A DNA stretch of 64,000 nt, from the IMG/VR virus record IMGVR_UViG_3300030061_003198. One strand, written 5' to 3'. Below are positions 1 to 64,000 of the stretch, one piece after another. The position numbers and the translations under genes are program-made. The notes beneath the pieces are model-generated. The model saw nothing but the letters and a program-made list of their open reading frames with translations, ran no database searches and was not told the DNA's origin. Source of the DNA: a virus. Position 1 is the first letter of the stretch, and every line of letters starts with the position of its first letter.

Positions 1-814
1 CTTTTAAATAATTTTCTGTTATCTCTTGGCCTGCTGCACTTAAAGTTGCCGGATACCAAAGAACTTCTCCATAGTCCCAATCACCATCATATGCATCTGA
101 ACCACCTCTATTTAAACTTATTCCTTCTCCTGATGCGTTTAGATCTGTTGTAGAAAGTGATTTTGAATCAGAATCAGCATCTGTTCCTATAATTGCTGCT
201 GCTATTGTAGATCCATCATATTGAAATTTGTATATATTTACATCTGATGTTCCAGGACTATCTAGCTCTATTCGTTTTGATGCCGTATTCCAATAGTCTA
301 TAAAGAACCTCAATACGCCGGCATAGTAATATATGCCCCAACCAGTGCTCCATGTTGTTCCGTTTGTTCTACTGACAAAGAATGAAAATGTTGACGGATA
401 TGAATTTCTTTTAGCTACAACATATAAACAAAATCCTCCGCTAGCATCTAAACTCGAATCATCATCTGTTTCCATGGAGTCGCCGTTTGCTGCATTAATA
501 CTTGGTAAGTTGTTTAGTACTGGGTTAGATGCTTCATATTGTGGATAATCTCCAGATGTTCCTTGTTTAAAATGATTGTCGTTACCACTTTGATCATCCC
601 ATTGAGATACATTGTTAGATCCATCTTTTGTTACACCAAATGTTGATTTAGACCAAACCGAATATCCAGGCGCTGGTTGAAGGCCTGCTGATAGATTTCC
701 ATCTTTTCGTGTAAGATAATGTTGTGTAAGTCCAAGTGAGCCACTATAACCTGTCTCTATTCCGCCAAATCTAAAATCTGGATTTGTATATCCGCTATTG
801 CCTCTTCTCCCCAT
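1..814 (-). CDS. Partial (runs off window) virion adhesin/lectin-like protein, LamG/concanavalin-like
   Basis: Not in ORF track. ATG at 814 overlaps upstream TAA (TAATG); translates MGRRGNSGYTNPDFRFGG...VSQWDDQSGNDNHF...GEVLWYPATLS, typical of LamG-like phage domains; open to window edge. Confidence 0.7.
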   Translation of the reverse strand, partial: MGRRGNSGYTNPDFRFGGIETGYSGSLGLTQHYLTRKDGNLSAGLQPAPGYSVWSKSTFGVTKDGSNNVSQWDDQSGNDNHFKQGTSGDYPQYEASNPVLNNLPSINAANGDSMETDDDSSLDASGGFCLYVVAKRNSYPSTFSFFVSRTNGTTWSTGWGIYYYAGVLRFFIDYWNTASKRIELDSPGTSDVNIYKFQYDGSTIAAAIIGTDADSDSKSLSTTDLNASGEGISLNRGGSDAYDGDWDYGEVLWYPATLSAAGQEITENYLK

Positions 815-1632
815 TATGAATTTGCCTTTAATCTTACATTTGCAATAGTCCAAGCTGGTTGGTACTGAACACTACTGTCAGCTTCGAAACTAAATATAAT
901 TCTTCGAGTGGTACCTACAGTCCATAAGCTACCATTAGTTATTTCACTTCCATCTATAGTTATACTTTCTCCATAAAATGCATTTCTTGCTGCACTAGTG
1001 CCGGCTCTAGAGTTAGAGTCTTCACTATTAAATTTTCCATTATTAGTATTAGCTGCTACGTTAGTGCCTACTAGTCTTTCATAATTTGAGCCATTAGTGA
1101 GGCCATATCCAGTACCAGCAACTGGTGTGAATGTGGTGTCAGCAAATCCTACGTAACCAAAATCAAAACTACTTACTCCACTACCATTCTCTCCATAACA
1201 CATCCATTCGAATGTGAGAGTCAAGCTTGTAGTTCCAGCTGGTATATCAAAATCAAAATACATATGACATTCTGTGTTTGCTACATATGTGTTATTACTA
1301 GAGTCACTTGAAACATATGCAGCATGAGTTGAGCTTGATGGTATTGTTTTTACAGCTCCATCGTTGCCTTTTGTGTTTTGTCCACATATCCATCTTTTAC
1401 TTGTTGATTCTTCTAAGTTTGTCCATTTTGACAAATCACCAGTTGCAAATGTATCTTCAAATAAAAATTCAGTTGGAAAGATCGGCTGTAAATCTCCTCC
1501 TAATCTTTCTAATCTAATTTTTCTATTTGAAAGTATGCCTATAGAGCTAGTTGTAGCAAGAGAACTAGTTACATTAGATCTAGCATCATAGCCTATTAAT
1601 CCGCCATTGCCTTTTCTTGCACTGATTCCCAT
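814..1632 (-). CDS. Virion fibre-associated/adhesin protein (beta-sandwich C-terminus)
   Basis: ORF track start 1653; ATG at 1632 (MGISARKGNGG) preferred because of TAATG coupling to the upstream stop; FEDTF..GDLSKW and W.IANVRL resemble lectin/MAM-type sandwiches. Confidence 0.6.
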   Translation of the reverse strand: MGISARKGNGGLIGYDARSNVTSSLATTSSIGILSNRKIRLERLGGDLQPIFPTEFLFEDTFATGDLSKWTNLEESTSKRWICGQNTKGNDGAVKTIPSSSTHAAYVSSDSSNNTYVANTECHMYFDFDIPAGTTSLTLTFEWMCYGENGSGVSSFDFGYVGFADTTFTPVAGTGYGLTNGSNYERLVGTNVAANTNNGKFNSEDSNSRAGTSAARNAFYGESITIDGSEITNGSLWTVGTTRRIIFSFEADSSVQYQPAWTIANVRLKANS

Positions 1633-4238
1633 TACGTCATTCCTTGATACCATACAAATATTTTAGTTTGATCTGGGATTGATAGATGTTTACCAGACCC
1701 TGAAAAGAATGCAGCTGATGCGGTGCTTGATACTGTTAATGATCCTGTTATTTGTAAATTGTTAGTAGTTGCAAAATATGATCCAGTTTCGTGGAATATA
1801 CTTCCTCCGCCAGCGCTTGGTAAATTTGTTAAACCAGATCCATTCCCTATAAAGCTTCCAGAAAATAAAGATGCAGAAACTGTACCTAATATAGTAACTC
1901 CTTGTGTTCCGGAGCCTGATATATATAAACTACCCGATAATATTGTATTTCCATTTACGTCTAAAGTGGATCTAGGATTTGTTTTATTAAGTCCAAAATT
2001 ACCTCCACCATTCCAATATGATTGACTTGTAGGTCCAACTATAAATTTAAGATTGGGAGAGTCATTATTTGAATTTTCTAGATAAACCCCAAATGTTCTA
2101 CGTTCTGTTACTGTTGTTGTGCCTTCATTTTGATCATTAGCTACTAAAGTAATAGAACTTATAGCAGTAGCAGTAGGTTGAGCATTTATTCCTATTGCAA
2201 TACTACCTCTACCTGTACTAGTACCACTTCCTGCACCAGCTCCTATTGTAATTGAATCTAATCCAGCTCTTGCAACTTCGCCAATACCAATACCTTTCAT
2301 ATCAGCAAAAGCTCCATCTCCTATAGCAACTGCGCCTTCTGCATTTGCAGTTGTTCCTAAAGTAGCTGAATTACCTATTAAAACAACATTTGCTCCTACT
2401 CCTGATGTTTGTCTAATTCCTCCAAATACATTTAATGAACCTGTAATTGTTCCGGAGCCTGATATATATAAACTACCTGATATTACTTGATTTCCATTAA
2501 ATGTATTTGATCCTGTAATTGCATATGATGAAGTTTGTGAATTGGTTACAAATGAAGACGTCTGAGAATTGGTTACAAATGATGAAGTTGCTGAACTAGT
2601 AACAAATCCTAATGCACTAATTTGGGTTGATCCAGATACTGTACCAGCTGGTATAGTTATTATATTTAGAGCATGAGATGCAGTAACTGCAAAACTTGAT
2701 GTCAATACCGACATCGAAGATGTCTGTGAATTGGTTACAAATGATGAAGTTTGTGAATTGGTTACAAACGATGATGTCTGCGAGTTTACTACAAACGAAG
2801 CGGTTGCACTATTTGCTACTACATTTGCTGTTTGTGCATATGATGATAGATCTTGATCACCTGTATTGGTTCCTGATAAATTTGAACCTAATACTGTGCC
2901 AGTTGCTAATACGTTTCCTGCTACTATATTTAATGATCCGCTAATATTTACACTACCAGATACTGTTAAGAATCCATTTTGTATTACAGACCCTGTGATA
3001 ATAGATAGTGTTCCTCCCAATCCCATATTTGCATGGTTAGTGCAATAGTAATATAGAGTAGGAGTAGAATTAGTTACAGATATCTGCGTATATGCTCCTG
3101 CAGATCCAGGACTTCCTGCAATAGTAACTCCGGTTGAATAATTAGATGATCCACCGGTGTCGGTTGAAAATCTTAGCGGATGGCTTCCTCCACTTCCGTT
3201 TGATGCGTCTGATTGGTCAAATTTATATGAATTTCCTGCAGTTAGACTTATAGACGATGTTATAGTTCCATCTAGATAATACTTATTACCTCCTCCTGGA
3301 TCGACTACTGTTACTGCAATTGATGATGTTGATCCATTACCAGGTACTACGCTACCTGACAAATTTGTTATAGTTAAGTTGTCAAAACTAGCTGTAGATG
3401 AATTTGTTAAAAACGATGATGTTTGTGAGTTTACAACAAATGAAGATGTCTGTGAGTTCACAACAAATGAGCTTGTTTGTGAATTGGTTACAAAAGATGC
3501 TGTTGCTGAGCTACTAATAAATCCAAAGGCTGTTATTTGTGCCGAACTAGATATTGTTCCTGATGGTGTACTTCCTCCTCCAATTAAAAATGAAGCTGTA
3601 GCTGCGAAACTCGCAGATACTACTGTTCCTAATAAAAGAGATGCTGTTGTTGCAAAGCTTGAACTTAAAACGGTCATCGATGAAGTTTGTGAATTAGTTA
3701 CAAATGAAGCAGTTGCCGAACTTGTTACGAATCCAAATGCAGTTATTTGAGCAGAGCTAGATACAGTTCCTGCAGCTGCAGATCCGCCTCCTACTGAAAA
3801 ATCAGCTCCAGCAATTGTAATAGTAGTTAAAGCAGTACCTGGTGATCCACCTGGATTTGCAACTACTGTTGTTCCGCCACCGCCACTAATACCAGTTAAT
3901 GCAGATCCGTCTCCTTGGAATGAACCAGAAAAAGATCCGGAGAATTGACTTGCGTCGAATATAACAGTATCGCCTAATGAAGAATCTCCAATCGTTAATA
4001 TATTGCCATTAGCAGATATTTTACCACCACCCATCAATTTTAATGTTGATTCTGCAGCCGGCAGTCCAATTTCAACATCACCTGCAGTACTTTGATCTCC
4101 TAATATAATATCATTATTAGATCCAGATTTTGGTAATATAACTAAATCTCCAGATCCAGAAACAAATATTTCACCCATTAGGTGTCCAATTGTATTAAAA
4201 AATTGTATTTTTTCGTTATTTAGTATCTGGTATTTCAT
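1632..4238 (-). CDS. Tail/neck fibre protein with Ser/Thr repeats, cupredoxin-like domain and YadA-head-like repeats
   Basis: 868 aa; SFVTNSQTS repeats, SGSFQGDGS, HPLRF...YYCTNHANMG, AVAIG/SITIG/SIAIG repeats, GNFGL.K.NPRSTLDVNG. Confidence 0.75.
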   Translation of the reverse strand: MKYQILNNEKIQFFNTIGHLMGEIFVSGSGDLVILPKSGSNNDIILGDQSTAGDVEIGLPAAESTLKLMGGGKISANGNILTIGDSSLGDTVIFDASQFSGSFSGSFQGDGSALTGISGGGGTTVVANPGGSPGTALTTITIAGADFSVGGGSAAAGTVSSSAQITAFGFVTSSATASFVTNSQTSSMTVLSSSFATTASLLLGTVVSASFAATASFLIGGGSTPSGTISSSAQITAFGFISSSATASFVTNSQTSSFVVNSQTSSFVVNSQTSSFLTNSSTASFDNLTITNLSGSVVPGNGSTSSIAVTVVDPGGGNKYYLDGTITSSISLTAGNSYKFDQSDASNGSGGSHPLRFSTDTGGSSNYSTGVTIAGSPGSAGAYTQISVTNSTPTLYYYCTNHANMGLGGTLSIITGSVIQNGFLTVSGSVNISGSLNIVAGNVLATGTVLGSNLSGTNTGDQDLSSYAQTANVVANSATASFVVNSQTSSFVTNSQTSSFVTNSQTSSMSVLTSSFAVTASHALNIITIPAGTVSGSTQISALGFVTSSATSSFVTNSQTSSFVTNSQTSSYAITGSNTFNGNQVISGSLYISGSGTITGSLNVFGGIRQTSGVGANVVLIGNSATLGTTANAEGAVAIGDGAFADMKGIGIGEVARAGLDSITIGAGAGSGTSTGRGSIAIGINAQPTATAISSITLVANDQNEGTTTVTERRTFGVYLENSNNDSPNLKFIVGPTSQSYWNGGGNFGLNKTNPRSTLDVNGNTILSGSLYISGSGTQGVTILGTVSASLFSGSFIGNGSGLTNLPSAGGGSIFHETGSYFATTNNLQITGSLTVSSTASAAFFSGSGKHLSIPDQTKIFVWYQGMT
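2531..3760 (-). repeat. Degenerate 27-bp (9-aa SFVTNSQTS) tandem repeats in several clusters within the fibre gene
   Basis: Plus-strand unit gatgaagtttgtgaattggttacaaat and variants near 2530-2590, 2715-2800, 3415-3500, 3680-3710. Confidence 0.85.
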
Positions 4239-4243
4239 ATATT

Positions 4244-4252
4244 AATAAATAT
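4244..4252 (-). promoter_or_regulatory. Putative late promoter motif ATATTTATT
   Basis: Recurrent motif, 5 nt upstream of fibre ATG. Confidence 0.55.
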
Positions 4253-7200
4253 CATAATTTAATTTTATTGAACTTATAAATTTGTGTTAAATCAGATGTT
4301 TGTTGCAATACTCTATTTCTTCCTGCGGAGTTTGTAAATGGAGTGTTCTGTGATGTTATATAATGTTTTTGATTATCAAATAATTTTAAGAAATCCATAT
4401 TGCTGTATTGTATATGTATTTTTGATACATCTGGAGTTACAATTTTAAAATTTAAATCTTTAAATGAACAAATCAATCCTATGGGCATATAATATTGTCC
4501 TTTAACATAAAATGAAAATGTATATGTACCTTTATTTAATGTATATTGCTTATTGGTAGCTATTGTAGTTAAGTCTAATTGATTTAATCGAATAACATCT
4601 AAAATAGTATTAGTTGTTTGATTTTCAAATATCCATTCATGTTGGGATTGAGCATAAGCATTATATTGTGGTTGGGCGTAACTAGAATATGCTGAGTCGC
4701 CGAACATAGCTTGTAATGTTGTTTTATATATAAAATTAAAATCTATACGTACTGGGGTATTATCCTCTGATACTTCAAAATGACAAGCTATATGTCTAGC
4801 TGTTTCTGTTGTTCCGCCAGAATCTGGATTTGGTAATGTATCTCCTCTCCAATATAATTCATATAATCCATCGGTTTTAAAGGTATCAGTTTTAACAATT
4901 TGAACTTGAGCTGTATTACTAGCTTTAATTAATACATAATCTCTATTTCCAAATCTCCTAGAGTCTGAGCCTTTGAAGAAGATTGGATTTGTGCCTTGAC
5001 CTGGATATGTTCCTAATGTCGATTGGCCTCGGCCGGTATAGGTATCTACGTACCCCAATTGAGAGCTGCGCATTCTAGGATTTGCTGCAGATGGATAATA
5101 AAATACATTATTTGTGTTATTTTTAAAATTATTTCTTGTATTCATTTCATAATCTATTAAAGGGCCATTAACGGCGCTTTCAAGATAATTATCTCTCCAG
5201 TTCCAATTGTATTCTTCAGGAAAAATATTATTACTAGTATGTATAACATTTGATAAATCTGATATTGCATTATATCCTCTATCAACACGAATTCCGCCTG
5301 TTAAAGCATGATTACGTTGATAACCTCCAATCATAAATGTATTTTGTAAATATACTTTTCCAGTAGCTTGCGAGGTACCTAATCCATATTGATCTATAGG
5401 TACATTAACACCGCCGGTTATACGATGTTGTGCTACGCAAAAATTAATTACATTTTTTTGTTTTCTTGGATACATAAATCCTAAATAAGTAGTGCTTCCA
5501 TATGTCATAAAAACATTGAATGCTAATAATTGGGATGGAGCAGATGGATTTGCTGTTGGGATAGCTTGTAATGTATTATGAGTTAAAATATTACGATACA
5601 ACCCAGGTTTCATATGAGAAACATAACTTTCTTGATTTAAGAACATTCCTATATCTTCATAAGTTCGTATACCTTCATATTCATTACCATTATAATTATA
5701 TATTGCTCCATTTTTAAATGTTACATTACATAATTGTTGAGTTACATTATCACTTGAATATGTATATATAAAGAATGGGGCTGCTCTATCTCCAATTAAT
5801 GTTACTTGTCCTCTGTTATATTTGTATGCCATTGTACCAACACCAATATGTTCATGTGTTATTGGTCTGTCTAATGTTACTATATTATTATTAATAGCTA
5901 TTATATCATAATAACGATTAACTCCTCCTAAAGCTTGCTCATCCGGAGTTGATTTATCATAATACCCGGTCATATTGTGTACGTTTGTATAATTTTGCCA
6001 AGTTGAGTTATCTGTAGCAGTTGCGATATGACCGGTGGAATTCATTTGTTTACTCCAAAAGAATATTTGATCTCCAATTGCAAAGTTTTTTACATTAGCT
6101 AATTCTACTTGACATAAAGAAGAAGTTGGGCCGCCATAGGCATCAACACAACTAGCAGATGGAGGAGCATTATCTAATGATCCAGAAAAATTATATGCTC
6201 CAAAGAAAGCGTGCCTATAATATAAAGCATTAGATGTTCCGCCACGTGACTTATATTTTACATAACGTTTATTTACGGATCCGGAAGGGAAAGTATAATA
6301 ACGTATTGCGCCTCTATATGTAGATCTTCTTGTATCATCTAAAAGTCCAACTACTGTTTGCCAAGCTGGAGTAGCTACGCCAATATCATCGCAAACTTGA
6401 AATGTAATATCATTCATTTGGTTACTAGTATCTCTTTCAAACCCATATGCATCTTTAGAAAATACCATTCCAATTGTATCAAATTCTACTTGGGTTCTAA
6501 AATCATATATAATATAAAAATTATCATTTGATTGACCATAACTCCAATAGCTAGGATTATTCGATCCACGTGGAACTAATGTTGCTCCTTTATTATATCT
6601 GTCAGATGAATATCGATATGCATTAACACTAGGTAAACTAGTGCCACCAGCGGTTGTACCAGTATAACATGTTGCATACATGTATGGTAAAATAGATGTG
6701 TCGCCTTTTTTATACTCATAGTCCCATAATAAATTTTTAAATCCTTTTGCGTCAACTACTTCTGTTGCAATAAATTTACTGCGTTTATTTGCATATTGAT
6801 TATATAACAATCCGCCTTCTTTTATTTTGTCACGATATGTAAATGAATCTTGTGTATCTAATATTAACATTTGCCATTTTGTTTTAATATTAACGCTATG
6901 AATCGATCCATATTGTCCTAGAGTTAGACCAAGCCTTCCCCTAGGCATTTCAGTCTCTTTTTTGTCTATTAAAATTTCTCTACCTTTTGGATCTCCTAAA
7001 TATGTTGTTTTAAGATTATCATCAAAAACTATTCTTAAATGAGCACTACCGCCTGTTTTACTACCTCTTTGTGATTCTAATGATGCAGTTACTGAATGCC
7101 AGCTAGCAGTTAAATTATTTACAACAGGCCGCATATCAAAATTAGTGCTAGTTACATCGTTGTAATTTATAGCATTTTGTCGATATTGATATCTAAATGG

Positions 7201-10200
7201 CGTTGCTGGATTATTATATTGAGAATAAAGATTTATTGAGCCTGATATATTAGAAGCAGAACAAGGAAAGTTTCCAAAGTTAAATCCTTGGGAGTAAACT
7301 GTTCCTGCAGATTGCACTACTCGGCCACCATAGTTTCCTGATATGGTTGTTCGATCCATATATGGCCAAGGAGTTTGATATGCATAATCTAGATCTCCAT
7401 AAGTACTTCCATAACTATCTTTTCGACTAGGTGGTGAGAATGGAATACATCCATTTACTACGCCAAAAAATGTTGATGTGTACATTGCTTGACTCGATGT
7501 AGGATCATATAATCCATTTCTTAGCAAACTTCCAGAAACTATTATTTCTCCCCTTTGAAAATTTGAGGTATCTTTTAATTGGTATTCTCCTGATATGTAA
7601 TTAGTGGTATATATAGAATGGTATCTATATGTCTGATTGACGCTTCCATTTGTTCTATCCATTCTATATGATGGATGTACATTATACCAAGTATATGCTT
7701 GAGTCGGATCCAATTGTAATGATCGGTATCCTTGATTCGATCCTGATTTTTGTGCATAATTTAAAGCATTATATGCATTACTATTAAAAGATGCAGAGTC
7801 AGGAAAATGTCTACTTCCTCTATATGATCCTGTTATTAATAGTCTATCTTTCATGAACAGTTCAGTGAAATATGTACTAGGTTGTGTTATACCATATGTG
7901 CTAGAATTAGTTGGCCAGATGGAAGATGCAGAATAATCATTTTCTAATAGATCAAATACTTGATTTAATGCTGGTTGATTTGATGATGTAAATTCATAAA
8001 AATGTGATTGCGATAAATATGTAGTAGCATGTAATACATTATATGCACTACCACTTATAACTAATTTATCACCTGTTTGGAAATTTAAATGTGTACTATC
8101 TACTAATACAACACGCTTAGATCCAATATAATTAGAATCTGGAGCTTCTTTAAATGTTTCTGTAAAATCATTATGTGTATACAATCCCATATTTGATTGT
8201 ATCTCTCCCTCTTTTCCATACATTTTACCTACTGTAATATAATCGCCGCTCATTGACATTATTTGTACAATTTCATCTGTTTCAAATGCATGATCATATG
8301 ATCTTTCTATATAATATTTACCGTCAGTACTTGTATATCCGCCAACTGCATCTGTCCTTGGACGATTGTAAACGCTGAATTGTGGACTGGCGTGTCTATT
8401 TGCAAATTGATCTGAACTAGCTGACCACCATGTATTTGGATCATTTTCATCAATATAGTCTAAACCAAAATCAGTATTTTTAGCATGTATTTTAATTGAT
8501 CCAGTCGATTCTAAAGATATATAATCACCTACTCCAAAAGTATTTTGTGCATCGGTAATTCGTATTGTTGTGTCGCCGGCGCTAGCTGCTTCTGTTAGTA
8601 TAGACGATGAATAATTTGCTGATCCTGAAATTATTACTGATGTATAATTTTGTCTTTGATATATTCCTGATTCATAATTAGGAACTAATGATGTTCTACT
8701 AGAACTTAAATGTATTGTTGCTTGATCTGTTACTAATAATGTTGATCGAACTGCATAATCGTACATATCAATACTAGGATAATATGTACTATCTTCTAGA
8801 TCATGTATTGTAATTTTTGATTGATCTTTTACATGAAAATGGGTAAAGCCGCCCATTTCAATACGTCCTACCTCCCAATGCTGACTACCTGTTAATTCCC
8901 ATTGTTGCATTAAAGTATCACTATAAAAAGTATTGCTAGTTCTCCACATTGCACCGTTGACTTTATAAGTATTCGATCCAGTTAATGGAGCATACAATGG
9001 AACATGTATCACAGATTCTGTAGTATATAAAGAGTAATTTGTATCAATATTTATTCCACGCATATAGCTTGTTTGTGGATCTTGAAGATTAATTTTTACT
9101 ATTTGATGATTACCAGGTCCAAGGCCTTGGTAAAACATATTAGCAGTATATGCATATATATGGCCTGAGCCAGTTATGAATTTTGAGTAATAACCACTAT
9201 TTGAAGAAGTATATGGGGTTCCGTATTTAATACTAGCAGTTCCTTCTGGAAACCATATAGGATATTCCATATTTCTTAATGTGTCTCCGCTTCCACTAAA
9301 CCCACCTGTTACAAAGCCATATGCATGTGCCGCGCGGAGGTAACCACTAGTGTCAGTTCTAGTCATATTATAACTAGCAGCATTAACATATCCAAATGAC
9401 GGTCCACTAGTATGATTCGAGTTTCGATATTCGCTACCAGTAGTTGTAAATACAGTGAAACAGTTTAAATTATTTAGGTATGCGTTATTGTTATTTGTTA
9501 GTCCCCGAGCGTTATGAGGACCACGGATTTCCCATCTTCCTCCATTTGAAACATGTAATGCAGATCCAGTAAATAAATCAACCATTCTATCAGTCATTGG
9601 ATAGCCTTCATTAGCTGCTAGCCAATCTTCTTTGCTAACACCAAATGCTCTACTTCTTGTGTAATATGTTTCTCCGACTAATCCTAATGGTTCTGCAATT
9701 GTTACCCCATCAATAGTAAATGATGTATCATTGACACCATCATAATACAAATAATATGTTGAAGCATACATGAAGTATCTATTAGGCAATCGGTCAGCGT
9801 TATTTACATTGAATGTGTCACGATATAACCAGTTCCATTGATTTTCTGAGGTTGCATTGTAACTATGTGTTGTACCATATGTACTATTACCATTTACATT
9901 ATTGTATGCTCCTCTAAAATATGATTCAGTTCCACTTGCACCATATGCATATGCACTTTGAGCATAGGTACCACCAGGTATATCATTAACAATTCCTGGG
10001 AATTGTCTTTGTATTATATTCCATTTACTAGAAGAATATGAATAATTAGGGTGATTAAAATGAATTGGTAGTATCAGTTCTCCGTCATATGCATTACTAT
10101 TGTTTTTGCTTGTGGCGCCTAAATAGATGTTATTTTCATAGGAGGTATAAACGGATGCCATTCGTTTAAATCTTGCTACATCTTCCTTACCAGGTACTAC

Positions 10201-10278
10201 TCCACCTTCCCAGTTTTTAGGGTCTAACGGATTCCAACATTGGGTAGTTGGATTATATATTGATTGTATTATTGCCAT
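4252..10278 (-). CDS. Very large virion protein (2008 aa), putative receptor-binding/carbohydrate-binding fibre
   Basis: N-terminal W..P.NW.GGVVP motif (G8-like start), F5/8-like segment YIIYDF...RYVKY, Tyr/Asn/Ser-rich; within fibre cluster. Confidence 0.6.
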   Translation of the reverse strand: MAIIQSIYNPTTQCWNPLDPKNWEGGVVPGKEDVARFKRMASVYTSYENNIYLGATSKNNSNAYDGELILPIHFNHPNYSYSSSKWNIIQRQFPGIVNDIPGGTYAQSAYAYGASGTESYFRGAYNNVNGNSTYGTTHSYNATSENQWNWLYRDTFNVNNADRLPNRYFMYASTYYLYYDGVNDTSFTIDGVTIAEPLGLVGETYYTRSRAFGVSKEDWLAANEGYPMTDRMVDLFTGSALHVSNGGRWEIRGPHNARGLTNNNNAYLNNLNCFTVFTTTGSEYRNSNHTSGPSFGYVNAASYNMTRTDTSGYLRAAHAYGFVTGGFSGSGDTLRNMEYPIWFPEGTASIKYGTPYTSSNSGYYSKFITGSGHIYAYTANMFYQGLGPGNHQIVKINLQDPQTSYMRGINIDTNYSLYTTESVIHVPLYAPLTGSNTYKVNGAMWRTSNTFYSDTLMQQWELTGSQHWEVGRIEMGGFTHFHVKDQSKITIHDLEDSTYYPSIDMYDYAVRSTLLVTDQATIHLSSSRTSLVPNYESGIYQRQNYTSVIISGSANYSSSILTEAASAGDTTIRITDAQNTFGVGDYISLESTGSIKIHAKNTDFGLDYIDENDPNTWWSASSDQFANRHASPQFSVYNRPRTDAVGGYTSTDGKYYIERSYDHAFETDEIVQIMSMSGDYITVGKMYGKEGEIQSNMGLYTHNDFTETFKEAPDSNYIGSKRVVLVDSTHLNFQTGDKLVISGSAYNVLHATTYLSQSHFYEFTSSNQPALNQVFDLLENDYSASSIWPTNSSTYGITQPSTYFTELFMKDRLLITGSYRGSRHFPDSASFNSNAYNALNYAQKSGSNQGYRSLQLDPTQAYTWYNVHPSYRMDRTNGSVNQTYRYHSIYTTNYISGEYQLKDTSNFQRGEIIVSGSLLRNGLYDPTSSQAMYTSTFFGVVNGCIPFSPPSRKDSYGSTYGDLDYAYQTPWPYMDRTTISGNYGGRVVQSAGTVYSQGFNFGNFPCSASNISGSINLYSQYNNPATPFRYQYRQNAINYNDVTSTNFDMRPVVNNLTASWHSVTASLESQRGSKTGGSAHLRIVFDDNLKTTYLGDPKGREILIDKKETEMPRGRLGLTLGQYGSIHSVNIKTKWQMLILDTQDSFTYRDKIKEGGLLYNQYANKRSKFIATEVVDAKGFKNLLWDYEYKKGDTSILPYMYATCYTGTTAGGTSLPSVNAYRYSSDRYNKGATLVPRGSNNPSYWSYGQSNDNFYIIYDFRTQVEFDTIGMVFSKDAYGFERDTSNQMNDITFQVCDDIGVATPAWQTVVGLLDDTRRSTYRGAIRYYTFPSGSVNKRYVKYKSRGGTSNALYYRHAFFGAYNFSGSLDNAPPSASCVDAYGGPTSSLCQVELANVKNFAIGDQIFFWSKQMNSTGHIATATDNSTWQNYTNVHNMTGYYDKSTPDEQALGGVNRYYDIIAINNNIVTLDRPITHEHIGVGTMAYKYNRGQVTLIGDRAAPFFIYTYSSDNVTQQLCNVTFKNGAIYNYNGNEYEGIRTYEDIGMFLNQESYVSHMKPGLYRNILTHNTLQAIPTANPSAPSQLLAFNVFMTYGSTTYLGFMYPRKQKNVINFCVAQHRITGGVNVPIDQYGLGTSQATGKVYLQNTFMIGGYQRNHALTGGIRVDRGYNAISDLSNVIHTSNNIFPEEYNWNWRDNYLESAVNGPLIDYEMNTRNNFKNNTNNVFYYPSAANPRMRSSQLGYVDTYTGRGQSTLGTYPGQGTNPIFFKGSDSRRFGNRDYVLIKASNTAQVQIVKTDTFKTDGLYELYWRGDTLPNPDSGGTTETARHIACHFEVSEDNTPVRIDFNFIYKTTLQAMFGDSAYSSYAQPQYNAYAQSQHEWIFENQTTNTILDVIRLNQLDLTTIATNKQYTLNKGTYTFSFYVKGQYYMPIGLICSFKDLNFKIVTPDVSKIHIQYSNMDFLKLFDNQKHYITSQNTPFTNSAGRNRVLQQTSDLTQIYKFNKIKL

Positions 10279-10559
10279 TATAACGTTTCATTAAAATTTT
10301 GAATTGATTCTTTTACTAATTCTAACCATTTAATAAAGTCTTTAATATAAGCTATATTGTCCATTTCTGCTTTTTTGTAATTATCAATTGACGTTTGTAT
10401 AGACTGTAATAACGTTATAATATCGTCTTTATTATAATTATGTGTTAATGAAATTGTATGTGATTCTTGATTGATCTCAATTGTAGTATCAGTACTAAGT
10501 GCATATAGTAATGTTACTTCTGGAGTCATTATAGTTTCTAGTGCTTCGATTGATTGCAT
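10278..10559 (-). CDS. Hypothetical protein (possible fibre chaperone)
   Basis: 93 aa ORF tightly coupled between two fibre genes. Confidence 0.55.
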   Translation of the reverse strand: MQSIEALETIMTPEVTLLYALSTDTTIEINQESHTISLTHNYNKDDIITLLQSIQTSIDNYKKAEMDNIAYIKDFIKWLELVKESIQNFNETL

Positions 10560-10562
10560 AAC

Positions 10563-13394
10563 TTACGGCCTTTTTAATGATTTATATGTTATTTCTGATC
10601 CTGATGGGATTGTTACTAAATATTTTATTGTTGTGTTTGATGTAGGAAGAAAATCCATATCATAACGAAGTCTTAATCCATTAATAAATACTTCTAGGTA
10701 TTCATATACAGATGATGAAACAAATGTTAAACTATCTGGCAATGGTACTGTCGCTCCTGATGATGTTATTTCGGTAACGTTATAATATTTAACTATTGGA
10801 TTAATTAATGGTAATGATTCGATATCAACATATGATGCAGTTACCGCATGAGACGATGTGATCGAATATGATGCCGTTAGGCTATTTGTTACGCCTTGTA
10901 CGCCAGTAATAGATCCTGTTACTAATAATGAACCAGTTATCTGTAGATCGTTTGTTGTCGCATAATATGACCCCGTTTGATGGAATATTCCAGAAGTTAT
11001 TCCTGTTAATTGTGAACCATCCCCTACAAAGTATGCTGCTGATGCTGTACTAGCAAATATTAAATCTCCTGTTGTTAATGATCCAGAAATTGCATGAATA
11101 ATTCCGTTTCCAATTCTAAGCTGGTTATTAAAGTTGGTACTATTAACACCCACATTTTCGTGACCTATTAAAATATTATAATCACCATAACGAAGATCGT
11201 GTCCTGCTTGATATCCAATTAATGTATTACCATCATTATCGGTAAAATATCTGCCAGCTTGATATCCTACTGCCACGTTATTAGTTGCTGATGTTAGCCC
11301 CCAATAGCTAGCAATACCTGCTCCTAAAAATACATTGTAGTTTGATGTGCTGCTATCACCACTATGTCCGGTACCAGTTTGATTACCAATATAAACATTA
11401 GCACTACCATTACCATATCGCCCATTATAAGCACCAATCAAGATACTACTATTTTGATCTCCAAACTCGCCAGTATAAGAACCTAAAAATATATTTTTTG
11501 ATTCTGTGTTAGTGTCTCTTCTACCAGCATGATATCCAATTGTAATATTATCATCTCCAGTAGTTAATCCTCGCGATGAGCTTTCACCCATTATAATGTT
11601 TCGTTCTCCTCCAGCTTCTAATGATCCTGCAGCACCTTTACCTATAATAATATTATCACCTTTTTGCGGAATAAAAGATCCTGATATTGTTAATGAACCA
11701 GTTATTTGAGTATCAGTGTTGATTTGTAATCCTTTATCAGGAGCAATTGATGCGGTAACGCTACCACTTGCAATTCTAGATAAGTTTAATCCAGTTATCC
11801 CTGATGCTGGTATATTAGTAATGCCAGAACCATTACCTACATAGCTACCACTAAAGCTTCCACTAAAAACACCATTTCCGCTTTGAGCAAATGAAGCAGT
11901 ATCAGCATAGCTGGAAGATACTTCTTTTATTATTTCATGGGATGAACTTATTGCATAAGATGCAGATACTGCGTATGATGATGAAATTATTCCTGTTAAT
12001 TGCGAACCATCACCTAAATAAGTTCCAAAGGATGATGTTGATGTTGTAGAGCCTGATATATTTCCAGAAAATATTGTTCTAGTATTATTTATATCTTGCC
12101 AATCCTCTGTATCATTCTTTCCTATTTTAACATACGCTGCGTTACCAGTACTTTTAATATGTGCCCAATTGACTTGTCCTAGACGAATACCAGCTGGTGT
12201 GCCACCACCGTTACTATAAAAATGTCCTATAGTATTACTAGTATTAGCAGTTAAAAACATTCCTCCAAAAGCCCCTGCTAATTTAACATGATATCCAGCA
12301 TCATTGTCAGCACCGGTAAGTGTAATCATTTGGTTAGAATGAATATATGATTGTTCATTATTTCCGCCGCCGTTGCCAGATCCAACTGCAGATAATTCTA
12401 ATGTTGCTTGAGACCCATCATCTCCACCTGTTAATACAATTCCAGCTCCTTCTGTATATACAGGCGTGCTATTTTCGACCGAATCATATATATGTAATCT
12501 CGTACGATCGTTGCTGCCTGATATTCTAATAGCATTTGTAGGAGCATTTGGTAAAAGAATATCTGAATTATGTGATCCGGATATTGTTAATGATCCTGTT
12601 ATCTTAGCATTTGTATTAACAATAAATCCTTTATCGGGAGCAATTGATGCAGTAGCTGATCCGGACGCAATTCTAGATAAATTTAATCCAGTTATACCAG
12701 ATGCTGGTATATTAGTAAGGCCGGAACCATTACCTTGAAAAGATCCAGAAAAAGAACCCGAAGCTACTCTCGCATCTGCAATATATATATTTCCTGCCAT
12801 CGGAGCATGTGCTGTACATTGATATTTTAGATGGGTTGGTCCGTCCATTGGCACATCAAATGATAAAAATCCTAATTGTACTCCGTTATTTATAATCCCT
12901 GTATTAAATGCACTACCTCCTAAATCTTGAATTTGGAACGGGTGAGCATTCATAGGATTATAAAATCTATATTTTTGTCCTCTAGTTAACTGTATATCTG
13001 GGTTTTGTTCTGTGCCATTTAAATCTCCAGGTCCGGTAAAGTAGTAATAGTTACTACCGCCGTCTGCTCCTAAAGTCCATGTTGACATATTAATATCAAA
13101 TGTTGTAATTGATCCAGATACATATAATGAACCAGTTAAATCAACATCTTGTTGTAACGGACTTATATATGATGCAGTGTCTGCAGTGTTAGCGTGAGAT
13201 GATGAAATTTCTTTTATTATTTCATGTGATGCTGATATTGCATATGAAGCTGTTATTGCATATGAAGCTGATATTGCAGGTATCCCGCCTCCAATATTTG
13301 ATAATAATGATCCATCGCCCTGAAAAGATCCAGAGAATGATCCAGATAATGATAAATCATTTCTAAATTGTTTGCTATTAAATAATCTTCCCAT
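10563..13394 (-). CDS. Fibre protein with cupredoxin-like domain, duplicated shaft modules and N-x-x-IG beta-roll repeats
   Basis: 943 aa; HPFQI...YQCTAHAPMAG; NIIIG/NITIG/NVAVG/NTLIG repeats; SGSFSGSF modules. Confidence 0.75.
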   Translation of the reverse strand: MGRLFNSKQFRNDLSLSGSFSGSFQGDGSLLSNIGGGIPAISASYAITASYAISASHEIIKEISSSHANTADTASYISPLQQDVDLTGSLYVSGSITTFDINMSTWTLGADGGSNYYYFTGPGDLNGTEQNPDIQLTRGQKYRFYNPMNAHPFQIQDLGGSAFNTGIINNGVQLGFLSFDVPMDGPTHLKYQCTAHAPMAGNIYIADARVASGSFSGSFQGNGSGLTNIPASGITGLNLSRIASGSATASIAPDKGFIVNTNAKITGSLTISGSHNSDILLPNAPTNAIRISGSNDRTRLHIYDSVENSTPVYTEGAGIVLTGGDDGSQATLELSAVGSGNGGGNNEQSYIHSNQMITLTGADNDAGYHVKLAGAFGGMFLTANTSNTIGHFYSNGGGTPAGIRLGQVNWAHIKSTGNAAYVKIGKNDTEDWQDINNTRTIFSGNISGSTTSTSSFGTYLGDGSQLTGIISSSYAVSASYAISSSHEIIKEVSSSYADTASFAQSGNGVFSGSFSGSYVGNGSGITNIPASGITGLNLSRIASGSVTASIAPDKGLQINTDTQITGSLTISGSFIPQKGDNIIIGKGAAGSLEAGGERNIIMGESSSRGLTTGDDNITIGYHAGRRDTNTESKNIFLGSYTGEFGDQNSSILIGAYNGRYGNGSANVYIGNQTGTGHSGDSSTSNYNVFLGAGIASYWGLTSATNNVAVGYQAGRYFTDNDGNTLIGYQAGHDLRYGDYNILIGHENVGVNSTNFNNQLRIGNGIIHAISGSLTTGDLIFASTASAAYFVGDGSQLTGITSGIFHQTGSYYATTNDLQITGSLLVTGSITGVQGVTNSLTASYSITSSHAVTASYVDIESLPLINPIVKYYNVTEITSSGATVPLPDSLTFVSSSVYEYLEVFINGLRLRYDMDFLPTSNTTIKYLVTIPSGSEITYKSLKRP

Positions 13395-14641
13395 TAACTA
13401 GTACTCCATCTACCATTAATTACAACTGTATCAGATGATGCAATTTCATATCCTAACGAACCGGTATTAAAGTCTAATGTCTGTACAGCCGATACTGAAG
13501 GTGTCCATTCATATAAATATTTATCGATATACTGTCCGTTTATATATACATCAAATTCATTTTTAGTAGCAGCTGCCGATGTTATTGGATTTAATGCTGC
13601 TGAACCTGTAACTGCAATAGTGTCTGCGTCTGAAAAAGATCCTGATATATCAGATAGTTCAGTTATGTATAGCATTGTTGCTGCATCGATAGTTCCGCCA
13701 CCGCCACCAGCACTACCGCCGTCATTTGATACTAATACAGCATTTCCAGAAATAATATTTTGTTTTTGTTCTAATAATTGTTGCGGTATAGTTGTACTAC
13801 CAAATAATATACTTGTATCTAAATCTATAATAGTATCCCAAGATAATATCTTTGTAGAAAATCTTTTTTGTAATGTAGACATTTTAAATTCTTGTTCCGA
13901 CAATAATGTCCCATTAACTGTTAATGGTACCGTACATCTAACAATTCGATCGTCGCCAACCGTATTAACTGTTTCGAAACTCAAAGTTCGTATATATGTT
14001 TTATATTTGTTAAATTCATTGCCCCATGCAAATGTTCCAAATGGCATAATTTGTTCTACAATTGTATTCATTTGTGTAGTGAAATCAGTCCATATTAATA
14101 ATTCATATTCTAAATCAACATATTCTGGCACGTTAATTGTATAAATTTCATCGCTCTCTTTTGGTTGGGTATTAAATACTGGGTTGACATCGTCTTCATA
14201 TCTATTTCGTTTATTGTATTTCTTTTTATAAAATAATACATTTCCGGCCGCTGCTCTATTAATATCTAGTTTTCTTAACTGGTCTCTTTCTGCTAATGAA
14301 TTTCTTTTTATAACTATGATAGGCGACTGCAACATTCCCTTTTCATCACGTAAATATCCTAGTCTTCTTACATTATCCCATTTTTCACCATTTGCAAAAA
14401 TTACAGGAACATTTATTAATTCTCCATTTGCTTCAACTTGTGGCTGTATTTCATTATCTAAAAACCATTTTATTGCATAATCAATATCATATACGGTACG
14501 TTTTGGCGTTCGTACAACATCATCATCTCTTCGAACTTGATTAGCACGATTTAAAATTGGGTCAGGGCGTGTAGATTCTGAATTTTTTAACTCTGGCTTA
14601 TTTGTTTTTCTATCGATATTTTGTATACGGTATCTAGGCAT
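13394..14641 (-). CDS. gp15: Tail completion/sheath stabiliser (T4 gp15-like) with C-terminal extension
   Basis: VPVIFANGEKW, LQSPIIVIKR, VPEYVDLEYELLIWT..QMNTIVEQI motifs; follows gp13/gp14-like genes. Confidence 0.75.
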   Translation of the reverse strand: MPRYRIQNIDRKTNKPELKNSESTRPDPILNRANQVRRDDDVVRTPKRTVYDIDYAIKWFLDNEIQPQVEANGELINVPVIFANGEKWDNVRRLGYLRDEKGMLQSPIIVIKRNSLAERDQLRKLDINRAAAGNVLFYKKKYNKRNRYEDDVNPVFNTQPKESDEIYTINVPEYVDLEYELLIWTDFTTQMNTIVEQIMPFGTFAWGNEFNKYKTYIRTLSFETVNTVGDDRIVRCTVPLTVNGTLLSEQEFKMSTLQKRFSTKILSWDTIIDLDTSILFGSTTIPQQLLEQKQNIISGNAVLVSNDGGSAGGGGGTIDAATMLYITELSDISGSFSDADTIAVTGSAALNPITSAAATKNEFDVYINGQYIDKYLYEWTPSVSAVQTLDFNTGSLGYEIASSDTVVINGRWSTS

Positions 14642-15165
14642 TAACCAAATCCTTTATATGAATTATCATCATTTGGAGATCCAAATCTCATTTTTCTAAT
14701 ATTAGTAGGGGTTTGTCTTGTTACATGAGCATCACATAAAACAGATACACTATATCCAAATTTATCGCCATTTGGCCAAGTTTCTGGATTCTTTCCTGCA
14801 AAATATTCATTTGCATCTACATTATCTAATTCATAAAATTCATTATCCCATTTTACAATATCTCCAGATTCTGGATAGAAATCTGCTTTTACTAATATAT
14901 CTCTAGATATTCCAAATTGAGCCGTACGTGTATATGAATGTCCATAATCATCCATATTAGAAGTTTTTCCTTCTTTTGTAATTAACGCTGGTATTAGTAT
15001 TGAATTAAAATATGATTTAGATGTAGATTCGCCATATATATTTGAATTGGATTGTTCAACAACCAATTTAAAAAATTCTATTTCTGTATCTACTATTGCA
15101 TTTAATAATTCTGCATTAATAGATGCTAGAAATTTTGCGTCTCTTTGAGTTCCAAATAAAGCCAT
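14641..15165 (-). CDS. gp14: Neck/head closure protein (T4 gp14-like)
   Basis: SNIYGES..K, P.SGDIVKW..EFYEL..V motifs; synteny. Confidence 0.7.
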   Translation of the reverse strand: MALFGTQRDAKFLASINAELLNAIVDTEIEFFKLVVEQSNSNIYGESTSKSYFNSILIPALITKEGKTSNMDDYGHSYTRTAQFGISRDILVKADFYPESGDIVKWDNEFYELDNVDANEYFAGKNPETWPNGDKFGYSVSVLCDAHVTRQTPTNIRKMRFGSPNDDNSYKGFG

Positions 15166-15166
15166 A

Positions 15167-16390
15167 TTATCCTATATAAATTTTTGTTGGTACCTTTGAC
15201 AAAATTTCATTCATTGCATCGTTTTCTGCTTGTTGTCTTGTCATCATACTTTCTTTAGTCATTTTTTCTAAAAATTCTCGTAATTGAGTAATCAATGTTT
15301 CTTTTTCTGTTTGCCCTTGTGATACTAAATCTGATCCGTTTAATGTTACTTCTGAATTTGGAATTGGTATTGAAGAATATTTTCCTCTTACATATCCTAA
15401 CATTTCTTTTACTAACGAAGCTCCGTAACGATATATCCAAGCTCTGCCCATATCATTAATTTTAGAATATTTTTGATATTTATACGGAATATTTGACGCA
15501 TCACTTACTACACTATTCATAACTGCAGTATTTCCGAATAACAACGCATCTTTAACTTTATCTTCTTCGAATAAAAATTCAAACCAAACTGTTTTAAAAT
15601 ATGGTGTTGCTGCAGTTCCTTGAGTGCCTGGTACTGGAAATAATTTTATATCATCTCCGTGTAGTTCAAAAGAAAAATGTGATTTTCTAATTTGATCATT
15701 GAATTCAATTGATTGTATTCTTAATAGATCTTGATGTATTGGCATCATCATGAAATTAACAGATGGTGAAAAGCCACCAAAGTCAAATGAATCCAATAAT
15801 TGTTGTGAACCTAAACCTGTACCAACAAAAGGATCAAAATATCTAACAATTGCTGGAGGAACGTGATGTAATACTCTTTTAATTTCTATTGAACTACTAT
15901 TTGTTAATTCAATTCCCAATGATTTAGATACTGCAGTACGTATACTATATGATTGCTGGCCTGGCTTAATATCTATAGAAGCAGAATACCATTTTACATT
16001 TCCTCCAGAATCTGCTTCAGTTCCATATGCTTTTGAAAGTTTTGTTATATAAGATAATGAGCTTCCTATTAATGTATCTGAAAATCCGGAATCATTTAAG
16101 AAACTAGAGCCGGTATTAATGCCTAATGTATTTAATAAATTATTTGTAATATTAACTTGATTAACTTGATTAGAATATTCAATTACTGCTGATTCGAATG
16201 CATTATAAAAATTTATGTCTAATAATTCAACATCCATTATTGGATATCCAACATTTTGAGCTGCATGGTTTGCAAAACTATCTGCTTGTTGCTGAAACAT
16301 TACGTCATTATCAAAAAATCCAAATGGAGTTTTTCCTACACTAAATGACGAACTTCCGGGCCATATGGGTTTATTTTCACTATAATCCAT
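15167..16390 (-). CDS. gp13: Neck protein/head-tail adaptor (T4 gp13-like)
   Basis: GYPIMDVEL and RGKYSSIPIP..VTLNG..L...GQTEKE.L motifs. Confidence 0.8.
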   Translation of the reverse strand: MDYSENKPIWPGSSSFSVGKTPFGFFDNDVMFQQQADSFANHAAQNVGYPIMDVELLDINFYNAFESAVIEYSNQVNQVNITNNLLNTLGINTGSSFLNDSGFSDTLIGSSLSYITKLSKAYGTEADSGGNVKWYSASIDIKPGQQSYSIRTAVSKSLGIELTNSSSIEIKRVLHHVPPAIVRYFDPFVGTGLGSQQLLDSFDFGGFSPSVNFMMMPIHQDLLRIQSIEFNDQIRKSHFSFELHGDDIKLFPVPGTQGTAATPYFKTVWFEFLFEEDKVKDALLFGNTAVMNSVVSDASNIPYKYQKYSKINDMGRAWIYRYGASLVKEMLGYVRGKYSSIPIPNSEVTLNGSDLVSQGQTEKETLITQLREFLEKMTKESMMTRQQAENDAMNEILSKVPTKIYIG

Positions 16391-16408
16391 GTTGTAATTG
16401 CCTTTTTT

Positions 16409-16417
16409 TATAAATAT
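16409..16417 (-). promoter_or_regulatory. Putative late promoter motif ATATTTATA
   Basis: Recurrent motif upstream of gp13-like gene. Confidence 0.6.
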
Positions 16418-16692
16418 TAATTAAGTTTTGTTAAAGTAGTTTCTAGCAATTGCATTTGTTCTAATGTTTCAATTTTACCAACGCACATCTTTCTAATTGC
16501 ATGAAATGATTTTTTTGCAGGATATGGGGTCATAATTTTAACTGTTATTAATTCTGCTCCCTTTCCTAAGTCTTGTTCTATATGAACCATTAAAACCATT
16601 CGTATTGCTCGTATACGATCTAAACAATCAACAAGATTGCCTTTATAACGAATTCTCATCTGCATTGAATATTTTACTCTTGGGACTGCCAT
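16417..16692 (-). CDS. Hypothetical protein
   Basis: 91 aa ORF with its own upstream motif. Confidence 0.65.
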   Translation of the reverse strand: MAVPRVKYSMQMRIRYKGNLVDCLDRIRAIRMVLMVHIEQDLGKGAELITVKIMTPYPAKKSFHAIRKMCVGKIETLEQMQLLETTLTKLN

Positions 16693-16710
16693 GATTACTA
16701 TTTCTTTTTA

Positions 16711-16719
16711 TATAAATAT
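16711..16719 (-). promoter_or_regulatory. Putative late promoter motif ATATTTATA
   Basis: Recurrent motif just downstream of the capsid terminator. Confidence 0.6.
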
Positions 16720-16720
16720 C

Positions 16721-16755
16721 AAAACAGTAAGAAAGGGATGAAAAAATCATCCCTT
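16721..16755 (-). terminator. Intrinsic terminator after major capsid gene
   Basis: Stem aagggatga/tcatccctt (16733-16741/16747-16755) followed on minus strand by TCTTACTGTTTT. Confidence 0.75.
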
Positions 16756-16807
16756 CCAAACTCAATCGTTAATTTGTTAATTAATAAATTTTAAATTTAG
16801 TTAATTA

Positions 16808-18496
16808 TTAAATTTGATCTACACCTGATACATATACTTTTCCGTAGAATTCCGGTCTTACAACTTTCTTCGCATAACGAGTCATAACGCCTTTTCTAGG
16901 AGTAAAGTTAACAGGATCGTACACTAATGGAGTCATGATAAGTGGCACGTATGGAGAATAAACTGCTCCTGTTTCAAGGAACTGCGCTCCTCTATATCCC
17001 ATAAGGATTACGTTTTCTTTCATGTATGGGTTCTTATAAACTGTGTATCTATTATTAATAGCACCAATTTTTTGAACACCAGCGGCAAATTCCATTTTGT
17101 TACCATCTGTGTCTGCAGCAAATCCTGGAATAGATTCTAAGATAGTTGCTACTTGTGGAGATGTAACTAAGAAATTCGCTCCACCCCTTAGGGTTTTTTG
17201 ATGAATTGCATTAGATACTTTTTGAAGTTTAGTACCAAGTGTCTGGAACCATTCTCCTTGAGTATTGTAATACCCTCCACCAGATACGTCTTTACCAACA
17301 AATGCTGTTTTTGACGCATTAATGAATTGATTAGATATTGCTGACCAATACTCAGTAGTTGGAGCAGCGTTAATTAACATATCTAATATTTCAAGATCAA
17401 TTTCCATTGATACATATTCACTTAACATTGAAGTTAATTCAGCTTCAGCGTCAATTGAGTGGTATGCATTTAAATCTTGCGCAAATTCAGGTGTCCATAC
17501 AGCCTTTAACTTTCTAGTCTTAGCTACAATTGCATCTGATTGCATTTCAAGATTTACTTCTGGAATGTCAATATCAGTACCATTATCGATACCAGTATTT
17601 ACGCCAGATCCAGCAAATGGATTCGTGTCTTCAAAATCACCTCTAGTAACATCAGTAGGTTGTTTGCTATATGCTACTGCATATGGTCCTGTTACGCCTA
17701 ATGCTGCGCCTGATCCTGTAATTACAAATTCAAGATTACCACCACTTAATTTTGTAAATGCTGGATATTGTGTGAATGTTGTTTGTCCTGCTACGTGGAA
17801 GGATCCTGATGATAATACAAATGATCTAACTGCAGTGTCATCAAATCCTGCGATTGATGCAGTTGGTACAGCTAATACTTTAAATTGTGCTAAGTCACCA
17901 TTGTTAACTGATGCTCTTCCGGCAGTAAATAAAGTATCAAAATTAACAGATGCTGATGTAGCAGCTGAGATTGTACATGCGCCATTTGCAGTTGAAGCTG
18001 TTGCTTCGTTAATTGAGTAAGCAAATCTACCAGCGCCATAAAGACCGCCTGATGCATCTGCAGCGTCTGATGTAACACCAAACATTGAGTTATTAGCATC
18101 TGGAGACCCATAAGGTATTGGGTTAGATGTACCGCCAGTATTTGAAAATCCTGGTTGTGCTGTACCATATTTAAAATCTAAATAAAATACTAGTCCTGAT
18201 GGTAGATTCATTGGTTGTACAGAAACAAATTCTTTTGCTGCAAATTCAGCAAAGATTCTTCTTACCAATGGAAGAGCTACACCAGACCATTCTTCAGAAT
18301 TAGCTGCAGTACCTGTTGCAGATGCTTCTTTAACCAATTGTCTAGCTTGGTTTTCAAGAAGTTGAGCCATTCCTGATCTTTCGGTCTCACTTTTGAGGCC
18401 TTCTAATAATCCTGTCCTTTCCCATTTTGATACTAACCCTTTGGCAGCATTTCTTTGGGATGGATTTGGATCATTTAATAATGATGAAATTTCCAT
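16808..18496 (-). CDS. gp23: Major capsid protein (T4 gp23 family)
   Basis: LPLVRR, VQPMNLPSGLVFYL, KTRKLKAVWTPEFAQDL.AYH.IDAEAEL, YSPYVPL, FTPRKGVMTRY. Confidence 0.97.
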   Translation of the reverse strand: MEISSLLNDPNPSQRNAAKGLVSKWERTGLLEGLKSETERSGMAQLLENQARQLVKEASATGTAANSEEWSGVALPLVRRIFAEFAAKEFVSVQPMNLPSGLVFYLDFKYGTAQPGFSNTGGTSNPIPYGSPDANNSMFGVTSDAADASGGLYGAGRFAYSINEATASTANGACTISAATSASVNFDTLFTAGRASVNNGDLAQFKVLAVPTASIAGFDDTAVRSFVLSSGSFHVAGQTTFTQYPAFTKLSGGNLEFVITGSGAALGVTGPYAVAYSKQPTDVTRGDFEDTNPFAGSGVNTGIDNGTDIDIPEVNLEMQSDAIVAKTRKLKAVWTPEFAQDLNAYHSIDAEAELTSMLSEYVSMEIDLEILDMLINAAPTTEYWSAISNQFINASKTAFVGKDVSGGGYYNTQGEWFQTLGTKLQKVSNAIHQKTLRGGANFLVTSPQVATILESIPGFAADTDGNKMEFAAGVQKIGAINNRYTVYKNPYMKENVILMGYRGAQFLETGAVYSPYVPLIMTPLVYDPVNFTPRKGVMTRYAKKVVRPEFYGKVYVSGVDQI

Positions 18497-18513
18497 AATT
18501 TCTTTTTCCTTTT

Positions 18514-19572
18514 TTAATCAAGCAATCCAGCTAATTTTTTCCATCTATTAGCTAATTCATTGCCTTCGTTAATTATTTTTTTAGTTGTCGCACTAGGAGC
18601 AGTTGTCCCAGCTGGTTTAGAAGCGATTCCTTCTCTTACAATTTTCTTGCGCTTTTTGACCGGTACATGAAAACTTTCTGCTAATGTACTAAATACTAAT
18701 TTTACTTCTCTTGTATTACCAGCTCTATCAAAATTTTCAATTACTTTCATTTTTTGATTTTCGTCTAATTCAAAGCTTCTAAATAATTTATTAGTATATA
18801 ATAATTTTGCATTTAAAAGATTAACTTCGTTAATTGTGTCTCTTAAAGATTCGATGGTGTCATAAGCTTCTGTAAGTTCTTCTTCAAGTTTTTCTTCTTC
18901 TTTTGACCCTCTACCTTCTTTAGGATTTGAATGTTCATCACTAGGATCTTCATCCTCATCTTTTACCATTCCTCTACCTTCAGTTGGCATTTCTTTTTCA
19001 TCGTCATCTTCTGAAAGAATTGATTCAATGATTTCATCGATGTTGATTTCGTCTTGATCTTCTTCCCCTTCGGTAGTCAAATCTTGTTCTGCTTCAGCAT
19101 CCATTTCATCTTCTTCATTCAAGTCTTCTTCTAATTCACGAATAATTTCTTCTAACTCTAGATCTTCATTGTACATGTCGTCTTCGCCAGCGGCTAATGC
19201 CATTGGATCCATCTCTGGTTCCATTTCTGGTTCTGCTTCTGATGGTACTTCTATTTCTGCTTCGGCATCCATTCCGCCGGCATCCATATCCATATCATCA
19301 CCCATTCCGCTCATATCTAAATCATCGTCAGACGGCATTTCTGCGCCTGTTTCATCATCTTGATACATTACTTCATGTTCTTCAACTGGAGCTTCTGGAG
19401 CCATCATTTCTTCTTCGGCTTCCATTTCTTCTTCAGCTAATTTTGCAGATAACATACTTTGTATTCTAGGAGCAAAAGCTTCTTCTAATGCAATCTTTGC
19501 GTTGGCTAATGCAGTTTCTTTAACAGCTTTAGCATCCGCGATTGCTTCTTTAAGCAAATCTGATTTTGCCAT
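18514..19572 (-). CDS. gp22: Prohead core scaffolding protein (gp22-like)
   Basis: Acidic coiled coil with many LxE sites, NLLNAKLLY motif, C-terminal RWKKLAGL; directly upstream of capsid gene; SD AAGGAG. Confidence 0.85.
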   Translation of the reverse strand: MAKSDLLKEAIADAKAVKETALANAKIALEEAFAPRIQSMLSAKLAEEEMEAEEEMMAPEAPVEEHEVMYQDDETGAEMPSDDDLDMSGMGDDMDMDAGGMDAEAEIEVPSEAEPEMEPEMDPMALAAGEDDMYNEDLELEEIIRELEEDLNEEDEMDAEAEQDLTTEGEEDQDEINIDEIIESILSEDDDEKEMPTEGRGMVKDEDEDPSDEHSNPKEGRGSKEEEKLEEELTEAYDTIESLRDTINEVNLLNAKLLYTNKLFRSFELDENQKMKVIENFDRAGNTREVKLVFSTLAESFHVPVKKRKKIVREGIASKPAGTTAPSATTKKIINEGNELANRWKKLAGLLD

Positions 19573-19672
19573 TTTTGTTTCTCCTTAAATTTATTTTGGA
19601 AATAAGATTATTATGAATCTTAATAGAATAATTAATTGTAGTGACGTTATATAAGATCGATAACGTATTTAC

Positions 19673-19681
19673 AATAAATAT
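19673..19681 (-). promoter_or_regulatory. Putative late promoter motif ATATTTATT for scaffold-capsid operon
   Basis: Recurrent motif about 100 nt upstream of scaffold ATG. Confidence 0.6.
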
Positions 19682-19693
19682 AGACCAATTACA

Positions 19694-19729
19694 AAAACAG
19701 TAAAAAAGCCCTAACATTTCTGCTAGGGC
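19694..19729 (-). terminator. Intrinsic terminator after bS21 gene
   Basis: Minus strand GCCCTAGCA-GAAA-TGTTAGGGC-TTTTTTACTGTTTTT. Confidence 0.85.
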
Positions 19730-19754
19730 CTTATATAATTTAAATATGTGCTAT

Positions 19755-19994
19755 TTAATATTGTTCTTCCATCGATCTTATCTGTTGTATGTAAATTGCT
19801 TTTATTTTTTGTTGTCGTTTACTTACACTAGGTTTTATATATTCTCGATTTTCTTTAAGATCATTTAAAATATCAGATGTTTTTAGCTTTCGTTTCCAAA
19901 TTCGCAATGCAAAATTAATATCACGGTTAACTACTTTTGCTCCTGTTGCATGTCCTGGAATAACTGATTGGTGGTGTTTTTGTTTTTTATTCAT
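19755..19994 (-). CDS. rpsU: Phage-encoded 30S ribosomal protein bS21
   Basis: DINFALRIWKRK...REYIKPSVSKR...KAIYIQ matches the bS21 signature (ALxxFKRK, xKPSxxxR). Confidence 0.9.
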   Translation of the reverse strand: MNKKQKHHQSVIPGHATGAKVVNRDINFALRIWKRKLKTSDILNDLKENREYIKPSVSKRQQKIKAIYIQQIRSMEEQY

Positions 19995-20004
19995 GTATAA
20001 CTTA

Positions 20005-20424
20005 TTATGGTGTTTGTATATTTGGGTTTTTTTGTACTGGCCTAGGGGCTTCTACAGGAGCTTCTGTAGGACTAGGTTGTTTAAGTGTGGTAAATTTAAA
20101 TTTTTCAACTTCTGGTAATTGACTTATAAAGCCTTGAATTCTTTGTGATTCTTTGCCTGGATCTTCTCCGAGTCTAAAATAAAAAAATCCTTTTCCTGCA
20201 GCATCATCAAATTTTGTTTTTATAATATGCATTTTCTTTTTTGCAGCAAATTGTGTAATATCTTGTTTAACATCTAAAGCTGTTGCCGGGTCTATTAATT
20301 TATATAATACACCTCCACGATAGTCAGATATTTTATTTAATAAATCTGCTTCTTCTAATTCTGATGATTCGGTTACTGTAGTTATACCGAAAAATTTTCT
20401 ATACATATCATTTAAATTTGACAT
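20005..20424 (-). CDS. Hypothetical protein
   Basis: 139 aa, SD-like AAGGT, preceded by a sigma70-like promoter. Confidence 0.7.
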   Translation of the reverse strand: MSNLNDMYRKFFGITTVTESSELEEADLLNKISDYRGGVLYKLIDPATALDVKQDITQFAAKKKMHIIKTKFDDAAGKGFFYFRLGEDPGKESQRIQGFISQLPEVEKFKFTTLKQPSPTEAPVEAPRPVQKNPNIQTP

Positions 20425-20435
20425 TACTTACCTTT

Positions 20436-20464
20436 ATTATAATTAATTTTTTTCAATAATCCTA
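20436..20464 (-). promoter_or_regulatory. Sigma70-like promoter TAGGAT-N17-TATAAT
   Basis: 17-nt spacer; same pattern at three other intergenic sites. Confidence 0.55.
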
Positions 20465-20465
20465 A

Positions 20466-20831
20466 TTAATCTATTTCAAAATATCTACCTAAACCTTGGC
20501 CTATATCTTCAAACGCAGCTTCTAGTCTTTCTCTTAGTTGCGACATTTCTTGGGCAGTCTTTTCAAATACTTTATATGAATTTGAAATTTCTTTCATGTT
20601 TCTATTAACAGTTATACCATCAAACCAATCTCCTTCTGAGAGAGTTACATGATTAGCCATTTCAACCATATGCTTTACTTTTTCACATAATTCTCTAAGA
20701 TTTGTTTTTCCATATACACCTTCACCTAATTGTGAAAATCCTCTAACTGCTTCTAAAAAGGCTTGTTTTTCTTCTTTTGTTATTTTTGGAGGCTCATTAT
20801 CCAATGCTTCCATTAATGCTCTAATATTCAT
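20466..20831 (-). CDS. Hypothetical head-module protein
   Basis: 121 aa, helical, N-terminal MNIRALME. Confidence 0.75.
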   Translation of the reverse strand: MNIRALMEALDNEPPKITKEEKQAFLEAVRGFSQLGEGVYGKTNLRELCEKVKHMVEMANHVTLSEGDWFDGITVNRNMKEISNSYKVFEKTAQEMSQLRERLEAAFEDIGQGLGRYFEID

Positions 20832-20833
20832 AT

Positions 20834-21457
20834 TTATATCCTACATTTTCCATCATCACACAGTATTGATGTGATAACACTATTTACTTTATTATATTTG
20901 TTTAAATTATTATTTTTATTAATAGATTCATTCATTGGTTTCATAAATGCGCCATTAGTTGATGGATTTGAAACAAAGTCCCAACATATCAATTCAAAAT
21001 CTTCTTGAACTTCTACTGCTGATTCTTTATATAATTCTTTAACACTACCTAACCCTCTACTTGATATTCCTAATGTAATACCAGACTTAAATAATGATTT
21101 TAATATATTTCCAGACGGAGTATCTAGTACTTGAACTGCTCCCATTAAATCATCATTATTCCACCAAATTTTTAATACATTATGAGATACATTATTTAAA
21201 TTAACTACTGATGATTCTGGATGGTCTAATTCTCCTAAAGCTCTATGTTGGTCAATATATTCTTTTTGGTACCTTTGGCATTCTCGAGCTAATATATGTT
21301 TTGGATATATCCTACCATTTTGATTTTTAGCTCCTGCTCTCTGTAATACGCCTTGGACAACCATTCCGCCAGGAACTCCAAATTTGGCTCCATTTGATTC
21401 TGTTAATGAACCAATTGGGCTAAATGGCATATATTCTACTAATAAAGCTTTTGACAT
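20834..21457 (-). CDS. gp21: Prohead core protease (T4 gp21 family)
   Basis: NQNGRIYP, ALGELDHP, VSH, LGISSRGLGS, DFVSNPS motifs. Confidence 0.95.
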   Translation of the reverse strand: MSKALLVEYMPFSPIGSLTESNGAKFGVPGGMVVQGVLQRAGAKNQNGRIYPKHILARECQRYQKEYIDQHRALGELDHPESSVVNLNNVSHNVLKIWWNNDDLMGAVQVLDTPSGNILKSLFKSGITLGISSRGLGSVKELYKESAVEVQEDFELICWDFVSNPSTNGAFMKPMNESINKNNNLNKYNKVNSVITSILCDDGKCRI

Positions 21458-21458
21458 A

Positions 21459-22151
21459 TTATTCTCCTAAACTCCTGATACGTTCTGATATTTTTAATAA
21501 TCTTTCTGATATTTTATTTAATGCATTATGAGTAGATTTGCCATATGTTGACCCGGCTATACCAGATTCATTTTTTAATCTAGATGTATATCTAACCAAT
21601 TTTTCTATCTCTTGTAATTTTTTTGCTACTTCTTTTATAGTACCATTAACTGTTTGTGTTGGAGTCGATTTTGGATTGCCAGATGCAAATTTTGAATATG
21701 ATTCAATAAGTGCAGCATATTTTGCATCCATTGCTTTTTGAACTGATTCATATTTCATTTTCTTTTTCTTTTTAGCTTGTGCTCTAGTTGAAAATGCATT
21801 TGGGGTTTGATATCCAGGTACGCCTCCTGTTGTACTCATTTCGTCAATTTCGTCTTCTGTTAATTCAATATCAGCTTCAGGATCTTGCTTTTGTAACTCC
21901 AATGCTTTTTGTTCATCATCAGTTTTTATAACTTCATTTGCTGCATCTTTCATATCTTCTTCTGTATCACCGTCATCATCAAGATCTAAGAAATCAGGTT
22001 TAGCATCTTCTTTTTTCATTGCTTTTTTAATAGCTTTATCTTTAACGCCCATATATTCATCTCTAGGAGATTCTTGTTCGCCGTCTTCATCCCAATCACG
22101 TTCATTGATTTCTTTAAATTTAGATTCAATTTCTTTTAAAAATGATTTCAT
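21459..22151 (-). CDS. Acidic prohead core/internal protein with DxDxDG loops
   Basis: DWDEDGEQE and DLDDDGDTEE loops, multiple LxE sites, position upstream of protease. Confidence 0.6.
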   Translation of the reverse strand: MKSFLKEIESKFKEINERDWDEDGEQESPRDEYMGVKDKAIKKAMKKEDAKPDFLDLDDDGDTEEDMKDAANEVIKTDDEQKALELQKQDPEADIELTEDEIDEMSTTGGVPGYQTPNAFSTRAQAKKKKKMKYESVQKAMDAKYAALIESYSKFASGNPKSTPTQTVNGTIKEVAKKLQEIEKLVRYTSRLKNESGIAGSTYGKSTHNALNKISERLLKISERIRSLGE

Positions 22152-22999
22152 TTGTTTGCCTTTTTTAATTCTGTTATTAAGTCATAATAACGCAATAATG
22201 ATAAAACATGAGATTCTTTAACTAAATTAATTGTCTCTACATTACATAACATTTCAGATAATTTATTTACTTTTATTTTTGTTACTTTATCAGTAATTTT
22301 TTTAGACTCTGTTTTTAATTGAGTTTTAATAGACGGTATTACTTTTTCAAAATATAATTTTAATGATTCTGAATCGTTGACGTGAGTAATATATTGACTT
22401 AATAATTCTTTTTGTTCTTCATTTAATCCAGAATATTTTTCATTAAATTTATCTACTAACATTTTATATGCTAATAACCTTAAATCTTTATTTTGACTCT
22501 TAAATGTTTCAATAACTTTATCTTTGTTAGAATTTACTTTTGATGTTAACATGCAATGATCTACAATATTACTTTTACATTCTAATAATTGTTTAGGATT
22601 ATCTTTGTCTTCATATTCAAATAACATATATATAGACGCTAATGCTTTATAGTTATTTATACGTATTTTTGAAATTTTTTCAAATACAAAATTATTAGAT
22701 ATTTCTTTAACTAAATTATAACGTTGTCGTTTTAATAATGATTTATTAAGTTTAACGTGTACATCTTTACATGTTCTAATATAATCCAATGCTTTTGCTT
22801 CTGATACAAATTGTTCCTTAACTAATGAATTATATAATTGTAATTCTTTTGATAGTTCAGTATTTTTACCAAAATATTTTTTAATTATATCAATGGTAAC
22901 TGACTTATCAGACGTCATTGATTCCGAGGTTAATTTTCTAACTAGGATTTCAAAAAGTATCGCAGTATTTTTATATTTAGAATGTTTTAATTTTTTCAT
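22148..22999 (-). CDS. Hypothetical head-module protein
   Basis: 283 aa ORF (KHSKYKNT.ILFE.L start) between portal and protease. Confidence 0.75.
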   Translation of the reverse strand: MKKLKHSKYKNTAILFEILVRKLTSESMTSDKSVTIDIIKKYFGKNTELSKELQLYNSLVKEQFVSEAKALDYIRTCKDVHVKLNKSLLKRQRYNLVKEISNNFVFEKISKIRINNYKALASIYMLFEYEDKDNPKQLLECKSNIVDHCMLTSKVNSNKDKVIETFKSQNKDLRLLAYKMLVDKFNEKYSGLNEEQKELLSQYITHVNDSESLKLYFEKVIPSIKTQLKTESKKITDKVTKIKVNKLSEMLCNVETINLVKESHVLSLLRYYDLITELKKANK

Positions 23000-23020
23000 G
23001 GCAATACATGGTCCTTTTCA

Positions 23021-23029
23021 TATAAATAT
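23021..23029 (-). promoter_or_regulatory. Putative late promoter motif ATATTTATA
   Basis: Recurrent intergenic motif. Confidence 0.6.
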
Positions 23030-23037
23030 CGTTTAAA

Positions 23038-24843
23038 TTATAAAATATTATTTTCATCTAACATTGACCTATTTTTTTTATTGTCATCATCTGTTTCATT
23101 GATAACTTTTGAGCTTTTACGATTAATTTTTTTAAGAATATCAGCATTTTCAGTGGCTACTGCAGATCTTTGTTTTCTAAATCGAGGGTCTGGTTGAAAT
23201 GTCGTATTCATAGCTTGTTTAACTGTTTTCCCACCAGTTGGATCCCAACCCATATGATTTTTATGTTGCCCATACTTGATTCCTTCAGGAGGTCTTCCGC
23301 CTTTATCTTTGTTTTTTTCGTCGTCTGAACTCATATGCAATGAAGCCATATCATGCGGAGTACCATATGAAGCTCCTGTTAAAGTAGGATCATTTCCTTC
23401 TTGCTCTATTTGATTTTGTCTAAATCTTAATTTTAGGTCTTCTACTACATTATTTCTTTCTTCTAACCATTCATCTTCAGACATATTAAATATGTACTCG
23501 TAAATATATTTATCAGAAACTAATTTTGAATCTTTCATAGCAGTTGCCAATTGTATTTTTTCATTCATCAAGGCAACTTTTTGTTGATCATAAATAATAG
23601 ATGGGGCAGTTAGTTCTAATTCAAATCCTATTAAATCTTCTCCTTCATATCCTTGTGAATATAAATGTATAATTCCAATTTTAATTAATTCTGAAACAAC
23701 AATTTTTTGTAGTCTTTCAATTGTTCTAGCAAATCTTATATCCATTGAAGCTAATGTAGATTTTCCTTCAACTCCTTCGTCATACCCTAAAAATGGTTTT
23801 GGAATTTTCAAAGCTGCCATCATTTTATGTTTTACATAATCAATATCTTCTATTCCAGTAAATGTCATTCCTGGGAGTGTATCAATTTGTGTTTGGCTAT
23901 TTCCGCCTCTGACAGGTAAATAATAATCTTCTAACATATTATTTAAATTAAATTTAAGATTATAATTTCCATTATTTTTATCTACATATGGAACTTTTTT
24001 CATTTTATTAATAATTTGTTCCATGAATGAATCAACTTCATTTGGTGGAATATTACCAATATCAATTTTAAATACCCGTTTTTCTGGAGCACGCATTATT
24101 CTATGAATAAGCATTGCATCTTCTAACATTGTTAGTTTTTGAAATTCATTTCTAGCTCCTTCTAACATAGATCTACCATATGGTAAAAAGTTAGAATCAG
24201 ATAACAATCTAAAATGAGCTACTTCGAAAACATCAAATTTTAAATTTTCTGATGACACGTGTCTAAATTTAATATCATATTCGCCTGTTGCTTCATCATA
24301 ATCTTCTAAACGTTCAACTTCATATGAAGAAAGTGGTCTGGCATTTAATACGCCTATGTCTTCGGCTATATCTAATTTTAAAAAGAAATCGCCATATTTA
24401 CACATATTTCGGATCCAAGGCCACATATTAAATTCTATATTCAATACATCATAATATAAATTATATAATATTTTTTGAATATGGGTTTTATTTGTTTTAA
24501 TAGTAAGTATATCACCAAATTGATCTGCTAATGTAGATTCGTCAGCATAAATATCTAATGCTGATGATATAATAGGATCTTTATCCATCATTTCGTAATC
24601 AGTGTATAACTGCATACGATTTTGTTGCATGTAATAATTTGAATCATATCCGCCATGACCTCCCATACTATGTCTATTCGAGCCATGTAATCTTGTATAT
24701 CGATCATACAATTTTGATTGGGATATGTTACCTGTAGATTGTAGCCTGTTTGTATCGATTACCTTTAATCGGTCTTTTCCAAATTTACGAACTACTACAT
24801 TTGTAGCAAATAAGTTACTTAAACGTTTTCTTAATGAGGCCAT
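23038..24843 (-). CDS. gp20: Portal protein (T4 gp20 family)
   Basis: YGRSMLE, LEDAMLIHRIMRAPEKRVFKIDIGNIPP, MLEDYYLPVRG, IDTLPG. Confidence 0.96.
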   Translation of the reverse strand: MASLRKRLSNLFATNVVVRKFGKDRLKVIDTNRLQSTGNISQSKLYDRYTRLHGSNRHSMGGHGGYDSNYYMQQNRMQLYTDYEMMDKDPIISSALDIYADESTLADQFGDILTIKTNKTHIQKILYNLYYDVLNIEFNMWPWIRNMCKYGDFFLKLDIAEDIGVLNARPLSSYEVERLEDYDEATGEYDIKFRHVSSENLKFDVFEVAHFRLLSDSNFLPYGRSMLEGARNEFQKLTMLEDAMLIHRIMRAPEKRVFKIDIGNIPPNEVDSFMEQIINKMKKVPYVDKNNGNYNLKFNLNNMLEDYYLPVRGGNSQTQIDTLPGMTFTGIEDIDYVKHKMMAALKIPKPFLGYDEGVEGKSTLASMDIRFARTIERLQKIVVSELIKIGIIHLYSQGYEGEDLIGFELELTAPSIIYDQQKVALMNEKIQLATAMKDSKLVSDKYIYEYIFNMSEDEWLEERNNVVEDLKLRFRQNQIEQEGNDPTLTGASYGTPHDMASLHMSSDDEKNKDKGGRPPEGIKYGQHKNHMGWDPTGGKTVKQAMNTTFQPDPRFRKQRSAVATENADILKKINRKSSKVINETDDDNKKNRSMLDENNIL

Positions 24844-24862
24844 GATTTATCTTTTTATTTAT

Positions 24863-24871
24863 TATAAATAT
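24863..24871 (-). promoter_or_regulatory. Putative late promoter motif ATATTTATA
   Basis: Between terminase and portal. Confidence 0.6.
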
Positions 24872-24877
24872 AACTAA

Positions 24878-26455
24878 CTACAGAAGCCAGGTTAAATTTT
24901 CGTCGTCATGGCCATTATTCCACTTCCAACTATCACTTGGTCGATCTTGTTTGTTAGTATATATTGTTGTATCTGTCTTTTGAAGTTTAGATAAAGCTCG
25001 CTTATTTAAATCAATTCCATGTTGTCTTAATTTTAAACTAGTATCTCTTAACCATAATCCTATTGCATAAGCCATTACTAAATCATCATTATATCCAACT
25101 TGAGCTTGAGCTTTTCCATTAAGCCATACAAATACAAATAATTCTTGAATTAATCTTTTTGATTTTATTATTGGTGTTCCTTCACGCATATACATTTCTA
25201 GTGCTGATATCATTAATGGTCTAGTTCTCGATGTAGTTGAAACCCCAGGTACCATTTTAGTCTTATCTTTCATGTCATACCCTTTTAAAAGTTGAACTTC
25301 TAGATCGACATAACCATCGTCTTTATATGTATAAAATAAATTTTCATAATTTCTATCTAATGCCGGCTGTACAGCAGCCCATCCAATATTGGCATTTTCA
25401 ATTGCTAATAATGCATTGTTCCATTCTGTTGCAACAGTTACTAGCATGTTACCAAAGTCCTTTGGAGGTAATTTACCTTTATATTCAGCTACTTGCGTTA
25501 TAGTTTCTACATCAATTACATGAAACGTTGACCAATCTGCACCGTCGCCACGTGCAACATCAGCTACAACAATATAATTTTTTGTATAATCTGGATATTC
25601 CCATATCCAATACCCATTATCAAATCCACGTTTTTCAACCGGATCTTGACATTTTGATTCAAATTCTTGGAGAATTAAACCATCTACTACAGTATGTCCA
25701 GATGATATAAAGTCACAATCACATTCTTGAGCGGCACCTCGTTCTCCTAATAATTTAGTTTGATCATCTCTCCATAATTGATCTCGTTCTGGGTGTAGAT
25801 TCCATTGTAGTTTAATTGTTTCAAAACCATTAACGCCATTTTCTGCGTCTACCCATGTTTGATGAAACCAATTACCAATACCATTTGGTGTTGATAATAC
25901 TATAGCTCCTCCACCTGTAGATAGTGTAGCTTGGGATGCTACCCATATTTCTTCAATATTTCTAATAAATGCGGCTTCATCCACTATTAATAATGATAAT
26001 GCTTCAGATCGTGCGCCTGTAGATGAACTTGAGATTGCTTTAATTTCTGATCCATTTGCAAATTTTAATGATAATTTATTATTAGTAACAATTTGAGTTT
26101 TTAGCCAACTTGGTAAATTTTCATTCATTATCTGAACTTTACTTACTAAGTTTTTTGCTACGTCTTGGGTTGTTGCTATAACTAAAACGTTGAAGTCTTC
26201 GTTGAATAACATTGACCATAATGCATATCCTGCAGAAAGAGTTGATATACCTAACTGTCTAGATTTAAGAATTACATTGTATCGATTTGCTTGTAATGTA
26301 GATAATGATTCTTCTTGGAATGGAAATAAATTAAATTTTATTTTTCCTTTTATGGGATGTTGAATATAGCAAAATTGTCGCATAAAGTATACAGGATCAT
26401 TTGCACACTTTATATATTGCTCTTTAACAATTTGTTTTATATTTTTTTCTGCCAT
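24878..26455 (-). CDS. gp17: Terminase large subunit (T4 gp17 family)
   Basis: LFPFQ, KSRQLGIST (Walker A), LLIVDEAAF (Walker B), STPNG, DVARGDGADWS, YNDDLVMA. Confidence 0.96.
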   Translation of the reverse strand: MAEKNIKQIVKEQYIKCANDPVYFMRQFCYIQHPIKGKIKFNLFPFQEESLSTLQANRYNVILKSRQLGISTLSAGYALWSMLFNEDFNVLVIATTQDVAKNLVSKVQIMNENLPSWLKTQIVTNNKLSLKFANGSEIKAISSSSTGARSEALSLLIVDEAAFIRNIEEIWVASQATLSTGGGAIVLSTPNGIGNWFHQTWVDAENGVNGFETIKLQWNLHPERDQLWRDDQTKLLGERGAAQECDCDFISSGHTVVDGLILQEFESKCQDPVEKRGFDNGYWIWEYPDYTKNYIVVADVARGDGADWSTFHVIDVETITQVAEYKGKLPPKDFGNMLVTVATEWNNALLAIENANIGWAAVQPALDRNYENLFYTYKDDGYVDLEVQLLKGYDMKDKTKMVPGVSTTSRTRPLMISALEMYMREGTPIIKSKRLIQELFVFVWLNGKAQAQVGYNDDLVMAYAIGLWLRDTSLKLRQHGIDLNKRALSKLQKTDTTIYTNKQDRPSDSWKWNNGHDDENLTWLL

Positions 26456-26835
26456 TATTGAACAACTTCTACGATCATTTTTCCAGTTAATAGGGTAGTT
26501 AATATACCTGTACTAAACCAGATTATTTTATTATCATACCATTTTGGTTTTAGAAGTTTTTCACGTTCAATATATAAATTTATATTATCATTTAGAAAAA
26601 TAGTTTTTTGTTCTAGATATAAATTTTCTAAACTATCTAATTTTATAATTTTTTCTAAATCAGTAATTAAAACTTCTTGTTCCAAAATAATTTTATTATT
26701 AATAGAATCTAAATAATGTAATGAATCTAATGTATTTGATATTTCTATTATTTGATTACTAGTAAAACATGTATCAGCCATTTGGCCAAAAATTAATGCT
26801 GGACTTAAATATAATATAATAAAAAAATGTTTCAT
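26455..26835 (-). CDS. Secreted/membrane coiled-coil protein (possible spanin component)
   Basis: N-terminal signal peptide, coiled coil, KWY then C-terminal hydrophobic helix. Confidence 0.55.
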   Translation of the reverse strand: MKHFFIILYLSPALIFGQMADTCFTSNQIIEISNTLDSLHYLDSINNKIILEQEVLITDLEKIIKLDSLENLYLEQKTIFLNDNINLYIEREKLLKPKWYDNKIIWFSTGILTTLLTGKMIVEVVQ

Positions 26836-27173
26836 TTCCTAGATCTTTTTAATATATTTGCTTTTGCTAATTTAACTGCTTCTTTTTTAGATTTAACTAC
26901 TTTTTCTTTTTTAGGAATAGTAGTTTTTTGTTTTTTAATAGTTGCTATTTTTTCTTTTTGTTTTTTAACTGTTTTTTTGATTTCTGCTTTTTCATCCGTA
27001 ACGTATTTAAGCTTTCCGTCAATTTTCTGTATTGATTTGTTATTTGAATCAATTTTTTGTTTATTTTTTTGTAATTTTTTATTTGTACTTTTTTTAGAAA
27101 AAATAAATATCGCACCGAATATACCAGCTAATATACCTATTATTAATTTCCAATATTTTTTAATCAATTTCAT
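26832..27173 (-). CDS. Membrane-anchored Lys-rich coiled-coil protein (possible i-spanin)
   Basis: N-terminal TM (WKLIIGILAGIFGAIFIF) followed by coiled coil; ATGA overlap with next gene. Confidence 0.55.
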   Translation of the reverse strand: MKLIKKYWKLIIGILAGIFGAIFIFSKKSTNKKLQKNKQKIDSNNKSIQKIDGKLKYVTDEKAEIKKTVKKQKEKIATIKKQKTTIPKKEKVVKSKKEAVKLAKANILKRSRK

Positions 27174-27807
27174 CTTCTTCTTTATCTTTATTTATATTTG
27201 CTAAAAATTCCGCTTTAAATTTTTCAAATTGTTTTTCAACTTTTTCTTCAAATTCTTCTGTTGTCATTTGAGCAGCCCATGATTCTGTTAACCCATCTGC
27301 ATTTGTAACAAACTCTGAAGCTTGTGTGAAAGCTTTTTTTAATGCGTCTACATCTTGTTCTGCATCTTTTAGCCAAGATAAGGCACTTGCATGGATTCGC
27401 TCTTTTTCATATTCTTCAAATTTTCCTTCTACCCGGAGTTTATGTTCCATGTCAATTACACAATCATAACACATACCATGTGCTTTTTTCATTTTTGCAT
27501 CCATATGATTAAAAGTTGTTTTGCAACAATCTTTTTGACAATTTGGATATGAATTAAGATATTCTCGTATTTCTGCAGTTTGTGATCCAGCTGGCCGTTT
27601 AGTTCGAAATCCTTCAAATTGTTCTATTCGATACAGAGTAGTTCCAATTTTTTCTTCCCAAACATCTCCTACTGCACGTTTTTTATTACGGTCTGCAGTA
27701 GATTTACTATCTGAATATCCGTGTGTTTTTCTTGTTTGAAATTTATGAGTGCCTTCAAGCATTTGCTTGATAGCTTTAACGTTTTGTAACTTATTTGATT
27801 TTGCCAT
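27160..27807 (-). CDS. Hypothetical protein with putative Zn-binding Cys cluster
   Basis: CQKDCC...HGMCYDC. Confidence 0.7.
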   Translation of the reverse strand: MAKSNKLQNVKAIKQMLEGTHKFQTRKTHGYSDSKSTADRNKKRAVGDVWEEKIGTTLYRIEQFEGFRTKRPAGSQTAEIREYLNSYPNCQKDCCKTTFNHMDAKMKKAHGMCYDCVIDMEHKLRVEGKFEEYEKERIHASALSWLKDAEQDVDALKKAFTQASEFVTNADGLTESWAAQMTTEEFEEKVEKQFEKFKAEFLANINKDKEEDEID

Positions 27808-27824
27808 AAAAATTTAATTATTTA

Positions 27825-28616
27825 TTATTGTTTTTCAATTGCTCTTTTTATTACACGATTTAGGAATGTAAGTTTTCCTTTTTTACGTGGGGTATCATCT
27901 GCAGCTAATAATTGATTTACAACTTTCATTACCATTTCTACTTGTTGTATAAAATTTTGTTTCTGTTGTAATGCTGTTACAAAATTTTGAACTCTTGTGT
28001 CACCTTCAGGTGCTTCTGCCTCAGCTTCAGGTGCTTCTGCTTCTGGAGCTGGTTCTTCTGCTTCTGGTTCTGGAGCTGGTTCTTCTACGGGAACTTCTGC
28101 TTCTGGTGCTGCATCGGCAGGAATAGCAGGAGCTTCTGGAGCTGCTTCTGGCTCTGGAGTGTCGGCTAATGGCTCCTCTTCTTTTTCTTCTTGCTCTACT
28201 ATAAATTTAGCTACTTTTCTTTTAACAATTTCTCTAACTAATTTTTCTTTTTGTTCTTTAGTTAATTTTTCTATTTGAGTCATATATCCACCATCTTTCT
28301 TAGATAATGTATCAATAAGATCTTGTGCATCATCTTCTATATTTTTTTTAAATGTTTTCATTGCATTGGCTGACATTTTTGGATCACCATCTTCCATATC
28401 TTTAATTGGATATATTGTATCTGAGTCTTTTGTTTTAGGAACCATATTTTCTATATCATCAATAACTTCTTTGTCATCCTTTCTATCACCAGGTTGTAAT
28501 TCTCCTGTTGAACCAGGTACCATATTATCGATATCTTTATCTAATGTATAATCTTTAAGATCTTTTCTCGATTTATGTTTCGTATTTGTTGGTGTTTTAT
28601 GTTTTTTCTTAGCCAT
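27825..28616 (-). CDS. Hypothetical acidic protein with Pro/Glu/Ala low-complexity linker (possible head internal protein)
   Basis: EAPEAEA repeats at about 28010-28170; own late motif upstream. Confidence 0.7.
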   Translation of the reverse strand: MAKKKHKTPTNTKHKSRKDLKDYTLDKDIDNMVPGSTGELQPGDRKDDKEVIDDIENMVPKTKDSDTIYPIKDMEDGDPKMSANAMKTFKKNIEDDAQDLIDTLSKKDGGYMTQIEKLTKEQKEKLVREIVKRKVAKFIVEQEEKEEEPLADTPEPEAAPEAPAIPADAAPEAEVPVEEPAPEPEAEEPAPEAEAPEAEAEAPEGDTRVQNFVTALQQKQNFIQQVEMVMKVVNQLLAADDTPRKKGKLTFLNRVIKRAIEKQ

Positions 28617-28637
28617 AATTTTCTTGCCTTAATTTTA

Positions 28638-28646
28638 TATAAATAT
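28638..28646 (-). promoter_or_regulatory. Putative late promoter motif ATATTTATA
   Basis: Overlaps upstream TAA. Confidence 0.6.
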
Positions 28647-30664
28647 TATCTAGAATACTTTAATGTACCTAATATTTGATTTATAGGTGCGAATGCGCCT
28701 GTTAACTTATATGTTTCGCCTCCATATGTAAATACAATGCCTTCTAGCGGCACAATTTTTTCAAATCCGCCTAGTCTTTTTATTCGATCTAATTCAAGCT
28801 TTAATTTATCTAATGTTGCAATATTATTTGATGATTTCACATCTCGTAGCACTGCTGCCAAATTCTTTCTAATATCCTGAACTGATTTAGCTGGGTTTGC
28901 TGCTAAAAAGTTAGAAGCATTTTTTAGCACTTCTGCGCCTAGTTTTAAAAATATAGATTCAAATGGTTCCATATTTTGTTTTTGATATTTTTTAAAGTCT
29001 TTTTTGTCAAATGAAATTACCCATTCTAAGAATTCTTCATTATCGATCATTTTTTTAATTTTTGTAATAGATGTACTTTTGTTATAAAATGCCCATCTAT
29101 TTACTAATAATTCTAAAACGTCTTCTGGAATGTTATAATTATCTTTTAAGGCTTTTGATTTTATAACTTCTCTCCACCATGCAATATGATACTCGGTTAC
29201 TTTGTCAGTATCTTTTAATTTGTATCTATTTTTTAATTGATCTAATTCTTTAAACAATGCATCTTGATAATCTTGAAAATTTTCAACAGGGCCTAATTTT
29301 ATTTTTTGCGGAGGAATTAAATTAAAAGTATTTTGCATATGTGCATTTGCATCTTCGATAGCTTTTTGTACAACATTACCTCCTGACATATCTGTTTCCA
29401 CAACGTTGCCATTTTCATCATATTCAACTAAATTATGAAATTGAAGTAATGCTTTTTCATATGCTATAACATTTTTCGTTGCTGGATATATAATTTCCAT
29501 GTTAGCAAATATTTTTCCATTTTGGAATATACTATTTAATTTATCTTGGCCGACCTTGGAAAATGCAGCTGCTAAATCATTTCCAGCTTCTCCAAATGAG
29601 TCTGACAATGCTCCTCTTCCTGCAAATTTTGTTTGGAGTTCTTTAACCGTTAATGGATTAATACGTTCTTTAACTCCTCTAGCAAATTTTACTTGGCCAT
29701 CTTTAACAGTCATAAAAATATTTTGGCCATCAGTTTTTTCAGTTACTGCAGATTCGATATCTAATCTACCTTCTAATGCTCGAGCGATCATTTCTTTCAT
29801 ATCCGCAAATGATAAATCATGTCTATCATATGGATGATTCATATGACCAGCTAATCCGCCTTCATTTAAATATTTTGTTCCAAATACCGTTTTTGGATAT
29901 TTGTCAAAGTCATATGTAAACCCTCGATCATTTTTTTTATCTAAAAACGTACGTAGTTTTTTAATTTTTTTAGAATGGGCGTCTGATCCTTTTGGTGTCA
30001 TATAGCCATCTTCAAATAATTCATTAGCATCATTTGTTAATTCTTGCAACAACCATTCTTTCATGCCCATTACATCGCCATATGTTTCTGCTCCGCCTAG
30101 CATTTGCCAAATATTTTTAATAATAGCTTCATCATAATTTGGATAACTTGCTTTAAATTTACTATATGCGTCTGCATTTAATGCTGCTCTTACTGCAGAA
30201 GCAGATATTGCATTACCGTCATCATATTTTAATGGATCTGCAGAAACTGTTAATTCTATAGCATCAACTCCAGCCGGAATTTTTCTTCCAGATCTATCTC
30301 CAATAGTTTTATATTTATCTATATTTGGTATAAAGGTTTTAACACGAACATAGTCATCATCTTTTTCAGATGCAGCTAATGCAAATCTACCTTGCGTATC
30401 TTCTGGTAAATTAAAAAGATATTCATATGCGGCCATTATTGGAGAATTAAAATCAGTAGATTGTATTTCAATATTATTATTTCTATTTAATAGATTAAAC
30501 ATTTTAATACTTTTATCTCTAGTTATCCCATCTCTTTCTTTTGGACCTATTAACATGATAACTCGATCAACATTAGGGTTTTGTGCATATCGTTGTGCAA
30601 GAGCCATATGAGCTCCTGTTATTGGCTTAAAGCCTCCTGGGAATAATACTGTTACGTTCTTCAT
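28646..30664 (-). CDS. Fusion: HIGH-type (cytidylyl/NMN adenylyl) nucleotidyltransferase plus RNA-ligase-like nucleotidyltransferase domain
   Basis: N-term LFPGGFKPITGAH...ISASAVR; C-term TEKTDGQN (KxDG), LEGIVF, YKLTG. Confidence 0.7.
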   Translation of the reverse strand: MKNVTVLFPGGFKPITGAHMALAQRYAQNPNVDRVIMLIGPKERDGITRDKSIKMFNLLNRNNNIEIQSTDFNSPIMAAYEYLFNLPEDTQGRFALAASEKDDDYVRVKTFIPNIDKYKTIGDRSGRKIPAGVDAIELTVSADPLKYDDGNAISASAVRAALNADAYSKFKASYPNYDEAIIKNIWQMLGGAETYGDVMGMKEWLLQELTNDANELFEDGYMTPKGSDAHSKKIKKLRTFLDKKNDRGFTYDFDKYPKTVFGTKYLNEGGLAGHMNHPYDRHDLSFADMKEMIARALEGRLDIESAVTEKTDGQNIFMTVKDGQVKFARGVKERINPLTVKELQTKFAGRGALSDSFGEAGNDLAAAFSKVGQDKLNSIFQNGKIFANMEIIYPATKNVIAYEKALLQFHNLVEYDENGNVVETDMSGGNVVQKAIEDANAHMQNTFNLIPPQKIKLGPVENFQDYQDALFKELDQLKNRYKLKDTDKVTEYHIAWWREVIKSKALKDNYNIPEDVLELLVNRWAFYNKSTSITKIKKMIDNEEFLEWVISFDKKDFKKYQKQNMEPFESIFLKLGAEVLKNASNFLAANPAKSVQDIRKNLAAVLRDVKSSNNIATLDKLKLELDRIKRLGGFEKIVPLEGIVFTYGGETYKLTGAFAPINQILGTLKYSR

Positions 30665-30668
30665 TTTA

Positions 30669-30677
30669 TATAAATAT
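30669..30677 (-). promoter_or_regulatory. Putative late promoter motif ATATTTATA
   Basis: 4 nt upstream of ATG. Confidence 0.6.
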
Positions 30678-30698
30678 TACTTTAAATTATTATCATGA

Positions 30699-33659
30699 TT
30701 AAAATAAGTTTTGCCAACCTGAGCCATTATAACATTGCAGTTTGATAGCATTTGTATTATAAACTATTAATCCTTCCGGTGGCGAGGATATTGCATCTCG
30801 TTGAGTCGATGTCATTCTTGGTGGTAAAAATCCTTGACTAGTTGAATCAACTTGTAAAGCTGCTGCTGAGTTGATAACTCCTCCATAGCCGCCTCCTATA
30901 TATATTCCACCATTAGAAGTTGCCAGGCCTCTGTCAAAATTAATTTTACCGTTTGTATCAGATCCCCAATCAAATGACGATATTCCGATTGGCCTATAAT
31001 CACTAGTAGATTTTAAAAATTGTATACGACATCCGCTCTGTAATTTCCAAAGTCCGCCTTGGTTATCATGATTGGTTGTGCCGTTTCCTATACTTCCTGC
31101 AGGGAGTCTTTTGCCATATGTATCTGAACCAATTGTTCTTGTTTGGTATAATTGATAGTGCCAATCATCTTTATCAGCGCCGAATGCATCAGTAAACAAA
31201 TTATTTGATTCAGCTGATTTTAATGCTATATATACTGTAGCTACTACTTCAAGTTGTATAGCATCTCCTTCATCAATTCCAACTTCATCAGGAGTTATAA
31301 TCATACCAATTGGATAATCAGGCGCGGTGTTAATACGAACTTGAGTAGCTATTTCTCCTCCTTGAGATCCATCTAATAGTAATTTTGTAAAGTTTAATGT
31401 TTGAGGTGTTCCACTAGAATCATTGATCGTTGTAGTATAATTTTCATAATATAAAGCTTTATCTGCAGTGCCGTCAATTTTAATAATACGATACATTACT
31501 AGATCTGCAATTAAATATTCGTTCAATCTCATTCGATTTGCATTAACTGCCCCATCTTGTGATACAGAAAAATTACTAGCTGATATAGCTAAATTACCAT
31601 TTGATCCACTTATAAATACTGAACCTGATTTCCCTAGAAAAAATTTATCTGTTACTATTTCTAATTCACTTGGATCTGTACGAAATTTAAAATAACTTTC
31701 TGATGTAGCTACCATTTCTAATCCTACCCCAGTATATGGTGTAGCAGATTGTTCCGGTAATGCAGATCCAGAAAATAATAAAAATCCGCCTCCTCCATTT
31801 GATCCGGTTGCTTGATTAAATCCTTCATATCCTAATGATCTTATAAATCCTGTATTTTTTAATCCGGAAATATCAATGCCAGATCTTAAATTGTCGGCTA
31901 CATATAATGATCCAGTAAGCATTGAAAATCCGCCATCTATATATCGATTTCCGCCTTGCCAATTCTTGTCATATATATAACTTACTGTTTTACTTCTATT
32001 TCCAACTATATTATAATATTCAACTTTAAATGATAATTGATTATCACTTTTATGTTTTGTTGGTATTTCTGAACGTATTCTTGTGTAATTTGGACTATAT
32101 CCAATTTCTGCATTTGTTAATGTTCTTACATCGGCTATTTGCCATGCTCCTGAATCTATTACGAATAATAATGAACCGTTACCAGTTTTATCAGCTTTAA
32201 ATTCAAATTCAATATCATCATATCTTTGATTGTCAGCTGTACATTCGATTTCTCCAATTTTTTTACCTAATTTGATAGGCAGATCTTGATTTAATATATC
32301 AGATGCGTTATAATTAAATGCAGATCCAGATGCATAAATAAATAATTTTGGATTCTTATTATTACTAACTGTACTTCTTGTTGCTAGTGCATCTAACGTT
32401 ACTTTATATTCAGACTGACTAATAAAATAACCAGTATATTGATCTTTTACTTGTGTAACTAAAACATTGTTATTTGAAGTAATATCCGTTGAACTATCAA
32501 TTAACATCCCATTATTAATCGAAGAAGTTGTCCATGTCAATGTAGGAGCAGTAGTTTCAGAATTACCTAAATATGTATGTCCTTCCCAATATGTGTCAAT
32601 TACACTTTGAGTTGTGAATATTCCAATTGATTCGTCTGGAGTTAATGATGCTGTGGAATCTACGAATATTTCCGTTCCCTCTAATGCTACATCATTAACT
32701 ATTTCCCATGTGCCAACATTTCCTTTTGTATTAGTATATACTTTAATTCTAGAAATATCACCAGCGCTTGGTTCTAATTTATCAATTTGTACTAATGCAA
32801 ACGATTCAGAATGTTGAGTAGAAACATATGTAGGGATTGATTCATATGAAGCTGTATACGTAGTAGCAGTAAATGCATTATAAGTATGTGATGATATGCT
32901 TTGATTGCTATTTACTGTGTATGGAGTTTCCAATTGTATTGCAGTATCACTTAATATTTTTCTTATCTTTGATGTATATGTTGTATTTGTTACATTATAT
33001 GTTGGGGTCGGTTGTAATGATAATGGAGTCGGTATAGTTATGGTTCCGCCTAACATTTCACCTGTAAATTTGCCGCCTGTAATTTTTAGAACAGGATAAT
33101 TTTGATTATATAAATATTCTACAGTACCGGTTGAATATGTTGGAAATTGTGTATTTGTATACGATCTATCTAGTTGTACTCCAATATTTTCTGAAACTGT
33201 TACATTTGGTTCATTAACAAATATAATTTCTGATTCATTTGGAGTAGTAGGATTTGTTGGTAATTGTCTAGACCATTTAACATTGATTTTATTACGCCAT
33301 TCAGCTGGAACATTTATATTATTTATAGTAGAAATTTCGCCAATTAACGTTACAGTTGATGGTCCAGGCGGAGTGTCTTCATAAATATATATTGCAATTA
33401 CTCTAGATTTATCTTCATCAATATAACTTAATATTTCGCTATATATAGCATTACCATTTGCGTCTAGTACTTCACATTCAATATTTGAACCAAGCTTTAA
33501 ATTTGATGCATTTCCTTGTAATTTAAATAAATTTTTTCCTGCTGTTAATCGTAATGGAAATTCAGTTATTTTAAATACATCTTCAGATGTTAATGATGTG
33601 TCAGTAAAAAATGTTGGTATATATTGAAGTCCAGAATATATTGCTCGTAATTTTGACAT
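30699..33659 (-). CDS. Large virion structural (tail/baseplate-associated) protein
   Basis: 986 aa, beta-rich, many TGS/SGS; C-terminal ALQVDSTSQGFLPPRMT..QRDAISSP.EGLIVYNT...YNG..W module typical of fibres and Bacteroidota proteins. Confidence 0.65.
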   Translation of the reverse strand: MSKLRAIYSGLQYIPTFFTDTSLTSEDVFKITEFPLRLTAGKNLFKLQGNASNLKLGSNIECEVLDANGNAIYSEILSYIDEDKSRVIAIYIYEDTPPGPSTVTLIGEISTINNINVPAEWRNKINVKWSRQLPTNPTTPNESEIIFVNEPNVTVSENIGVQLDRSYTNTQFPTYSTGTVEYLYNQNYPVLKITGGKFTGEMLGGTITIPTPLSLQPTPTYNVTNTTYTSKIRKILSDTAIQLETPYTVNSNQSISSHTYNAFTATTYTASYESIPTYVSTQHSESFALVQIDKLEPSAGDISRIKVYTNTKGNVGTWEIVNDVALEGTEIFVDSTASLTPDESIGIFTTQSVIDTYWEGHTYLGNSETTAPTLTWTTSSINNGMLIDSSTDITSNNNVLVTQVKDQYTGYFISQSEYKVTLDALATRSTVSNNKNPKLFIYASGSAFNYNASDILNQDLPIKLGKKIGEIECTADNQRYDDIEFEFKADKTGNGSLLFVIDSGAWQIADVRTLTNAEIGYSPNYTRIRSEIPTKHKSDNQLSFKVEYYNIVGNRSKTVSYIYDKNWQGGNRYIDGGFSMLTGSLYVADNLRSGIDISGLKNTGFIRSLGYEGFNQATGSNGGGGFLLFSGSALPEQSATPYTGVGLEMVATSESYFKFRTDPSELEIVTDKFFLGKSGSVFISGSNGNLAISASNFSVSQDGAVNANRMRLNEYLIADLVMYRIIKIDGTADKALYYENYTTTINDSSGTPQTLNFTKLLLDGSQGGEIATQVRINTAPDYPIGMIITPDEVGIDEGDAIQLEVVATVYIALKSAESNNLFTDAFGADKDDWHYQLYQTRTIGSDTYGKRLPAGSIGNGTTNHDNQGGLWKLQSGCRIQFLKSTSDYRPIGISSFDWGSDTNGKINFDRGLATSNGGIYIGGGYGGVINSAAALQVDSTSQGFLPPRMTSTQRDAISSPPEGLIVYNTNAIKLQCYNGSGWQNLF

Positions 33660-33675
33660 TGTACATTTTCTTTAA

Positions 33676-33684
33676 TATAAATAT
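33676..33684 (-). promoter_or_regulatory. Putative late promoter motif ATATTTATA
   Basis: Overlaps upstream TAA. Confidence 0.6.
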
Positions 33685-36600
33685 TACGTGTGTACAATAT
33701 GACTGAAATTATCAATTTTATTGACATCGATTAAATTATCAACCATGTCACGCATTGATTCTACATGAGATATAATAATTGAAAAGTCAAATTTAGTTCT
33801 AAAATAATCAAATAGGTTTGTTACCGCAGATATGTGTTCTTGATCTAAACTACCCCAGCCTTCATCGATAGCTATAAAATTAGGCCTTGGTAAAGCTGAC
33901 ACATTAATTAAAGCTACACGAATAGCTAATGAAGAAATAAATCGCTCCATTCCAGATGTTAATTCTAACGGCCAATAATTATCTTCGTCATATATAATGT
34001 AACCATTAATATTTTTGCCGTCTGTATTTAATACCATATTAAAATCTACAACTTGATTTAAAACATTGTTGATTTCTGTTTCAATTTTTGGTAATGCTTT
34101 TTTAATTAATTCATATGGAACGCCATCTCTTTTTACAGATTTTAAATAATATTCATATGCTTTATATTCTGTTTCGAGTTGTTTATATGTGTCTAATTGT
34201 TCTAATGCTGTTTTCTTTTTAGTTTTAGCTACTTCAATTTCTCCATGATTTGATTTAATTGCATCTGTAATTGTTTTTAATGTGGATACAATATCTGATA
34301 TTAATTTCTTTTTGTTTGATATTTTTTCATCTATAGACTTATTATGTATAATTGCAGACTCATTTTTTCTAAATAATTCTTGTCTTTCTAAACATGTTTC
34401 TAATTCAGATTCTTTTGTTTGCATATCACTTTCAAATATCTGTAATTGTAATTCTTGTTTATCTAATGTATTTCTAAGATCTTGTTTTTCTTGAATTTTA
34501 TCTATTTCGTCTTGTATAATATTTAATTTCATTTTAGAAGATCTCAAAATTTGTTCTTCTTTTAATAAGTTTTTTTCTTCTATAGGAATTTGTTTTTCTG
34601 CTTCTTTAGCTTCTTGTACAAATATATTTGATACACAATATTTACATTCTGGATCATATTCATGATCTTTTAAATTATCTATTTTTTCTTGTAAATATAT
34701 AAGCTCCGCTTGATGTCTATGTATCCATCTAGTAGATTCTCCTATAGACTTATTAATATTATCTTTTTTTATGTTACGAACATTTAAATCTGATTGAAAG
34801 TCATAGTCTGTGCCATATTTACATTGACTATTTAATGTATCAATTGTAGATTCATGTTCTTCTATATTATTTTGTAATTCTTCTATAGCTTCTTCAAGAT
34901 TTGTTTGAGTATCTTCTAAATCTTCAATATTAGGTCCGTCATATGACATTGGTTGTTTTGATTCAATTAAATCAACTATACCATTCTGTAAGTTATTTCT
35001 AGAATCTTGTAATTCATTGTCATTTTTTTCTAATTCAATTATTGTATCTTGATTTGCAATAATAATATCATCTGATTCTTTTATTATAGATCCAAAGTCT
35101 GTTTTCTTATATTCTTTTAATTTACCTGCAGTTTCTTTTATTTCCTCTGAAGCTAGATTATAAAGTTGTTCAAAAACTGTAGTGTCTAGAAATTGTGATA
35201 GTAAATCTTTTCTTTCTCTCTGAGACTTTTCTATAAAATTATTATTATCAGCTTGTAATGAAAATGCAGTTAAAATAAAATCATCATATGTTCCTAGATA
35301 TCTTCGTATACTTTTATTTGTATCACTACGTTCTTCTCCGTTTAAATTTTCATCTTCATTATAAAAATTAACATTTACTTTAACATGGCCATGTTTTAAT
35401 GTTATACCTTCACGTTCAATTGTATATAATTTATTATTTAATTTAAATTTAAAAATGCCTTTAAATGTAGATTTTTTATTATTTAAAACTTCTTTTGATT
35501 TACTAGTTTTACTACATTTATCGAATATTGTATATATTATAGAATCTAATAATGATGATTTACCAGATGCATTTGCAGCAAATAATCCTATGACATCAGA
35601 TAATTTAGAGAAATCTACTTTATTTCTTTCCCCATATGAAAACATGTTATCAAACTCAAAAGACACTGGGTACCATGTTACATTTCTAACTGAATCTAAT
35701 ATAGGTAACTTTGAGTTAATAGTTCTATTAATATGTCGTATAGCGTCTAATTCTTTTTTATCTGCGTCAGGATGATTTTCTTCAATAAATTGTGTTATTA
35801 AATTATTTTGATATTCTACATCTCTAACATTACCAATTGATATTGATCCATTTTGATTACTCTCAATATGATTAGCAGTTCGTTGTATAGATATATCTTG
35901 TACTTTATATTTTTTTCGAATTGTTGCAATTAATTTTTTAATATCTGATGCATCAGTATCAGCAAATTTAATTCTAACTCTAGGTTTATTTGGTACACGG
36001 TGTGGGGATTTTATAATTTTTGCGTTTTCTACTTCAAAAGTAACATATCCATATTCATTTGGAATTTCAACAAATTCTGCGGACTTATCTGGTAGATCCC
36101 ATATTAATATGCCATGATCAAGTGCTTCTCCATGGTTTTGTTGAATTAATGATCCAGGATATCCAATTGTTTTTTCTTCGTTTAAGAATTGTGCAGGTTT
36201 GTGTATATCGCCTAGTAATGTTAAATCATGTCCTTGAAATAATTCGGTAGTAACATTTTCATTTGAAATTTGAAACCCTATATCAGTTTTAGCACTATGT
36301 ACAGCTCCATGATGTAATGCTATTTTATAATGTCCTTCAAAATCTTTTGCTTTAATATAATCTTTTGGAGCAACGTCAACTGCCATATGATTAAATATAA
36401 TATTGGAAAAACTAAATAAGCCATTATCTTTTATAAAATGAATATTATCATTATTAATAACGTCCAATATTGGAGATATTGCGTCTAATCTATACAAATT
36501 ATTTAAATTCATATCATGATTACCTAATATAACAATTGTAGGTATTTGAAATCCATTAAAGAATTTTGTTAACATGTTAATTAATTCTGGTGACATATCT

Positions 36601-36794
36601 AGTTTAGAGTGTACTATATCGCCTGTTAATACACAAATACTTTGGTCCGTTGCATGTTGAGCTATATGTAAAAATAAATTGTCAAATACTTCTTGATATT
36701 CTTTGTGTCGTTTCAATGTACGAATATGTATATCAGATATATGAAATATCTTATCAACAGCTGTAATATTAGTTTTTATTGTTTTTATTTCCAT
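33684..36794 (-). CDS. Fused Mre11/SbcD nuclease - Rad50/SbcC ATPase (T4 gp47-gp46-like) recombination exonuclease
   Basis: SDIH, GDIVH, GNHD, HHG, GDIH, YPGS phosphoesterase motifs; then ANASGKSS Walker A, coiled coil with CKYC hook, SGME signature, IDEG Walker B, IISH. Confidence 0.93.
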   Translation of the reverse strand: MEIKTIKTNITAVDKIFHISDIHIRTLKRHKEYQEVFDNLFLHIAQHATDQSICVLTGDIVHSKLDMSPELINMLTKFFNGFQIPTIVILGNHDMNLNNLYRLDAISPILDVINNDNIHFIKDNGLFSFSNIIFNHMAVDVAPKDYIKAKDFEGHYKIALHHGAVHSAKTDIGFQISNENVTTELFQGHDLTLLGDIHKPAQFLNEEKTIGYPGSLIQQNHGEALDHGILIWDLPDKSAEFVEIPNEYGYVTFEVENAKIIKSPHRVPNKPRVRIKFADTDASDIKKLIATIRKKYKVQDISIQRTANHIESNQNGSISIGNVRDVEYQNNLITQFIEENHPDADKKELDAIRHINRTINSKLPILDSVRNVTWYPVSFEFDNMFSYGERNKVDFSKLSDVIGLFAANASGKSSLLDSIIYTIFDKCSKTSKSKEVLNNKKSTFKGIFKFKLNNKLYTIEREGITLKHGHVKVNVNFYNEDENLNGEERSDTNKSIRRYLGTYDDFILTAFSLQADNNNFIEKSQRERKDLLSQFLDTTVFEQLYNLASEEIKETAGKLKEYKKTDFGSIIKESDDIIIANQDTIIELEKNDNELQDSRNNLQNGIVDLIESKQPMSYDGPNIEDLEDTQTNLEEAIEELQNNIEEHESTIDTLNSQCKYGTDYDFQSDLNVRNIKKDNINKSIGESTRWIHRHQAELIYLQEKIDNLKDHEYDPECKYCVSNIFVQEAKEAEKQIPIEEKNLLKEEQILRSSKMKLNIIQDEIDKIQEKQDLRNTLDKQELQLQIFESDMQTKESELETCLERQELFRKNESAIIHNKSIDEKISNKKKLISDIVSTLKTITDAIKSNHGEIEVAKTKKKTALEQLDTYKQLETEYKAYEYYLKSVKRDGVPYELIKKALPKIETEINNVLNQVVDFNMVLNTDGKNINGYIIYDEDNYWPLELTSGMERFISSLAIRVALINVSALPRPNFIAIDEGWGSLDQEHISAVTNLFDYFRTKFDFSIIISHVESMRDMVDNLIDVNKIDNFSHIVHT

Positions 36795-37732
36795 AATGAA
36801 TTTATTTCCATTTGCATCAATTCTTCAAAAGAAAATTGATATGTGTCTTGAATTTTTTCAGTAATTTTTTCATATCCTAATTCGTTAGGATCATGATCAT
36901 CTAATTTAACTAAATGTACTTTTATACCTTCGGTCAGAAATGTATGAGCTATATGCTTTGCATTTTTTATTGCATCTTGATCTAAACATATATAGATTTC
37001 TTTTACTCCCTCTTCGATAATTTTTATTCGAAGATTAGGATTAATCATTTTACCAAATAATGGTATTGCATTTCTTTTAATTGTAATAGCATCAAAAGCG
37101 CCTTCACATAATATAATAGGTTCATTCCAATTAATTAACATATCAAATCCTATAATATCTTTTGATACTTTTGGATTCTTGTGTTTATATGAATCATGTT
37201 CATAAAATGCTCTTGATACAAAATAATTTAATTGTCCTTCGCAGTCATAACTTGGAATAATTATTTTTCCAGAATATGGACCATTCTCAGCATATCCTAT
37301 TCTGTATCGAATTATATCAAATATTGATATTCCACGACCTTTTAAATAATGCATTGCATTTCGATAATCAGGGGATGTTCTTTTTAGCCATAACGGCCTA
37401 TAATCTTCTGGTAATTGTATTACCTCTTCAATTTGATTTTTATCTTGAGAGTTATTTCTATACTTAGATCTTTCAATTATTTTACTTAGTTTATCAAATT
37501 TATCTTGAGATAATTTTAATTGCTTAAATAAAGAATGTATAGATCTGCCTTTTTTATTGGATATCCAACAGTGCCATGGATTCTGGCCTTCGCTGTCAGT
37601 ATTAATATCAATTTCTAATTTAGGTTTATAATGTGAAGTAAACGGGGAGAAAAATGCTATATTATCGCCTGATGTTGGTTTACCTTTACCTAATGTAGAT
37701 TCTAGTAATTGAAGTAACTTAAGATTCTTCAT
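36785..37732 (-). CDS. dnaG: DNA primase (DnaG-type TOPRIM)
   Basis: YLKGRGI, IIIPSYD, ILCEGAFDA, ICLDQDA, DPNE. Confidence 0.9.
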   Translation of the reverse strand: MKNLKLLQLLESTLGKGKPTSGDNIAFFSPFTSHYKPKLEIDINTDSEGQNPWHCWISNKKGRSIHSLFKQLKLSQDKFDKLSKIIERSKYRNNSQDKNQIEEVIQLPEDYRPLWLKRTSPDYRNAMHYLKGRGISIFDIIRYRIGYAENGPYSGKIIIPSYDCEGQLNYFVSRAFYEHDSYKHKNPKVSKDIIGFDMLINWNEPIILCEGAFDAITIKRNAIPLFGKMINPNLRIKIIEEGVKEIYICLDQDAIKNAKHIAHTFLTEGIKVHLVKLDDHDPNELGYEKITEKIQDTYQFSFEELMQMEINSLWK

Positions 37733-37738
37733 ATATAT

Positions 37739-37767
37739 ATTATAAGTAAATTTAGTTAGAAATCAAA
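37739..37767 (-). promoter_or_regulatory. Sigma70-like promoter TTTGAT-N17-TATAAT
   Basis: Directly upstream of primase ATG. Confidence 0.5.
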
Positions 37768-37887
37768 AGTATAGGCTTTATATTATACTGGTTAGACACA
37801 TTCATTACATTAAATAGTCTAACGAATCATCATTTAATAATAATAAATTATATTAAAAGATTTCATCTTTATATTAAATACATTAAG

Positions 37888-37916
37888 AAAATAATGATTA
37901 TTTTTCAATTATCCAA
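37888..37916 (-). promoter_or_regulatory. Sigma70-like promoter TTGGAT-N17-TATTTT
   Basis: Spacer nearly identical to the 20436-20464 promoter. Confidence 0.45.
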
Positions 37917-37919
37917 CCA

Positions 37920-38399
37920 TTAACCAAAAAACTTGATTACATTTGGCTTTTCGTCGACTTTGCAACATTCGGCCAACCATTCCGGCGGCATATCTTTCTT
38001 AGCAACATATTTAATGCCAATTTTCAAAGCATAAGCTTCATATGTTGTTTTAGATCCTTTTGATATTTTTTGATTGGGGTTTTGAAATATTATTCTTAAA
38101 TCTATATCAGGATTAGAAGCTAATATATTTTTCATTTTTTGTCGATCAGTACTAGTCCATCTGCCTTTAGTTTCGATATACATGGTATTGCCATCTTTTT
38201 TTGTGAAAATAAAATCCGGTGTATATTTTGAATTTTTTTGTGGCACTACATATTGTAATGTCTCCGTTTCATAATTTACAGGATATTTTGCTTCTTTTAT
38301 TTGATCTGCTACTTTTAATTCTAATCCAGATCTATAACCGTATTTATATGCCGCTTGGCGTTGTTTACTACCGGCGGTATGCCAATGATTTTTTTTCAT
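37920..38399 (-). CDS. Endonuclease I-like Holliday junction resolvase (T7 gp3 family)
   Basis: YRSGLE, YTPDF, IETKG PD-(D/E)xK motifs. Confidence 0.9.
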   Translation of the reverse strand: MKKNHWHTAGSKQRQAAYKYGYRSGLELKVADQIKEAKYPVNYETETLQYVVPQKNSKYTPDFIFTKKDGNTMYIETKGRWTSTDRQKMKNILASNPDIDLRIIFQNPNQKISKGSKTTYEAYALKIGIKYVAKKDMPPEWLAECCKVDEKPNVIKFFG

Positions 38400-38412
38400 A
38401 ACTTTTTTCTTT

Positions 38413-39813
38413 TTATTCTACAGATCCTTCTTCTTCAGAATTTGTATTAGGATCTGGAACACGACCTAAATCTTGAGAAGGCCATGTTTGTAATTTATCT
38501 AAATCTTGATGAAATTTTACAACATTGTTATTAAATGGTAAAATAATTTGATTAGTGTCTCGATTATATGTAGCTATATCATTTTCTAATAAAGACATTA
38601 AGATTCCATCTCTAGCTGCAGAAGTAGTGGTAGTATCATTTGGAAATTCTCCAACTTGTTCAGTAAAATTCGGCGGATTGGTTTGATAAATAAAATTGAG
38701 TATACCATTTTTAGTAACTGCTTCCGTATTTATCATACTATCTGTTATTATTGCCCAACGAATAGCCTTATCCATATCCCCAGATCCATCAAAATCTCCA
38801 GAAATCCAATTAGGAGCTATAGATCTTAAGATACTATATTCAGTTGATTCTCCACTTTGCCATTTTTCAAGATCAAATGTCATTTTTCCACTTGCACGAT
38901 TACCGCTTGATATAGAAGATCGTAAAGAATCTTCTGCAGAATCCCATTGTTTCAAATATACATTACCATTTCTAATAAAGAAAAAATCAGTTGGTCCTGA
39001 TTCTTGGCTTTTATGTTTTTCAGCAACTTTTTTAATAATTGCATCAACCGCTTGATAATCATTTAATGAGTTTATTCCTACAGTCGAATTTAAAACATTT
39101 TCGAATTTCGCAGCATTAAATCCACCGGCGCCTACTCCAATTAAATTTGCTAAATTACCAGGAAATGTTGCAGTCTTTGGATTTGCTGATACTATAACTC
39201 TTACTGCAACTTGATCCATACGTTGCGGCGTACTAATTTTTTTTTGTTGAGTTTGTTGTGATATTTTGAAATTTGTATTAAACCAATTTTCATTTTTATC
39301 TCCAATATAAACTGATGCATCCCAAATAGCTTTTTCATCATAATCTGTTGCCCAGTTAACATCTGTCCATTCCGTTCGATCGCCAAGTTTCGGATAATTT
39401 GTTAGATATATAATATCGTCTGAACCACGTAATAATGCCTGGTTTTGCCCTACGCTTGGAGTAATACTTTTTATCGATGATTTAAAGCCTGATGGACTCA
39501 ATAAATAATCCATTGCAGAATAAAAATCATTAGCTATAATATCGTCTACATCTTCAGCAAAAGCTTTAGCAGCTTCCAGTATCTCCCAAGCTAATAAGTC
39601 TATCGATCCACCTGAAGGAATCTCATGATCATATTTATCTAATTGTATTTGAAATTTAGCATTTTCACCTCCTGGAAAATAAAATGTTTTTCCCGTTGAA
39701 GCCAATTGGATCTTCCATGTCATATTGCTATTATTATACTTCTTTAATTGTGGCAGGCTGATTGGAGCATCTGCTTCCTGTAATATTTTTCTAGCTATAT
39801 TTGTTAATTTCAT
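38413..39813 (-). CDS. Hypothetical protein, probable head internal protein
   Basis: Start re-called to ATG 39813 (MKLTNIARKILQE, AAGGA upstream), which removes the overlap with the upstream gene. Confidence 0.6.
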   Translation of the reverse strand: MKLTNIARKILQEADAPISLPQLKKYNNSNMTWKIQLASTGKTFYFPGGENAKFQIQLDKYDHEIPSGGSIDLLAWEILEAAKAFAEDVDDIIANDFYSAMDYLLSPSGFKSSIKSITPSVGQNQALLRGSDDIIYLTNYPKLGDRTEWTDVNWATDYDEKAIWDASVYIGDKNENWFNTNFKISQQTQQKKISTPQRMDQVAVRVIVSANPKTATFPGNLANLIGVGAGGFNAAKFENVLNSTVGINSLNDYQAVDAIIKKVAEKHKSQESGPTDFFFIRNGNVYLKQWDSAEDSLRSSISSGNRASGKMTFDLEKWQSGESTEYSILRSIAPNWISGDFDGSGDMDKAIRWAIITDSMINTEAVTKNGILNFIYQTNPPNFTEQVGEFPNDTTTTSAARDGILMSLLENDIATYNRDTNQIILPFNNNVVKFHQDLDKLQTWPSQDLGRVPDPNTNSEEEGSVE

Positions 39814-39823
39814 ATTAATATCC

Positions 39824-41005
39824 TTAACCTCGGTCATTCTTCCTCTTCTTCTTGTTATTCTTTTCTCCATCCTCTGGCTCAGTTACTGCTTCAGGAGGAT
39901 CTTCTTGTTTATATCCGTTTTCTTTATCGTTCATATAAGCTTCGCCATGTTCGGCCCATGCAGCTTCCACAACTACAGACATATCACCGGTGGCATCTAA
40001 TATAGAATCACCTGTTCGATCTTGATTAAAATCTGTATTCATTCTAACCCAATTTCGAAATGAATTAATTTCAGTAACATTTCGAAATGGCATTGCGTCT
40101 TCATTATTAGTTATAGTTTCTGTTTCTTCCGGTTCTGGTTCTTCTGTGCCTAAAGCTTTTTTAATTTCTTCTTTTGATAATGCTGTTATAACTCTTTCAC
40201 CTTCTTCATAATCAGCATAGCTTACATAAAACCCATCAGTTGTTAATAATTTTTCTGCAGCTGTTTCACTAGCATCATCCCATACACCGGTAACTGGAAT
40301 CTTCCTCTTTTTTTGCCACGCTTTCAAAACTGTTTCTAAATCTTTATCAAATAAATCACTTCCTTCAGGCAATCCAACTAATTGACGTATTTTATTAACT
40401 ATCGGTTTATAGGCGTCTAGCTTTACATCTACTGCAGAAAATGGAATCCATTCCATCCATTTTTTATTGTTTTTTTCTATTGCATCAGCTTTAACTTGTT
40501 TTTCTTTTTCAGAAGATCTAAGATCTTTTACTGCATTTTTAATTGCATCTAATCCATAATATGTAAATTTTCCTGATGAAGGTAATTTTGTATCCGATCT
40601 AAATTTAGATGATAATGCAGTTATATTGTCAACAAAATCTTTTTTTAATATTATAACTAACCATTTCTTTCCTTTATAAGGTTCTACTAATGCAATATTC
40701 GACAAAGTAGGATCATTTAATCTAGTAGTAAGGTCAAAAGCTATACCAAAATCAATTCTTAAATTTTTTAAATTATCCATTTTAGGATAATTTACAGGAA
40801 ATAATTTTTTGTCGCCATCTTTCATTTTCCCTTGTTTTGGAGGCGTAAATATATATACTTGATATAAATCTTCTCTACCATTAAAAACTTGTAATAATTC
40901 TAGTTCATTATTTTTTAAATATTTTTCAAACTGTTTCGCATTCATTGTGCTATAAGCATTACCAGCAGCACTTTCGTCTAATATTATTTGTTTTAATGTC
41001 TTCAT
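39824..41005 (-). CDS. Probable head internal protein with peptidoglycan-binding domain
   Basis: Start re-called to ATG 41005 (MKTLKQIILDE); VNKIRQLVG...FDKDLETVLKAWQKKRKIPVTGVWD resembles PG_binding_1. Confidence 0.65.
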   Translation of the reverse strand: MKTLKQIILDESAAGNAYSTMNAKQFEKYLKNNELELLQVFNGREDLYQVYIFTPPKQGKMKDGDKKLFPVNYPKMDNLKNLRIDFGIAFDLTTRLNDPTLSNIALVEPYKGKKWLVIILKKDFVDNITALSSKFRSDTKLPSSGKFTYYGLDAIKNAVKDLRSSEKEKQVKADAIEKNNKKWMEWIPFSAVDVKLDAYKPIVNKIRQLVGLPEGSDLFDKDLETVLKAWQKKRKIPVTGVWDDASETAAEKLLTTDGFYVSYADYEEGERVITALSKEEIKKALGTEEPEPEETETITNNEDAMPFRNVTEINSFRNWVRMNTDFNQDRTGDSILDATGDMSVVVEAAWAEHGEAYMNDKENGYKQEDPPEAVTEPEDGEKNNKKKRKNDRG

Positions 41006-41009
41006 TTTA

Positions 41010-41018
41010 TATAAATAT
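41010..41018 (-). promoter_or_regulatory. Putative late promoter motif ATATTTATA
   Basis: 4 nt upstream of ATG 41005. Confidence 0.6.
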
Positions 41019-41021
41019 ATC

Positions 41022-41567
41022 TTACCAATCAATCATGACTAAATTTCCATTCCATGTCATTATATTGTCTGGTTTAAAGTCTAATGAGATATCTAAGTCG
41101 CCAATTCCTGTCTTTTTTACTTGTTGTTCTAATGCTCTTAAAAAGCTTCCAAATTTTGGATCAATATCACGAGCGCCGTCTGCATTTAAATAATCAAATA
41201 TACTAGTTTCACCACCTTGTTGTCTAGCAAATTCTTTATAATTTTCATAAAAATTTTCAATTTGCTGTTTAGATTTAGAATCCAATTGTTCAGCTTTATT
41301 CATGATATACATTTTACGTTCGCTATCTGAATAATGTACTGGTATAAATGCATTAAATTCTCCATACCTTCCAACAATAACATCAGCAACAGCTGTTTCA
41401 TCAGGTTCTGTAGTTATTTTAAATAATAAATCTTCGCCATTTAATTGATATACTTTTCCATTATCACCTCTATTAAAAAATGTATAATCTTTATTTTTTA
41501 TTTTTTGTAATAATCTAGTTGCTTCATCTTCAGCAATTTCATTTAATATATGTTTTAAGTTTATCAT
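41022..41567 (-). CDS. Minimal protein-kinase-like protein
   Basis: RGDNGKVY Gly-loop, LLFKIT Lys, DFKPDNIM catalytic loop, terminal IDW (DFG-equivalent). Confidence 0.75.
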   Translation of the reverse strand: MINLKHILNEIAEDEATRLLQKIKNKDYTFFNRGDNGKVYQLNGEDLLFKITTEPDETAVADVIVGRYGEFNAFIPVHYSDSERKMYIMNKAEQLDSKSKQQIENFYENYKEFARQQGGETSIFDYLNADGARDIDPKFGSFLRALEQQVKKTGIGDLDISLDFKPDNIMTWNGNLVMIDW

Positions 41568-41571
41568 GATA

Positions 41572-43512
41572 TTACCTCGTTACAATATTTTTAACTTGTG
41601 TTCCTTGTGCAATATCTTTAAAATTACCTGATGTTATAACTGTTGTCGCTGGAGGTGGTGGTGGAGATTTTGAATTATTTTTAACTGGTTTATTTTTATC
41701 TAAGTCAATTGATATTAAAAAATTCATATCAATGTCATTTCTATTTTTTACCGGCTGGCCTAGTTTACCTATAGCTAATAATTGACCTACATCATTATAT
41801 AATCCTATTGTAGTAATATAAGGTACAAAGTCGCTGCCAGTTGCCCAAGATTGTATATTCATATTATTGTCAGTTAAAATAGAAGGGTTTTGTGATATAT
41901 TAAAATCATTTTCATCAACCCGAGCTAGTATCGAATGTTCATATAATTTAACTGTGCTTTTATAACTAGCAGTATAATTTGTAGTTATTAATTCATTATA
42001 TCTATAATCTGGACTAGATATTACTATTAAGCCTTGCTTATTAAATACATTCCCAACCCTATTAGTTTGCAATACTCCTCCGCTCACACTACGGTCCATT
42101 AACGTGCTTATATGTGCTTGTGTTAACGTCTTATTAAAAATCCTAATTTCATCTAGATATCCACTATAACCTTCTAATCCGGAGCCATAGCCACCTATTT
42201 TTAATCCATAATCGTTGTTAATTGTAGCAGACGATGTAAATGGAGAATTAAATTGATGTTTCAATAAATTAAAACTACCAGATGAATGTTTTATTCCATT
42301 TAACCATAATTCTAAATTGCTTCCGGACTTTTGACATACAACATGATGCCAAGAACTTGTTACTGCTGTCGAAGAAGTAATTTGTGCTATATAATTAGTC
42401 GCGCCTGCTGCCGAAAAATGTAATTGTTTTGAACCACTTAATTCTATTTTAAATGGATAAACATAATCAATTGAAGATGAAACTTTACCTAATACTAACA
42501 TCTTTTTATTATGAGATGTTACCGACGCAGATATAAAAAATGATATTGCATAATCTTCATATCTATCATAGGTGCCAGGCAAATCTGTTTCTATATACCC
42601 CGATCCTTTAAAATTAACAGATTTACCAATTGGTAATTTACTGCCATATGAACCAGATATTCCAGTTTGAAATGATAATCTATTTCCTCCGTTTCTATCA
42701 ATTATTGATTTTGGATATCTAGTATTAAATCTAGATTCATCGAAGTATTCATTGAATCCTTCAGAAAAAGTTTCTTGTCCTGGAAATGAACCTGTATTGA
42801 TATCATTATTATAAATATTTGAGTATCGATCTGAAAGCAAATTATATTGTGCTACCGAAGGCAGACTTACATATGAAAACGGATGAGTGAAATCTTCGGA
42901 AGCGTCATTTATATCATCTCCACTAATGTCAAATGTTCCCGTGACAGTACGAAATGTTAATGTCATAGGAGAAATAGTAGACGATATTACTATTCCTTGA
43001 AAACTTGGATTGCCATTTTGTGAAAATGTTTCTCCTGGTATAAGTAATCCGCTAATGCCACTTCCGGAAATTTTAATATTATCATCTGCTAAAGAACTAG
43101 TTAATGTAAATGATGCTGGTTTTATTCTATCACCCATTTTAATCTGAGGGATACTAAATACAGATGCTGATTCATATAAAAATTTAGGAGATCGATTTAA
43201 ATCTGTTGGCCCATGTGTTTTTGAAGGCTCATGTTTACGTTTATAAAATAATTGGTCAATTGAATTGTATATTGCAAATTGATATGAACCATCGGAATTG
43301 ATAGCATCATTAAATGGTTTACTACTAGAAATATTAGGAAATCCTTCCACATATATTCCTTGCAATTGACTATAATTTTCAGATACAGCACTTCCAGAAT
43401 AAAATGTAAATTGTTTATGTGCTTCAAACGGATTTACAGAATAATCAGTAGGCTCAATTTTTTTAAATACGGTTGGAGCGACTCCTTTATATGTTGTTAT
43501 TTCATTTGACAT
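41572..43512 (-). CDS. Tail/baseplate protein with LamG domain
   Basis: WHHVVC...LWLNG...GYLDEIRIFNKTLT LamG motifs; C-terminal PYITTIGLYND..QLLAIGKL. Confidence 0.75.
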   Translation of the reverse strand: MSNEITTYKGVAPTVFKKIEPTDYSVNPFEAHKQFTFYSGSAVSENYSQLQGIYVEGFPNISSSKPFNDAINSDGSYQFAIYNSIDQLFYKRKHEPSKTHGPTDLNRSPKFLYESASVFSIPQIKMGDRIKPASFTLTSSLADDNIKISGSGISGLLIPGETFSQNGNPSFQGIVISSTISPMTLTFRTVTGTFDISGDDINDASEDFTHPFSYVSLPSVAQYNLLSDRYSNIYNNDINTGSFPGQETFSEGFNEYFDESRFNTRYPKSIIDRNGGNRLSFQTGISGSYGSKLPIGKSVNFKGSGYIETDLPGTYDRYEDYAISFFISASVTSHNKKMLVLGKVSSSIDYVYPFKIELSGSKQLHFSAAGATNYIAQITSSTAVTSSWHHVVCQKSGSNLELWLNGIKHSSGSFNLLKHQFNSPFTSSATINNDYGLKIGGYGSGLEGYSGYLDEIRIFNKTLTQAHISTLMDRSVSGGVLQTNRVGNVFNKQGLIVISSPDYRYNELITTNYTASYKSTVKLYEHSILARVDENDFNISQNPSILTDNNMNIQSWATGSDFVPYITTIGLYNDVGQLLAIGKLGQPVKNRNDIDMNFLISIDLDKNKPVKNNSKSPPPPPATTVITSGNFKDIAQGTQVKNIVTR

Positions 43513-43518
43513 ATTAGT

Positions 43519-43557
43519 AAAAACCTGTTATACTTTATATAATATAAATATAACAGG
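43519..43557 (-). terminator. Terminator-like hairpin overlapping a late promoter motif
   Basis: Minus strand CCTGTTATA-N16-TATAACAGG-TTTTT. Confidence 0.55.
43543..43551 (-). promoter_or_regulatory. Putative late promoter motif ATATTTATA
   Basis: Recurrent motif upstream of the LamG tail gene. Confidence 0.55.
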
Positions 43558-43578
43558 CTATAATTCATTGGAGTAAAT

Positions 43579-44874
43579 TTAAAAATCTAATTTTACTCTT
43601 ACCAATGCTTCTTTTGAAAAGTTTTTCAATAATGGCTTACTTAATTTAGCTACAGCTAATAATTCTTGACTATCATTATATAACCCAATTGTTGTGATAT
43701 ATGTTGACGGATCGCCTATAAATGTTGTTTGAGTAAACTCTCCTACACTACCTGTCGTAAAAGATGGATTATTTGAAAAGTTATAATTTCCATTTTTTAC
43801 TCTAACAAAATAATGAGTACTTGTAATCGTTTCTTGATTCCTTGCTTCAAACGATTGGCCATTTGCACCAAATGATCCAGATATTGAATGAAATAATGCA
43901 AAATGATTATTGCCTTCAGAATTAGAACCTGTATTAGTAGCAAATCCTAAGTCTTGATCTAACATTTTACCATCTAAAACAATTGAACCATATTTTGGAT
44001 AAAATAATCCATAATATATTGGATCTGTTGGATTATGAATTCCATTATCAATACTACCTGATACTACATTGAATACTTTTCCTGAAGATGTAGATGTTCC
44101 TGCAGATATTGATGAGTCATCGATAAATGTGAATGTCTTTGCCGATCCGGATAATTCAACTGATCCTGTTGCGTTCGTTGCTCTAGAAGAAGATATTGTA
44201 GATAAAGGTAATTGCCAATTTCCGGCGTCTAATTGTTCTTTCATTCTATTTCGTTGTACATTTACAACATATATATATTCTGTACTTCCACTTCCAGCTG
44301 TTATAAAACGTGATGCATCTTGTTCTAACAATAATTGTTTATATTGAGCATAAACAGCTTTAGAAGCAGGATCATCATTACCCAAATTTGAAGAACCACT
44401 TCCTAATACATGACCAAATGCACATGCAAATTGTACAGCCGAACCAGTTAGTTGTGGAGATTTTTGTAAAACATCTACATAATATCTTCGTTGTGAATTT
44501 GTTTGAGCAGATGAAGAATAAAATGTATCTAATAATCCTTGATTATCACTCCATAACCCAGCTGTTACAATTTGTGTTTGTTTGTCTACTATATCTTCAA
44601 CTGCGTTAAATCTAGAAAATGTTTTTCCTGAATTTGATAATATATTAACTTGTTGTTGATCAGCTACTATTTGATCTGCCAACTGCTGAGCTAATTGCTG
44701 TACTTGTGCATTCATATCAACAGCGCCCGCTGCGGCATTTTGTGCTGCAGGCGATGAATATGTTGGAGACTGATTCGCAGGAGACTGATTTATGTTAGAT
44801 TTACCAGCATTATTGCCAGAAGTACCTTTTTGGCTTTGTTTTGGTAATTGTTTTAAAAAATTTATTTTTTTCAT
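43579..44874 (-). CDS. Tail/baseplate structural protein
   Basis: C-terminal TYITTIGLYNDSQELLAVAKLSKP, paralogous to 41572-43512. Confidence 0.7.
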   Translation of the reverse strand: MKKINFLKQLPKQSQKGTSGNNAGKSNINQSPANQSPTYSSPAAQNAAAGAVDMNAQVQQLAQQLADQIVADQQQVNILSNSGKTFSRFNAVEDIVDKQTQIVTAGLWSDNQGLLDTFYSSSAQTNSQRRYYVDVLQKSPQLTGSAVQFACAFGHVLGSGSSNLGNDDPASKAVYAQYKQLLLEQDASRFITAGSGSTEYIYVVNVQRNRMKEQLDAGNWQLPLSTISSSRATNATGSVELSGSAKTFTFIDDSSISAGTSTSSGKVFNVVSGSIDNGIHNPTDPIYYGLFYPKYGSIVLDGKMLDQDLGFATNTGSNSEGNNHFALFHSISGSFGANGQSFEARNQETITSTHYFVRVKNGNYNFSNNPSFTTGSVGEFTQTTFIGDPSTYITTIGLYNDSQELLAVAKLSKPLLKNFSKEALVRVKLDF

Positions 44875-44893
44875 GATTTTATTTGCCTAATAT

Positions 44894-45559
44894 TTATGAA
44901 GATTGTGAAGTGGCAGTTTGAGTAGTTACTTTTTTAACTGTTAAATTAATAGTAGTACTACCACCCGTTTCATTTCCAATTATAGTAATTGTAGTAGTTT
45001 TATCTTCAGTTGCCTGATATTTTGCTCTAACTTCAAATACAAATCCTGCAACTGCAACACTTTGTGCATCTTCATTATCTCCAACAAATCTAGGAGTCGT
45101 TGGTAATGTAGAATTTGATAACGGTTGTGTTACAATTATATCAGCACAATCACTATTTCCTAATATTGCTGTGTAACCCAATGTAGAATTTCCGCCTTGC
45201 AAATTACTTGTATTTGGTGAAATTAAAGAAGTATCACCAGGGCCTAATAATGTTATACTACCATTACCTACTGTAACAACTGGAATTTGCGTCGTTGCTT
45301 TTGGTAATGATACCAATTTATATTTTAATGCTTGAGTTTCATCCGGAATAGCTTCTGTTATAGGCATATTTTCAATAATTATACCATAGTAATCAGTACC
45401 CAACGGATGGTTTGGATTCCATAATGAATAATCAATCTCATCGTCACCAACTGCAAATTGTGTAATATTAAATGAATTATCACCCCTTGCTAGTAGTTCA
45501 CGTCCTTTCAATGTTAATATCGCATCGACTGTAACTGAACTGTTATTTAAATATCCCAT
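44894..45559 (-). CDS. Tail/baseplate structural protein (tail-collar-fibre N-terminal-like)
   Basis: DAILTLKGRELLA...ITQFAVGDDEIDY. Confidence 0.65.
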   Translation of the reverse strand: MGYLNNSSVTVDAILTLKGRELLARGDNSFNITQFAVGDDEIDYSLWNPNHPLGTDYYGIIIENMPITEAIPDETQALKYKLVSLPKATTQIPVVTVGNGSITLLGPGDTSLISPNTSNLQGGNSTLGYTAILGNSDCADIIVTQPLSNSTLPTTPRFVGDNEDAQSVAVAGFVFEVRAKYQATEDKTTTITIIGNETGGSTTINLTVKKVTTQTATSQSS

Positions 45560-45578
45560 ATTTTTTATTACCTTTATT

Positions 45579-45587
45579 AATAAATAT
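45579..45587 (-). promoter_or_regulatory. Putative late promoter motif ATATTTATT
   Basis: Recurrent intergenic motif. Confidence 0.55.
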
Positions 45588-45618
45588 TACAATGTAATAT
45601 TTTTCTATCTTTTTAAGT

Positions 45619-48600
45619 TTATTTATTGCCTACTACAAAAGTACCACCACTTCCTCCGCCTTGTACAACAACTGTATTCGGATTTGCAGGAATAATTTCA
45701 ACAACTGGGCCTCCATCAACCGTATCAGCTGATGCTATATTAAAATCAGGACTAGTCATTTGACAACCATTATATTCTAAATTTGCAGTGCCTGCTGGGG
45801 TAAAATCTTGTATTTCTGCGTCACGATATATAAAAGTTGATACAGATCCAGACATATAATATAATTTCATTGATACTTTAGATACAGTAATTGTTGAATT
45901 ACCGAGACCTTGATAAAATTGAAATCCAAACGACATTCGATTCGTGCCAGTTAATGCTGAATATAATTCTGCAGAAGTCAATCCCCATGTATCATCAGGC
46001 CCTCCATATGTTTTAGTTGACTGCGAAGTAGTTGGCCATAAAACAACAAGCCCAGGAGTGTACACCCCCTTGTTTTCTCCAACATTTATATCACTTGAGT
46101 GATCACTATATAAACTAGCAGTATAAGGAACTGAATAACCCTGGGTCGTAGTTTTTGCTTCAACATCAACTTCTAAGCCTAACAGATTACCAGCATCACT
46201 AATACTAAGTAGCGAGCTCCATGACCATGAAGATGCATGCAAAACATCTGAATATTCGGTGGTCAGTACTTCACTAAACGTATCACCGCCAGAAGTTATA
46301 TTATTAGGATTAATCCAATCATGTTCTGTGCCAGGCTCATACGGATTAACTCTAGTAGACCCATTCCCGGGAAATTCTTTGAAACTAGATGTTGATGTAG
46401 ATGACGCAGGAGTTTCAGAATATAATAATTGATATATTTCTGATACTCTACTAGAACTAATATATGGAGTAACAGCTTCGCAATATCTAGAAGATGTTAC
46501 AGTGAGCCATGAGCTTCCTGATCTTATAATTTCCGGATAACAATATTGAGTTCCATCAAATTTTGTGTCTGAACTACTTGTTAGCATTGCTTGGTATTGA
46601 TCATCATCGTTACCAGAAGCAGAAATTATACGATTAATTTGACCATTATATACATCGTAACTAGAAGTCAATGAGTTTTTAGTAATTTGTATTGTATCAG
46701 AAAATGTATCTAATGTGTTAGATATTGTCGGTAAAACTGTACCTTTACTTCTTTCTAATATATTTGGTTGTATTAATAATCCTGTTATTTTATCAACTCG
46801 TGCAGGAAGTAATTGATCTAATTGTCTAAAAAATGATAAATCAAACATTGAAAATATTTTAATATATGCATTCATATCATTTTTGTCAATATATTTTTTC
46901 CAATAATCTTCTGCTACTCGTATTAAATCTGGATATGCATTTGAATCTTGATCTCCCGGATCACCAATAAAGTTATCTAAACTTGTAAATCCTAATTGTG
47001 CAATGACATCTTCATTAATCATTGTTTGTGGAGAATAATATACTCCTAATTTTTTACTATCTAATGGTGATTTATCAAATTGACTTCGTTCGGCTCTTGT
47101 TTTTAAATCTAATGTTCCAACTAAGTTATTTGATTCTAATCGAACTTTATTATCATCAAAAGTACCAGCTCCAATTGAGATACCATCATAATAATACATT
47201 TCTTCAATATCACTATACGGAGAATCATTAGTCCATGATCTAAACGAAGAACTTATACTAGATGAAACAGGTTGAACTCCTTGTATCGTTGGTATAGTAG
47301 TATGATTAATTTTTTGATTTAATGGTAATCTATATATTAATTCGTTATATGTATTTGTATTTCCGTCATATGCGCCTGGAGCTTTTGTATGATTTTCAAA
47401 AGGCATATTTTCTAATGGATATTCCCATAACCTAAATTCTTGTAATTCTCCTTCTAATCTTACGCCTGCAGTACTTGAACTTCCAAATGTTATAGATCCA
47501 GAATCTAATAATTGTTGTGGGTGATTATATGAAGAAGTTACCGTTGCAACAATTTTACCATATTTAGACTTTTTAGCAGTTAATTTTAATTCAGATCCAC
47601 TATTTTCTAATACTGTATTTACCCAATTACCATCAAAACACTCAATCTCTGCAGAAGCAGTGCCATTAACTCGAATTTTACCTAATGTTCCTCTAGAAAA
47701 TGCTACATCTACAAAAATATCTTCTGACCCTGTTGCATTAATAGTATATAAATTCATTACTCCAGACATTGTCGGATTCGTTAATACGTTATCTGTTCTA
47801 AATCTTAATTCAACAGCTTGAGGCCTTTTATAAGGCGGTAGATCAGCTCCCCACGTAGTTGTAACAGTTCCAGCTGGGTTTCTTATTAAATCTAATGCAT
47901 AATCAAAATTTAATTTTTCATATATAGGCGCCCGTTCGATTCGAGGGCCGCCATATTCTTTTATAGTTATTAAAGATTGAGGGACGCCATAACAAGCTAA
48001 TAATGATTGTATACTACGTTTAGTGCCTTTTGATTTTAACAAACCTGGTAAATTATTAACAATTCTTCTCCATATATGATATGTCATATCCTGGTTTGAT
48101 ACAGCCGGCTTTCCGATACTATTCGATCCAGTTAAAGGTATTCCAGCTTCACTTGTACCTAATGTATATTCCCATAAATTTTTACTTTGATTGCCATTTG
48201 ATAAATTCCAACCAAATTGTTTTGCAACTGAATATAATAATTCATTAGGCATACCCAGATCTGGATGTTCCTCTCTAGAATTTATTAATGTCATTGTTTT
48301 AATATATGTATGTAATATATCATAATGTTGACCTAACATATTCACGAAAGGCGCCAATTGAGTATTTGTTCGATCAAATCTTATAAATTCTGGAATTGAT
48401 TTTATTATTGCATTTTGATTTTCTCGATCATATTTCGAAGATGTAACAATTAAATTATCATACCATGTTTCAAATGCACTACTGCTAATTGAATATAATG
48501 TATATGGATATGTAGTATTAGTCTTAGGAGCAGGTGTTATATAACTACCAGTAAAAAAATCTACGTTAGGTTCAATTGATGGAATTTCATGAGAAAATAA

Positions 48601-49758
48601 TCCCGACGACGATTGATAATACATGAATTTTTCGAAATCGTCAAATCCTCCAATTAACTTACTTTTTTTAGAATTATAATCAGCTATATTAGTAGTAGCA
48701 TTACTTCCTGACAACAATGAAACTACAGATGATTGTGAAGTATATAATTCAACTAGTTCTAATTTATATTTAAAATTCTTTAAACGTTCTGTTGCTGAAC
48801 TATAAAATATAAAATTATTAAAATCTGTATAATCAATATTAGGTTTAACTCCATGTAAACTTCCAGAAAAATATGCATCAATTATTTCTTGTGAAGTTTG
48901 TACAGATGAACCTAATAAATCATTCCATGACTTTAAATTTGTTTCAGCTGAAGTATCACTTAATGGAGTATTGGCCTGCCAATTTGGTCCTTGTAAAGGA
49001 ATATAACCTATTTGCGAACTAGGTTCATATAAAACAACATTATCAATATATGGATATTTTAATTCTTCTACAACCCAACATTTGAATTGTTCTTCAATAA
49101 TATCATCAATTGGATCAGCTAATTTAACGTATAAATATTCGCCAATTACTACACTATTAACAAATTTAAAGCATTGATTTCTACTAAAATTTAGCAAATA
49201 AGTTTTAGAAAATCCTGTCAAAGAAGTTTGTTGTACATTATTTATATAGTCATTGATTTGACTTAAAAAGTCTGAATTTTTTTTATCAATAGCTTTTAAA
49301 CGTATTTCTGTACGGTCTGGAGATATTTCGTCAACTTTAAGATATTGTTGATTATAGCTCCCAATACAATTTTTAAAAAAGTTAATAACAAAACGAAATT
49401 GACCTGATGTTATTTGTAATTTTTTAAATTCATCATATAATGGAATGTTAAGCCAATTCGATGGAAAATTAATTGATGTATTTAAATCTGTATCAAAAAA
49501 TGGAGAATTTGGCGGAGACGAATTTGCATCTGGTACATCATATTCACCTGATATCCATGTCTGATCAGAATATACATGTAATTCCATTTGATTGTTATAA
49601 TCATATAATTGAGCTCCTGGTGAAATTGATGGATTAAACTCAATACGATTATTAAGTGGATATGATAATAATGATCTAGATTTTTCTTGTATTCGATTAC
49701 CTGATATAGATTTATCAGCATTTAATATTTCGTCAAGATTTTTATATTGTTTTAACAT
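45619..49758 (-). CDS. Large baseplate wedge protein (P2 gpI/T4 gp7-like region plus LamG)
   Basis: LLYSVAKQFGW...LLKSKGTKRSIQSLLACYG; GELQEFRLW. Confidence 0.7.
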   Translation of the reverse strand: MLKQYKNLDEILNADKSISGNRIQEKSRSLLSYPLNNRIEFNPSISPGAQLYDYNNQMELHVYSDQTWISGEYDVPDANSSPPNSPFFDTDLNTSINFPSNWLNIPLYDEFKKLQITSGQFRFVINFFKNCIGSYNQQYLKVDEISPDRTEIRLKAIDKKNSDFLSQINDYINNVQQTSLTGFSKTYLLNFSRNQCFKFVNSVVIGEYLYVKLADPIDDIIEEQFKCWVVEELKYPYIDNVVLYEPSSQIGYIPLQGPNWQANTPLSDTSAETNLKSWNDLLGSSVQTSQEIIDAYFSGSLHGVKPNIDYTDFNNFIFYSSATERLKNFKYKLELVELYTSQSSVVSLLSGSNATTNIADYNSKKSKLIGGFDDFEKFMYYQSSSGLFSHEIPSIEPNVDFFTGSYITPAPKTNTTYPYTLYSISSSAFETWYDNLIVTSSKYDRENQNAIIKSIPEFIRFDRTNTQLAPFVNMLGQHYDILHTYIKTMTLINSREEHPDLGMPNELLYSVAKQFGWNLSNGNQSKNLWEYTLGTSEAGIPLTGSNSIGKPAVSNQDMTYHIWRRIVNNLPGLLKSKGTKRSIQSLLACYGVPQSLITIKEYGGPRIERAPIYEKLNFDYALDLIRNPAGTVTTTWGADLPPYKRPQAVELRFRTDNVLTNPTMSGVMNLYTINATGSEDIFVDVAFSRGTLGKIRVNGTASAEIECFDGNWVNTVLENSGSELKLTAKKSKYGKIVATVTSSYNHPQQLLDSGSITFGSSSTAGVRLEGELQEFRLWEYPLENMPFENHTKAPGAYDGNTNTYNELIYRLPLNQKINHTTIPTIQGVQPVSSSISSSFRSWTNDSPYSDIEEMYYYDGISIGAGTFDDNKVRLESNNLVGTLDLKTRAERSQFDKSPLDSKKLGVYYSPQTMINEDVIAQLGFTSLDNFIGDPGDQDSNAYPDLIRVAEDYWKKYIDKNDMNAYIKIFSMFDLSFFRQLDQLLPARVDKITGLLIQPNILERSKGTVLPTISNTLDTFSDTIQITKNSLTSSYDVYNGQINRIISASGNDDDQYQAMLTSSSDTKFDGTQYCYPEIIRSGSSWLTVTSSRYCEAVTPYISSSRVSEIYQLLYSETPASSTSTSSFKEFPGNGSTRVNPYEPGTEHDWINPNNITSGGDTFSEVLTTEYSDVLHASSWSWSSLLSISDAGNLLGLEVDVEAKTTTQGYSVPYTASLYSDHSSDINVGENKGVYTPGLVVLWPTTSQSTKTYGGPDDTWGLTSAELYSALTGTNRMSFGFQFYQGLGNSTITVSKVSMKLYYMSGSVSTFIYRDAEIQDFTPAGTANLEYNGCQMTSPDFNIASADTVDGGPVVEIIPANPNTVVVQGGGSGGTFVVGNK

Positions 49759-49761
49759 TTA

Positions 49762-50940
49762 TTATTGTACCCCATAATTTCCTGAGCCAGGATCATTAAT
49801 TACTTGAATATCCCAATGACTTACATCTGCAAGATAATAGCTTTTATATTGTGCACATAATTGAATAAACCATTTATCATAATCAAATGCTTCGTCGATA
49901 TCTATTATATACTCCATATTTAAACTTGTATATGCGCTAGTTGTTGAACTATTTGCTGAAGATTTTTTTATAATATTAGGAGGACATTTTGTATCAAATA
50001 CCATTTGTCCAGCTGGCGAAATATCAAAATTTGCTCTCCAAGCGCCAGGCATCGTTCTTGTAAGAACCATACCATAATAACATCCTTGTCCATATTGTGT
50101 ATTTCCAGAAGAGCTGGCTTGTCCACCAGCTGCTGTAATATAACATTGTATAGTAATATCAAATTTCAATGTTTTATTAGCTTCCCGCAAAGCAATAATC
50201 ATTTCAGGCGTTAATGTAAATGTTCCTTCTTCAAATTGATCTAATCCTTTTTGTGTTTTTATAAATGGAAAACGTGACCAGCCTAATCTAGGCTTAATTC
50301 CTAAATCTCCAAAGTCGGCTACAGTGTCTGTAGTATAATTAAGATCGCCACTATCAAACCAAGCGTTTCTCCAAGCTTCATCATACGTATTATAACTAGA
50401 TGGAATTTCATTATCAAACCATTTCATTGGGGTTGCATTACCACTCGTTGGCGTTTTATTAATAGGGATTCCAATACAAATTCGTTTCCACGTAACTGGC
50501 TGGCCTAATTCATCTATTTGAACTTCGGGTACATATCTAGTATTAAATTCTTCGGTAGGATCGTTTATTCCAATTTCTATATTTAAATTATCAAACCCAA
50601 GATTACTACCATCAGATTTAGATTTAGCTGGAAATTTAAAATAAGTAAATTGTGTTTTTGAAACATCAACCACCGATTTATTTAGTATTCTTTCTATAGA
50701 TGGTTCTATGATTAAATTTTGTGTTGACCCGGGTTGACGAGGCACAGGCTCTAATATAATATTTCCTGCATCATCTCTATTCATTACAAATTTATTATTA
50801 GATTTATATGTTAATCCTTTTTGTATATAAGGCTGTTGGATCTGTTGGTCTAATCCATTTGGTAAAGTTACTGGAACGAATGCCTTCTGGATGCCACCTG
50901 CTTTTATAGAGCCTTTGAAATTTCCTTTTGGGTTTGCCAT
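49762..50940 (-). CDS. Hypothetical baseplate-cluster protein
   Basis: 392 aa ORF in operon. Confidence 0.65.
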   Translation of the reverse strand: MANPKGNFKGSIKAGGIQKAFVPVTLPNGLDQQIQQPYIQKGLTYKSNNKFVMNRDDAGNIILEPVPRQPGSTQNLIIEPSIERILNKSVVDVSKTQFTYFKFPAKSKSDGSNLGFDNLNIEIGINDPTEEFNTRYVPEVQIDELGQPVTWKRICIGIPINKTPTSGNATPMKWFDNEIPSSYNTYDEAWRNAWFDSGDLNYTTDTVADFGDLGIKPRLGWSRFPFIKTQKGLDQFEEGTFTLTPEMIIALREANKTLKFDITIQCYITAAGGQASSSGNTQYGQGCYYGMVLTRTMPGAWRANFDISPAGQMVFDTKCPPNIIKKSSANSSTTSAYTSLNMEYIIDIDEAFDYDKWFIQLCAQYKSYYLADVSHWDIQVINDPGSGNYGVQ

Positions 50941-50947
50941 ATTTTCC

Positions 50948-52111
50948 TTATCTAATTATTTTAAAATAAAACTCATCATCAATAAAATCTTCCATATAAC
51001 CATTTACAATTTTAAATTCTAATCGGTAATAACGTTCTGGCATTAAGCCTGACATATCCATCGTAATAAAATTACTCGTCTCATCACAACTAACTTTTGT
51101 ATAATTACTATCATATGGAATAACAACTTCATCGGTAGCTGCATCTTTAAGCGAATATAATGTTGTATTAGGTAAATATTTAACAGTTGTCATTGGAAAT
51201 TTATTAGTAGGAGACTTTTGTGGATATTTATCTCTTGAATAAATACGTATTTTTGACACAGCTGTATCTTTATATTCTTTTTTTAATTGAGTATATAATG
51301 TATATGAATCTGGATTATATTCAACTAATGACCCAGTATCAAATGTAGATTTATCAAAATACATTGTTAATCTAGGAACATATATAGTATGAGTTTCTCT
51401 ACTAAAAAATCTAACATATCCTGTTATTGAAGTATCAGATTCATTTTGATCAGAAAATTTAAGTAAAAAGCCAAAGTTAGGAATAATTTTACCCCCACTA
51501 CCGCTTATCCACGTTTTAACAGCACCTGTTACATCGATATTTAAATCTGTGGGTCTATATGAAAATGATTCATTTAAATTTAATCCAGGCTGATTTGAAA
51601 ATGATTGTGAGAAAGCAGTAGATCCAAAAACACCAGATCCTGATTGGTATAACCAACTACCCCCTTTTCCTGAGCCTGAAATATATAAACTACTGCCGCT
51701 TATATTTATGTCTTGACTTCCTGAAGTCCAAAAATAAGATCCTGATTTTGGGGTATTCCATGTTACACCATCAATAATTGGAACATTAACTGATTCAAAT
51801 CCTGTACCATTTGTCCACGCATCACCCACAAGATTTGCATCAATTGTATAATTTGCTGATAAATTTTTTGCATGGGTAGTATATAATTGTAACATAAATT
51901 TACAATTTTCAATATTGATATCATATTTTGTCAAAGCAGAATTAACATCTGCCATATCAAACTTTAAAACTGATCTTGATTTTAAGTAATTGCTGCCAGA
52001 TATTGAAGATAATCTTTTTCCAACTTCTAATATTTCATCTAAACCTGTATTATTCTTAGGTAAAGCTTCATATAAAGTTGCGTCTGATTCTGGATATATT
52101 ATTTTAAACAT
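50948..52111 (-). CDS. Structural protein with DNRLRE-like domain
   Basis: DATLYE..NTG...LEVG...RSVLKFD...NFGFLLK...FFSRE...PRL. Confidence 0.65.
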   Translation of the reverse strand: MFKIIYPESDATLYEALPKNNTGLDEILEVGKRLSSISGSNYLKSRSVLKFDMADVNSALTKYDINIENCKFMLQLYTTHAKNLSANYTIDANLVGDAWTNGTGFESVNVPIIDGVTWNTPKSGSYFWTSGSQDINISGSSLYISGSGKGGSWLYQSGSGVFGSTAFSQSFSNQPGLNLNESFSYRPTDLNIDVTGAVKTWISGSGGKIIPNFGFLLKFSDQNESDTSITGYVRFFSRETHTIYVPRLTMYFDKSTFDTGSLVEYNPDSYTLYTQLKKEYKDTAVSKIRIYSRDKYPQKSPTNKFPMTTVKYLPNTTLYSLKDAATDEVVIPYDSNYTKVSCDETSNFITMDMSGLMPERYYRLEFKIVNGYMEDFIDDEFYFKIIR

Positions 52112-52120
52112 TATTTACCT

Positions 52121-54001
52121 TTAATAATTCGTAGTTTTTCCTTTAATATCTTTATCTGGAAATTTAATTTCAAATATAGATGGATCTAGTGATGGATATA
52201 TAATACCTTTTCTTGTAGCTGTTTCTAAATCATATGGATTCTCTGCATAATTTTGTGTTCTGTCAAATAAATTATTAAATTTTATTCCAACAACTGATTG
52301 TACTCCTGTTATATTTCCTAATAAATTCAATACGTCTGCTTTAACAATAGGCTGATTAATTTGCCATTTATCAATATTAAAATATGATCTTACGGCATCA
52401 ATACATGATAGTAAAACTTCATTACTATTATAATTACTTCTTACTGTTATTTCAAAATCTATACCTATATTAATTATAAACGCATCTTTAATATTTACTG
52501 CGTCTGTTAATATTCTATAATAATCTAAATAATTTTTTAAATTTGTTTTAATTGCATCATTAACGGGTGTTAATTGTTTAACATTATTAAATCCTAAAAC
52601 ATATAAATTCATTGCTAATGGATTAGGCACGCGCGTTTCAATTAAATCTTGTTGCATAATTTGATCATCAGGGACAATATATGCTTTTGATACACTTCCA
52701 AATTTAGCTGGCATTGAATAACTACGTATGATATAATCATCTTTAGTTACTAATCGATTCTGTGTTGCAAAATTAGCTAATGCGTTATTTTTTATATCTT
52801 GTAATGTATCTTTAGATTTGGCTCCTGCAGCTGGTTCTGGATTATTTACAGCTAAACTATTTTTTGTAAAATTTGATAAGTCTCTACTAATATTTGAATT
52901 AGGATCATCATTATATTGTACCGAAGCTATTTTTGTTAATTCATTAGCAGGTACATTTTCTGCAACTCCTTTTCCGGTTGTGTACACAACTGTTAACGTT
53001 GTATTAGCCGGTGCTTGACCATATGCTCTAGTATATAAAAAATTAGAAGGATCTATATTAACATCAATTGGTTTTCTAAATCCAGCTAAGCCATTTCCAA
53101 CGTTTGTAGGATTAGGTATAACTTCTTCATCATTGCTATCCGAAACGCCAGCGCCAAATTGTAATTCGAATCGATTATCACTTCGTATTCTTGAAATAAA
53201 TCTTTTTGACGTTTTCCTTAATTTTAATAAGTATGGAGAAGAATCACGGTATGATGCCAATTCAGGATCATTTTCTAACAGATTTGGAACTTCATCAAAC
53301 ATTGTATCTTGAGCTAAATATGGAACTTCACTCCATGTGTCGCCGTCACTATCTGTAACAGATATAATTTCCATTGTATTAGATGGAGATAAAACTACTT
53401 TATCATATGCTACTGGATTCGTAAAAGTAAAAGTTGATGTTTCAATTTTACCTGATCTTGCTGGAACTTGTTTTTTTAATAAATAATAAACTGGTAATTT
53501 TGTAGCATCATCACTTTCAAAAATTGTAACTTCGGTTGGGTCTAATGACGAAGAAAATGTAAAATCAACTAAGTCTGTAGTCCTAAATTCTATATCTCCT
53601 GTCTTTTGTTTAACACGCATACCAGATTTAACTGTTAATGCATAATCCCAATTGGGCCGTACCGCACTACCTGTTCCGGTTGCTGGTATTAATTGAAATA
53701 CATCTAAATTAACATGACCTGGAATAGTATTTTTTGCATTATATCCTAAAGCTTTAGTTAAATCATATATGTTTTTACGTTCTGACGCTTGTTCTAATAA
53801 TGATTCTTTTAAATTATTATCTGAATAATAACTTAATACATCGCCTACATATGATGCCATTTCTAGAAATAACATTCCTGGAGATGACTCATTGAAATCT
53901 GTATATTGGGTTGGAAAATATTGTTTAGTAAAATTAATTAAATTTTTACGAAATTGATTAAAATCTTTTCCTAAATATGATATGTCTTTTTTTACGTCCA
54001 T
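52121..54001 (-). CDS. gp6: Baseplate wedge subunit (T4 gp6 / baseplate J-like)
   Basis: DFNQFRKNL, YTDFN..SPG, YVGDVLSYY, LQFG.G, QNRLVTKDDY. Confidence 0.88.
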   Translation of the reverse strand: MDVKKDISYLGKDFNQFRKNLINFTKQYFPTQYTDFNESSPGMLFLEMASYVGDVLSYYSDNNLKESLLEQASERKNIYDLTKALGYNAKNTIPGHVNLDVFQLIPATGTGSAVRPNWDYALTVKSGMRVKQKTGDIEFRTTDLVDFTFSSSLDPTEVTIFESDDATKLPVYYLLKKQVPARSGKIETSTFTFTNPVAYDKVVLSPSNTMEIISVTDSDGDTWSEVPYLAQDTMFDEVPNLLENDPELASYRDSSPYLLKLRKTSKRFISRIRSDNRFELQFGAGVSDSNDEEVIPNPTNVGNGLAGFRKPIDVNIDPSNFLYTRAYGQAPANTTLTVVYTTGKGVAENVPANELTKIASVQYNDDPNSNISRDLSNFTKNSLAVNNPEPAAGAKSKDTLQDIKNNALANFATQNRLVTKDDYIIRSYSMPAKFGSVSKAYIVPDDQIMQQDLIETRVPNPLAMNLYVLGFNNVKQLTPVNDAIKTNLKNYLDYYRILTDAVNIKDAFIINIGIDFEITVRSNYNSNEVLLSCIDAVRSYFNIDKWQINQPIVKADVLNLLGNITGVQSVVGIKFNNLFDRTQNYAENPYDLETATRKGIIYPSLDPSIFEIKFPDKDIKGKTTNY

Positions 54002-54004
54002 ATA

Positions 54005-54460
54005 TTATGCCTCATTATCTCCAGCCAAGAAAGCTATGCCTTCGTCACTTAATATTATTGTTATACTTTCTTCTGACTCAGTCTGATCTATAGAAAATTT
54101 TAAATTTACATTAATAGATGTTTCTAATGCTGGATCATCTTCGAATGATTTAACAGATAATTCAATAACATTAATATATGGTAACCAATATGCAATTGCA
54201 TCTGATATATCATTTGATATAAACTCCTTTAACTCTGCAGTAGCCGGCTGGAATAAACAAGCAACCAACTCGGTACCAAAGTTTGGAATTAAATATCGTT
54301 CATTTTTTTGAGTTAATAATAGATTTTTTAAGTTACTGATAGCTTGATCCTTTGTAGTATATGAGGAATTAAACGCGCCTTTTCCATTAAATGGAAATGT
54401 TATTCCAATTGCTACATCAGGATTATTCCTAAACTCTGTATTATCTATTTGATATCCCAT
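54005..54460 (-). CDS. gp25: Baseplate wedge subunit (T4 gp25 / GPW family)
   Basis: NLKNLLLTQKNERY..PNFG..L...LF...WLPYI. Confidence 0.88.
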   Translation of the reverse strand: MGYQIDNTEFRNNPDVAIGITFPFNGKGAFNSSYTTKDQAISNLKNLLLTQKNERYLIPNFGTELVACLFQPATAELKEFISNDISDAIAYWLPYINVIELSVKSFEDDPALETSINVNLKFSIDQTESEESITIILSDEGIAFLAGDNEA

Positions 54461-54927
54461 TATCTAGATTTCTTTTTATCAATTGCTTTCATTAATGCAG
54501 AATAATCTCGGGTCATAGCATTTGCAATAGCCGGGTCTTCTACAGCTAGTGTTTGGCCGGTTTCCGCATCTGTAATGCTAGGTTGTGCATTATATACTGT
54601 CTTTCTTTGCATTCCAAAATTCATTGCATCAGCCGATGTCATATTAATATCTTCTGACATCAAAGAAGCATAAGTACTTACTGGATTTTCTTCTCTTATT
54701 TGTTCTGTTTGATTTAAAATATCAGAAAATTTATTTTCTTTAAATATTGCATGCTTTGGTTTAACAACTGGAGGTCTTGCAACTGCAGCAGCTTGTTTAC
54801 CATTCATTTCATTAATTGTTGATTGTAACCCTTCTTGTAAAATATGTGATAATTCTTCTTTAATAACAGACCTAACTTCGTCTTTTACTATTTTTCTTAA
54901 AACCTGAATAAATTTTTTCTGTTCCAT
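54460..54927 (-). CDS. Hypothetical protein
   Basis: 155 aa; IRKIVKxEV-like start and RDYSALMKAIDKK end; TAATG coupling. Confidence 0.7.
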   Translation of the reverse strand: MEQKKFIQVLRKIVKDEVRSVIKEELSHILQEGLQSTINEMNGKQAAAVARPPVVKPKHAIFKENKFSDILNQTEQIREENPVSTYASLMSEDINMTSADAMNFGMQRKTVYNAQPSITDAETGQTLAVEDPAIANAMTRDYSALMKAIDKKKSR

Positions 54928-54944
54928 AATTGTTTTCTTTTTTA

Positions 54945-54953
54945 TATAAATAT
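54945..54953 (-). promoter_or_regulatory. Putative late promoter motif ATATTTATA
   Basis: Recurrent intergenic motif. Confidence 0.6.
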
Positions 54954-54958
54954 TACTA

Positions 54959-55975
54959 TTAATAATTTACGCCCGATGGCCAACCCGAATTAGTTTTAGG
55001 GCCGTATATAATTCTATTTCCTTTATCAATATAATAATCTCCTAACTTTCCTAACTTTAAAGCCGGCGCTCCTTGTCCTTCATATGATTGAGCGGGCGCT
55101 TCTTGTAATGATGCTAATAAATCTTGTTGATTTTTTACTATATCATTAATAGTATCCAATCTACTCTGCAAATCTTCTGCAGAAACATTTATTTCAGAAT
55201 AAAATTCAGTACCCATTGTATCATCACTTACTCTACTTTGTTCACTTCCCCACGCAATACCAGTGCCTGGATCTAATATTCCTTGCCAAATCCAAGTACT
55301 TCCGTCAGTAGCTGTAAATGGACTTTTTGGTGATGGTGGTTGTCCGGTCGGAGAGCCACTCAGGCCTGATCCTTCGATCAAAATCCAACTACCTCCTCCG
55401 CCAGTACCTAAACCAGGTATATTATCATATGATTTTTGATTGATTGCAGATTGTACTTCATTAGAAACATCAAATTCTTTATCTGGACAAGTACTTCCTA
55501 ATTTATTAACAACATCTGCTAATTTAGATGCCATTGCATCAACTCCTCTATTTAAAATTGATGGCAATATATTTAATTGTTCAACAGATTTAATAGCATT
55601 TGCTATCGTCATGTTTTGTACTATCATTAGTTCTGACAATAAAGCTGCTTGTCCTACAATTGGAGTTAAAAATATAGAAGCTTTTATAGCTGCAGCAATT
55701 TTTATTAATAACTTAACAGCGTCAACAATTTTTTGAACAATTGGAAGCATATCTTTTAATTTATTAATTAAAGATAAAACCTTATCTAATTTATCTTGTA
55801 TAGATTGTATCCTAGGATCATCACATTGACAATCATCAGGTAATACTGCTACATCATCTAATAAACTATCTAGATCTTGGAAAGCTTTGTCTAATAGTTT
55901 ATTAATTTCCTCTATTATCATTTGAGCTAATTGTGGCGGTATTTGTGGGATTCTATCTAATGGTGGTGTTAACAT
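54959..55975 (-). CDS. Hypothetical baseplate-cluster protein
   Basis: Coiled coil and hydrophobic helix; C-terminal G.GAP...G..GDYYID....IYGPK motif seen in fibres. Confidence 0.65.
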   Translation of the reverse strand: MLTPPLDRIPQIPPQLAQMIIEEINKLLDKAFQDLDSLLDDVAVLPDDCQCDDPRIQSIQDKLDKVLSLINKLKDMLPIVQKIVDAVKLLIKIAAAIKASIFLTPIVGQAALLSELMIVQNMTIANAIKSVEQLNILPSILNRGVDAMASKLADVVNKLGSTCPDKEFDVSNEVQSAINQKSYDNIPGLGTGGGGSWILIEGSGLSGSPTGQPPSPKSPFTATDGSTWIWQGILDPGTGIAWGSEQSRVSDDTMGTEFYSEINVSAEDLQSRLDTINDIVKNQQDLLASLQEAPAQSYEGQGAPALKLGKLGDYYIDKGNRIIYGPKTNSGWPSGVNY

Positions 55976-55987
55976 AACTTTATTTCC

Positions 55988-56992
55988 TTATTTTTTTATT
56001 TTAACTTGTTCACTTAATAAATTAGCTAGTTCTGATTCAACTAAAGATAATTGTAGATTTGCGCCTGCACTAGGTATTGATAAAGCACCAGCTGGACCAA
56101 TTACTCCAGCTCGCAGCGCAGCTACTAATCTTTGAATTATTTTTTCTAGCTCCCTACCTTTTGGAACAGGGTTAGTTGCAGTATCGTCGCCAATTCGAAT
56201 ATCTTCTTTCGCAGATAATATTATTCTTTTCTTTGCACCTAATATAATGTCATTGGTTTGTGCTGATAATACTATTCTAGATGACATTCCAATTAATTGA
56301 GGTTTATTATATTTTTGTATTCCTTCAACATATGATCCAACAGTAGATGGAAAATTATAATCTGAAATTTTTTGTGTGCTAGTTAAGTATAATATAGAAT
56401 CCGATTCATTAGGCGTTTCAACTACAAAATTTCTATCTTTTTTATTCTTACGACCATTTGATAATATAGTAATAGGATCACCACACTCAGTTCCAGTCCA
56501 AGGAGGATCTATACTATATTTGCCTCCGTGACATGTACTACTTAATCTTAAACTATTGCCCCATCTACCTTCGAATATTGAATCTCCTTGATATGGCTGT
56601 AATGGGGATGTTGGCTTCTCTTCAAATCCAGGCGTATCTTCTACAACTTCTTCTGGTTGTGATATTTCTCCTGTACGAGGCTGTGATATTGTAGGTAATA
56701 TATTATTATTTATACCTGATTGTATAGGATATGGATTAAAATAATACCATTGTATATTTTTGATATCAGCTGTTGAATATTGATCAACTCCTTTAAATAT
56801 TAAAACATGTTCTCCCAATATAGGGATATGTTTGATCATATTACTGGCAGGCCTGCATGGTATTAACTCCGGCCCATCTGGATTATATTCTTGTACATAT
56901 ATTGTATATAGATCTTCTTTATTATCTTGTGTATATGTATTGTCGTAACCAGCCTTTACTTCAGCTATCTTAAATTCTATGTTATTCATCAT
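55988..56992 (-). CDS. Baseplate hub/spike-like protein (gp5-like)
   Basis: OB-like N-term (IPILGEHVLI), LQPYQGDSIFEGRWGNSLRLSS, beta-repeat C-term; start re-called to MMNNIEF. Confidence 0.55.
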   Translation of the reverse strand: MMNNIEFKIAEVKAGYDNTYTQDNKEDLYTIYVQEYNPDGPELIPCRPASNMIKHIPILGEHVLIFKGVDQYSTADIKNIQWYYFNPYPIQSGINNNILPTISQPRTGEISQPEEVVEDTPGFEEKPTSPLQPYQGDSIFEGRWGNSLRLSSTCHGGKYSIDPPWTGTECGDPITILSNGRKNKKDRNFVVETPNESDSILYLTSTQKISDYNFPSTVGSYVEGIQKYNKPQLIGMSSRIVLSAQTNDIILGAKKRIILSAKEDIRIGDDTATNPVPKGRELEKIIQRLVAALRAGVIGPAGALSIPSAGANLQLSLVESELANLLSEQVKIKK

Positions 56993-57416
56993 CGGAATTC
57001 TCCAATGACTTTTTAACATTTTTAATTTTTTCTTTTAGTTCTTTTTCTTCTTCATCAATTTTTTGAATTTCGTCTGATAGTTCATTTTCAAACATATCAT
57101 CAGCAACTTTTAGTAATTGCATTTTTTCGTCTTCACTTAATAATGATGATTCGCCTGTTATAGTTTGAGTAGTAGAAATATATCTTTGTACAATTGCAGT
57201 TAATTTGACCAAATGATCATCATTTTTAACTGCTACATCTAAGTACTCTTTAATTAATGGAACAATTATAGTAGCATCTGATGCATTTCTTATAAGAGGT
57301 TGTAATTGAGATATTAATTGATTTATTTGTCTATCTTTCTTTTTAGAATTATGATAAACATCGGACATTAGGTCAGAAAAAGTCTTTCCTTTAAATAATT
57401 CATCTTTTACGTCCAT
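56982..57416 (-). CDS. Hypothetical helical protein (late)
   Basis: 144 aa ORF downstream of a late motif. Confidence 0.7.
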   Translation of the reverse strand: MDVKDELFKGKTFSDLMSDVYHNSKKKDRQINQLISQLQPLIRNASDATIIVPLIKEYLDVAVKNDDHLVKLTAIVQRYISTTQTITGESSLLSEDEKMQLLKVADDMFENELSDEIQKIDEEEKELKEKIKNVKKSLENSDDE

Positions 57417-57432
57417 AATACATTCCCTTTAA

Positions 57433-57441
57433 TATAAATAT
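57433..57441 (-). promoter_or_regulatory. Putative late promoter motif ATATTTATA
   Basis: Overlaps the TAA of the sigma gene. Confidence 0.6.
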
Positions 57442-58142
57442 TAAAAAGGTAAATTCACGAACTCAGTTTGTTCATATTCTAGGAATTTTTGAGAATATAT
57501 GTTTTTTAACACTTTAATAACGCGCGTAATATTATTTGTCTCTAGTCCGGTACGCTCTCGTATAAAAACATATAACGCTTTTTTATTAAATTGTTCAATA
57601 TGTTCTCTAGTTTCAAATATATGAAGAATAGAATCAGCTACGTGTATATCAGCTCTATTTGTAAATATTGAGTTTAAGTTATTATAACAATGTTCAATAT
57701 AAGCATCCATGAAATATTTTAACGTCTCTCTCATTTCTTCATTATGTATTTCTGTTGTGATATTCCTTTGATCGTCAATATTGACAGGCTCTGCTTTTTT
57801 CTTTAATTTTGCATATCCTTTTTGATTTTCGGCAATTAAATAATTAAATGCAGTTCTTGTATAATAAGAATAAGCCTTACCAGCATTAGGATTAAATTTA
57901 TCTAATCGCATTGTTAAATACGTTGTTAAATCAGTTTGTAAATCTTTAAAAGATGAATCTATATATTCACATTTCATTTTATTAATTAGATTTTCTGATA
58001 ATTTCATAAAAGCTGGAAATATAAATCTTCTGTATATTCTTTCTTTTCTAACTTGATGATCTTCTGATCTATTATATGACGATACTGCACATTCCGTAAT
58101 AGAAGTCCAATATCTATTGCTTTTTTTCTTCTTCCGTCCCAT
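57441..58142 (-). CDS. Phage sigma factor (T4 gp55-like late sigma)
   Basis: FMKLSENLI...DL......LDKFNPNAGKAYSYYTRTAFNYLI, region-2 pattern. Confidence 0.75.
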   Translation of the reverse strand: MGRKKKKSNRYWTSITECAVSSYNRSEDHQVRKERIYRRFIFPAFMKLSENLINKMKCEYIDSSFKDLQTDLTTYLTMRLDKFNPNAGKAYSYYTRTAFNYLIAENQKGYAKLKKKAEPVNIDDQRNITTEIHNEEMRETLKYFMDAYIEHCYNNLNSIFTNRADIHVADSILHIFETREHIEQFNKKALYVFIRERTGLETNNITRVIKVLKNIYSQKFLEYEQTEFVNLPF

Positions 58143-58416
58143 GGAAATCCTTATGTAAATTTGTAATAACTTCTTTTAATAATGAAAATGTCGTTCCTGC
58201 TTCATCATTTTCTTCAAAAGCGCCTATTCGATCGATTCGAGTCATTTCCTGATGTGCTTCTTCAATGCGCGTAAACATATATACAGATAGATCTTCTATT
58301 TCTTTTATATAATCTTCTGTGTCAGCTAATACTCCAGCTAATGTATATGCTCTATATATAAAATATAATAGAGCTAATAAGCTTATTGTTAATAATGATA
58401 CTAATATCCAAATCAT
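58114..58416 (-). CDS. Small membrane-anchored protein
   Basis: N-terminal TM helix; IDRIGAFE.NDE.G.TF. Confidence 0.7.
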   Translation of the reverse strand: MIWILVSLLTISLLALLYFIYRAYTLAGVLADTEDYIKEIEDLSVYMFTRIEEAHQEMTRIDRIGAFEENDEAGTTFSLLKEVITNLHKDFHGTEEEKKQ

Positions 58417-58418
58417 AT

Positions 58419-59195
58419 TTATCCTTCATTAAATGTACTAAAAATATCCTTAATAGAGCTATTAATATCCGGGTTTTGTTCTGCTAAATTCTTAATAGCA
58501 TTTTTCTTAGTAACCTTTGTCTTTTGAGATACAGGCTTTGGTGAATTATTTTTATTACTTCTCCATTGTTCATATTCAATTTGCGATGCCATATGATCTG
58601 CGTGGTGCAATATTAAAGGTAAATTAGTTTTTAATTTAGCTTGTGCTGATCTAGCAATAAAATAAGGTTTATTAGCTTCATCATAAACACCATCATGTAT
58701 TTTTATAGCTTGATATTCATTCCAAGATACTTTTATATCATATTTTTGTAACAAATAAATAGATAAATCCGGTACCATTGTAAAAGGAATATTTTCATTA
58801 TGCTTATACATTCTTCCCATATTCTTTCTATGCCAATCTGACGTTTCTACTTGATATACTTCTCTACCACTTCCAGGAAAGCCACATTTTCCTAAATCAT
58901 GATGCATTGCTGCAAACAACATTTCTTCTTTAGTATAACCAGACATATCTGAACCCATTTCTTCCCAAGATTCATATAGTTTTTCTACACAATCCATTAC
59001 TCGAAGTACGTGATCTACATATCCTCCTGCAAATGCATTATGATAATGTGCTATTGATGAAGCAGGCATCATAACGATTCTGTCTTCATATTCATCATAC
59101 AATTTATTTAATTGGTCTGATCTTTTAGGAAATAATGTATTTACACGATTTCTATAATCTTCCCAGTTCGATTTGATTTTTTCTGCTTCTAACAT
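58419..59195 (-). CDS. HD-domain phosphohydrolase (YhaM-like)
   Basis: PAS...H.AF.GG..DH, HHDLGK, HDG, HHAD. Confidence 0.85.
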   Translation of the reverse strand: MLEAEKIKSNWEDYRNRVNTLFPKRSDQLNKLYDEYEDRIVMMPASSIAHYHNAFAGGYVDHVLRVMDCVEKLYESWEEMGSDMSGYTKEEMLFAAMHHDLGKCGFPGSGREVYQVETSDWHRKNMGRMYKHNENIPFTMVPDLSIYLLQKYDIKVSWNEYQAIKIHDGVYDEANKPYFIARSAQAKLKTNLPLILHHADHMASQIEYEQWRSNKNNSPKPVSQKTKVTKKNAIKNLAEQNPDINSSIKDIFSTFNEG

Positions 59196-59207
59196 ATTTT
59201 TATTTAT

Positions 59208-59236
59208 ATTATAATGAATTATTTGGAATATTCCAA
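59208..59236 (-). promoter_or_regulatory. Sigma70-like promoter TTGGAA-N17-TATAAT with overlapping 16-bp palindrome
   Basis: Palindrome tttggaatattccaaa at 59222-59237. Confidence 0.6.
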
Positions 59237-59377
59237 AAGGCCTTCTGCCATTTTATGAGTGCATAAAGAGCAGATAACCGATATCGATGTAGATGCAACT
59301 TCTACTTTATTAGTACATGATTTACATCTACATTGCAATACTTTGGTTGTTTTACTTTTTTTAATTGTTTTTTTCAT
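59219..59377 (-). CDS. Small zinc-ribbon protein (52 aa)
   Basis: Below ORF-track cutoff; MKKTIKKSKTTKVLQCRCKSCTNKVEVASTSISVICSLCTHKMAEGLLEYSK; fills the intergenic gap. Confidence 0.7.
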   Translation of the reverse strand: MKKTIKKSKTTKVLQCRCKSCTNKVEVASTSISVICSLCTHKMAEGLLEYSK

Positions 59378-59387
59378 TGATTTTTAT

Positions 59388-60383
59388 TTATGAGATTACT
59401 TTTGTACTGGTCCACGGCCGTGGATTCTTTTTCTTTTTAGGCGGTATAATTTCTTCTTCTTCAATATTATTATCATAATGCAATCCATCATTACCATTTT
59501 GACCTATAATATTCATTCGTTTTTCTTCTTCTTCCCAATCGTCATGAACTTTGACTTTTTCGCCATATATATTTTCTTTAGTTTGTTTCTTTACAATATC
59601 AAATGCTTTATTTGCTGATATTAATAATATAATAGCAAATGGATCAAAAACAAAAATAAAAATTAATATGAACCAATTGACTACATAATCCATTGGTTTG
59701 TCTAATAATTCTGAAACGTATTTAAGCGGACCAATTTCAACAGCTGCTTCGCTATTTGATTGGATATCTAATACTTGTAAATCTAATCTAGTAACAGAGT
59801 CAGATAATGACTCTATTTTTTTAGATACTATATTACGTTGATCTTTCATGTCATTTAATTGAGCTGACAAAACTTTTCTAGTACTAGATGATGTAGAAGT
59901 TATAATTTGACCTGTTTCTTTGTCTTTCCATTGTACTTTGTTATTAGACAATCCTTTAGTCAATTCCGTTATAGATTCAGCTAATTGATTTTTTTCTGAA
60001 CTATAACTAGTTAATTGATCATTGAATCGATCTTTTTTAAGTTCAATGATACCTATTTCTTTTTCTATAATGGATAATTCATTAGACGTAGTTTGATATG
60101 CGGATACAAGAAATCCATATATACCTATAGATGTTATAAACATTAAGATACATACAGCTGAAGTTAAATAAATTTTTGATAATCGATTTATATGTTTCCA
60201 ATACCGATGGAGATATGTAGCAGCAATTAATTTAGAAGCTTCTAATGTACCTGCCATTATAGCTACCGCTAAAGCTTGAGCTGAAAACAATTTGCTTATT
60301 CCAAATACACTGTAATAAGCAGCACTACCAGCTAATGATAATGCCGCTATTAAAACAATGTACGGGAAAAGTTTGTATTTCAT
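59388..60383 (-). CDS. Multi-pass membrane protein with coiled coil
   Basis: Three N-terminal TM helices, long coiled coil, C-terminal TM (FIFVFDPFAI). Confidence 0.75.
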   Translation of the reverse strand: MKYKLFPYIVLIAALSLAGSAAYYSVFGISKLFSAQALAVAIMAGTLEASKLIAATYLHRYWKHINRLSKIYLTSAVCILMFITSIGIYGFLVSAYQTTSNELSIIEKEIGIIELKKDRFNDQLTSYSSEKNQLAESITELTKGLSNNKVQWKDKETGQIITSTSSSTRKVLSAQLNDMKDQRNIVSKKIESLSDSVTRLDLQVLDIQSNSEAAVEIGPLKYVSELLDKPMDYVVNWFILIFIFVFDPFAIILLISANKAFDIVKKQTKENIYGEKVKVHDDWEEEEKRMNIIGQNGNDGLHYDNNIEEEEIIPPKKKKNPRPWTSTKVIS

Positions 60384-60559
60384 TCTTTGTCTACAAGTGA
60401 CTTAGCAGACTCCAATTTACGCATTGCTTCAGCCAAGTTTGTTAATGCAGATGGAACATCGATCTTTCCCATTTCAATTCCTCTACCAACATTTTTAATA
60501 ATATCTCTAGCATCTACTATGCTATCTGTTATTTGATTTTTATAACGCATTTTTGACAT
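60380..60559 (-). CDS. Small helical hypothetical protein (59 aa)
   Basis: Not in track; MSKMRYKNQITDSIVDARDIIKNVGRG...LVDKE; AGGA upstream, ATGA overlap. Confidence 0.65.
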   Translation of the reverse strand: MSKMRYKNQITDSIVDARDIIKNVGRGIEMGKIDVPSALTNLAEAMRKLESAKSLVDKE

Positions 60560-60573
60560 AACTTGTTCCTTTT

Positions 60574-60729
60574 TTATTTTTTAAATGATAATAAAAATTC
60601 TCTAACTGCAAATCCAAATGCAATACCAGAATAAAATACATCTTTATCTAACAGTAATAAAATACCTATACCGCCAATAGCAGCTGCTTTAAACCATGAT
60701 GAGTTTACTATATCTTTAATTTTTTTCAT
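60574..60729 (-). CDS. Small membrane protein (51 aa), holin-like topology
   Basis: Not in track; MKKIKDIVNSSWFKAAAIGGIGILLLLDKDVFYSGIAFGFAVREFLLSFKK. Confidence 0.6.
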   Translation of the reverse strand: MKKIKDIVNSSWFKAAAIGGIGILLLLDKDVFYSGIAFGFAVREFLLSFKK

Positions 60730-60754
60730 AATTTTTCTTTTCTTTATTTGTATA

Positions 60755-60763
60755 TATAAATAT
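60755..60763 (-). promoter_or_regulatory. Putative late promoter motif ATATTTATA
   Basis: Upstream of the small membrane gene. Confidence 0.5.
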
Positions 60764-60795
60764 ATTATAATAAAAAAATTGGTATTTTACAATGA

Positions 60796-61299
60796 TTATG
60801 TAAATTTTCTTAAGAATCCTTTTTGCTTAGATATAGCATCTTCTAATTCATTAACGTCAATTCCTTTTCCGCTTCTAGAATTTGATTTACTGTTTTTTGT
60901 ATTGCTAAGCCCAGAATCATGTTTTTTGCTAGATCCTGTTGATCGTATAGGTACTCTTCTGCCATTGCTATTAGAAACTCGTTCCCCGTTTTTATTGTTA
61001 TCTCGGCTTTTAGTTTCTTTCCCTCCGGAGTTTTTAATATTTTTTCTATAGTTATCGGATTCTTCGAAGAATATTGTTCCTGCATAGTAACTTCTATGCT
61101 CTTTAATTTTAAGGCCACAAGGATACGTGTAACCGCTTCCTTTAACCATATAACTAATCGTTTCATTATGTTTATGTATTTCAGTAATAATTCCCCATCC
61201 ACTATCTCCTAAGAACTCGTATAATACTTTATCTCCTATTTTGAATTGAGGCTTTGCAAATTTGTCTTGTATATATTTTGGAAATTTTTTCTTTTTCAT
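60796..61299 (-). CDS. Hypothetical protein (SH3/KOW-like N-terminus, disordered C-terminus)
   Basis: PQFKIGDKV...G.I...Y.V. Confidence 0.6.
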   Translation of the reverse strand: MKKKKFPKYIQDKFAKPQFKIGDKVLYEFLGDSGWGIITEIHKHNETISYMVKGSGYTYPCGLKIKEHRSYYAGTIFFEESDNYRKNIKNSGGKETKSRDNNKNGERVSNSNGRRVPIRSTGSSKKHDSGLSNTKNSKSNSRSGKGIDVNELEDAISKQKGFLRKFT

Positions 61300-61499
61300 T
61301 CTTCAATTATTTCAGCATCGCTTATTTCTATTAAAAACCAATAGAATCCATCTTTTTTTAAAATTAAATCATGGTAGATAATAGATTTCCAAAATTCTAC
61401 ATTTTCGTCTGGATTATACTTTACAAGTCTTTTTACTTTATATAATTTATCTTTATAATCAACGTTTGGCGTGATATATAATGAGGTGGTAGGTCTCAT
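61296..61499 (-). CDS. Hypothetical protein
   Basis: 67 aa, ATGA overlap with next gene. Confidence 0.6.
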   Translation of the reverse strand: MRPTTSLYITPNVDYKDKLYKVKRLVKYNPDENVEFWKSIIYHDLILKKDGFYWFLIEISDAEIIEE

Positions 61500-61987
61500 G
61501 TAACTTTATTTTATAACTATTTGTTTTGGTGCTCTATCTTTTGCATATGGGATACTAATTGTTAGCAATCCTTTATCCATCATAGCTTCTGCTTTAGATA
61601 AATCTAATTCCTTAGATATCTTCCAAGCAAAATCAAAAGCTCGTTTTGCTATTCCTCTATGAATAAAGTCACGATGTGTTTCATTGTCTTTATCGTACTT
61701 TATTCTTAAAGTTTCACCTTCTGTTGAAATTTCAATATCTGATTTTTCTTTTCCAACAGCTGCAATTTCAAACTGTATTCCATTATCCGTTGTATAAATA
61801 TCAACTGGATAATTCATTTTATTTGTTATTACTGGTAAATATGATGATTTTTGATCGAATAAGTTTTTCCAAACTAAATCAAAATCATTGTATAGAAATG
61901 TTTCTGTTAATTGTGTCATTTTAAACCTCCTGTGTTTATTGGTTGCATTAGCTAACCGTTTTTATTAATATAATTGTGAGACCTACC
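61488..61987. repeat. Perfect 11-bp inverted repeat bracketing hsp20 (61488-61498 / 61977-61987)
   Basis: ggtaggtctca ... tgagacctacc. Confidence 0.8.
61506..61919 (-). CDS. hsp20: Small heat shock protein Hsp20 (IbpA-like)
   Basis: YPVDIY, EIAAVG, FIHRGIAKRAF, A.MDKGLLTI.IP, PKQI.I; SD AGGAGGT. Confidence 0.93.
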   Translation of the reverse strand: MTQLTETFLYNDFDLVWKNLFDQKSSYLPVITNKMNYPVDIYTTDNGIQFEIAAVGKEKSDIEISTEGETLRIKYDKDNETHRDFIHRGIAKRAFDFAWKISKELDLSKAEAMMDKGLLTISIPYAKDRAPKQIVIK

Positions 61988-61995
61988 GTATCTCA

Positions 61996-62439
61996 TTAAT
62001 TATAGCATAGTTCGTCGTGCTGCCCTATAATCTTATATACTCTTAAATATCTCGTTACTTTGTTTTTTCGGAATATTTTTTCAACTTGTTTATCTCTACT
62101 GATTAAATATCCATTATCCATAAATTTTCTTGCTATAAATCTAACTGCTTTTAAACTATTTGATTCTACAACAATATTTTCGCTATCAATCATTACGTCG
62201 ACACGGGTTTTATCATTGCCAACATCATATGTATCAAATTCTACGCCATGATCTGCTTCTTCTGAAATATCATTAAAAAATTCTGATAATCCGTTTATCA
62301 ATGTTTCTTGTCCGTTTCTTTTAATTTCAATATCAAATATTTCAAAAATATATTGAACCTTTTCTACACCACATAGGGTATTAAAAAAGTTATATTCAGG
62401 ATATCCTACAAATATTTTATCGAATAAAGACTGTTTCAT
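61996..62439 (-). CDS. Hypothetical protein
   Basis: 147 aa ORF. Confidence 0.65.
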   Translation of the reverse strand: MKQSLFDKIFVGYPEYNFFNTLCGVEKVQYIFEIFDIEIKRNGQETLINGLSEFFNDISEEADHGVEFDTYDVGNDKTRVDVMIDSENIVVESNSLKAVRFIARKFMDNGYLISRDKQVEKIFRKNKVTRYLRVYKIIGQHDELCYN

Positions 62440-62598
62440 TTATAATAGCTCTAATTTAAATAAATCTACGAATTCAGTTAAATTTAATTTTTTAATAGCT
62501 GCAGCTTTTTTCAATGCTAGATAATAATCATATGCTTCAACTATTCCTATAGCTTCTTTGCTGCTATCTGTTTTAAAAAAATATTTATATTTGTTCAT
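62440..62598 (-). CDS. Small hypothetical protein (52 aa)
   Basis: Not in track; MNKYKYFFKTDSSKEAIGIVEA...KKLNLTEFVDLFKLELL; fills the gap exactly. Confidence 0.65.
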   Translation of the reverse strand: MNKYKYFFKTDSSKEAIGIVEAYDYYLALKKAAAIKKLNLTEFVDLFKLELL

Positions 62599-62611
62599 TG
62601 AATTCTATTTA

Positions 62612-63004
62612 TTATAAATATAAACCTAGTTCATAACTTTTTGAAATTATCTCTGTAGTATCCTCTAAAGTTTCAGCTAATTTACCAATTTCATGTTTTT
62701 TAAGATATAATTCTTGATTCAAAACGTTTATTGCAAATTTCTCCCATTTTTCAGGTTTTTCAAAATAAACAGCTTTTGCTGAATCTGCTGTTACATTAGC
62801 TGCGGATAATAATTGTTTGTATTGCATAGGAATTGTCTTTCCGCAAATTTTAAGTACCCCAACATTTGTATTTAATGGATCGTTCTTAAATTGATATGTA
62901 GAAATTTTAGGATTAATTTCAAAGTCCATATCACTCCATATCACTCCATATTTGTTTCTATATTTATCTGATATAGCCCAAGGCTTATTTACACTCTTTT
63001 TCAT
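62612..63004 (-). CDS. Hypothetical protein
   Basis: 130 aa ORF. Confidence 0.65.
   Translation of the reverse strand: MKKSVNKPWAISDKYRNKYGVIWSDMDFEINPKISTYQFKNDPLNTNVGVLKICGKTIPMQYKQLLSAANVTADSAKAVYFEKPEKWEKFAINVLNQELYLKKHEIGKLAETLEDTTEIISKSYELGLYL
62613..62621 (-). promoter_or_regulatory. Putative late promoter motif ATATTTATA
   Basis: Overlaps the end of the upstream gene, 14 nt before ATG 62598. Confidence 0.45.
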
Positions 63005-63303
63005 AATTTTTGTATTCTATTAGTAATTCGTTCTTTATTTTGATCCTTATGTTCTTGGGATATAAGTTGCTTCATTGGATGGGTACGATTGATGTGCTGT
63101 TCGTGTTTAGCAGTTATACTAGCTTGTTCCCAGGCTAATAATTCAGTATCAGAATTTTCTAAAAGAAATGTATCATTTAAATTCTGTTCATTCCATTGTA
63201 TATAATAACAACCATATGAGTCGCGAACACAAATAGAGCCAGGGTATCTTTTCCTGACTCTATTTTGTATTTTTTCTATTTCTGGTAATTTGGGTCTTGC
63301 CAT
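63001..63303 (-). CDS. Hypothetical protein
   Basis: 100 aa ORF, coupled overlaps. Confidence 0.65.
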   Translation of the reverse strand: MARPKLPEIEKIQNRVRKRYPGSICVRDSYGCYYIQWNEQNLNDTFLLENSDTELLAWEQASITAKHEQHINRTHPMKQLISQEHKDQNKERITNRIQKL

Positions 63304-63593
63304 TATGCAATGATTATAGGAAGTTCTTCATTGTCTAACATGGCTTTGAATGGTATAGTAGATTCGATGTCTCCGGTGTCTACTAATTTTTTAGTAAGAT
63401 CTCTATTGATAAATGCTTGTTTAGAAGTTCTTGCTGTATTTAAAAAAGATAATACACTCCTCCTTTCTAATAATACGTCATAAAAGGTTTGCTTTTTATG
63501 TGTAAATTGATTCATTATAACGCCTACGGAATGTTTTTCTTCTTTTTTGTTTATCCTTTCGGTAACTATTACTGTCTCTCCTTGATTATACAT
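63303..63593 (-). CDS. Hypothetical protein (SH3-like)
   Basis: 96 aa ORF, TAATG coupling. Confidence 0.65.
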   Translation of the reverse strand: MYNQGETVIVTERINKKEEKHSVGVIMNQFTHKKQTFYDVLLERRSVLSFLNTARTSKQAFINRDLTKKLVDTGDIESTIPFKAMLDNEELPIIIA

Positions 63594-63790
63594 TATTCAA
63601 TAATTTTAATGATTTTACTTGCCGATACGGCTTTTACTTCGTATTCTAATGTAGTAGATCCAAAATCTTTAACTACTTTAGCTTCTGCTTCTGTTACAGA
63701 CATTGCTTCGACTAAATACATTTCAGTCACTTTCTTTTGCTTGCCGGTAGAATCATCTACCAATTGCACTTTTGCGGTGTAATAACCCAT
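63593..63790 (-). CDS. DUF4494-family protein
   Basis: GKQKKVTEMYLVEAMSVTEAEAKV matches the DUF4494 pattern KKV.E.YLV.A.S.TEAE. Confidence 0.75.
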   Translation of the reverse strand: MGYYTAKVQLVDDSTGKQKKVTEMYLVEAMSVTEAEAKVVKDFGSTTLEYEVKAVSASKIIKIIE

Positions 63791-63810
63791 ATTTGTTTTT
63801 ATTTATTGTT

Positions 63811-63981
63811 TTACTTATTTTCTGCTACAGATACTTTTCTATAGTCAGTTACTATTTTTTTTACTTCTCCAATAGCTTTTCTTGCTCTGCCTTTAGCAGC
63901 TTTAGTTGTACCATTGTGATTTTCTTCAAATTCTGCAAATAAATCTTTCATTTGTTCGAATAATTCTTGTGATGTTGCCAT
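63811..63981 (-). CDS. Histone H1-like (Hc1-family) small protein, 56 aa
   Basis: Not in track; MATSQELFEQMKDLFAEFEENHNGTTKAAKGRARKAIGEVKKIVTDYRKVSVAENK has the KAA..RARK......K....RK.S signature. Confidence 0.75.
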   Translation of the reverse strand: MATSQELFEQMKDLFAEFEENHNGTTKAAKGRARKAIGEVKKIVTDYRKVSVAENK

Positions 63982-64000
63982 AACTTTGTTTTTCTTTTTA

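What the first reader, a model, noticed from the sequence alone, without database searches (positions are those of the whole stretch)
1632..54001. [S/T]-G-S (and [S/T]-A-S) motif saturates outer virion proteins but not enzymes: candidate virion modification sequon
Seen: SGS/TGS recurs in structurally unrelated virion proteins. By eye there are 8 in the 387-aa protein (50948-52111), 9 in the 431-aa protein (43579-44874), many in each fibre and the 2008-aa protein, and some in neck proteins and the variable middle of the capsid protein (SSGSF, ITGSG, TSAS, PTAS). I found none in portal, terminase, Mre11-Rad50 or the 672-aa enzyme. A shared fold cannot explain a motif spread over capsid, neck, baseplate and fibres. 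Inference: a recognition sequon for a phage-encoded virion-wide modification such as O-glycosylation. It differs from the Bacteroidota D-[ST]-[AILVMT] glycosylation motif. No glycosyltransferase is visible in this window.
Basis: partly seen in the sequence, partly recalled or inferred. Interest (0 to 1): 0.8.

Follow-up and report, generated by a model that had tools for sequence, protein, structure and literature searches.

The report
Ser/Thr-Gly-Ser tag on phage surface
The outward-facing particle proteins of this uncultured marine T4-like ("Far-T4") phage carry the ordered tripeptide Ser/Thr-Gly-Ser four to six times more often than chance. Its relatives encode a conserved set of sugar-transferases that appear to be switched on together with the particle genes, so the tripeptide may be where a phage-made sugar coat attaches, but no chemistry shows this.

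Summary
[ST]GS occurs 105 times in the window's 50 ORFs against about 27 expected. SGS and TGS are the two most over-represented tripeptides. The motif is directional (TGS 36, SGT 7), is encoded by mixed codons, and survives 10-residue local shuffles. It sits in two fibres and seven peripheral virion-module proteins. The other 41 ORFs are at expectation, so "none in enzymes" is not significant in itself.

The excess is specific to the Far-T4 clade. It is present in immuto, Mel-JY01, RM378 and four IMG/VR genomes, and absent from T4, Syn9, P-SSM2 and LR756511.

All the motif-rich relatives carry a syntenic GT-B/GT-B/GT2 triad (divergent in RM378). In four of them the operon follows the same ATATTTATA element that precedes the window's structural genes. 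No lipid-carrier or export genes were found. Published data show that immuto DNA is not glycosylated.

Across homologues the flanking hydroxyl residues are more conserved than the glycine. Asp and Asn do not substitute at the first position. The motif is depleted (0.35x) in non-virion ORFs.

My best reading is a Ser O-glycosylation acceptor (about 0.5). The main rival is a purely structural turn or fibre idiom (about 0.3).

The window itself holds no glycosyltransferase, and its remaining genome could not be reached. This scan has reported the same motif on other DNA before.

The parts
1632..4238 (-). 868-aa tail fibre. [ST]GS 19 (expected 6.4) and [ST]AS 10 (expected 3.8), mostly in tandem arrays with period 6 or 12, such as ISGSLYISGSGTITGSL.
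   Evidence: (phrog_30742 tail fiber)
4252..10278 (-). 2008-aa large virion-module protein with a weak F5/8 type C (discoidin) hit. [ST]GS 15 (expected 2.8); 15 of its 23 [ST][GA]S motifs are isolated.
10563..13394 (-). 943-aa fibre with a T4 baseplate-wedge/tail-fibre connector module. [ST]GS 21 (expected 3.8), [ST]AS 11 (expected 2.1).
   Evidence: (phrog_677)
13394..14641 (-). 415-aa protein with a weak gp15-like (tail sheath stabiliser) hit. [ST]GS 3 (expected 0.25).
16808..18496 (-). Major capsid protein (Gp23 family). Its five [ST][GA]S motifs all lie at residues 166-262, the variable insertion region. Across 79 Far-T4 MCPs this region has 288 motifs vs 63.9 expected, and the rest of the protein 43 vs 63.5.
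30699..33659 (-). 986-aa protein of unknown fold, preceded by ATATTTATA. [ST]GS 6 (expected 1.7). Homologues in G003 and G004 (2122 and 2722 aa) carry 28 and 29 motifs.
41572..43512 (-). 646-aa baseplate-region protein with a ConA-like/Laminin-G lectin domain. It has 11 isolated [ST][GA]S motifs. In the confident part of the AF2 model, SGS359 and SGS396 form beta-hairpin loops, and SAS328 and SGS411 end strands.
43579..44874 (-). 431-aa baseplate-region protein of a very large uncharacterised family (over 6900 homologues). [ST]GS 9 (expected 0.86). The 120 homologues analysed average 8.8 motifs vs 0.75 expected.
45619..49758 (-). 1379-aa baseplate-region protein. [ST]GS 9 (expected 2.0), all isolated. 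Orthologues in G001, G003, G004 and Mel-JY01 are also enriched.
50948..52111 (-). 387-aa baseplate-region protein next to the gp6-like wedge protein. [ST]GS 8 (expected 0.64). 107 representatives of the family (50%-identity clusters): [ST]GS 404 vs 54.5, SGT 27 vs 23.5.
52121..54460 (-). Conserved gp6-like (626 aa) and gp25-like (151 aa) baseplate wedge proteins. They are not enriched (1 and 0 motifs) and mark the baseplate module.
24863..24871 (-). Example of the ATATTTATA promoter-like element, 21 nt upstream of the portal gene. Other copies lie at 16409, 23021, 28638, 33676, 43543, 54945 and 57433, before other virion-module genes (neck, 283-aa, 263-aa, 986-aa, 646-aa, 155-aa and 144-aa ORFs). 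The same element precedes the GT operon in relatives.

Best explanation
The ordered motif phi-[S/T]-[G, less often A/S]-S-phi is a selected surface feature of the outer virion proteins of Far-T4 phages: the capsid insertion domain, neck, peripheral baseplate proteins and fibres. The most likely function is an acceptor site for serine O-glycosylation.

Proposed mechanism. Soluble phage glycosyltransferases are made together with the structural proteins in the cytoplasm. They comprise a conserved GT-B/GT-B/GT2 core triad plus lineage-variable transferases, sugar-nucleotide enzymes and methyltransferases. They would recognise the hydroxyl pair displayed on tight beta-hairpin or beta-arc turns and build a glycan directly on the protein before or during assembly, giving a sugar-coated particle.

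Shown: the enrichment, its directionality and its restriction to this clade; the turn or strand-end location of the few sites that could be mapped; the conserved GT triad in relatives and its structural-gene-type upstream element; the absence of lipid-carrier and export genes.

Inferred: that the GTs act on virion proteins, that the motif is their recognition site, which residue is modified, and that this window's phage also carries the triad.
For: (1) Chemical specificity beyond turn propensity. SGS is 4.5x and TGS 3x, but SGT is 0.6x, [ND]GS about 1.3x and SG[ND] about 1.5x in the window. In 107 diverse homologues of the 387-aa protein, [ST]GS is 7.4x, SGT 1.15x, [ND]GS 0.85x and SG[ND] 0.91x.

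(2) At recurrent alignment columns the flanking S/T (0.68-0.92) and S (0.52-0.87; Thr 0.02-0.17) are conserved as much as or more than the Gly (0.20-0.81). The Gly alternates with S, A, Q and E. A glycine-dependent turn would not tolerate that.

(3) Turnover. Motifs in that family occupy 81 alignment columns and most members keep 2-5.

(4) Surface restriction. In the MCP the motif is 4.5x inside the variable insertion region and 0.68x outside it. In the confident lectin domain, SGS359 and SGS396 are hairpin loops.

(5) Avoidance. In the low-S/T/G half of ORFs (mostly non-virion) of seven triad-type genomes, [ST]GS is 11 vs 31.5 (0.35x) while the mirror [ST]GT is 30 vs 33.3. Control genomes give 50 vs 49.4.

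(6) Clade pattern. The excess is seen in the window, G001, G003, G004, G005, immuto, Mel-JY01 and RM378. It is absent from T4, Syn9, P-SSM2, LR756511 and LR756508.

(7) GT triad. It is syntenic at 37-57% identity in G001, G003-G005, immuto and Mel-JY01 and divergent in RM378. Among 50,697 phage records GT-B1 hits only these relatives.

(8) A matched contrast. Mel-JY01 (full triad) has 34 motifs vs 4.5 expected in orthologous baseplate-region proteins. LR756508, equally distant by MCP and with only a 33%-identity GT-B1, has 6 vs 2.2.

(9) ATATTTATA lies about 20-30 nt upstream of GT-B1 in G001, G003, G004 and G005, as it does before the portal, neck and baseplate-region genes of the window.

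(10) Five relatives have no PF02397, PF00953, PF04932 or PF01075, so there is no lipid-linked or periplasmic route.

(11) immuto DNA contains dA, dC, dT and fdPreQ1 only (bioRxiv 10.1101/2023.04.13.536721), which argues against bulk DNA glycosylation.

(12) The best solved relative of both GT-B proteins is chlorovirus NY-2A B736L (3OY2).
Against: There is no chemical evidence of any modification. No GT lies in this window and the rest of its contig (about 157 kb) could not be read.

The motif-GT association is essentially one clade, that is one evolutionary event, so it may be plain co-inheritance. LR756508 keeps a GT-B1 homologue without the excess. immuto also shows an SGT excess (44 vs 23), so directionality is not universal. 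ATATTTATA is not found upstream of GT-B1 in immuto, Mel-JY01 or RM378.

About half the motifs lie in period-6/12 fibre repeats, where a structural role is the obvious one. The depletion statistic counts orthologues from related genomes as independent, and it is one of several motifs tested. The AF2 models were mediocre overall (mean pLDDT 53 and 60) and solvent exposure was not computed. Cellulophaga phage phi38:1, which lacks the triad, shows a mild directional excess (TGS 12 vs SGT 4).
Confidence: 0.5

Rival explanations
1. A purely structural idiom. phi-S-G-S-phi would be the preferred tight turn or beta-arc of this clade's beta-rich peripheral proteins. It would have been inherited and spread by duplication and module exchange of fibre-like segments (ISGSLYISGSG, period 6), with the serines acting as small H-bonding caps in trimeric beta-helices and hairpins. 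No modification would be involved, and the GT cluster would do something else.
For: Flanking residues are hydrophobic (position -1 is I/F/L/V/A in 70% of cases) and motif spacing peaks at 6 and 12. The confident model places SGS in two-to-four-residue hairpin loops or at strand ends. Several sites are invariant over hundreds of homologues, as structural residues are. LR756508 has a GT-B1 homologue but no excess, and P-SSM2 has many GTs but no excess. The 387-aa protein contains a short fibre-like run of motifs.
Against: General turn formers are not enriched (SGT, SGN, SGD, NGS and DGS are about 0.6-1.5x). The Gly is the least conserved position at most of the recurrent columns and is replaced by S, A, Q or E. 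T4, Syn9 and P-SSM2 fibres and baseplates, which are equally beta-rich, show no directional excess. Isolated motifs in non-homologous globular proteins are also enriched. A structural idiom does not predict depletion in non-virion ORFs.
Confidence: 0.3
2. The motif is the target or functional site of something other than glycosylation. Examples would be another Ser modification (phosphorylation, acylation, phospho-sugar or other head-group addition), or a hydroxyl-rich surface patch that binds host polysaccharide or water and ions.
For: The selected feature appears to be the pair of hydroxyls ([ST]-x-S) on exposed turns of outer proteins. Several carriers have lectin-like or discoidin-like domains. 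Nothing identifies the chemistry.
Against: No kinase or acyltransferase was found that tracks the motif. The only clade-specific enzyme set found is the GT triad with sugar-nucleotide enzymes. A binding-patch role does not explain a strict ordered tripeptide, nor its depletion in non-virion ORFs.
Confidence: 0.1
3. The apparent link to glycosyltransferases is coincidental. The GT island would modify the host envelope or another substrate during infection (as proposed for cyanophage LPS-type clusters), or a minor DNA base, and the motif would be unrelated.
For: Published interpretations of marine-phage GT clusters favour host-surface or DNA modification (PMC12801897; 10.1101/2023.12.21.572611). 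P-SSM2 has GTs without the motif.
Against: The core triad is conserved at 37-57% identity between phages of Flavobacterium and of Microcystis, which is hard to reconcile with a host-specific envelope target. There are no lipid-carrier, flippase-type or ligase genes. immuto DNA shows no glycosylated nucleoside. The operon follows the structural-gene-type element in four relatives.
Confidence: 0.1

Closest known systems
Mycobacteriophage virion O-glycosylation by phage-encoded glycosyltransferases (Freeman et al. 2023, Cell Host Microbe; known here only through citations in PMC12619734 and PMC12801897)
   Same: Phage-encoded soluble GTs would decorate virion structural proteins in the cytoplasm and give a glycan-shielded particle.
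   Different: In mycobacteriophages the glycans sit at the C-termini of the capsid and tail-tube subunits (as summarised in PMC12619734). Here the candidate sites are a short ordered tripeptide scattered over many outer proteins, in a T4-like myovirus clade of aquatic bacteria. Modification is not shown here.
Bacterial autotransporter heptosyltransferases Aah/TibC acting on AIDA-I/TibA (PMC4358343)
   Same: A cytoplasmic O-glycosyltransferase hyper-modifies serines, not threonines, that are flanked by small residues in beta-helix repeats. The TibA sites are S313 and S322 in ...NSGGAVITNTSAAVSGTN.... The Ser-not-Thr preference and the small-residue turn context look alike.
   Different: No GT9/BAHT-type enzyme is present in five relatives. 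The phage enzymes are GT4-like GT-B proteins with an EX7E motif. The acceptor motif differs ([ST]-G-S against S-G-G and S-A-A).
Chlorovirus virus-encoded glycosylation of the capsid; putative GT B736L of NY-2A (PDB 3OY2)
   Same: The virus would carry its own cytoplasmic glycosylation machinery for virion proteins. B736L is the best solved sequence relative of both GT-B1 (E 1e-13) and GT-B2. One fibre has a sub-threshold hit to the Chlorovirus glycoprotein repeat PF06598 (23.2 bits, cut-off 27).
   Different: The host is eukaryotic. From general knowledge, PBCV-1 Vp54 glycans are N-linked at atypical sites. The similarity covers only the nucleotide-sugar-binding half of the GT.
Bacteroidota general O-glycosylation (D-[ST]-[AILVMT])
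   Same: It is a three-residue O-glycosylation sequon in the likely host phylum.
   Different: That system acts in the periplasm, whereas virions assemble in the cytoplasm. The motif is not enriched in the window's virion proteins (0.77-0.89x).
GtfA/GtfB glycosylation of serine-rich repeat adhesins
   Same: Two adjacent GT-B proteins, and serine acceptors separated by small residues.
   Different: No match to the NCBIfam GtfA/GtfB models. Both phage proteins keep the catalytic EX7E residues. There are no long S-x repeat tracts.

Membership tests
Far-T4 group of T4-like myoviruses (Roux et al. 2015; RM378, immuto) | A Gp23-type major capsid protein closest to RM378/immuto, together with T4-like portal, terminase, prohead protease and gp6/gp25 baseplate wedge proteins. 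| tested here: met
   PF07068 Gp23, E 1e-77. Best cultured MCP hits are immuto 57%, Mel-JY01 53% and RM378 39%. Portal, TerL, protease and wedge PHROGs match. PMC7198788 defines the group.
Phage-encoded virion glycosylation system | Glycosyltransferase genes in the same genome. | tested here: inconclusive
   No GT was found among the window ORFs scanned. The rest of the contig was unreachable. The triad is present in G001, G003, G004, G005, immuto and Mel-JY01, and in divergent form in RM378.
Phage-encoded virion glycosylation system | Glycan chemically demonstrated on virion proteins. | not testable with these tools
   No proteomic or glycoproteomic data for any Far-T4 phage were found in the library.
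Phage-encoded virion glycosylation system | A cytoplasmic, carrier-independent route: no initiating phosphoglycosyltransferase and no ligase/oligosaccharyltransferase. | tested here: met
   PF02397, PF00953 and PF04932 are absent from five relatives, with positive controls ringing.
Phage-encoded virion glycosylation system | GT genes co-regulated with the structural genes. | tested here: inconclusive
   ATATTTATA lies about 20-30 nt upstream of GT-B1 in G001, G003, G004 and G005 and upstream of structural genes in the window, G001 and immuto. It is not upstream of GT-B1 in immuto, Mel-JY01 or RM378. Promoter activity and timing are not shown.
Glycosylation sequon (a recognition motif, as opposed to a structural motif) | Enrichment beyond composition with positional and chemical specificity, location on exposed sites, and avoidance elsewhere. 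| tested here: met
   specificity; loops, outer domain; 0.35x in non-virion ORFs. These are necessary features, not sufficient ones.
BAHT (Aah/TibC) system | A GT9-like heptosyltransferase. | tested here: not met
   PF01075 is absent from five relatives.
GtfA/GtfB SRRP system | GtfA/GtfB equivalogs, of which one is a non-catalytic partner. | tested here: not met
   No TIGR GtfA/GtfB hit. EX7E is invariant in both GT-B1 and GT-B2.
Bacteroidota D-[ST]-[AILVMT] O-glycosylation | Enrichment of the D-[ST]-[AILVMT] sequon in target proteins. | tested here: not met
   0.77-0.89x in the window's fibres and peripheral virion proteins.

The most novel reading that the evidence does not exclude
Far-T4 phages, one of the most widespread aquatic myovirus groups, would sugar-coat the whole exterior of their particles (capsid insertion domain, neck, sheath, baseplate periphery and fibres). 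A late-expressed, carrier-independent glycosyltransferase set would add the sugars to serines within an ordered [S/T]-x-S turn motif. The same motif would be counter-selected in the phage's own enzymes. That would be the first short O-glycosylation sequon defined for a bacteriophage virion.
Probability: 0.45. Interest if true: 0.85.

Novelty: new variant of a known kind. Interest (0 to 1): 0.66.

Why it matters
Virion glycosylation by phage-encoded enzymes has so far been shown in mycobacteriophages, at protein C-termini. If this reading is true, it would extend the phenomenon to an abundant, mostly uncultured clade of aquatic T4-like phages. It would also supply a predictive sequence tag for the modified sites.

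That tag would let surface exposure and glycan load be read from metagenomic sequence alone. It would suggest a role for the large, variable 'glycan islands' that marine-phage papers currently assign to host-surface or DNA modification. It bears on particle stability, receptor recognition, and escape from adsorption traps or grazers.

The hypothesis can be tested directly, because immuto, RM378 and Mel-JY01 are in culture.

Tried and rejected
Composition or low-complexity artefact: rejected by whole-protein shuffles, by 10-40-residue local shuffles and by the mirror motifs.

DNA-level cause (a repeated oligonucleotide or a site bias): rejected, because codons are mixed in background proportions.

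Shared fold or recent duplication: only two short shared modules were found among the motif-rich proteins.

A general property of T4-like fibres and baseplates: rejected by T4, Syn9, P-SSM2 and LR756511.

'Any GT cluster predicts the motif': rejected by P-SSM2.

Replacement of deamidation-prone N-G/D-G turns: rejected, because NG- and DG-containing tripeptides are not depleted.

Host Bacteroidota sequon: not enriched.

DNA glycosylation as the role of the GT island: disfavoured for immuto by published nucleoside analysis.

Things that led nowhere. No G000 genome is held. The AF2 model of the 431-aa protein was poor (pLDDT 53) and its profile has no PDB relative. The IMG/VR search with GT-B1 returned only in-clade loci, so no independent lineage with the GT pair could be tested. 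No papers on Mel-JY01 or on Far-T4 glycosyltransferases were found.
Full report
WHAT THE WINDOW IS

All 50 ORFs of at least 100 aa lie on the minus strand of DNA with about 30% G+C. Family searches identify the following:
- a Gp23-type major capsid protein at 16808-18496 (PF07068, E 1e-77);
- portal at 23038-24843, large terminase at 24878-26455 and prohead protease at 20834-21457;
- gp6-like and gp25-like baseplate wedge proteins at 52121-54460;
- two tail fibres at 1632-4238 and 10563-13394;

The closest cultured relatives by MCP are Flavobacterium phage immuto (57%), Microcystis phage Mel-JY01 (53%) and Rhodothermus phage RM378 (39%). This is the 'Far-T4' group described in PMC7198788. IMG/VR holds at least 599 related MCP loci, and the 431-aa protein has more than 6900 homologues, so the clade is very abundant. 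The window matches short Tara Oceans contigs exactly.

THE OBSERVATION

Against per-protein composition the figures are as follows.

| tripeptide | observed | expected |
|---|---|---|
| SGS | 69 | 15.5 |
| TGS | 36 | 12.0 |
| TAS | 27 | 8.7 |
| SGT | 7 | 12 |
| GSS | 10 | 15 |
| SSG | 10 | 15 |

SGS, TGS, ISG and TAS are the four most over-represented tripeptides of the whole set. xGS is enriched only for x = S or T, and SGx only for x = S.

Shuffling inside 10-, 20- or 40-residue blocks leaves the excess intact: fibres 40 vs about 9.5, seven non-fibre proteins 58 vs about 11, and the other 41 ORFs 7 vs 8-9. The seven non-fibre proteins were picked after seeing their counts, but the excess is far larger than selection could give. 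Codons are used in background proportions, so the signal is at the protein level.

Position -1 is I, F, L, V or A in 70% of sites, and position +1 is mostly L, F, A, V, Y, N or G. Motif spacing peaks at 6 and 12 residues in the fibres. Even so, motifs more than 12 residues from any other are still about twice as frequent as expected (80 vs 41 +/- 6).

By class:

| class | [ST]GS ratio |
|---|---|
| fibres | 3.9x |
| peripheral large virion-module proteins | 6.1x |
| conserved core virion proteins | 1.8x (not significant) |
| enzymes | 0 observed vs 0.9 expected |
| all other ORFs | 0.7x |

The absence from enzymes is therefore uninformative on its own. The signal is the excess in peripheral proteins. 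These proteins are not detectably homologous to one another, apart from a 77-aa C-terminal module shared by the 646-aa and 431-aa proteins and about 94 aa shared by the two fibres.

IS IT GENERAL OR LINEAGE-SPECIFIC?

I assembled whole genomes and applied the same ORF caller and statistics to each. Values are observed/expected.

| genome | SGS | TGS | SGT |
|---|---|---|---|
| window | 69/16 | 36/12 | 7/12 |
| G001 | 52/16 | 52/17 | 17/17 |
| G003 | 52/26 | 51/23 | 30/23 |
| G004 | 74/31 | 56/26 | 20/26 |
| G005 | 45/14 | 50/14 | 11/14 |
| immuto | 64/23 | 53/23 | 44/23 |
| Mel-JY01 | 63/22 | 42/15 | 23/15 |
| RM378 | 28/10 | 23/8 | 7/8 |
| T4 | 14/15 | 5/12 | 14/12 |
| Syn9 | 29/25 | 28/24 | 31/24 |
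| P-SSM2 | 64/43 | 48/42 | 65/42 |
| LR756511 | 48/33 | 42/30 | 38/30 |
| LR756508 | 68/47 | 38/29 | 49/29 |

Cellulophaga phage phi38:1 shows a mild excess (SGS 12/10, TGS 12/7, SGT 4/7). The directional excess is therefore a trait of the Far-T4 clade and not of T4-like fibres in general. In T4 no ORF passes the threshold that picks out 3-10 ORFs in each Far-T4 genome, and in those genomes the enriched ORFs include orthologues of the window's 431-, 387-, 646-, 1379- and 986-aa proteins.

HOW THE MOTIF EVOLVES

In 120 homologues of the 431-aa protein (57-99% identity) there are 8.8 motifs per protein against 0.75 expected, at largely conserved columns. Three sites persist down to immuto and Mel-JY01 at 38-41% identity.

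In 107 representatives of the 387-aa family (from 50%-identity clusters) the ratios are: [ST]GS 404 vs 54.5 (7.4x), TGS 9.6x, SGT 1.15x, [ND]GS 0.85x and SG[ND] 0.91x. The motifs are spread over 81 alignment columns, and most proteins keep 2-5.

At the six recurrent columns, position 1 is S/T in 68-92% of sequences and position 3 is S in 52-87% (T in only 2-17%). The central residue is G in only 20-81%, with S, A, Q or E in its place. The selected feature therefore looks like an ordered hydroxyl pair, [S/T]-x-S, with Gly merely preferred. That is not what a glycine-dependent turn predicts. Asp and Asn, the usual turn-capping residues, do not substitute at position 1.

WHERE THE SITES SIT

The AF2 model of the 431-aa protein was poor (pLDDT 53). 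Several of its low-confidence segments begin at or beside a motif, and one motif ends a confident strand.

The 646-aa protein has a confident ConA-like lectin domain (pLDDT 74-94). Foldseek matches it to lectin-type beta-sandwich domains. This is a generic fold match and nothing more. In that domain SGS359 forms a four-residue hairpin loop and S396-G-S a two-residue hairpin loop. SAS328 and SGS411 end strands, and TGS240 is a short turn.

In the MCP all five motifs lie in residues 166-262. Across 79 Far-T4 MCPs this variable region has 288 [ST][GA]S vs 63.9 expected from its own composition. The conserved remainder has 43 vs 63.5, and the mirror S[GA]T has 25 vs 29. Mean column identity is 0.51 inside the region and 0.83 outside. 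From established knowledge of T4 gp23/gp24, the insertion domain faces outward; I did not test that here. Solvent exposure was not computed for any model.

THE GLYCOSYLTRANSFERASES

No GT was found in the window. The window's own contig, 156,715 bp, could not be read.

immuto carries an 11-kb island of GTs, aminotransferases, an epimerase, an acetyltransferase and a methyltransferase. Four of the five large IMG/VR relatives have several GT1- and GT2-family genes; the exception is only 67% complete.

A syntenic core is conserved at 37-57% identity in G001, G003, G004, G005, immuto and Mel-JY01. It consists of GT-B1 (about 480 aa), GT-B2 (about 440 aa) and a soluble GT2 (about 208 aa), and it is recognisable in RM378. 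It is absent from T4, Syn9, P-SSM2, phi38:1 and LR756511. Among 50,697 phage records GT-B1 hits only immuto, Mel-JY01, LR756508 and RM378.

Both GT-B proteins keep an invariant EX7E motif, and their best solved relative is the chlorovirus NY-2A putative GT B736L. G001 adds a PseB-like dehydratase, a sugar O-methyltransferase and GT25, GT4 and GT2 genes.

Five relatives lack initiating phosphoglycosyltransferases (PF02397, PF00953), Wzy_C/PglL-type ligases (PF04932) and GT9 heptosyltransferases. This fits stepwise cytoplasmic glycosylation of a soluble acceptor.

immuto DNA consists of dA, dC, dT and formyl-dPreQ1 (10.1101/2023.04.13.536721), so bulk DNA glycosylation is unlikely. Conservation of the core between phages of Flavobacterium and of Microcystis argues against a host-envelope target.

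CO-REGULATION

This lead came from earlier scan notes and I tested it here. ATATTTATA in coding orientation occurs 21 times in the window against 9.6 expected, and 18 of these are on the coding strand. ATATTTAT lies 0-45 nt upstream of 12 ORF starts, against 0.9 expected by random placement.

The genes that follow it are portal, neck, the 986-, 221- and 646-aa proteins and others. The Rad50-like gene, primase, TerL and MCP are not among them. In immuto the element precedes the sheath, tube, hub, TerL, tail-spike and a baseplate-region gene, and none of the replication genes (read against the annotation).

The same element lies about 20-30 nt upstream of GT-B1 in G001, G003, G004 and G005. It does not in immuto, Mel-JY01 or RM378. 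Promoter function and timing are inferred.

AVOIDANCE

I took the half of each genome's ORFs with the lowest S/T/G-based expectation. That classification does not depend on motif counts, and these ORFs are mostly enzymes. Across seven triad-type genomes [ST]GS is 11 vs 31.5 (0.35x, nominal P 2e-5). The mirror [ST]GT is 30 vs 33.3, and other permutations are 0.6-1.05x. Six control genomes give 50 vs 49.4. Orthologues are not independent and several motifs were tested, so this is suggestive only. It is nevertheless the pattern expected if a cytoplasmic enzyme reads the motif.

A MATCHED CONTRAST AND A COUNTER-EXAMPLE

Mel-JY01 and LR756508 are equally distant from the window by MCP (about 53% identity). 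Mel-JY01 has the full triad, and its orthologues of the peripheral baseplate-region proteins have 34 motifs vs 4.5 expected. LR756508 has only a 33%-identity GT-B1, intact but with no GT-B2 or GT2 partner, and has 6 vs 2.2. This supports a link to the full triad. It also shows that a GT-B1 homologue alone does not predict the motif.

VERDICT

The glycosylation reading is the best-supported explanation (about 0.5), but it rests on circumstantial evidence that is largely confined to one clade. A purely structural idiom remains a serious rival (about 0.3), particularly for the fibre repeats. The closest known systems are mycobacteriophage virion glycosylation, BAHT heptosylation of serines in beta-helix repeats (PMC4358343) and chlorovirus self-encoded glycosylation. 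This case is a member of none of them by enzyme family.

Earlier notes of this scan report the same motif together with the GT pair in many other windows. I treated them as leads only.

Noticed in passing
window minus strand: 16409-16417, 23021-23029, 24863-24871, 28638-28646, 33676-33684, 43543-43551, 54945-54953, 57433-57441: ATATTTATA lies 15-32 nt upstream of many structural-gene start codons (21 hits vs 9.6 expected, 18 on the coding strand). It is a candidate late promoter of Far-T4 phages. It is absent before the Rad50-like gene, primase, TerL and MCP.
   Followed up: partly
Only the 1036-aa neighbour is Rad50/SbcC-like.
   Followed up: yes
window 41572-43512 (-) and 43579-44874 (-): The 646-aa and 431-aa baseplate-region proteins share a conserved C-terminal module of about 77 aa (...ITTxGLYNDxxxLLAxxKLxxP...). 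In Mel-JY01 several neighbouring ORFs (352, 357, 718 and 954 aa) match the 431-aa protein (about 35-41% identity over about 340-360 aa), that is a paralogous array. The shared module is possibly a common baseplate-docking domain.
   Followed up: partly
window 41572-43512 (-), residues about 279-530: A ConA-like/Laminin-G lectin domain (PF13385, E 4e-14). Foldseek's best matches are generic lectin-type beta-sandwich domains. It is probably a carbohydrate-recognising baseplate protein.
   Followed up: partly
It is conserved in Mel-JY01 (39%) and LR756508 (38%).
   Followed up: no
window 10279-10562, 16391-16807, 19573-20004: Three unusually long gaps between the called ORFs of at least 100 aa (about 285-430 nt) in an otherwise tightly packed genome. 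No tRNA was found anywhere in the window. These gaps were not examined for small ORFs or RNAs.
   Followed up: no
L001/L002 (immuto 49172-59988); G001 44797-53956: Beyond the conserved triad, the gene content of the glycan island differs between lineages. immuto has WecE-type aminotransferases, an acetyltransferase and a mannosyltransferase. G001 has a PseB-like dehydratase, a sugar O-methyltransferase and GT25. The outer glycan therefore appears to be lineage-variable.
   Followed up: partly
LR756508 (W09) 305432-306748: This 484-kb uncultured phage has a Far-T4-type MCP (52% identity) and a lone GT-B1 homologue (33% identity), but no directional motif excess. It is a useful natural control.
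   Followed up: yes
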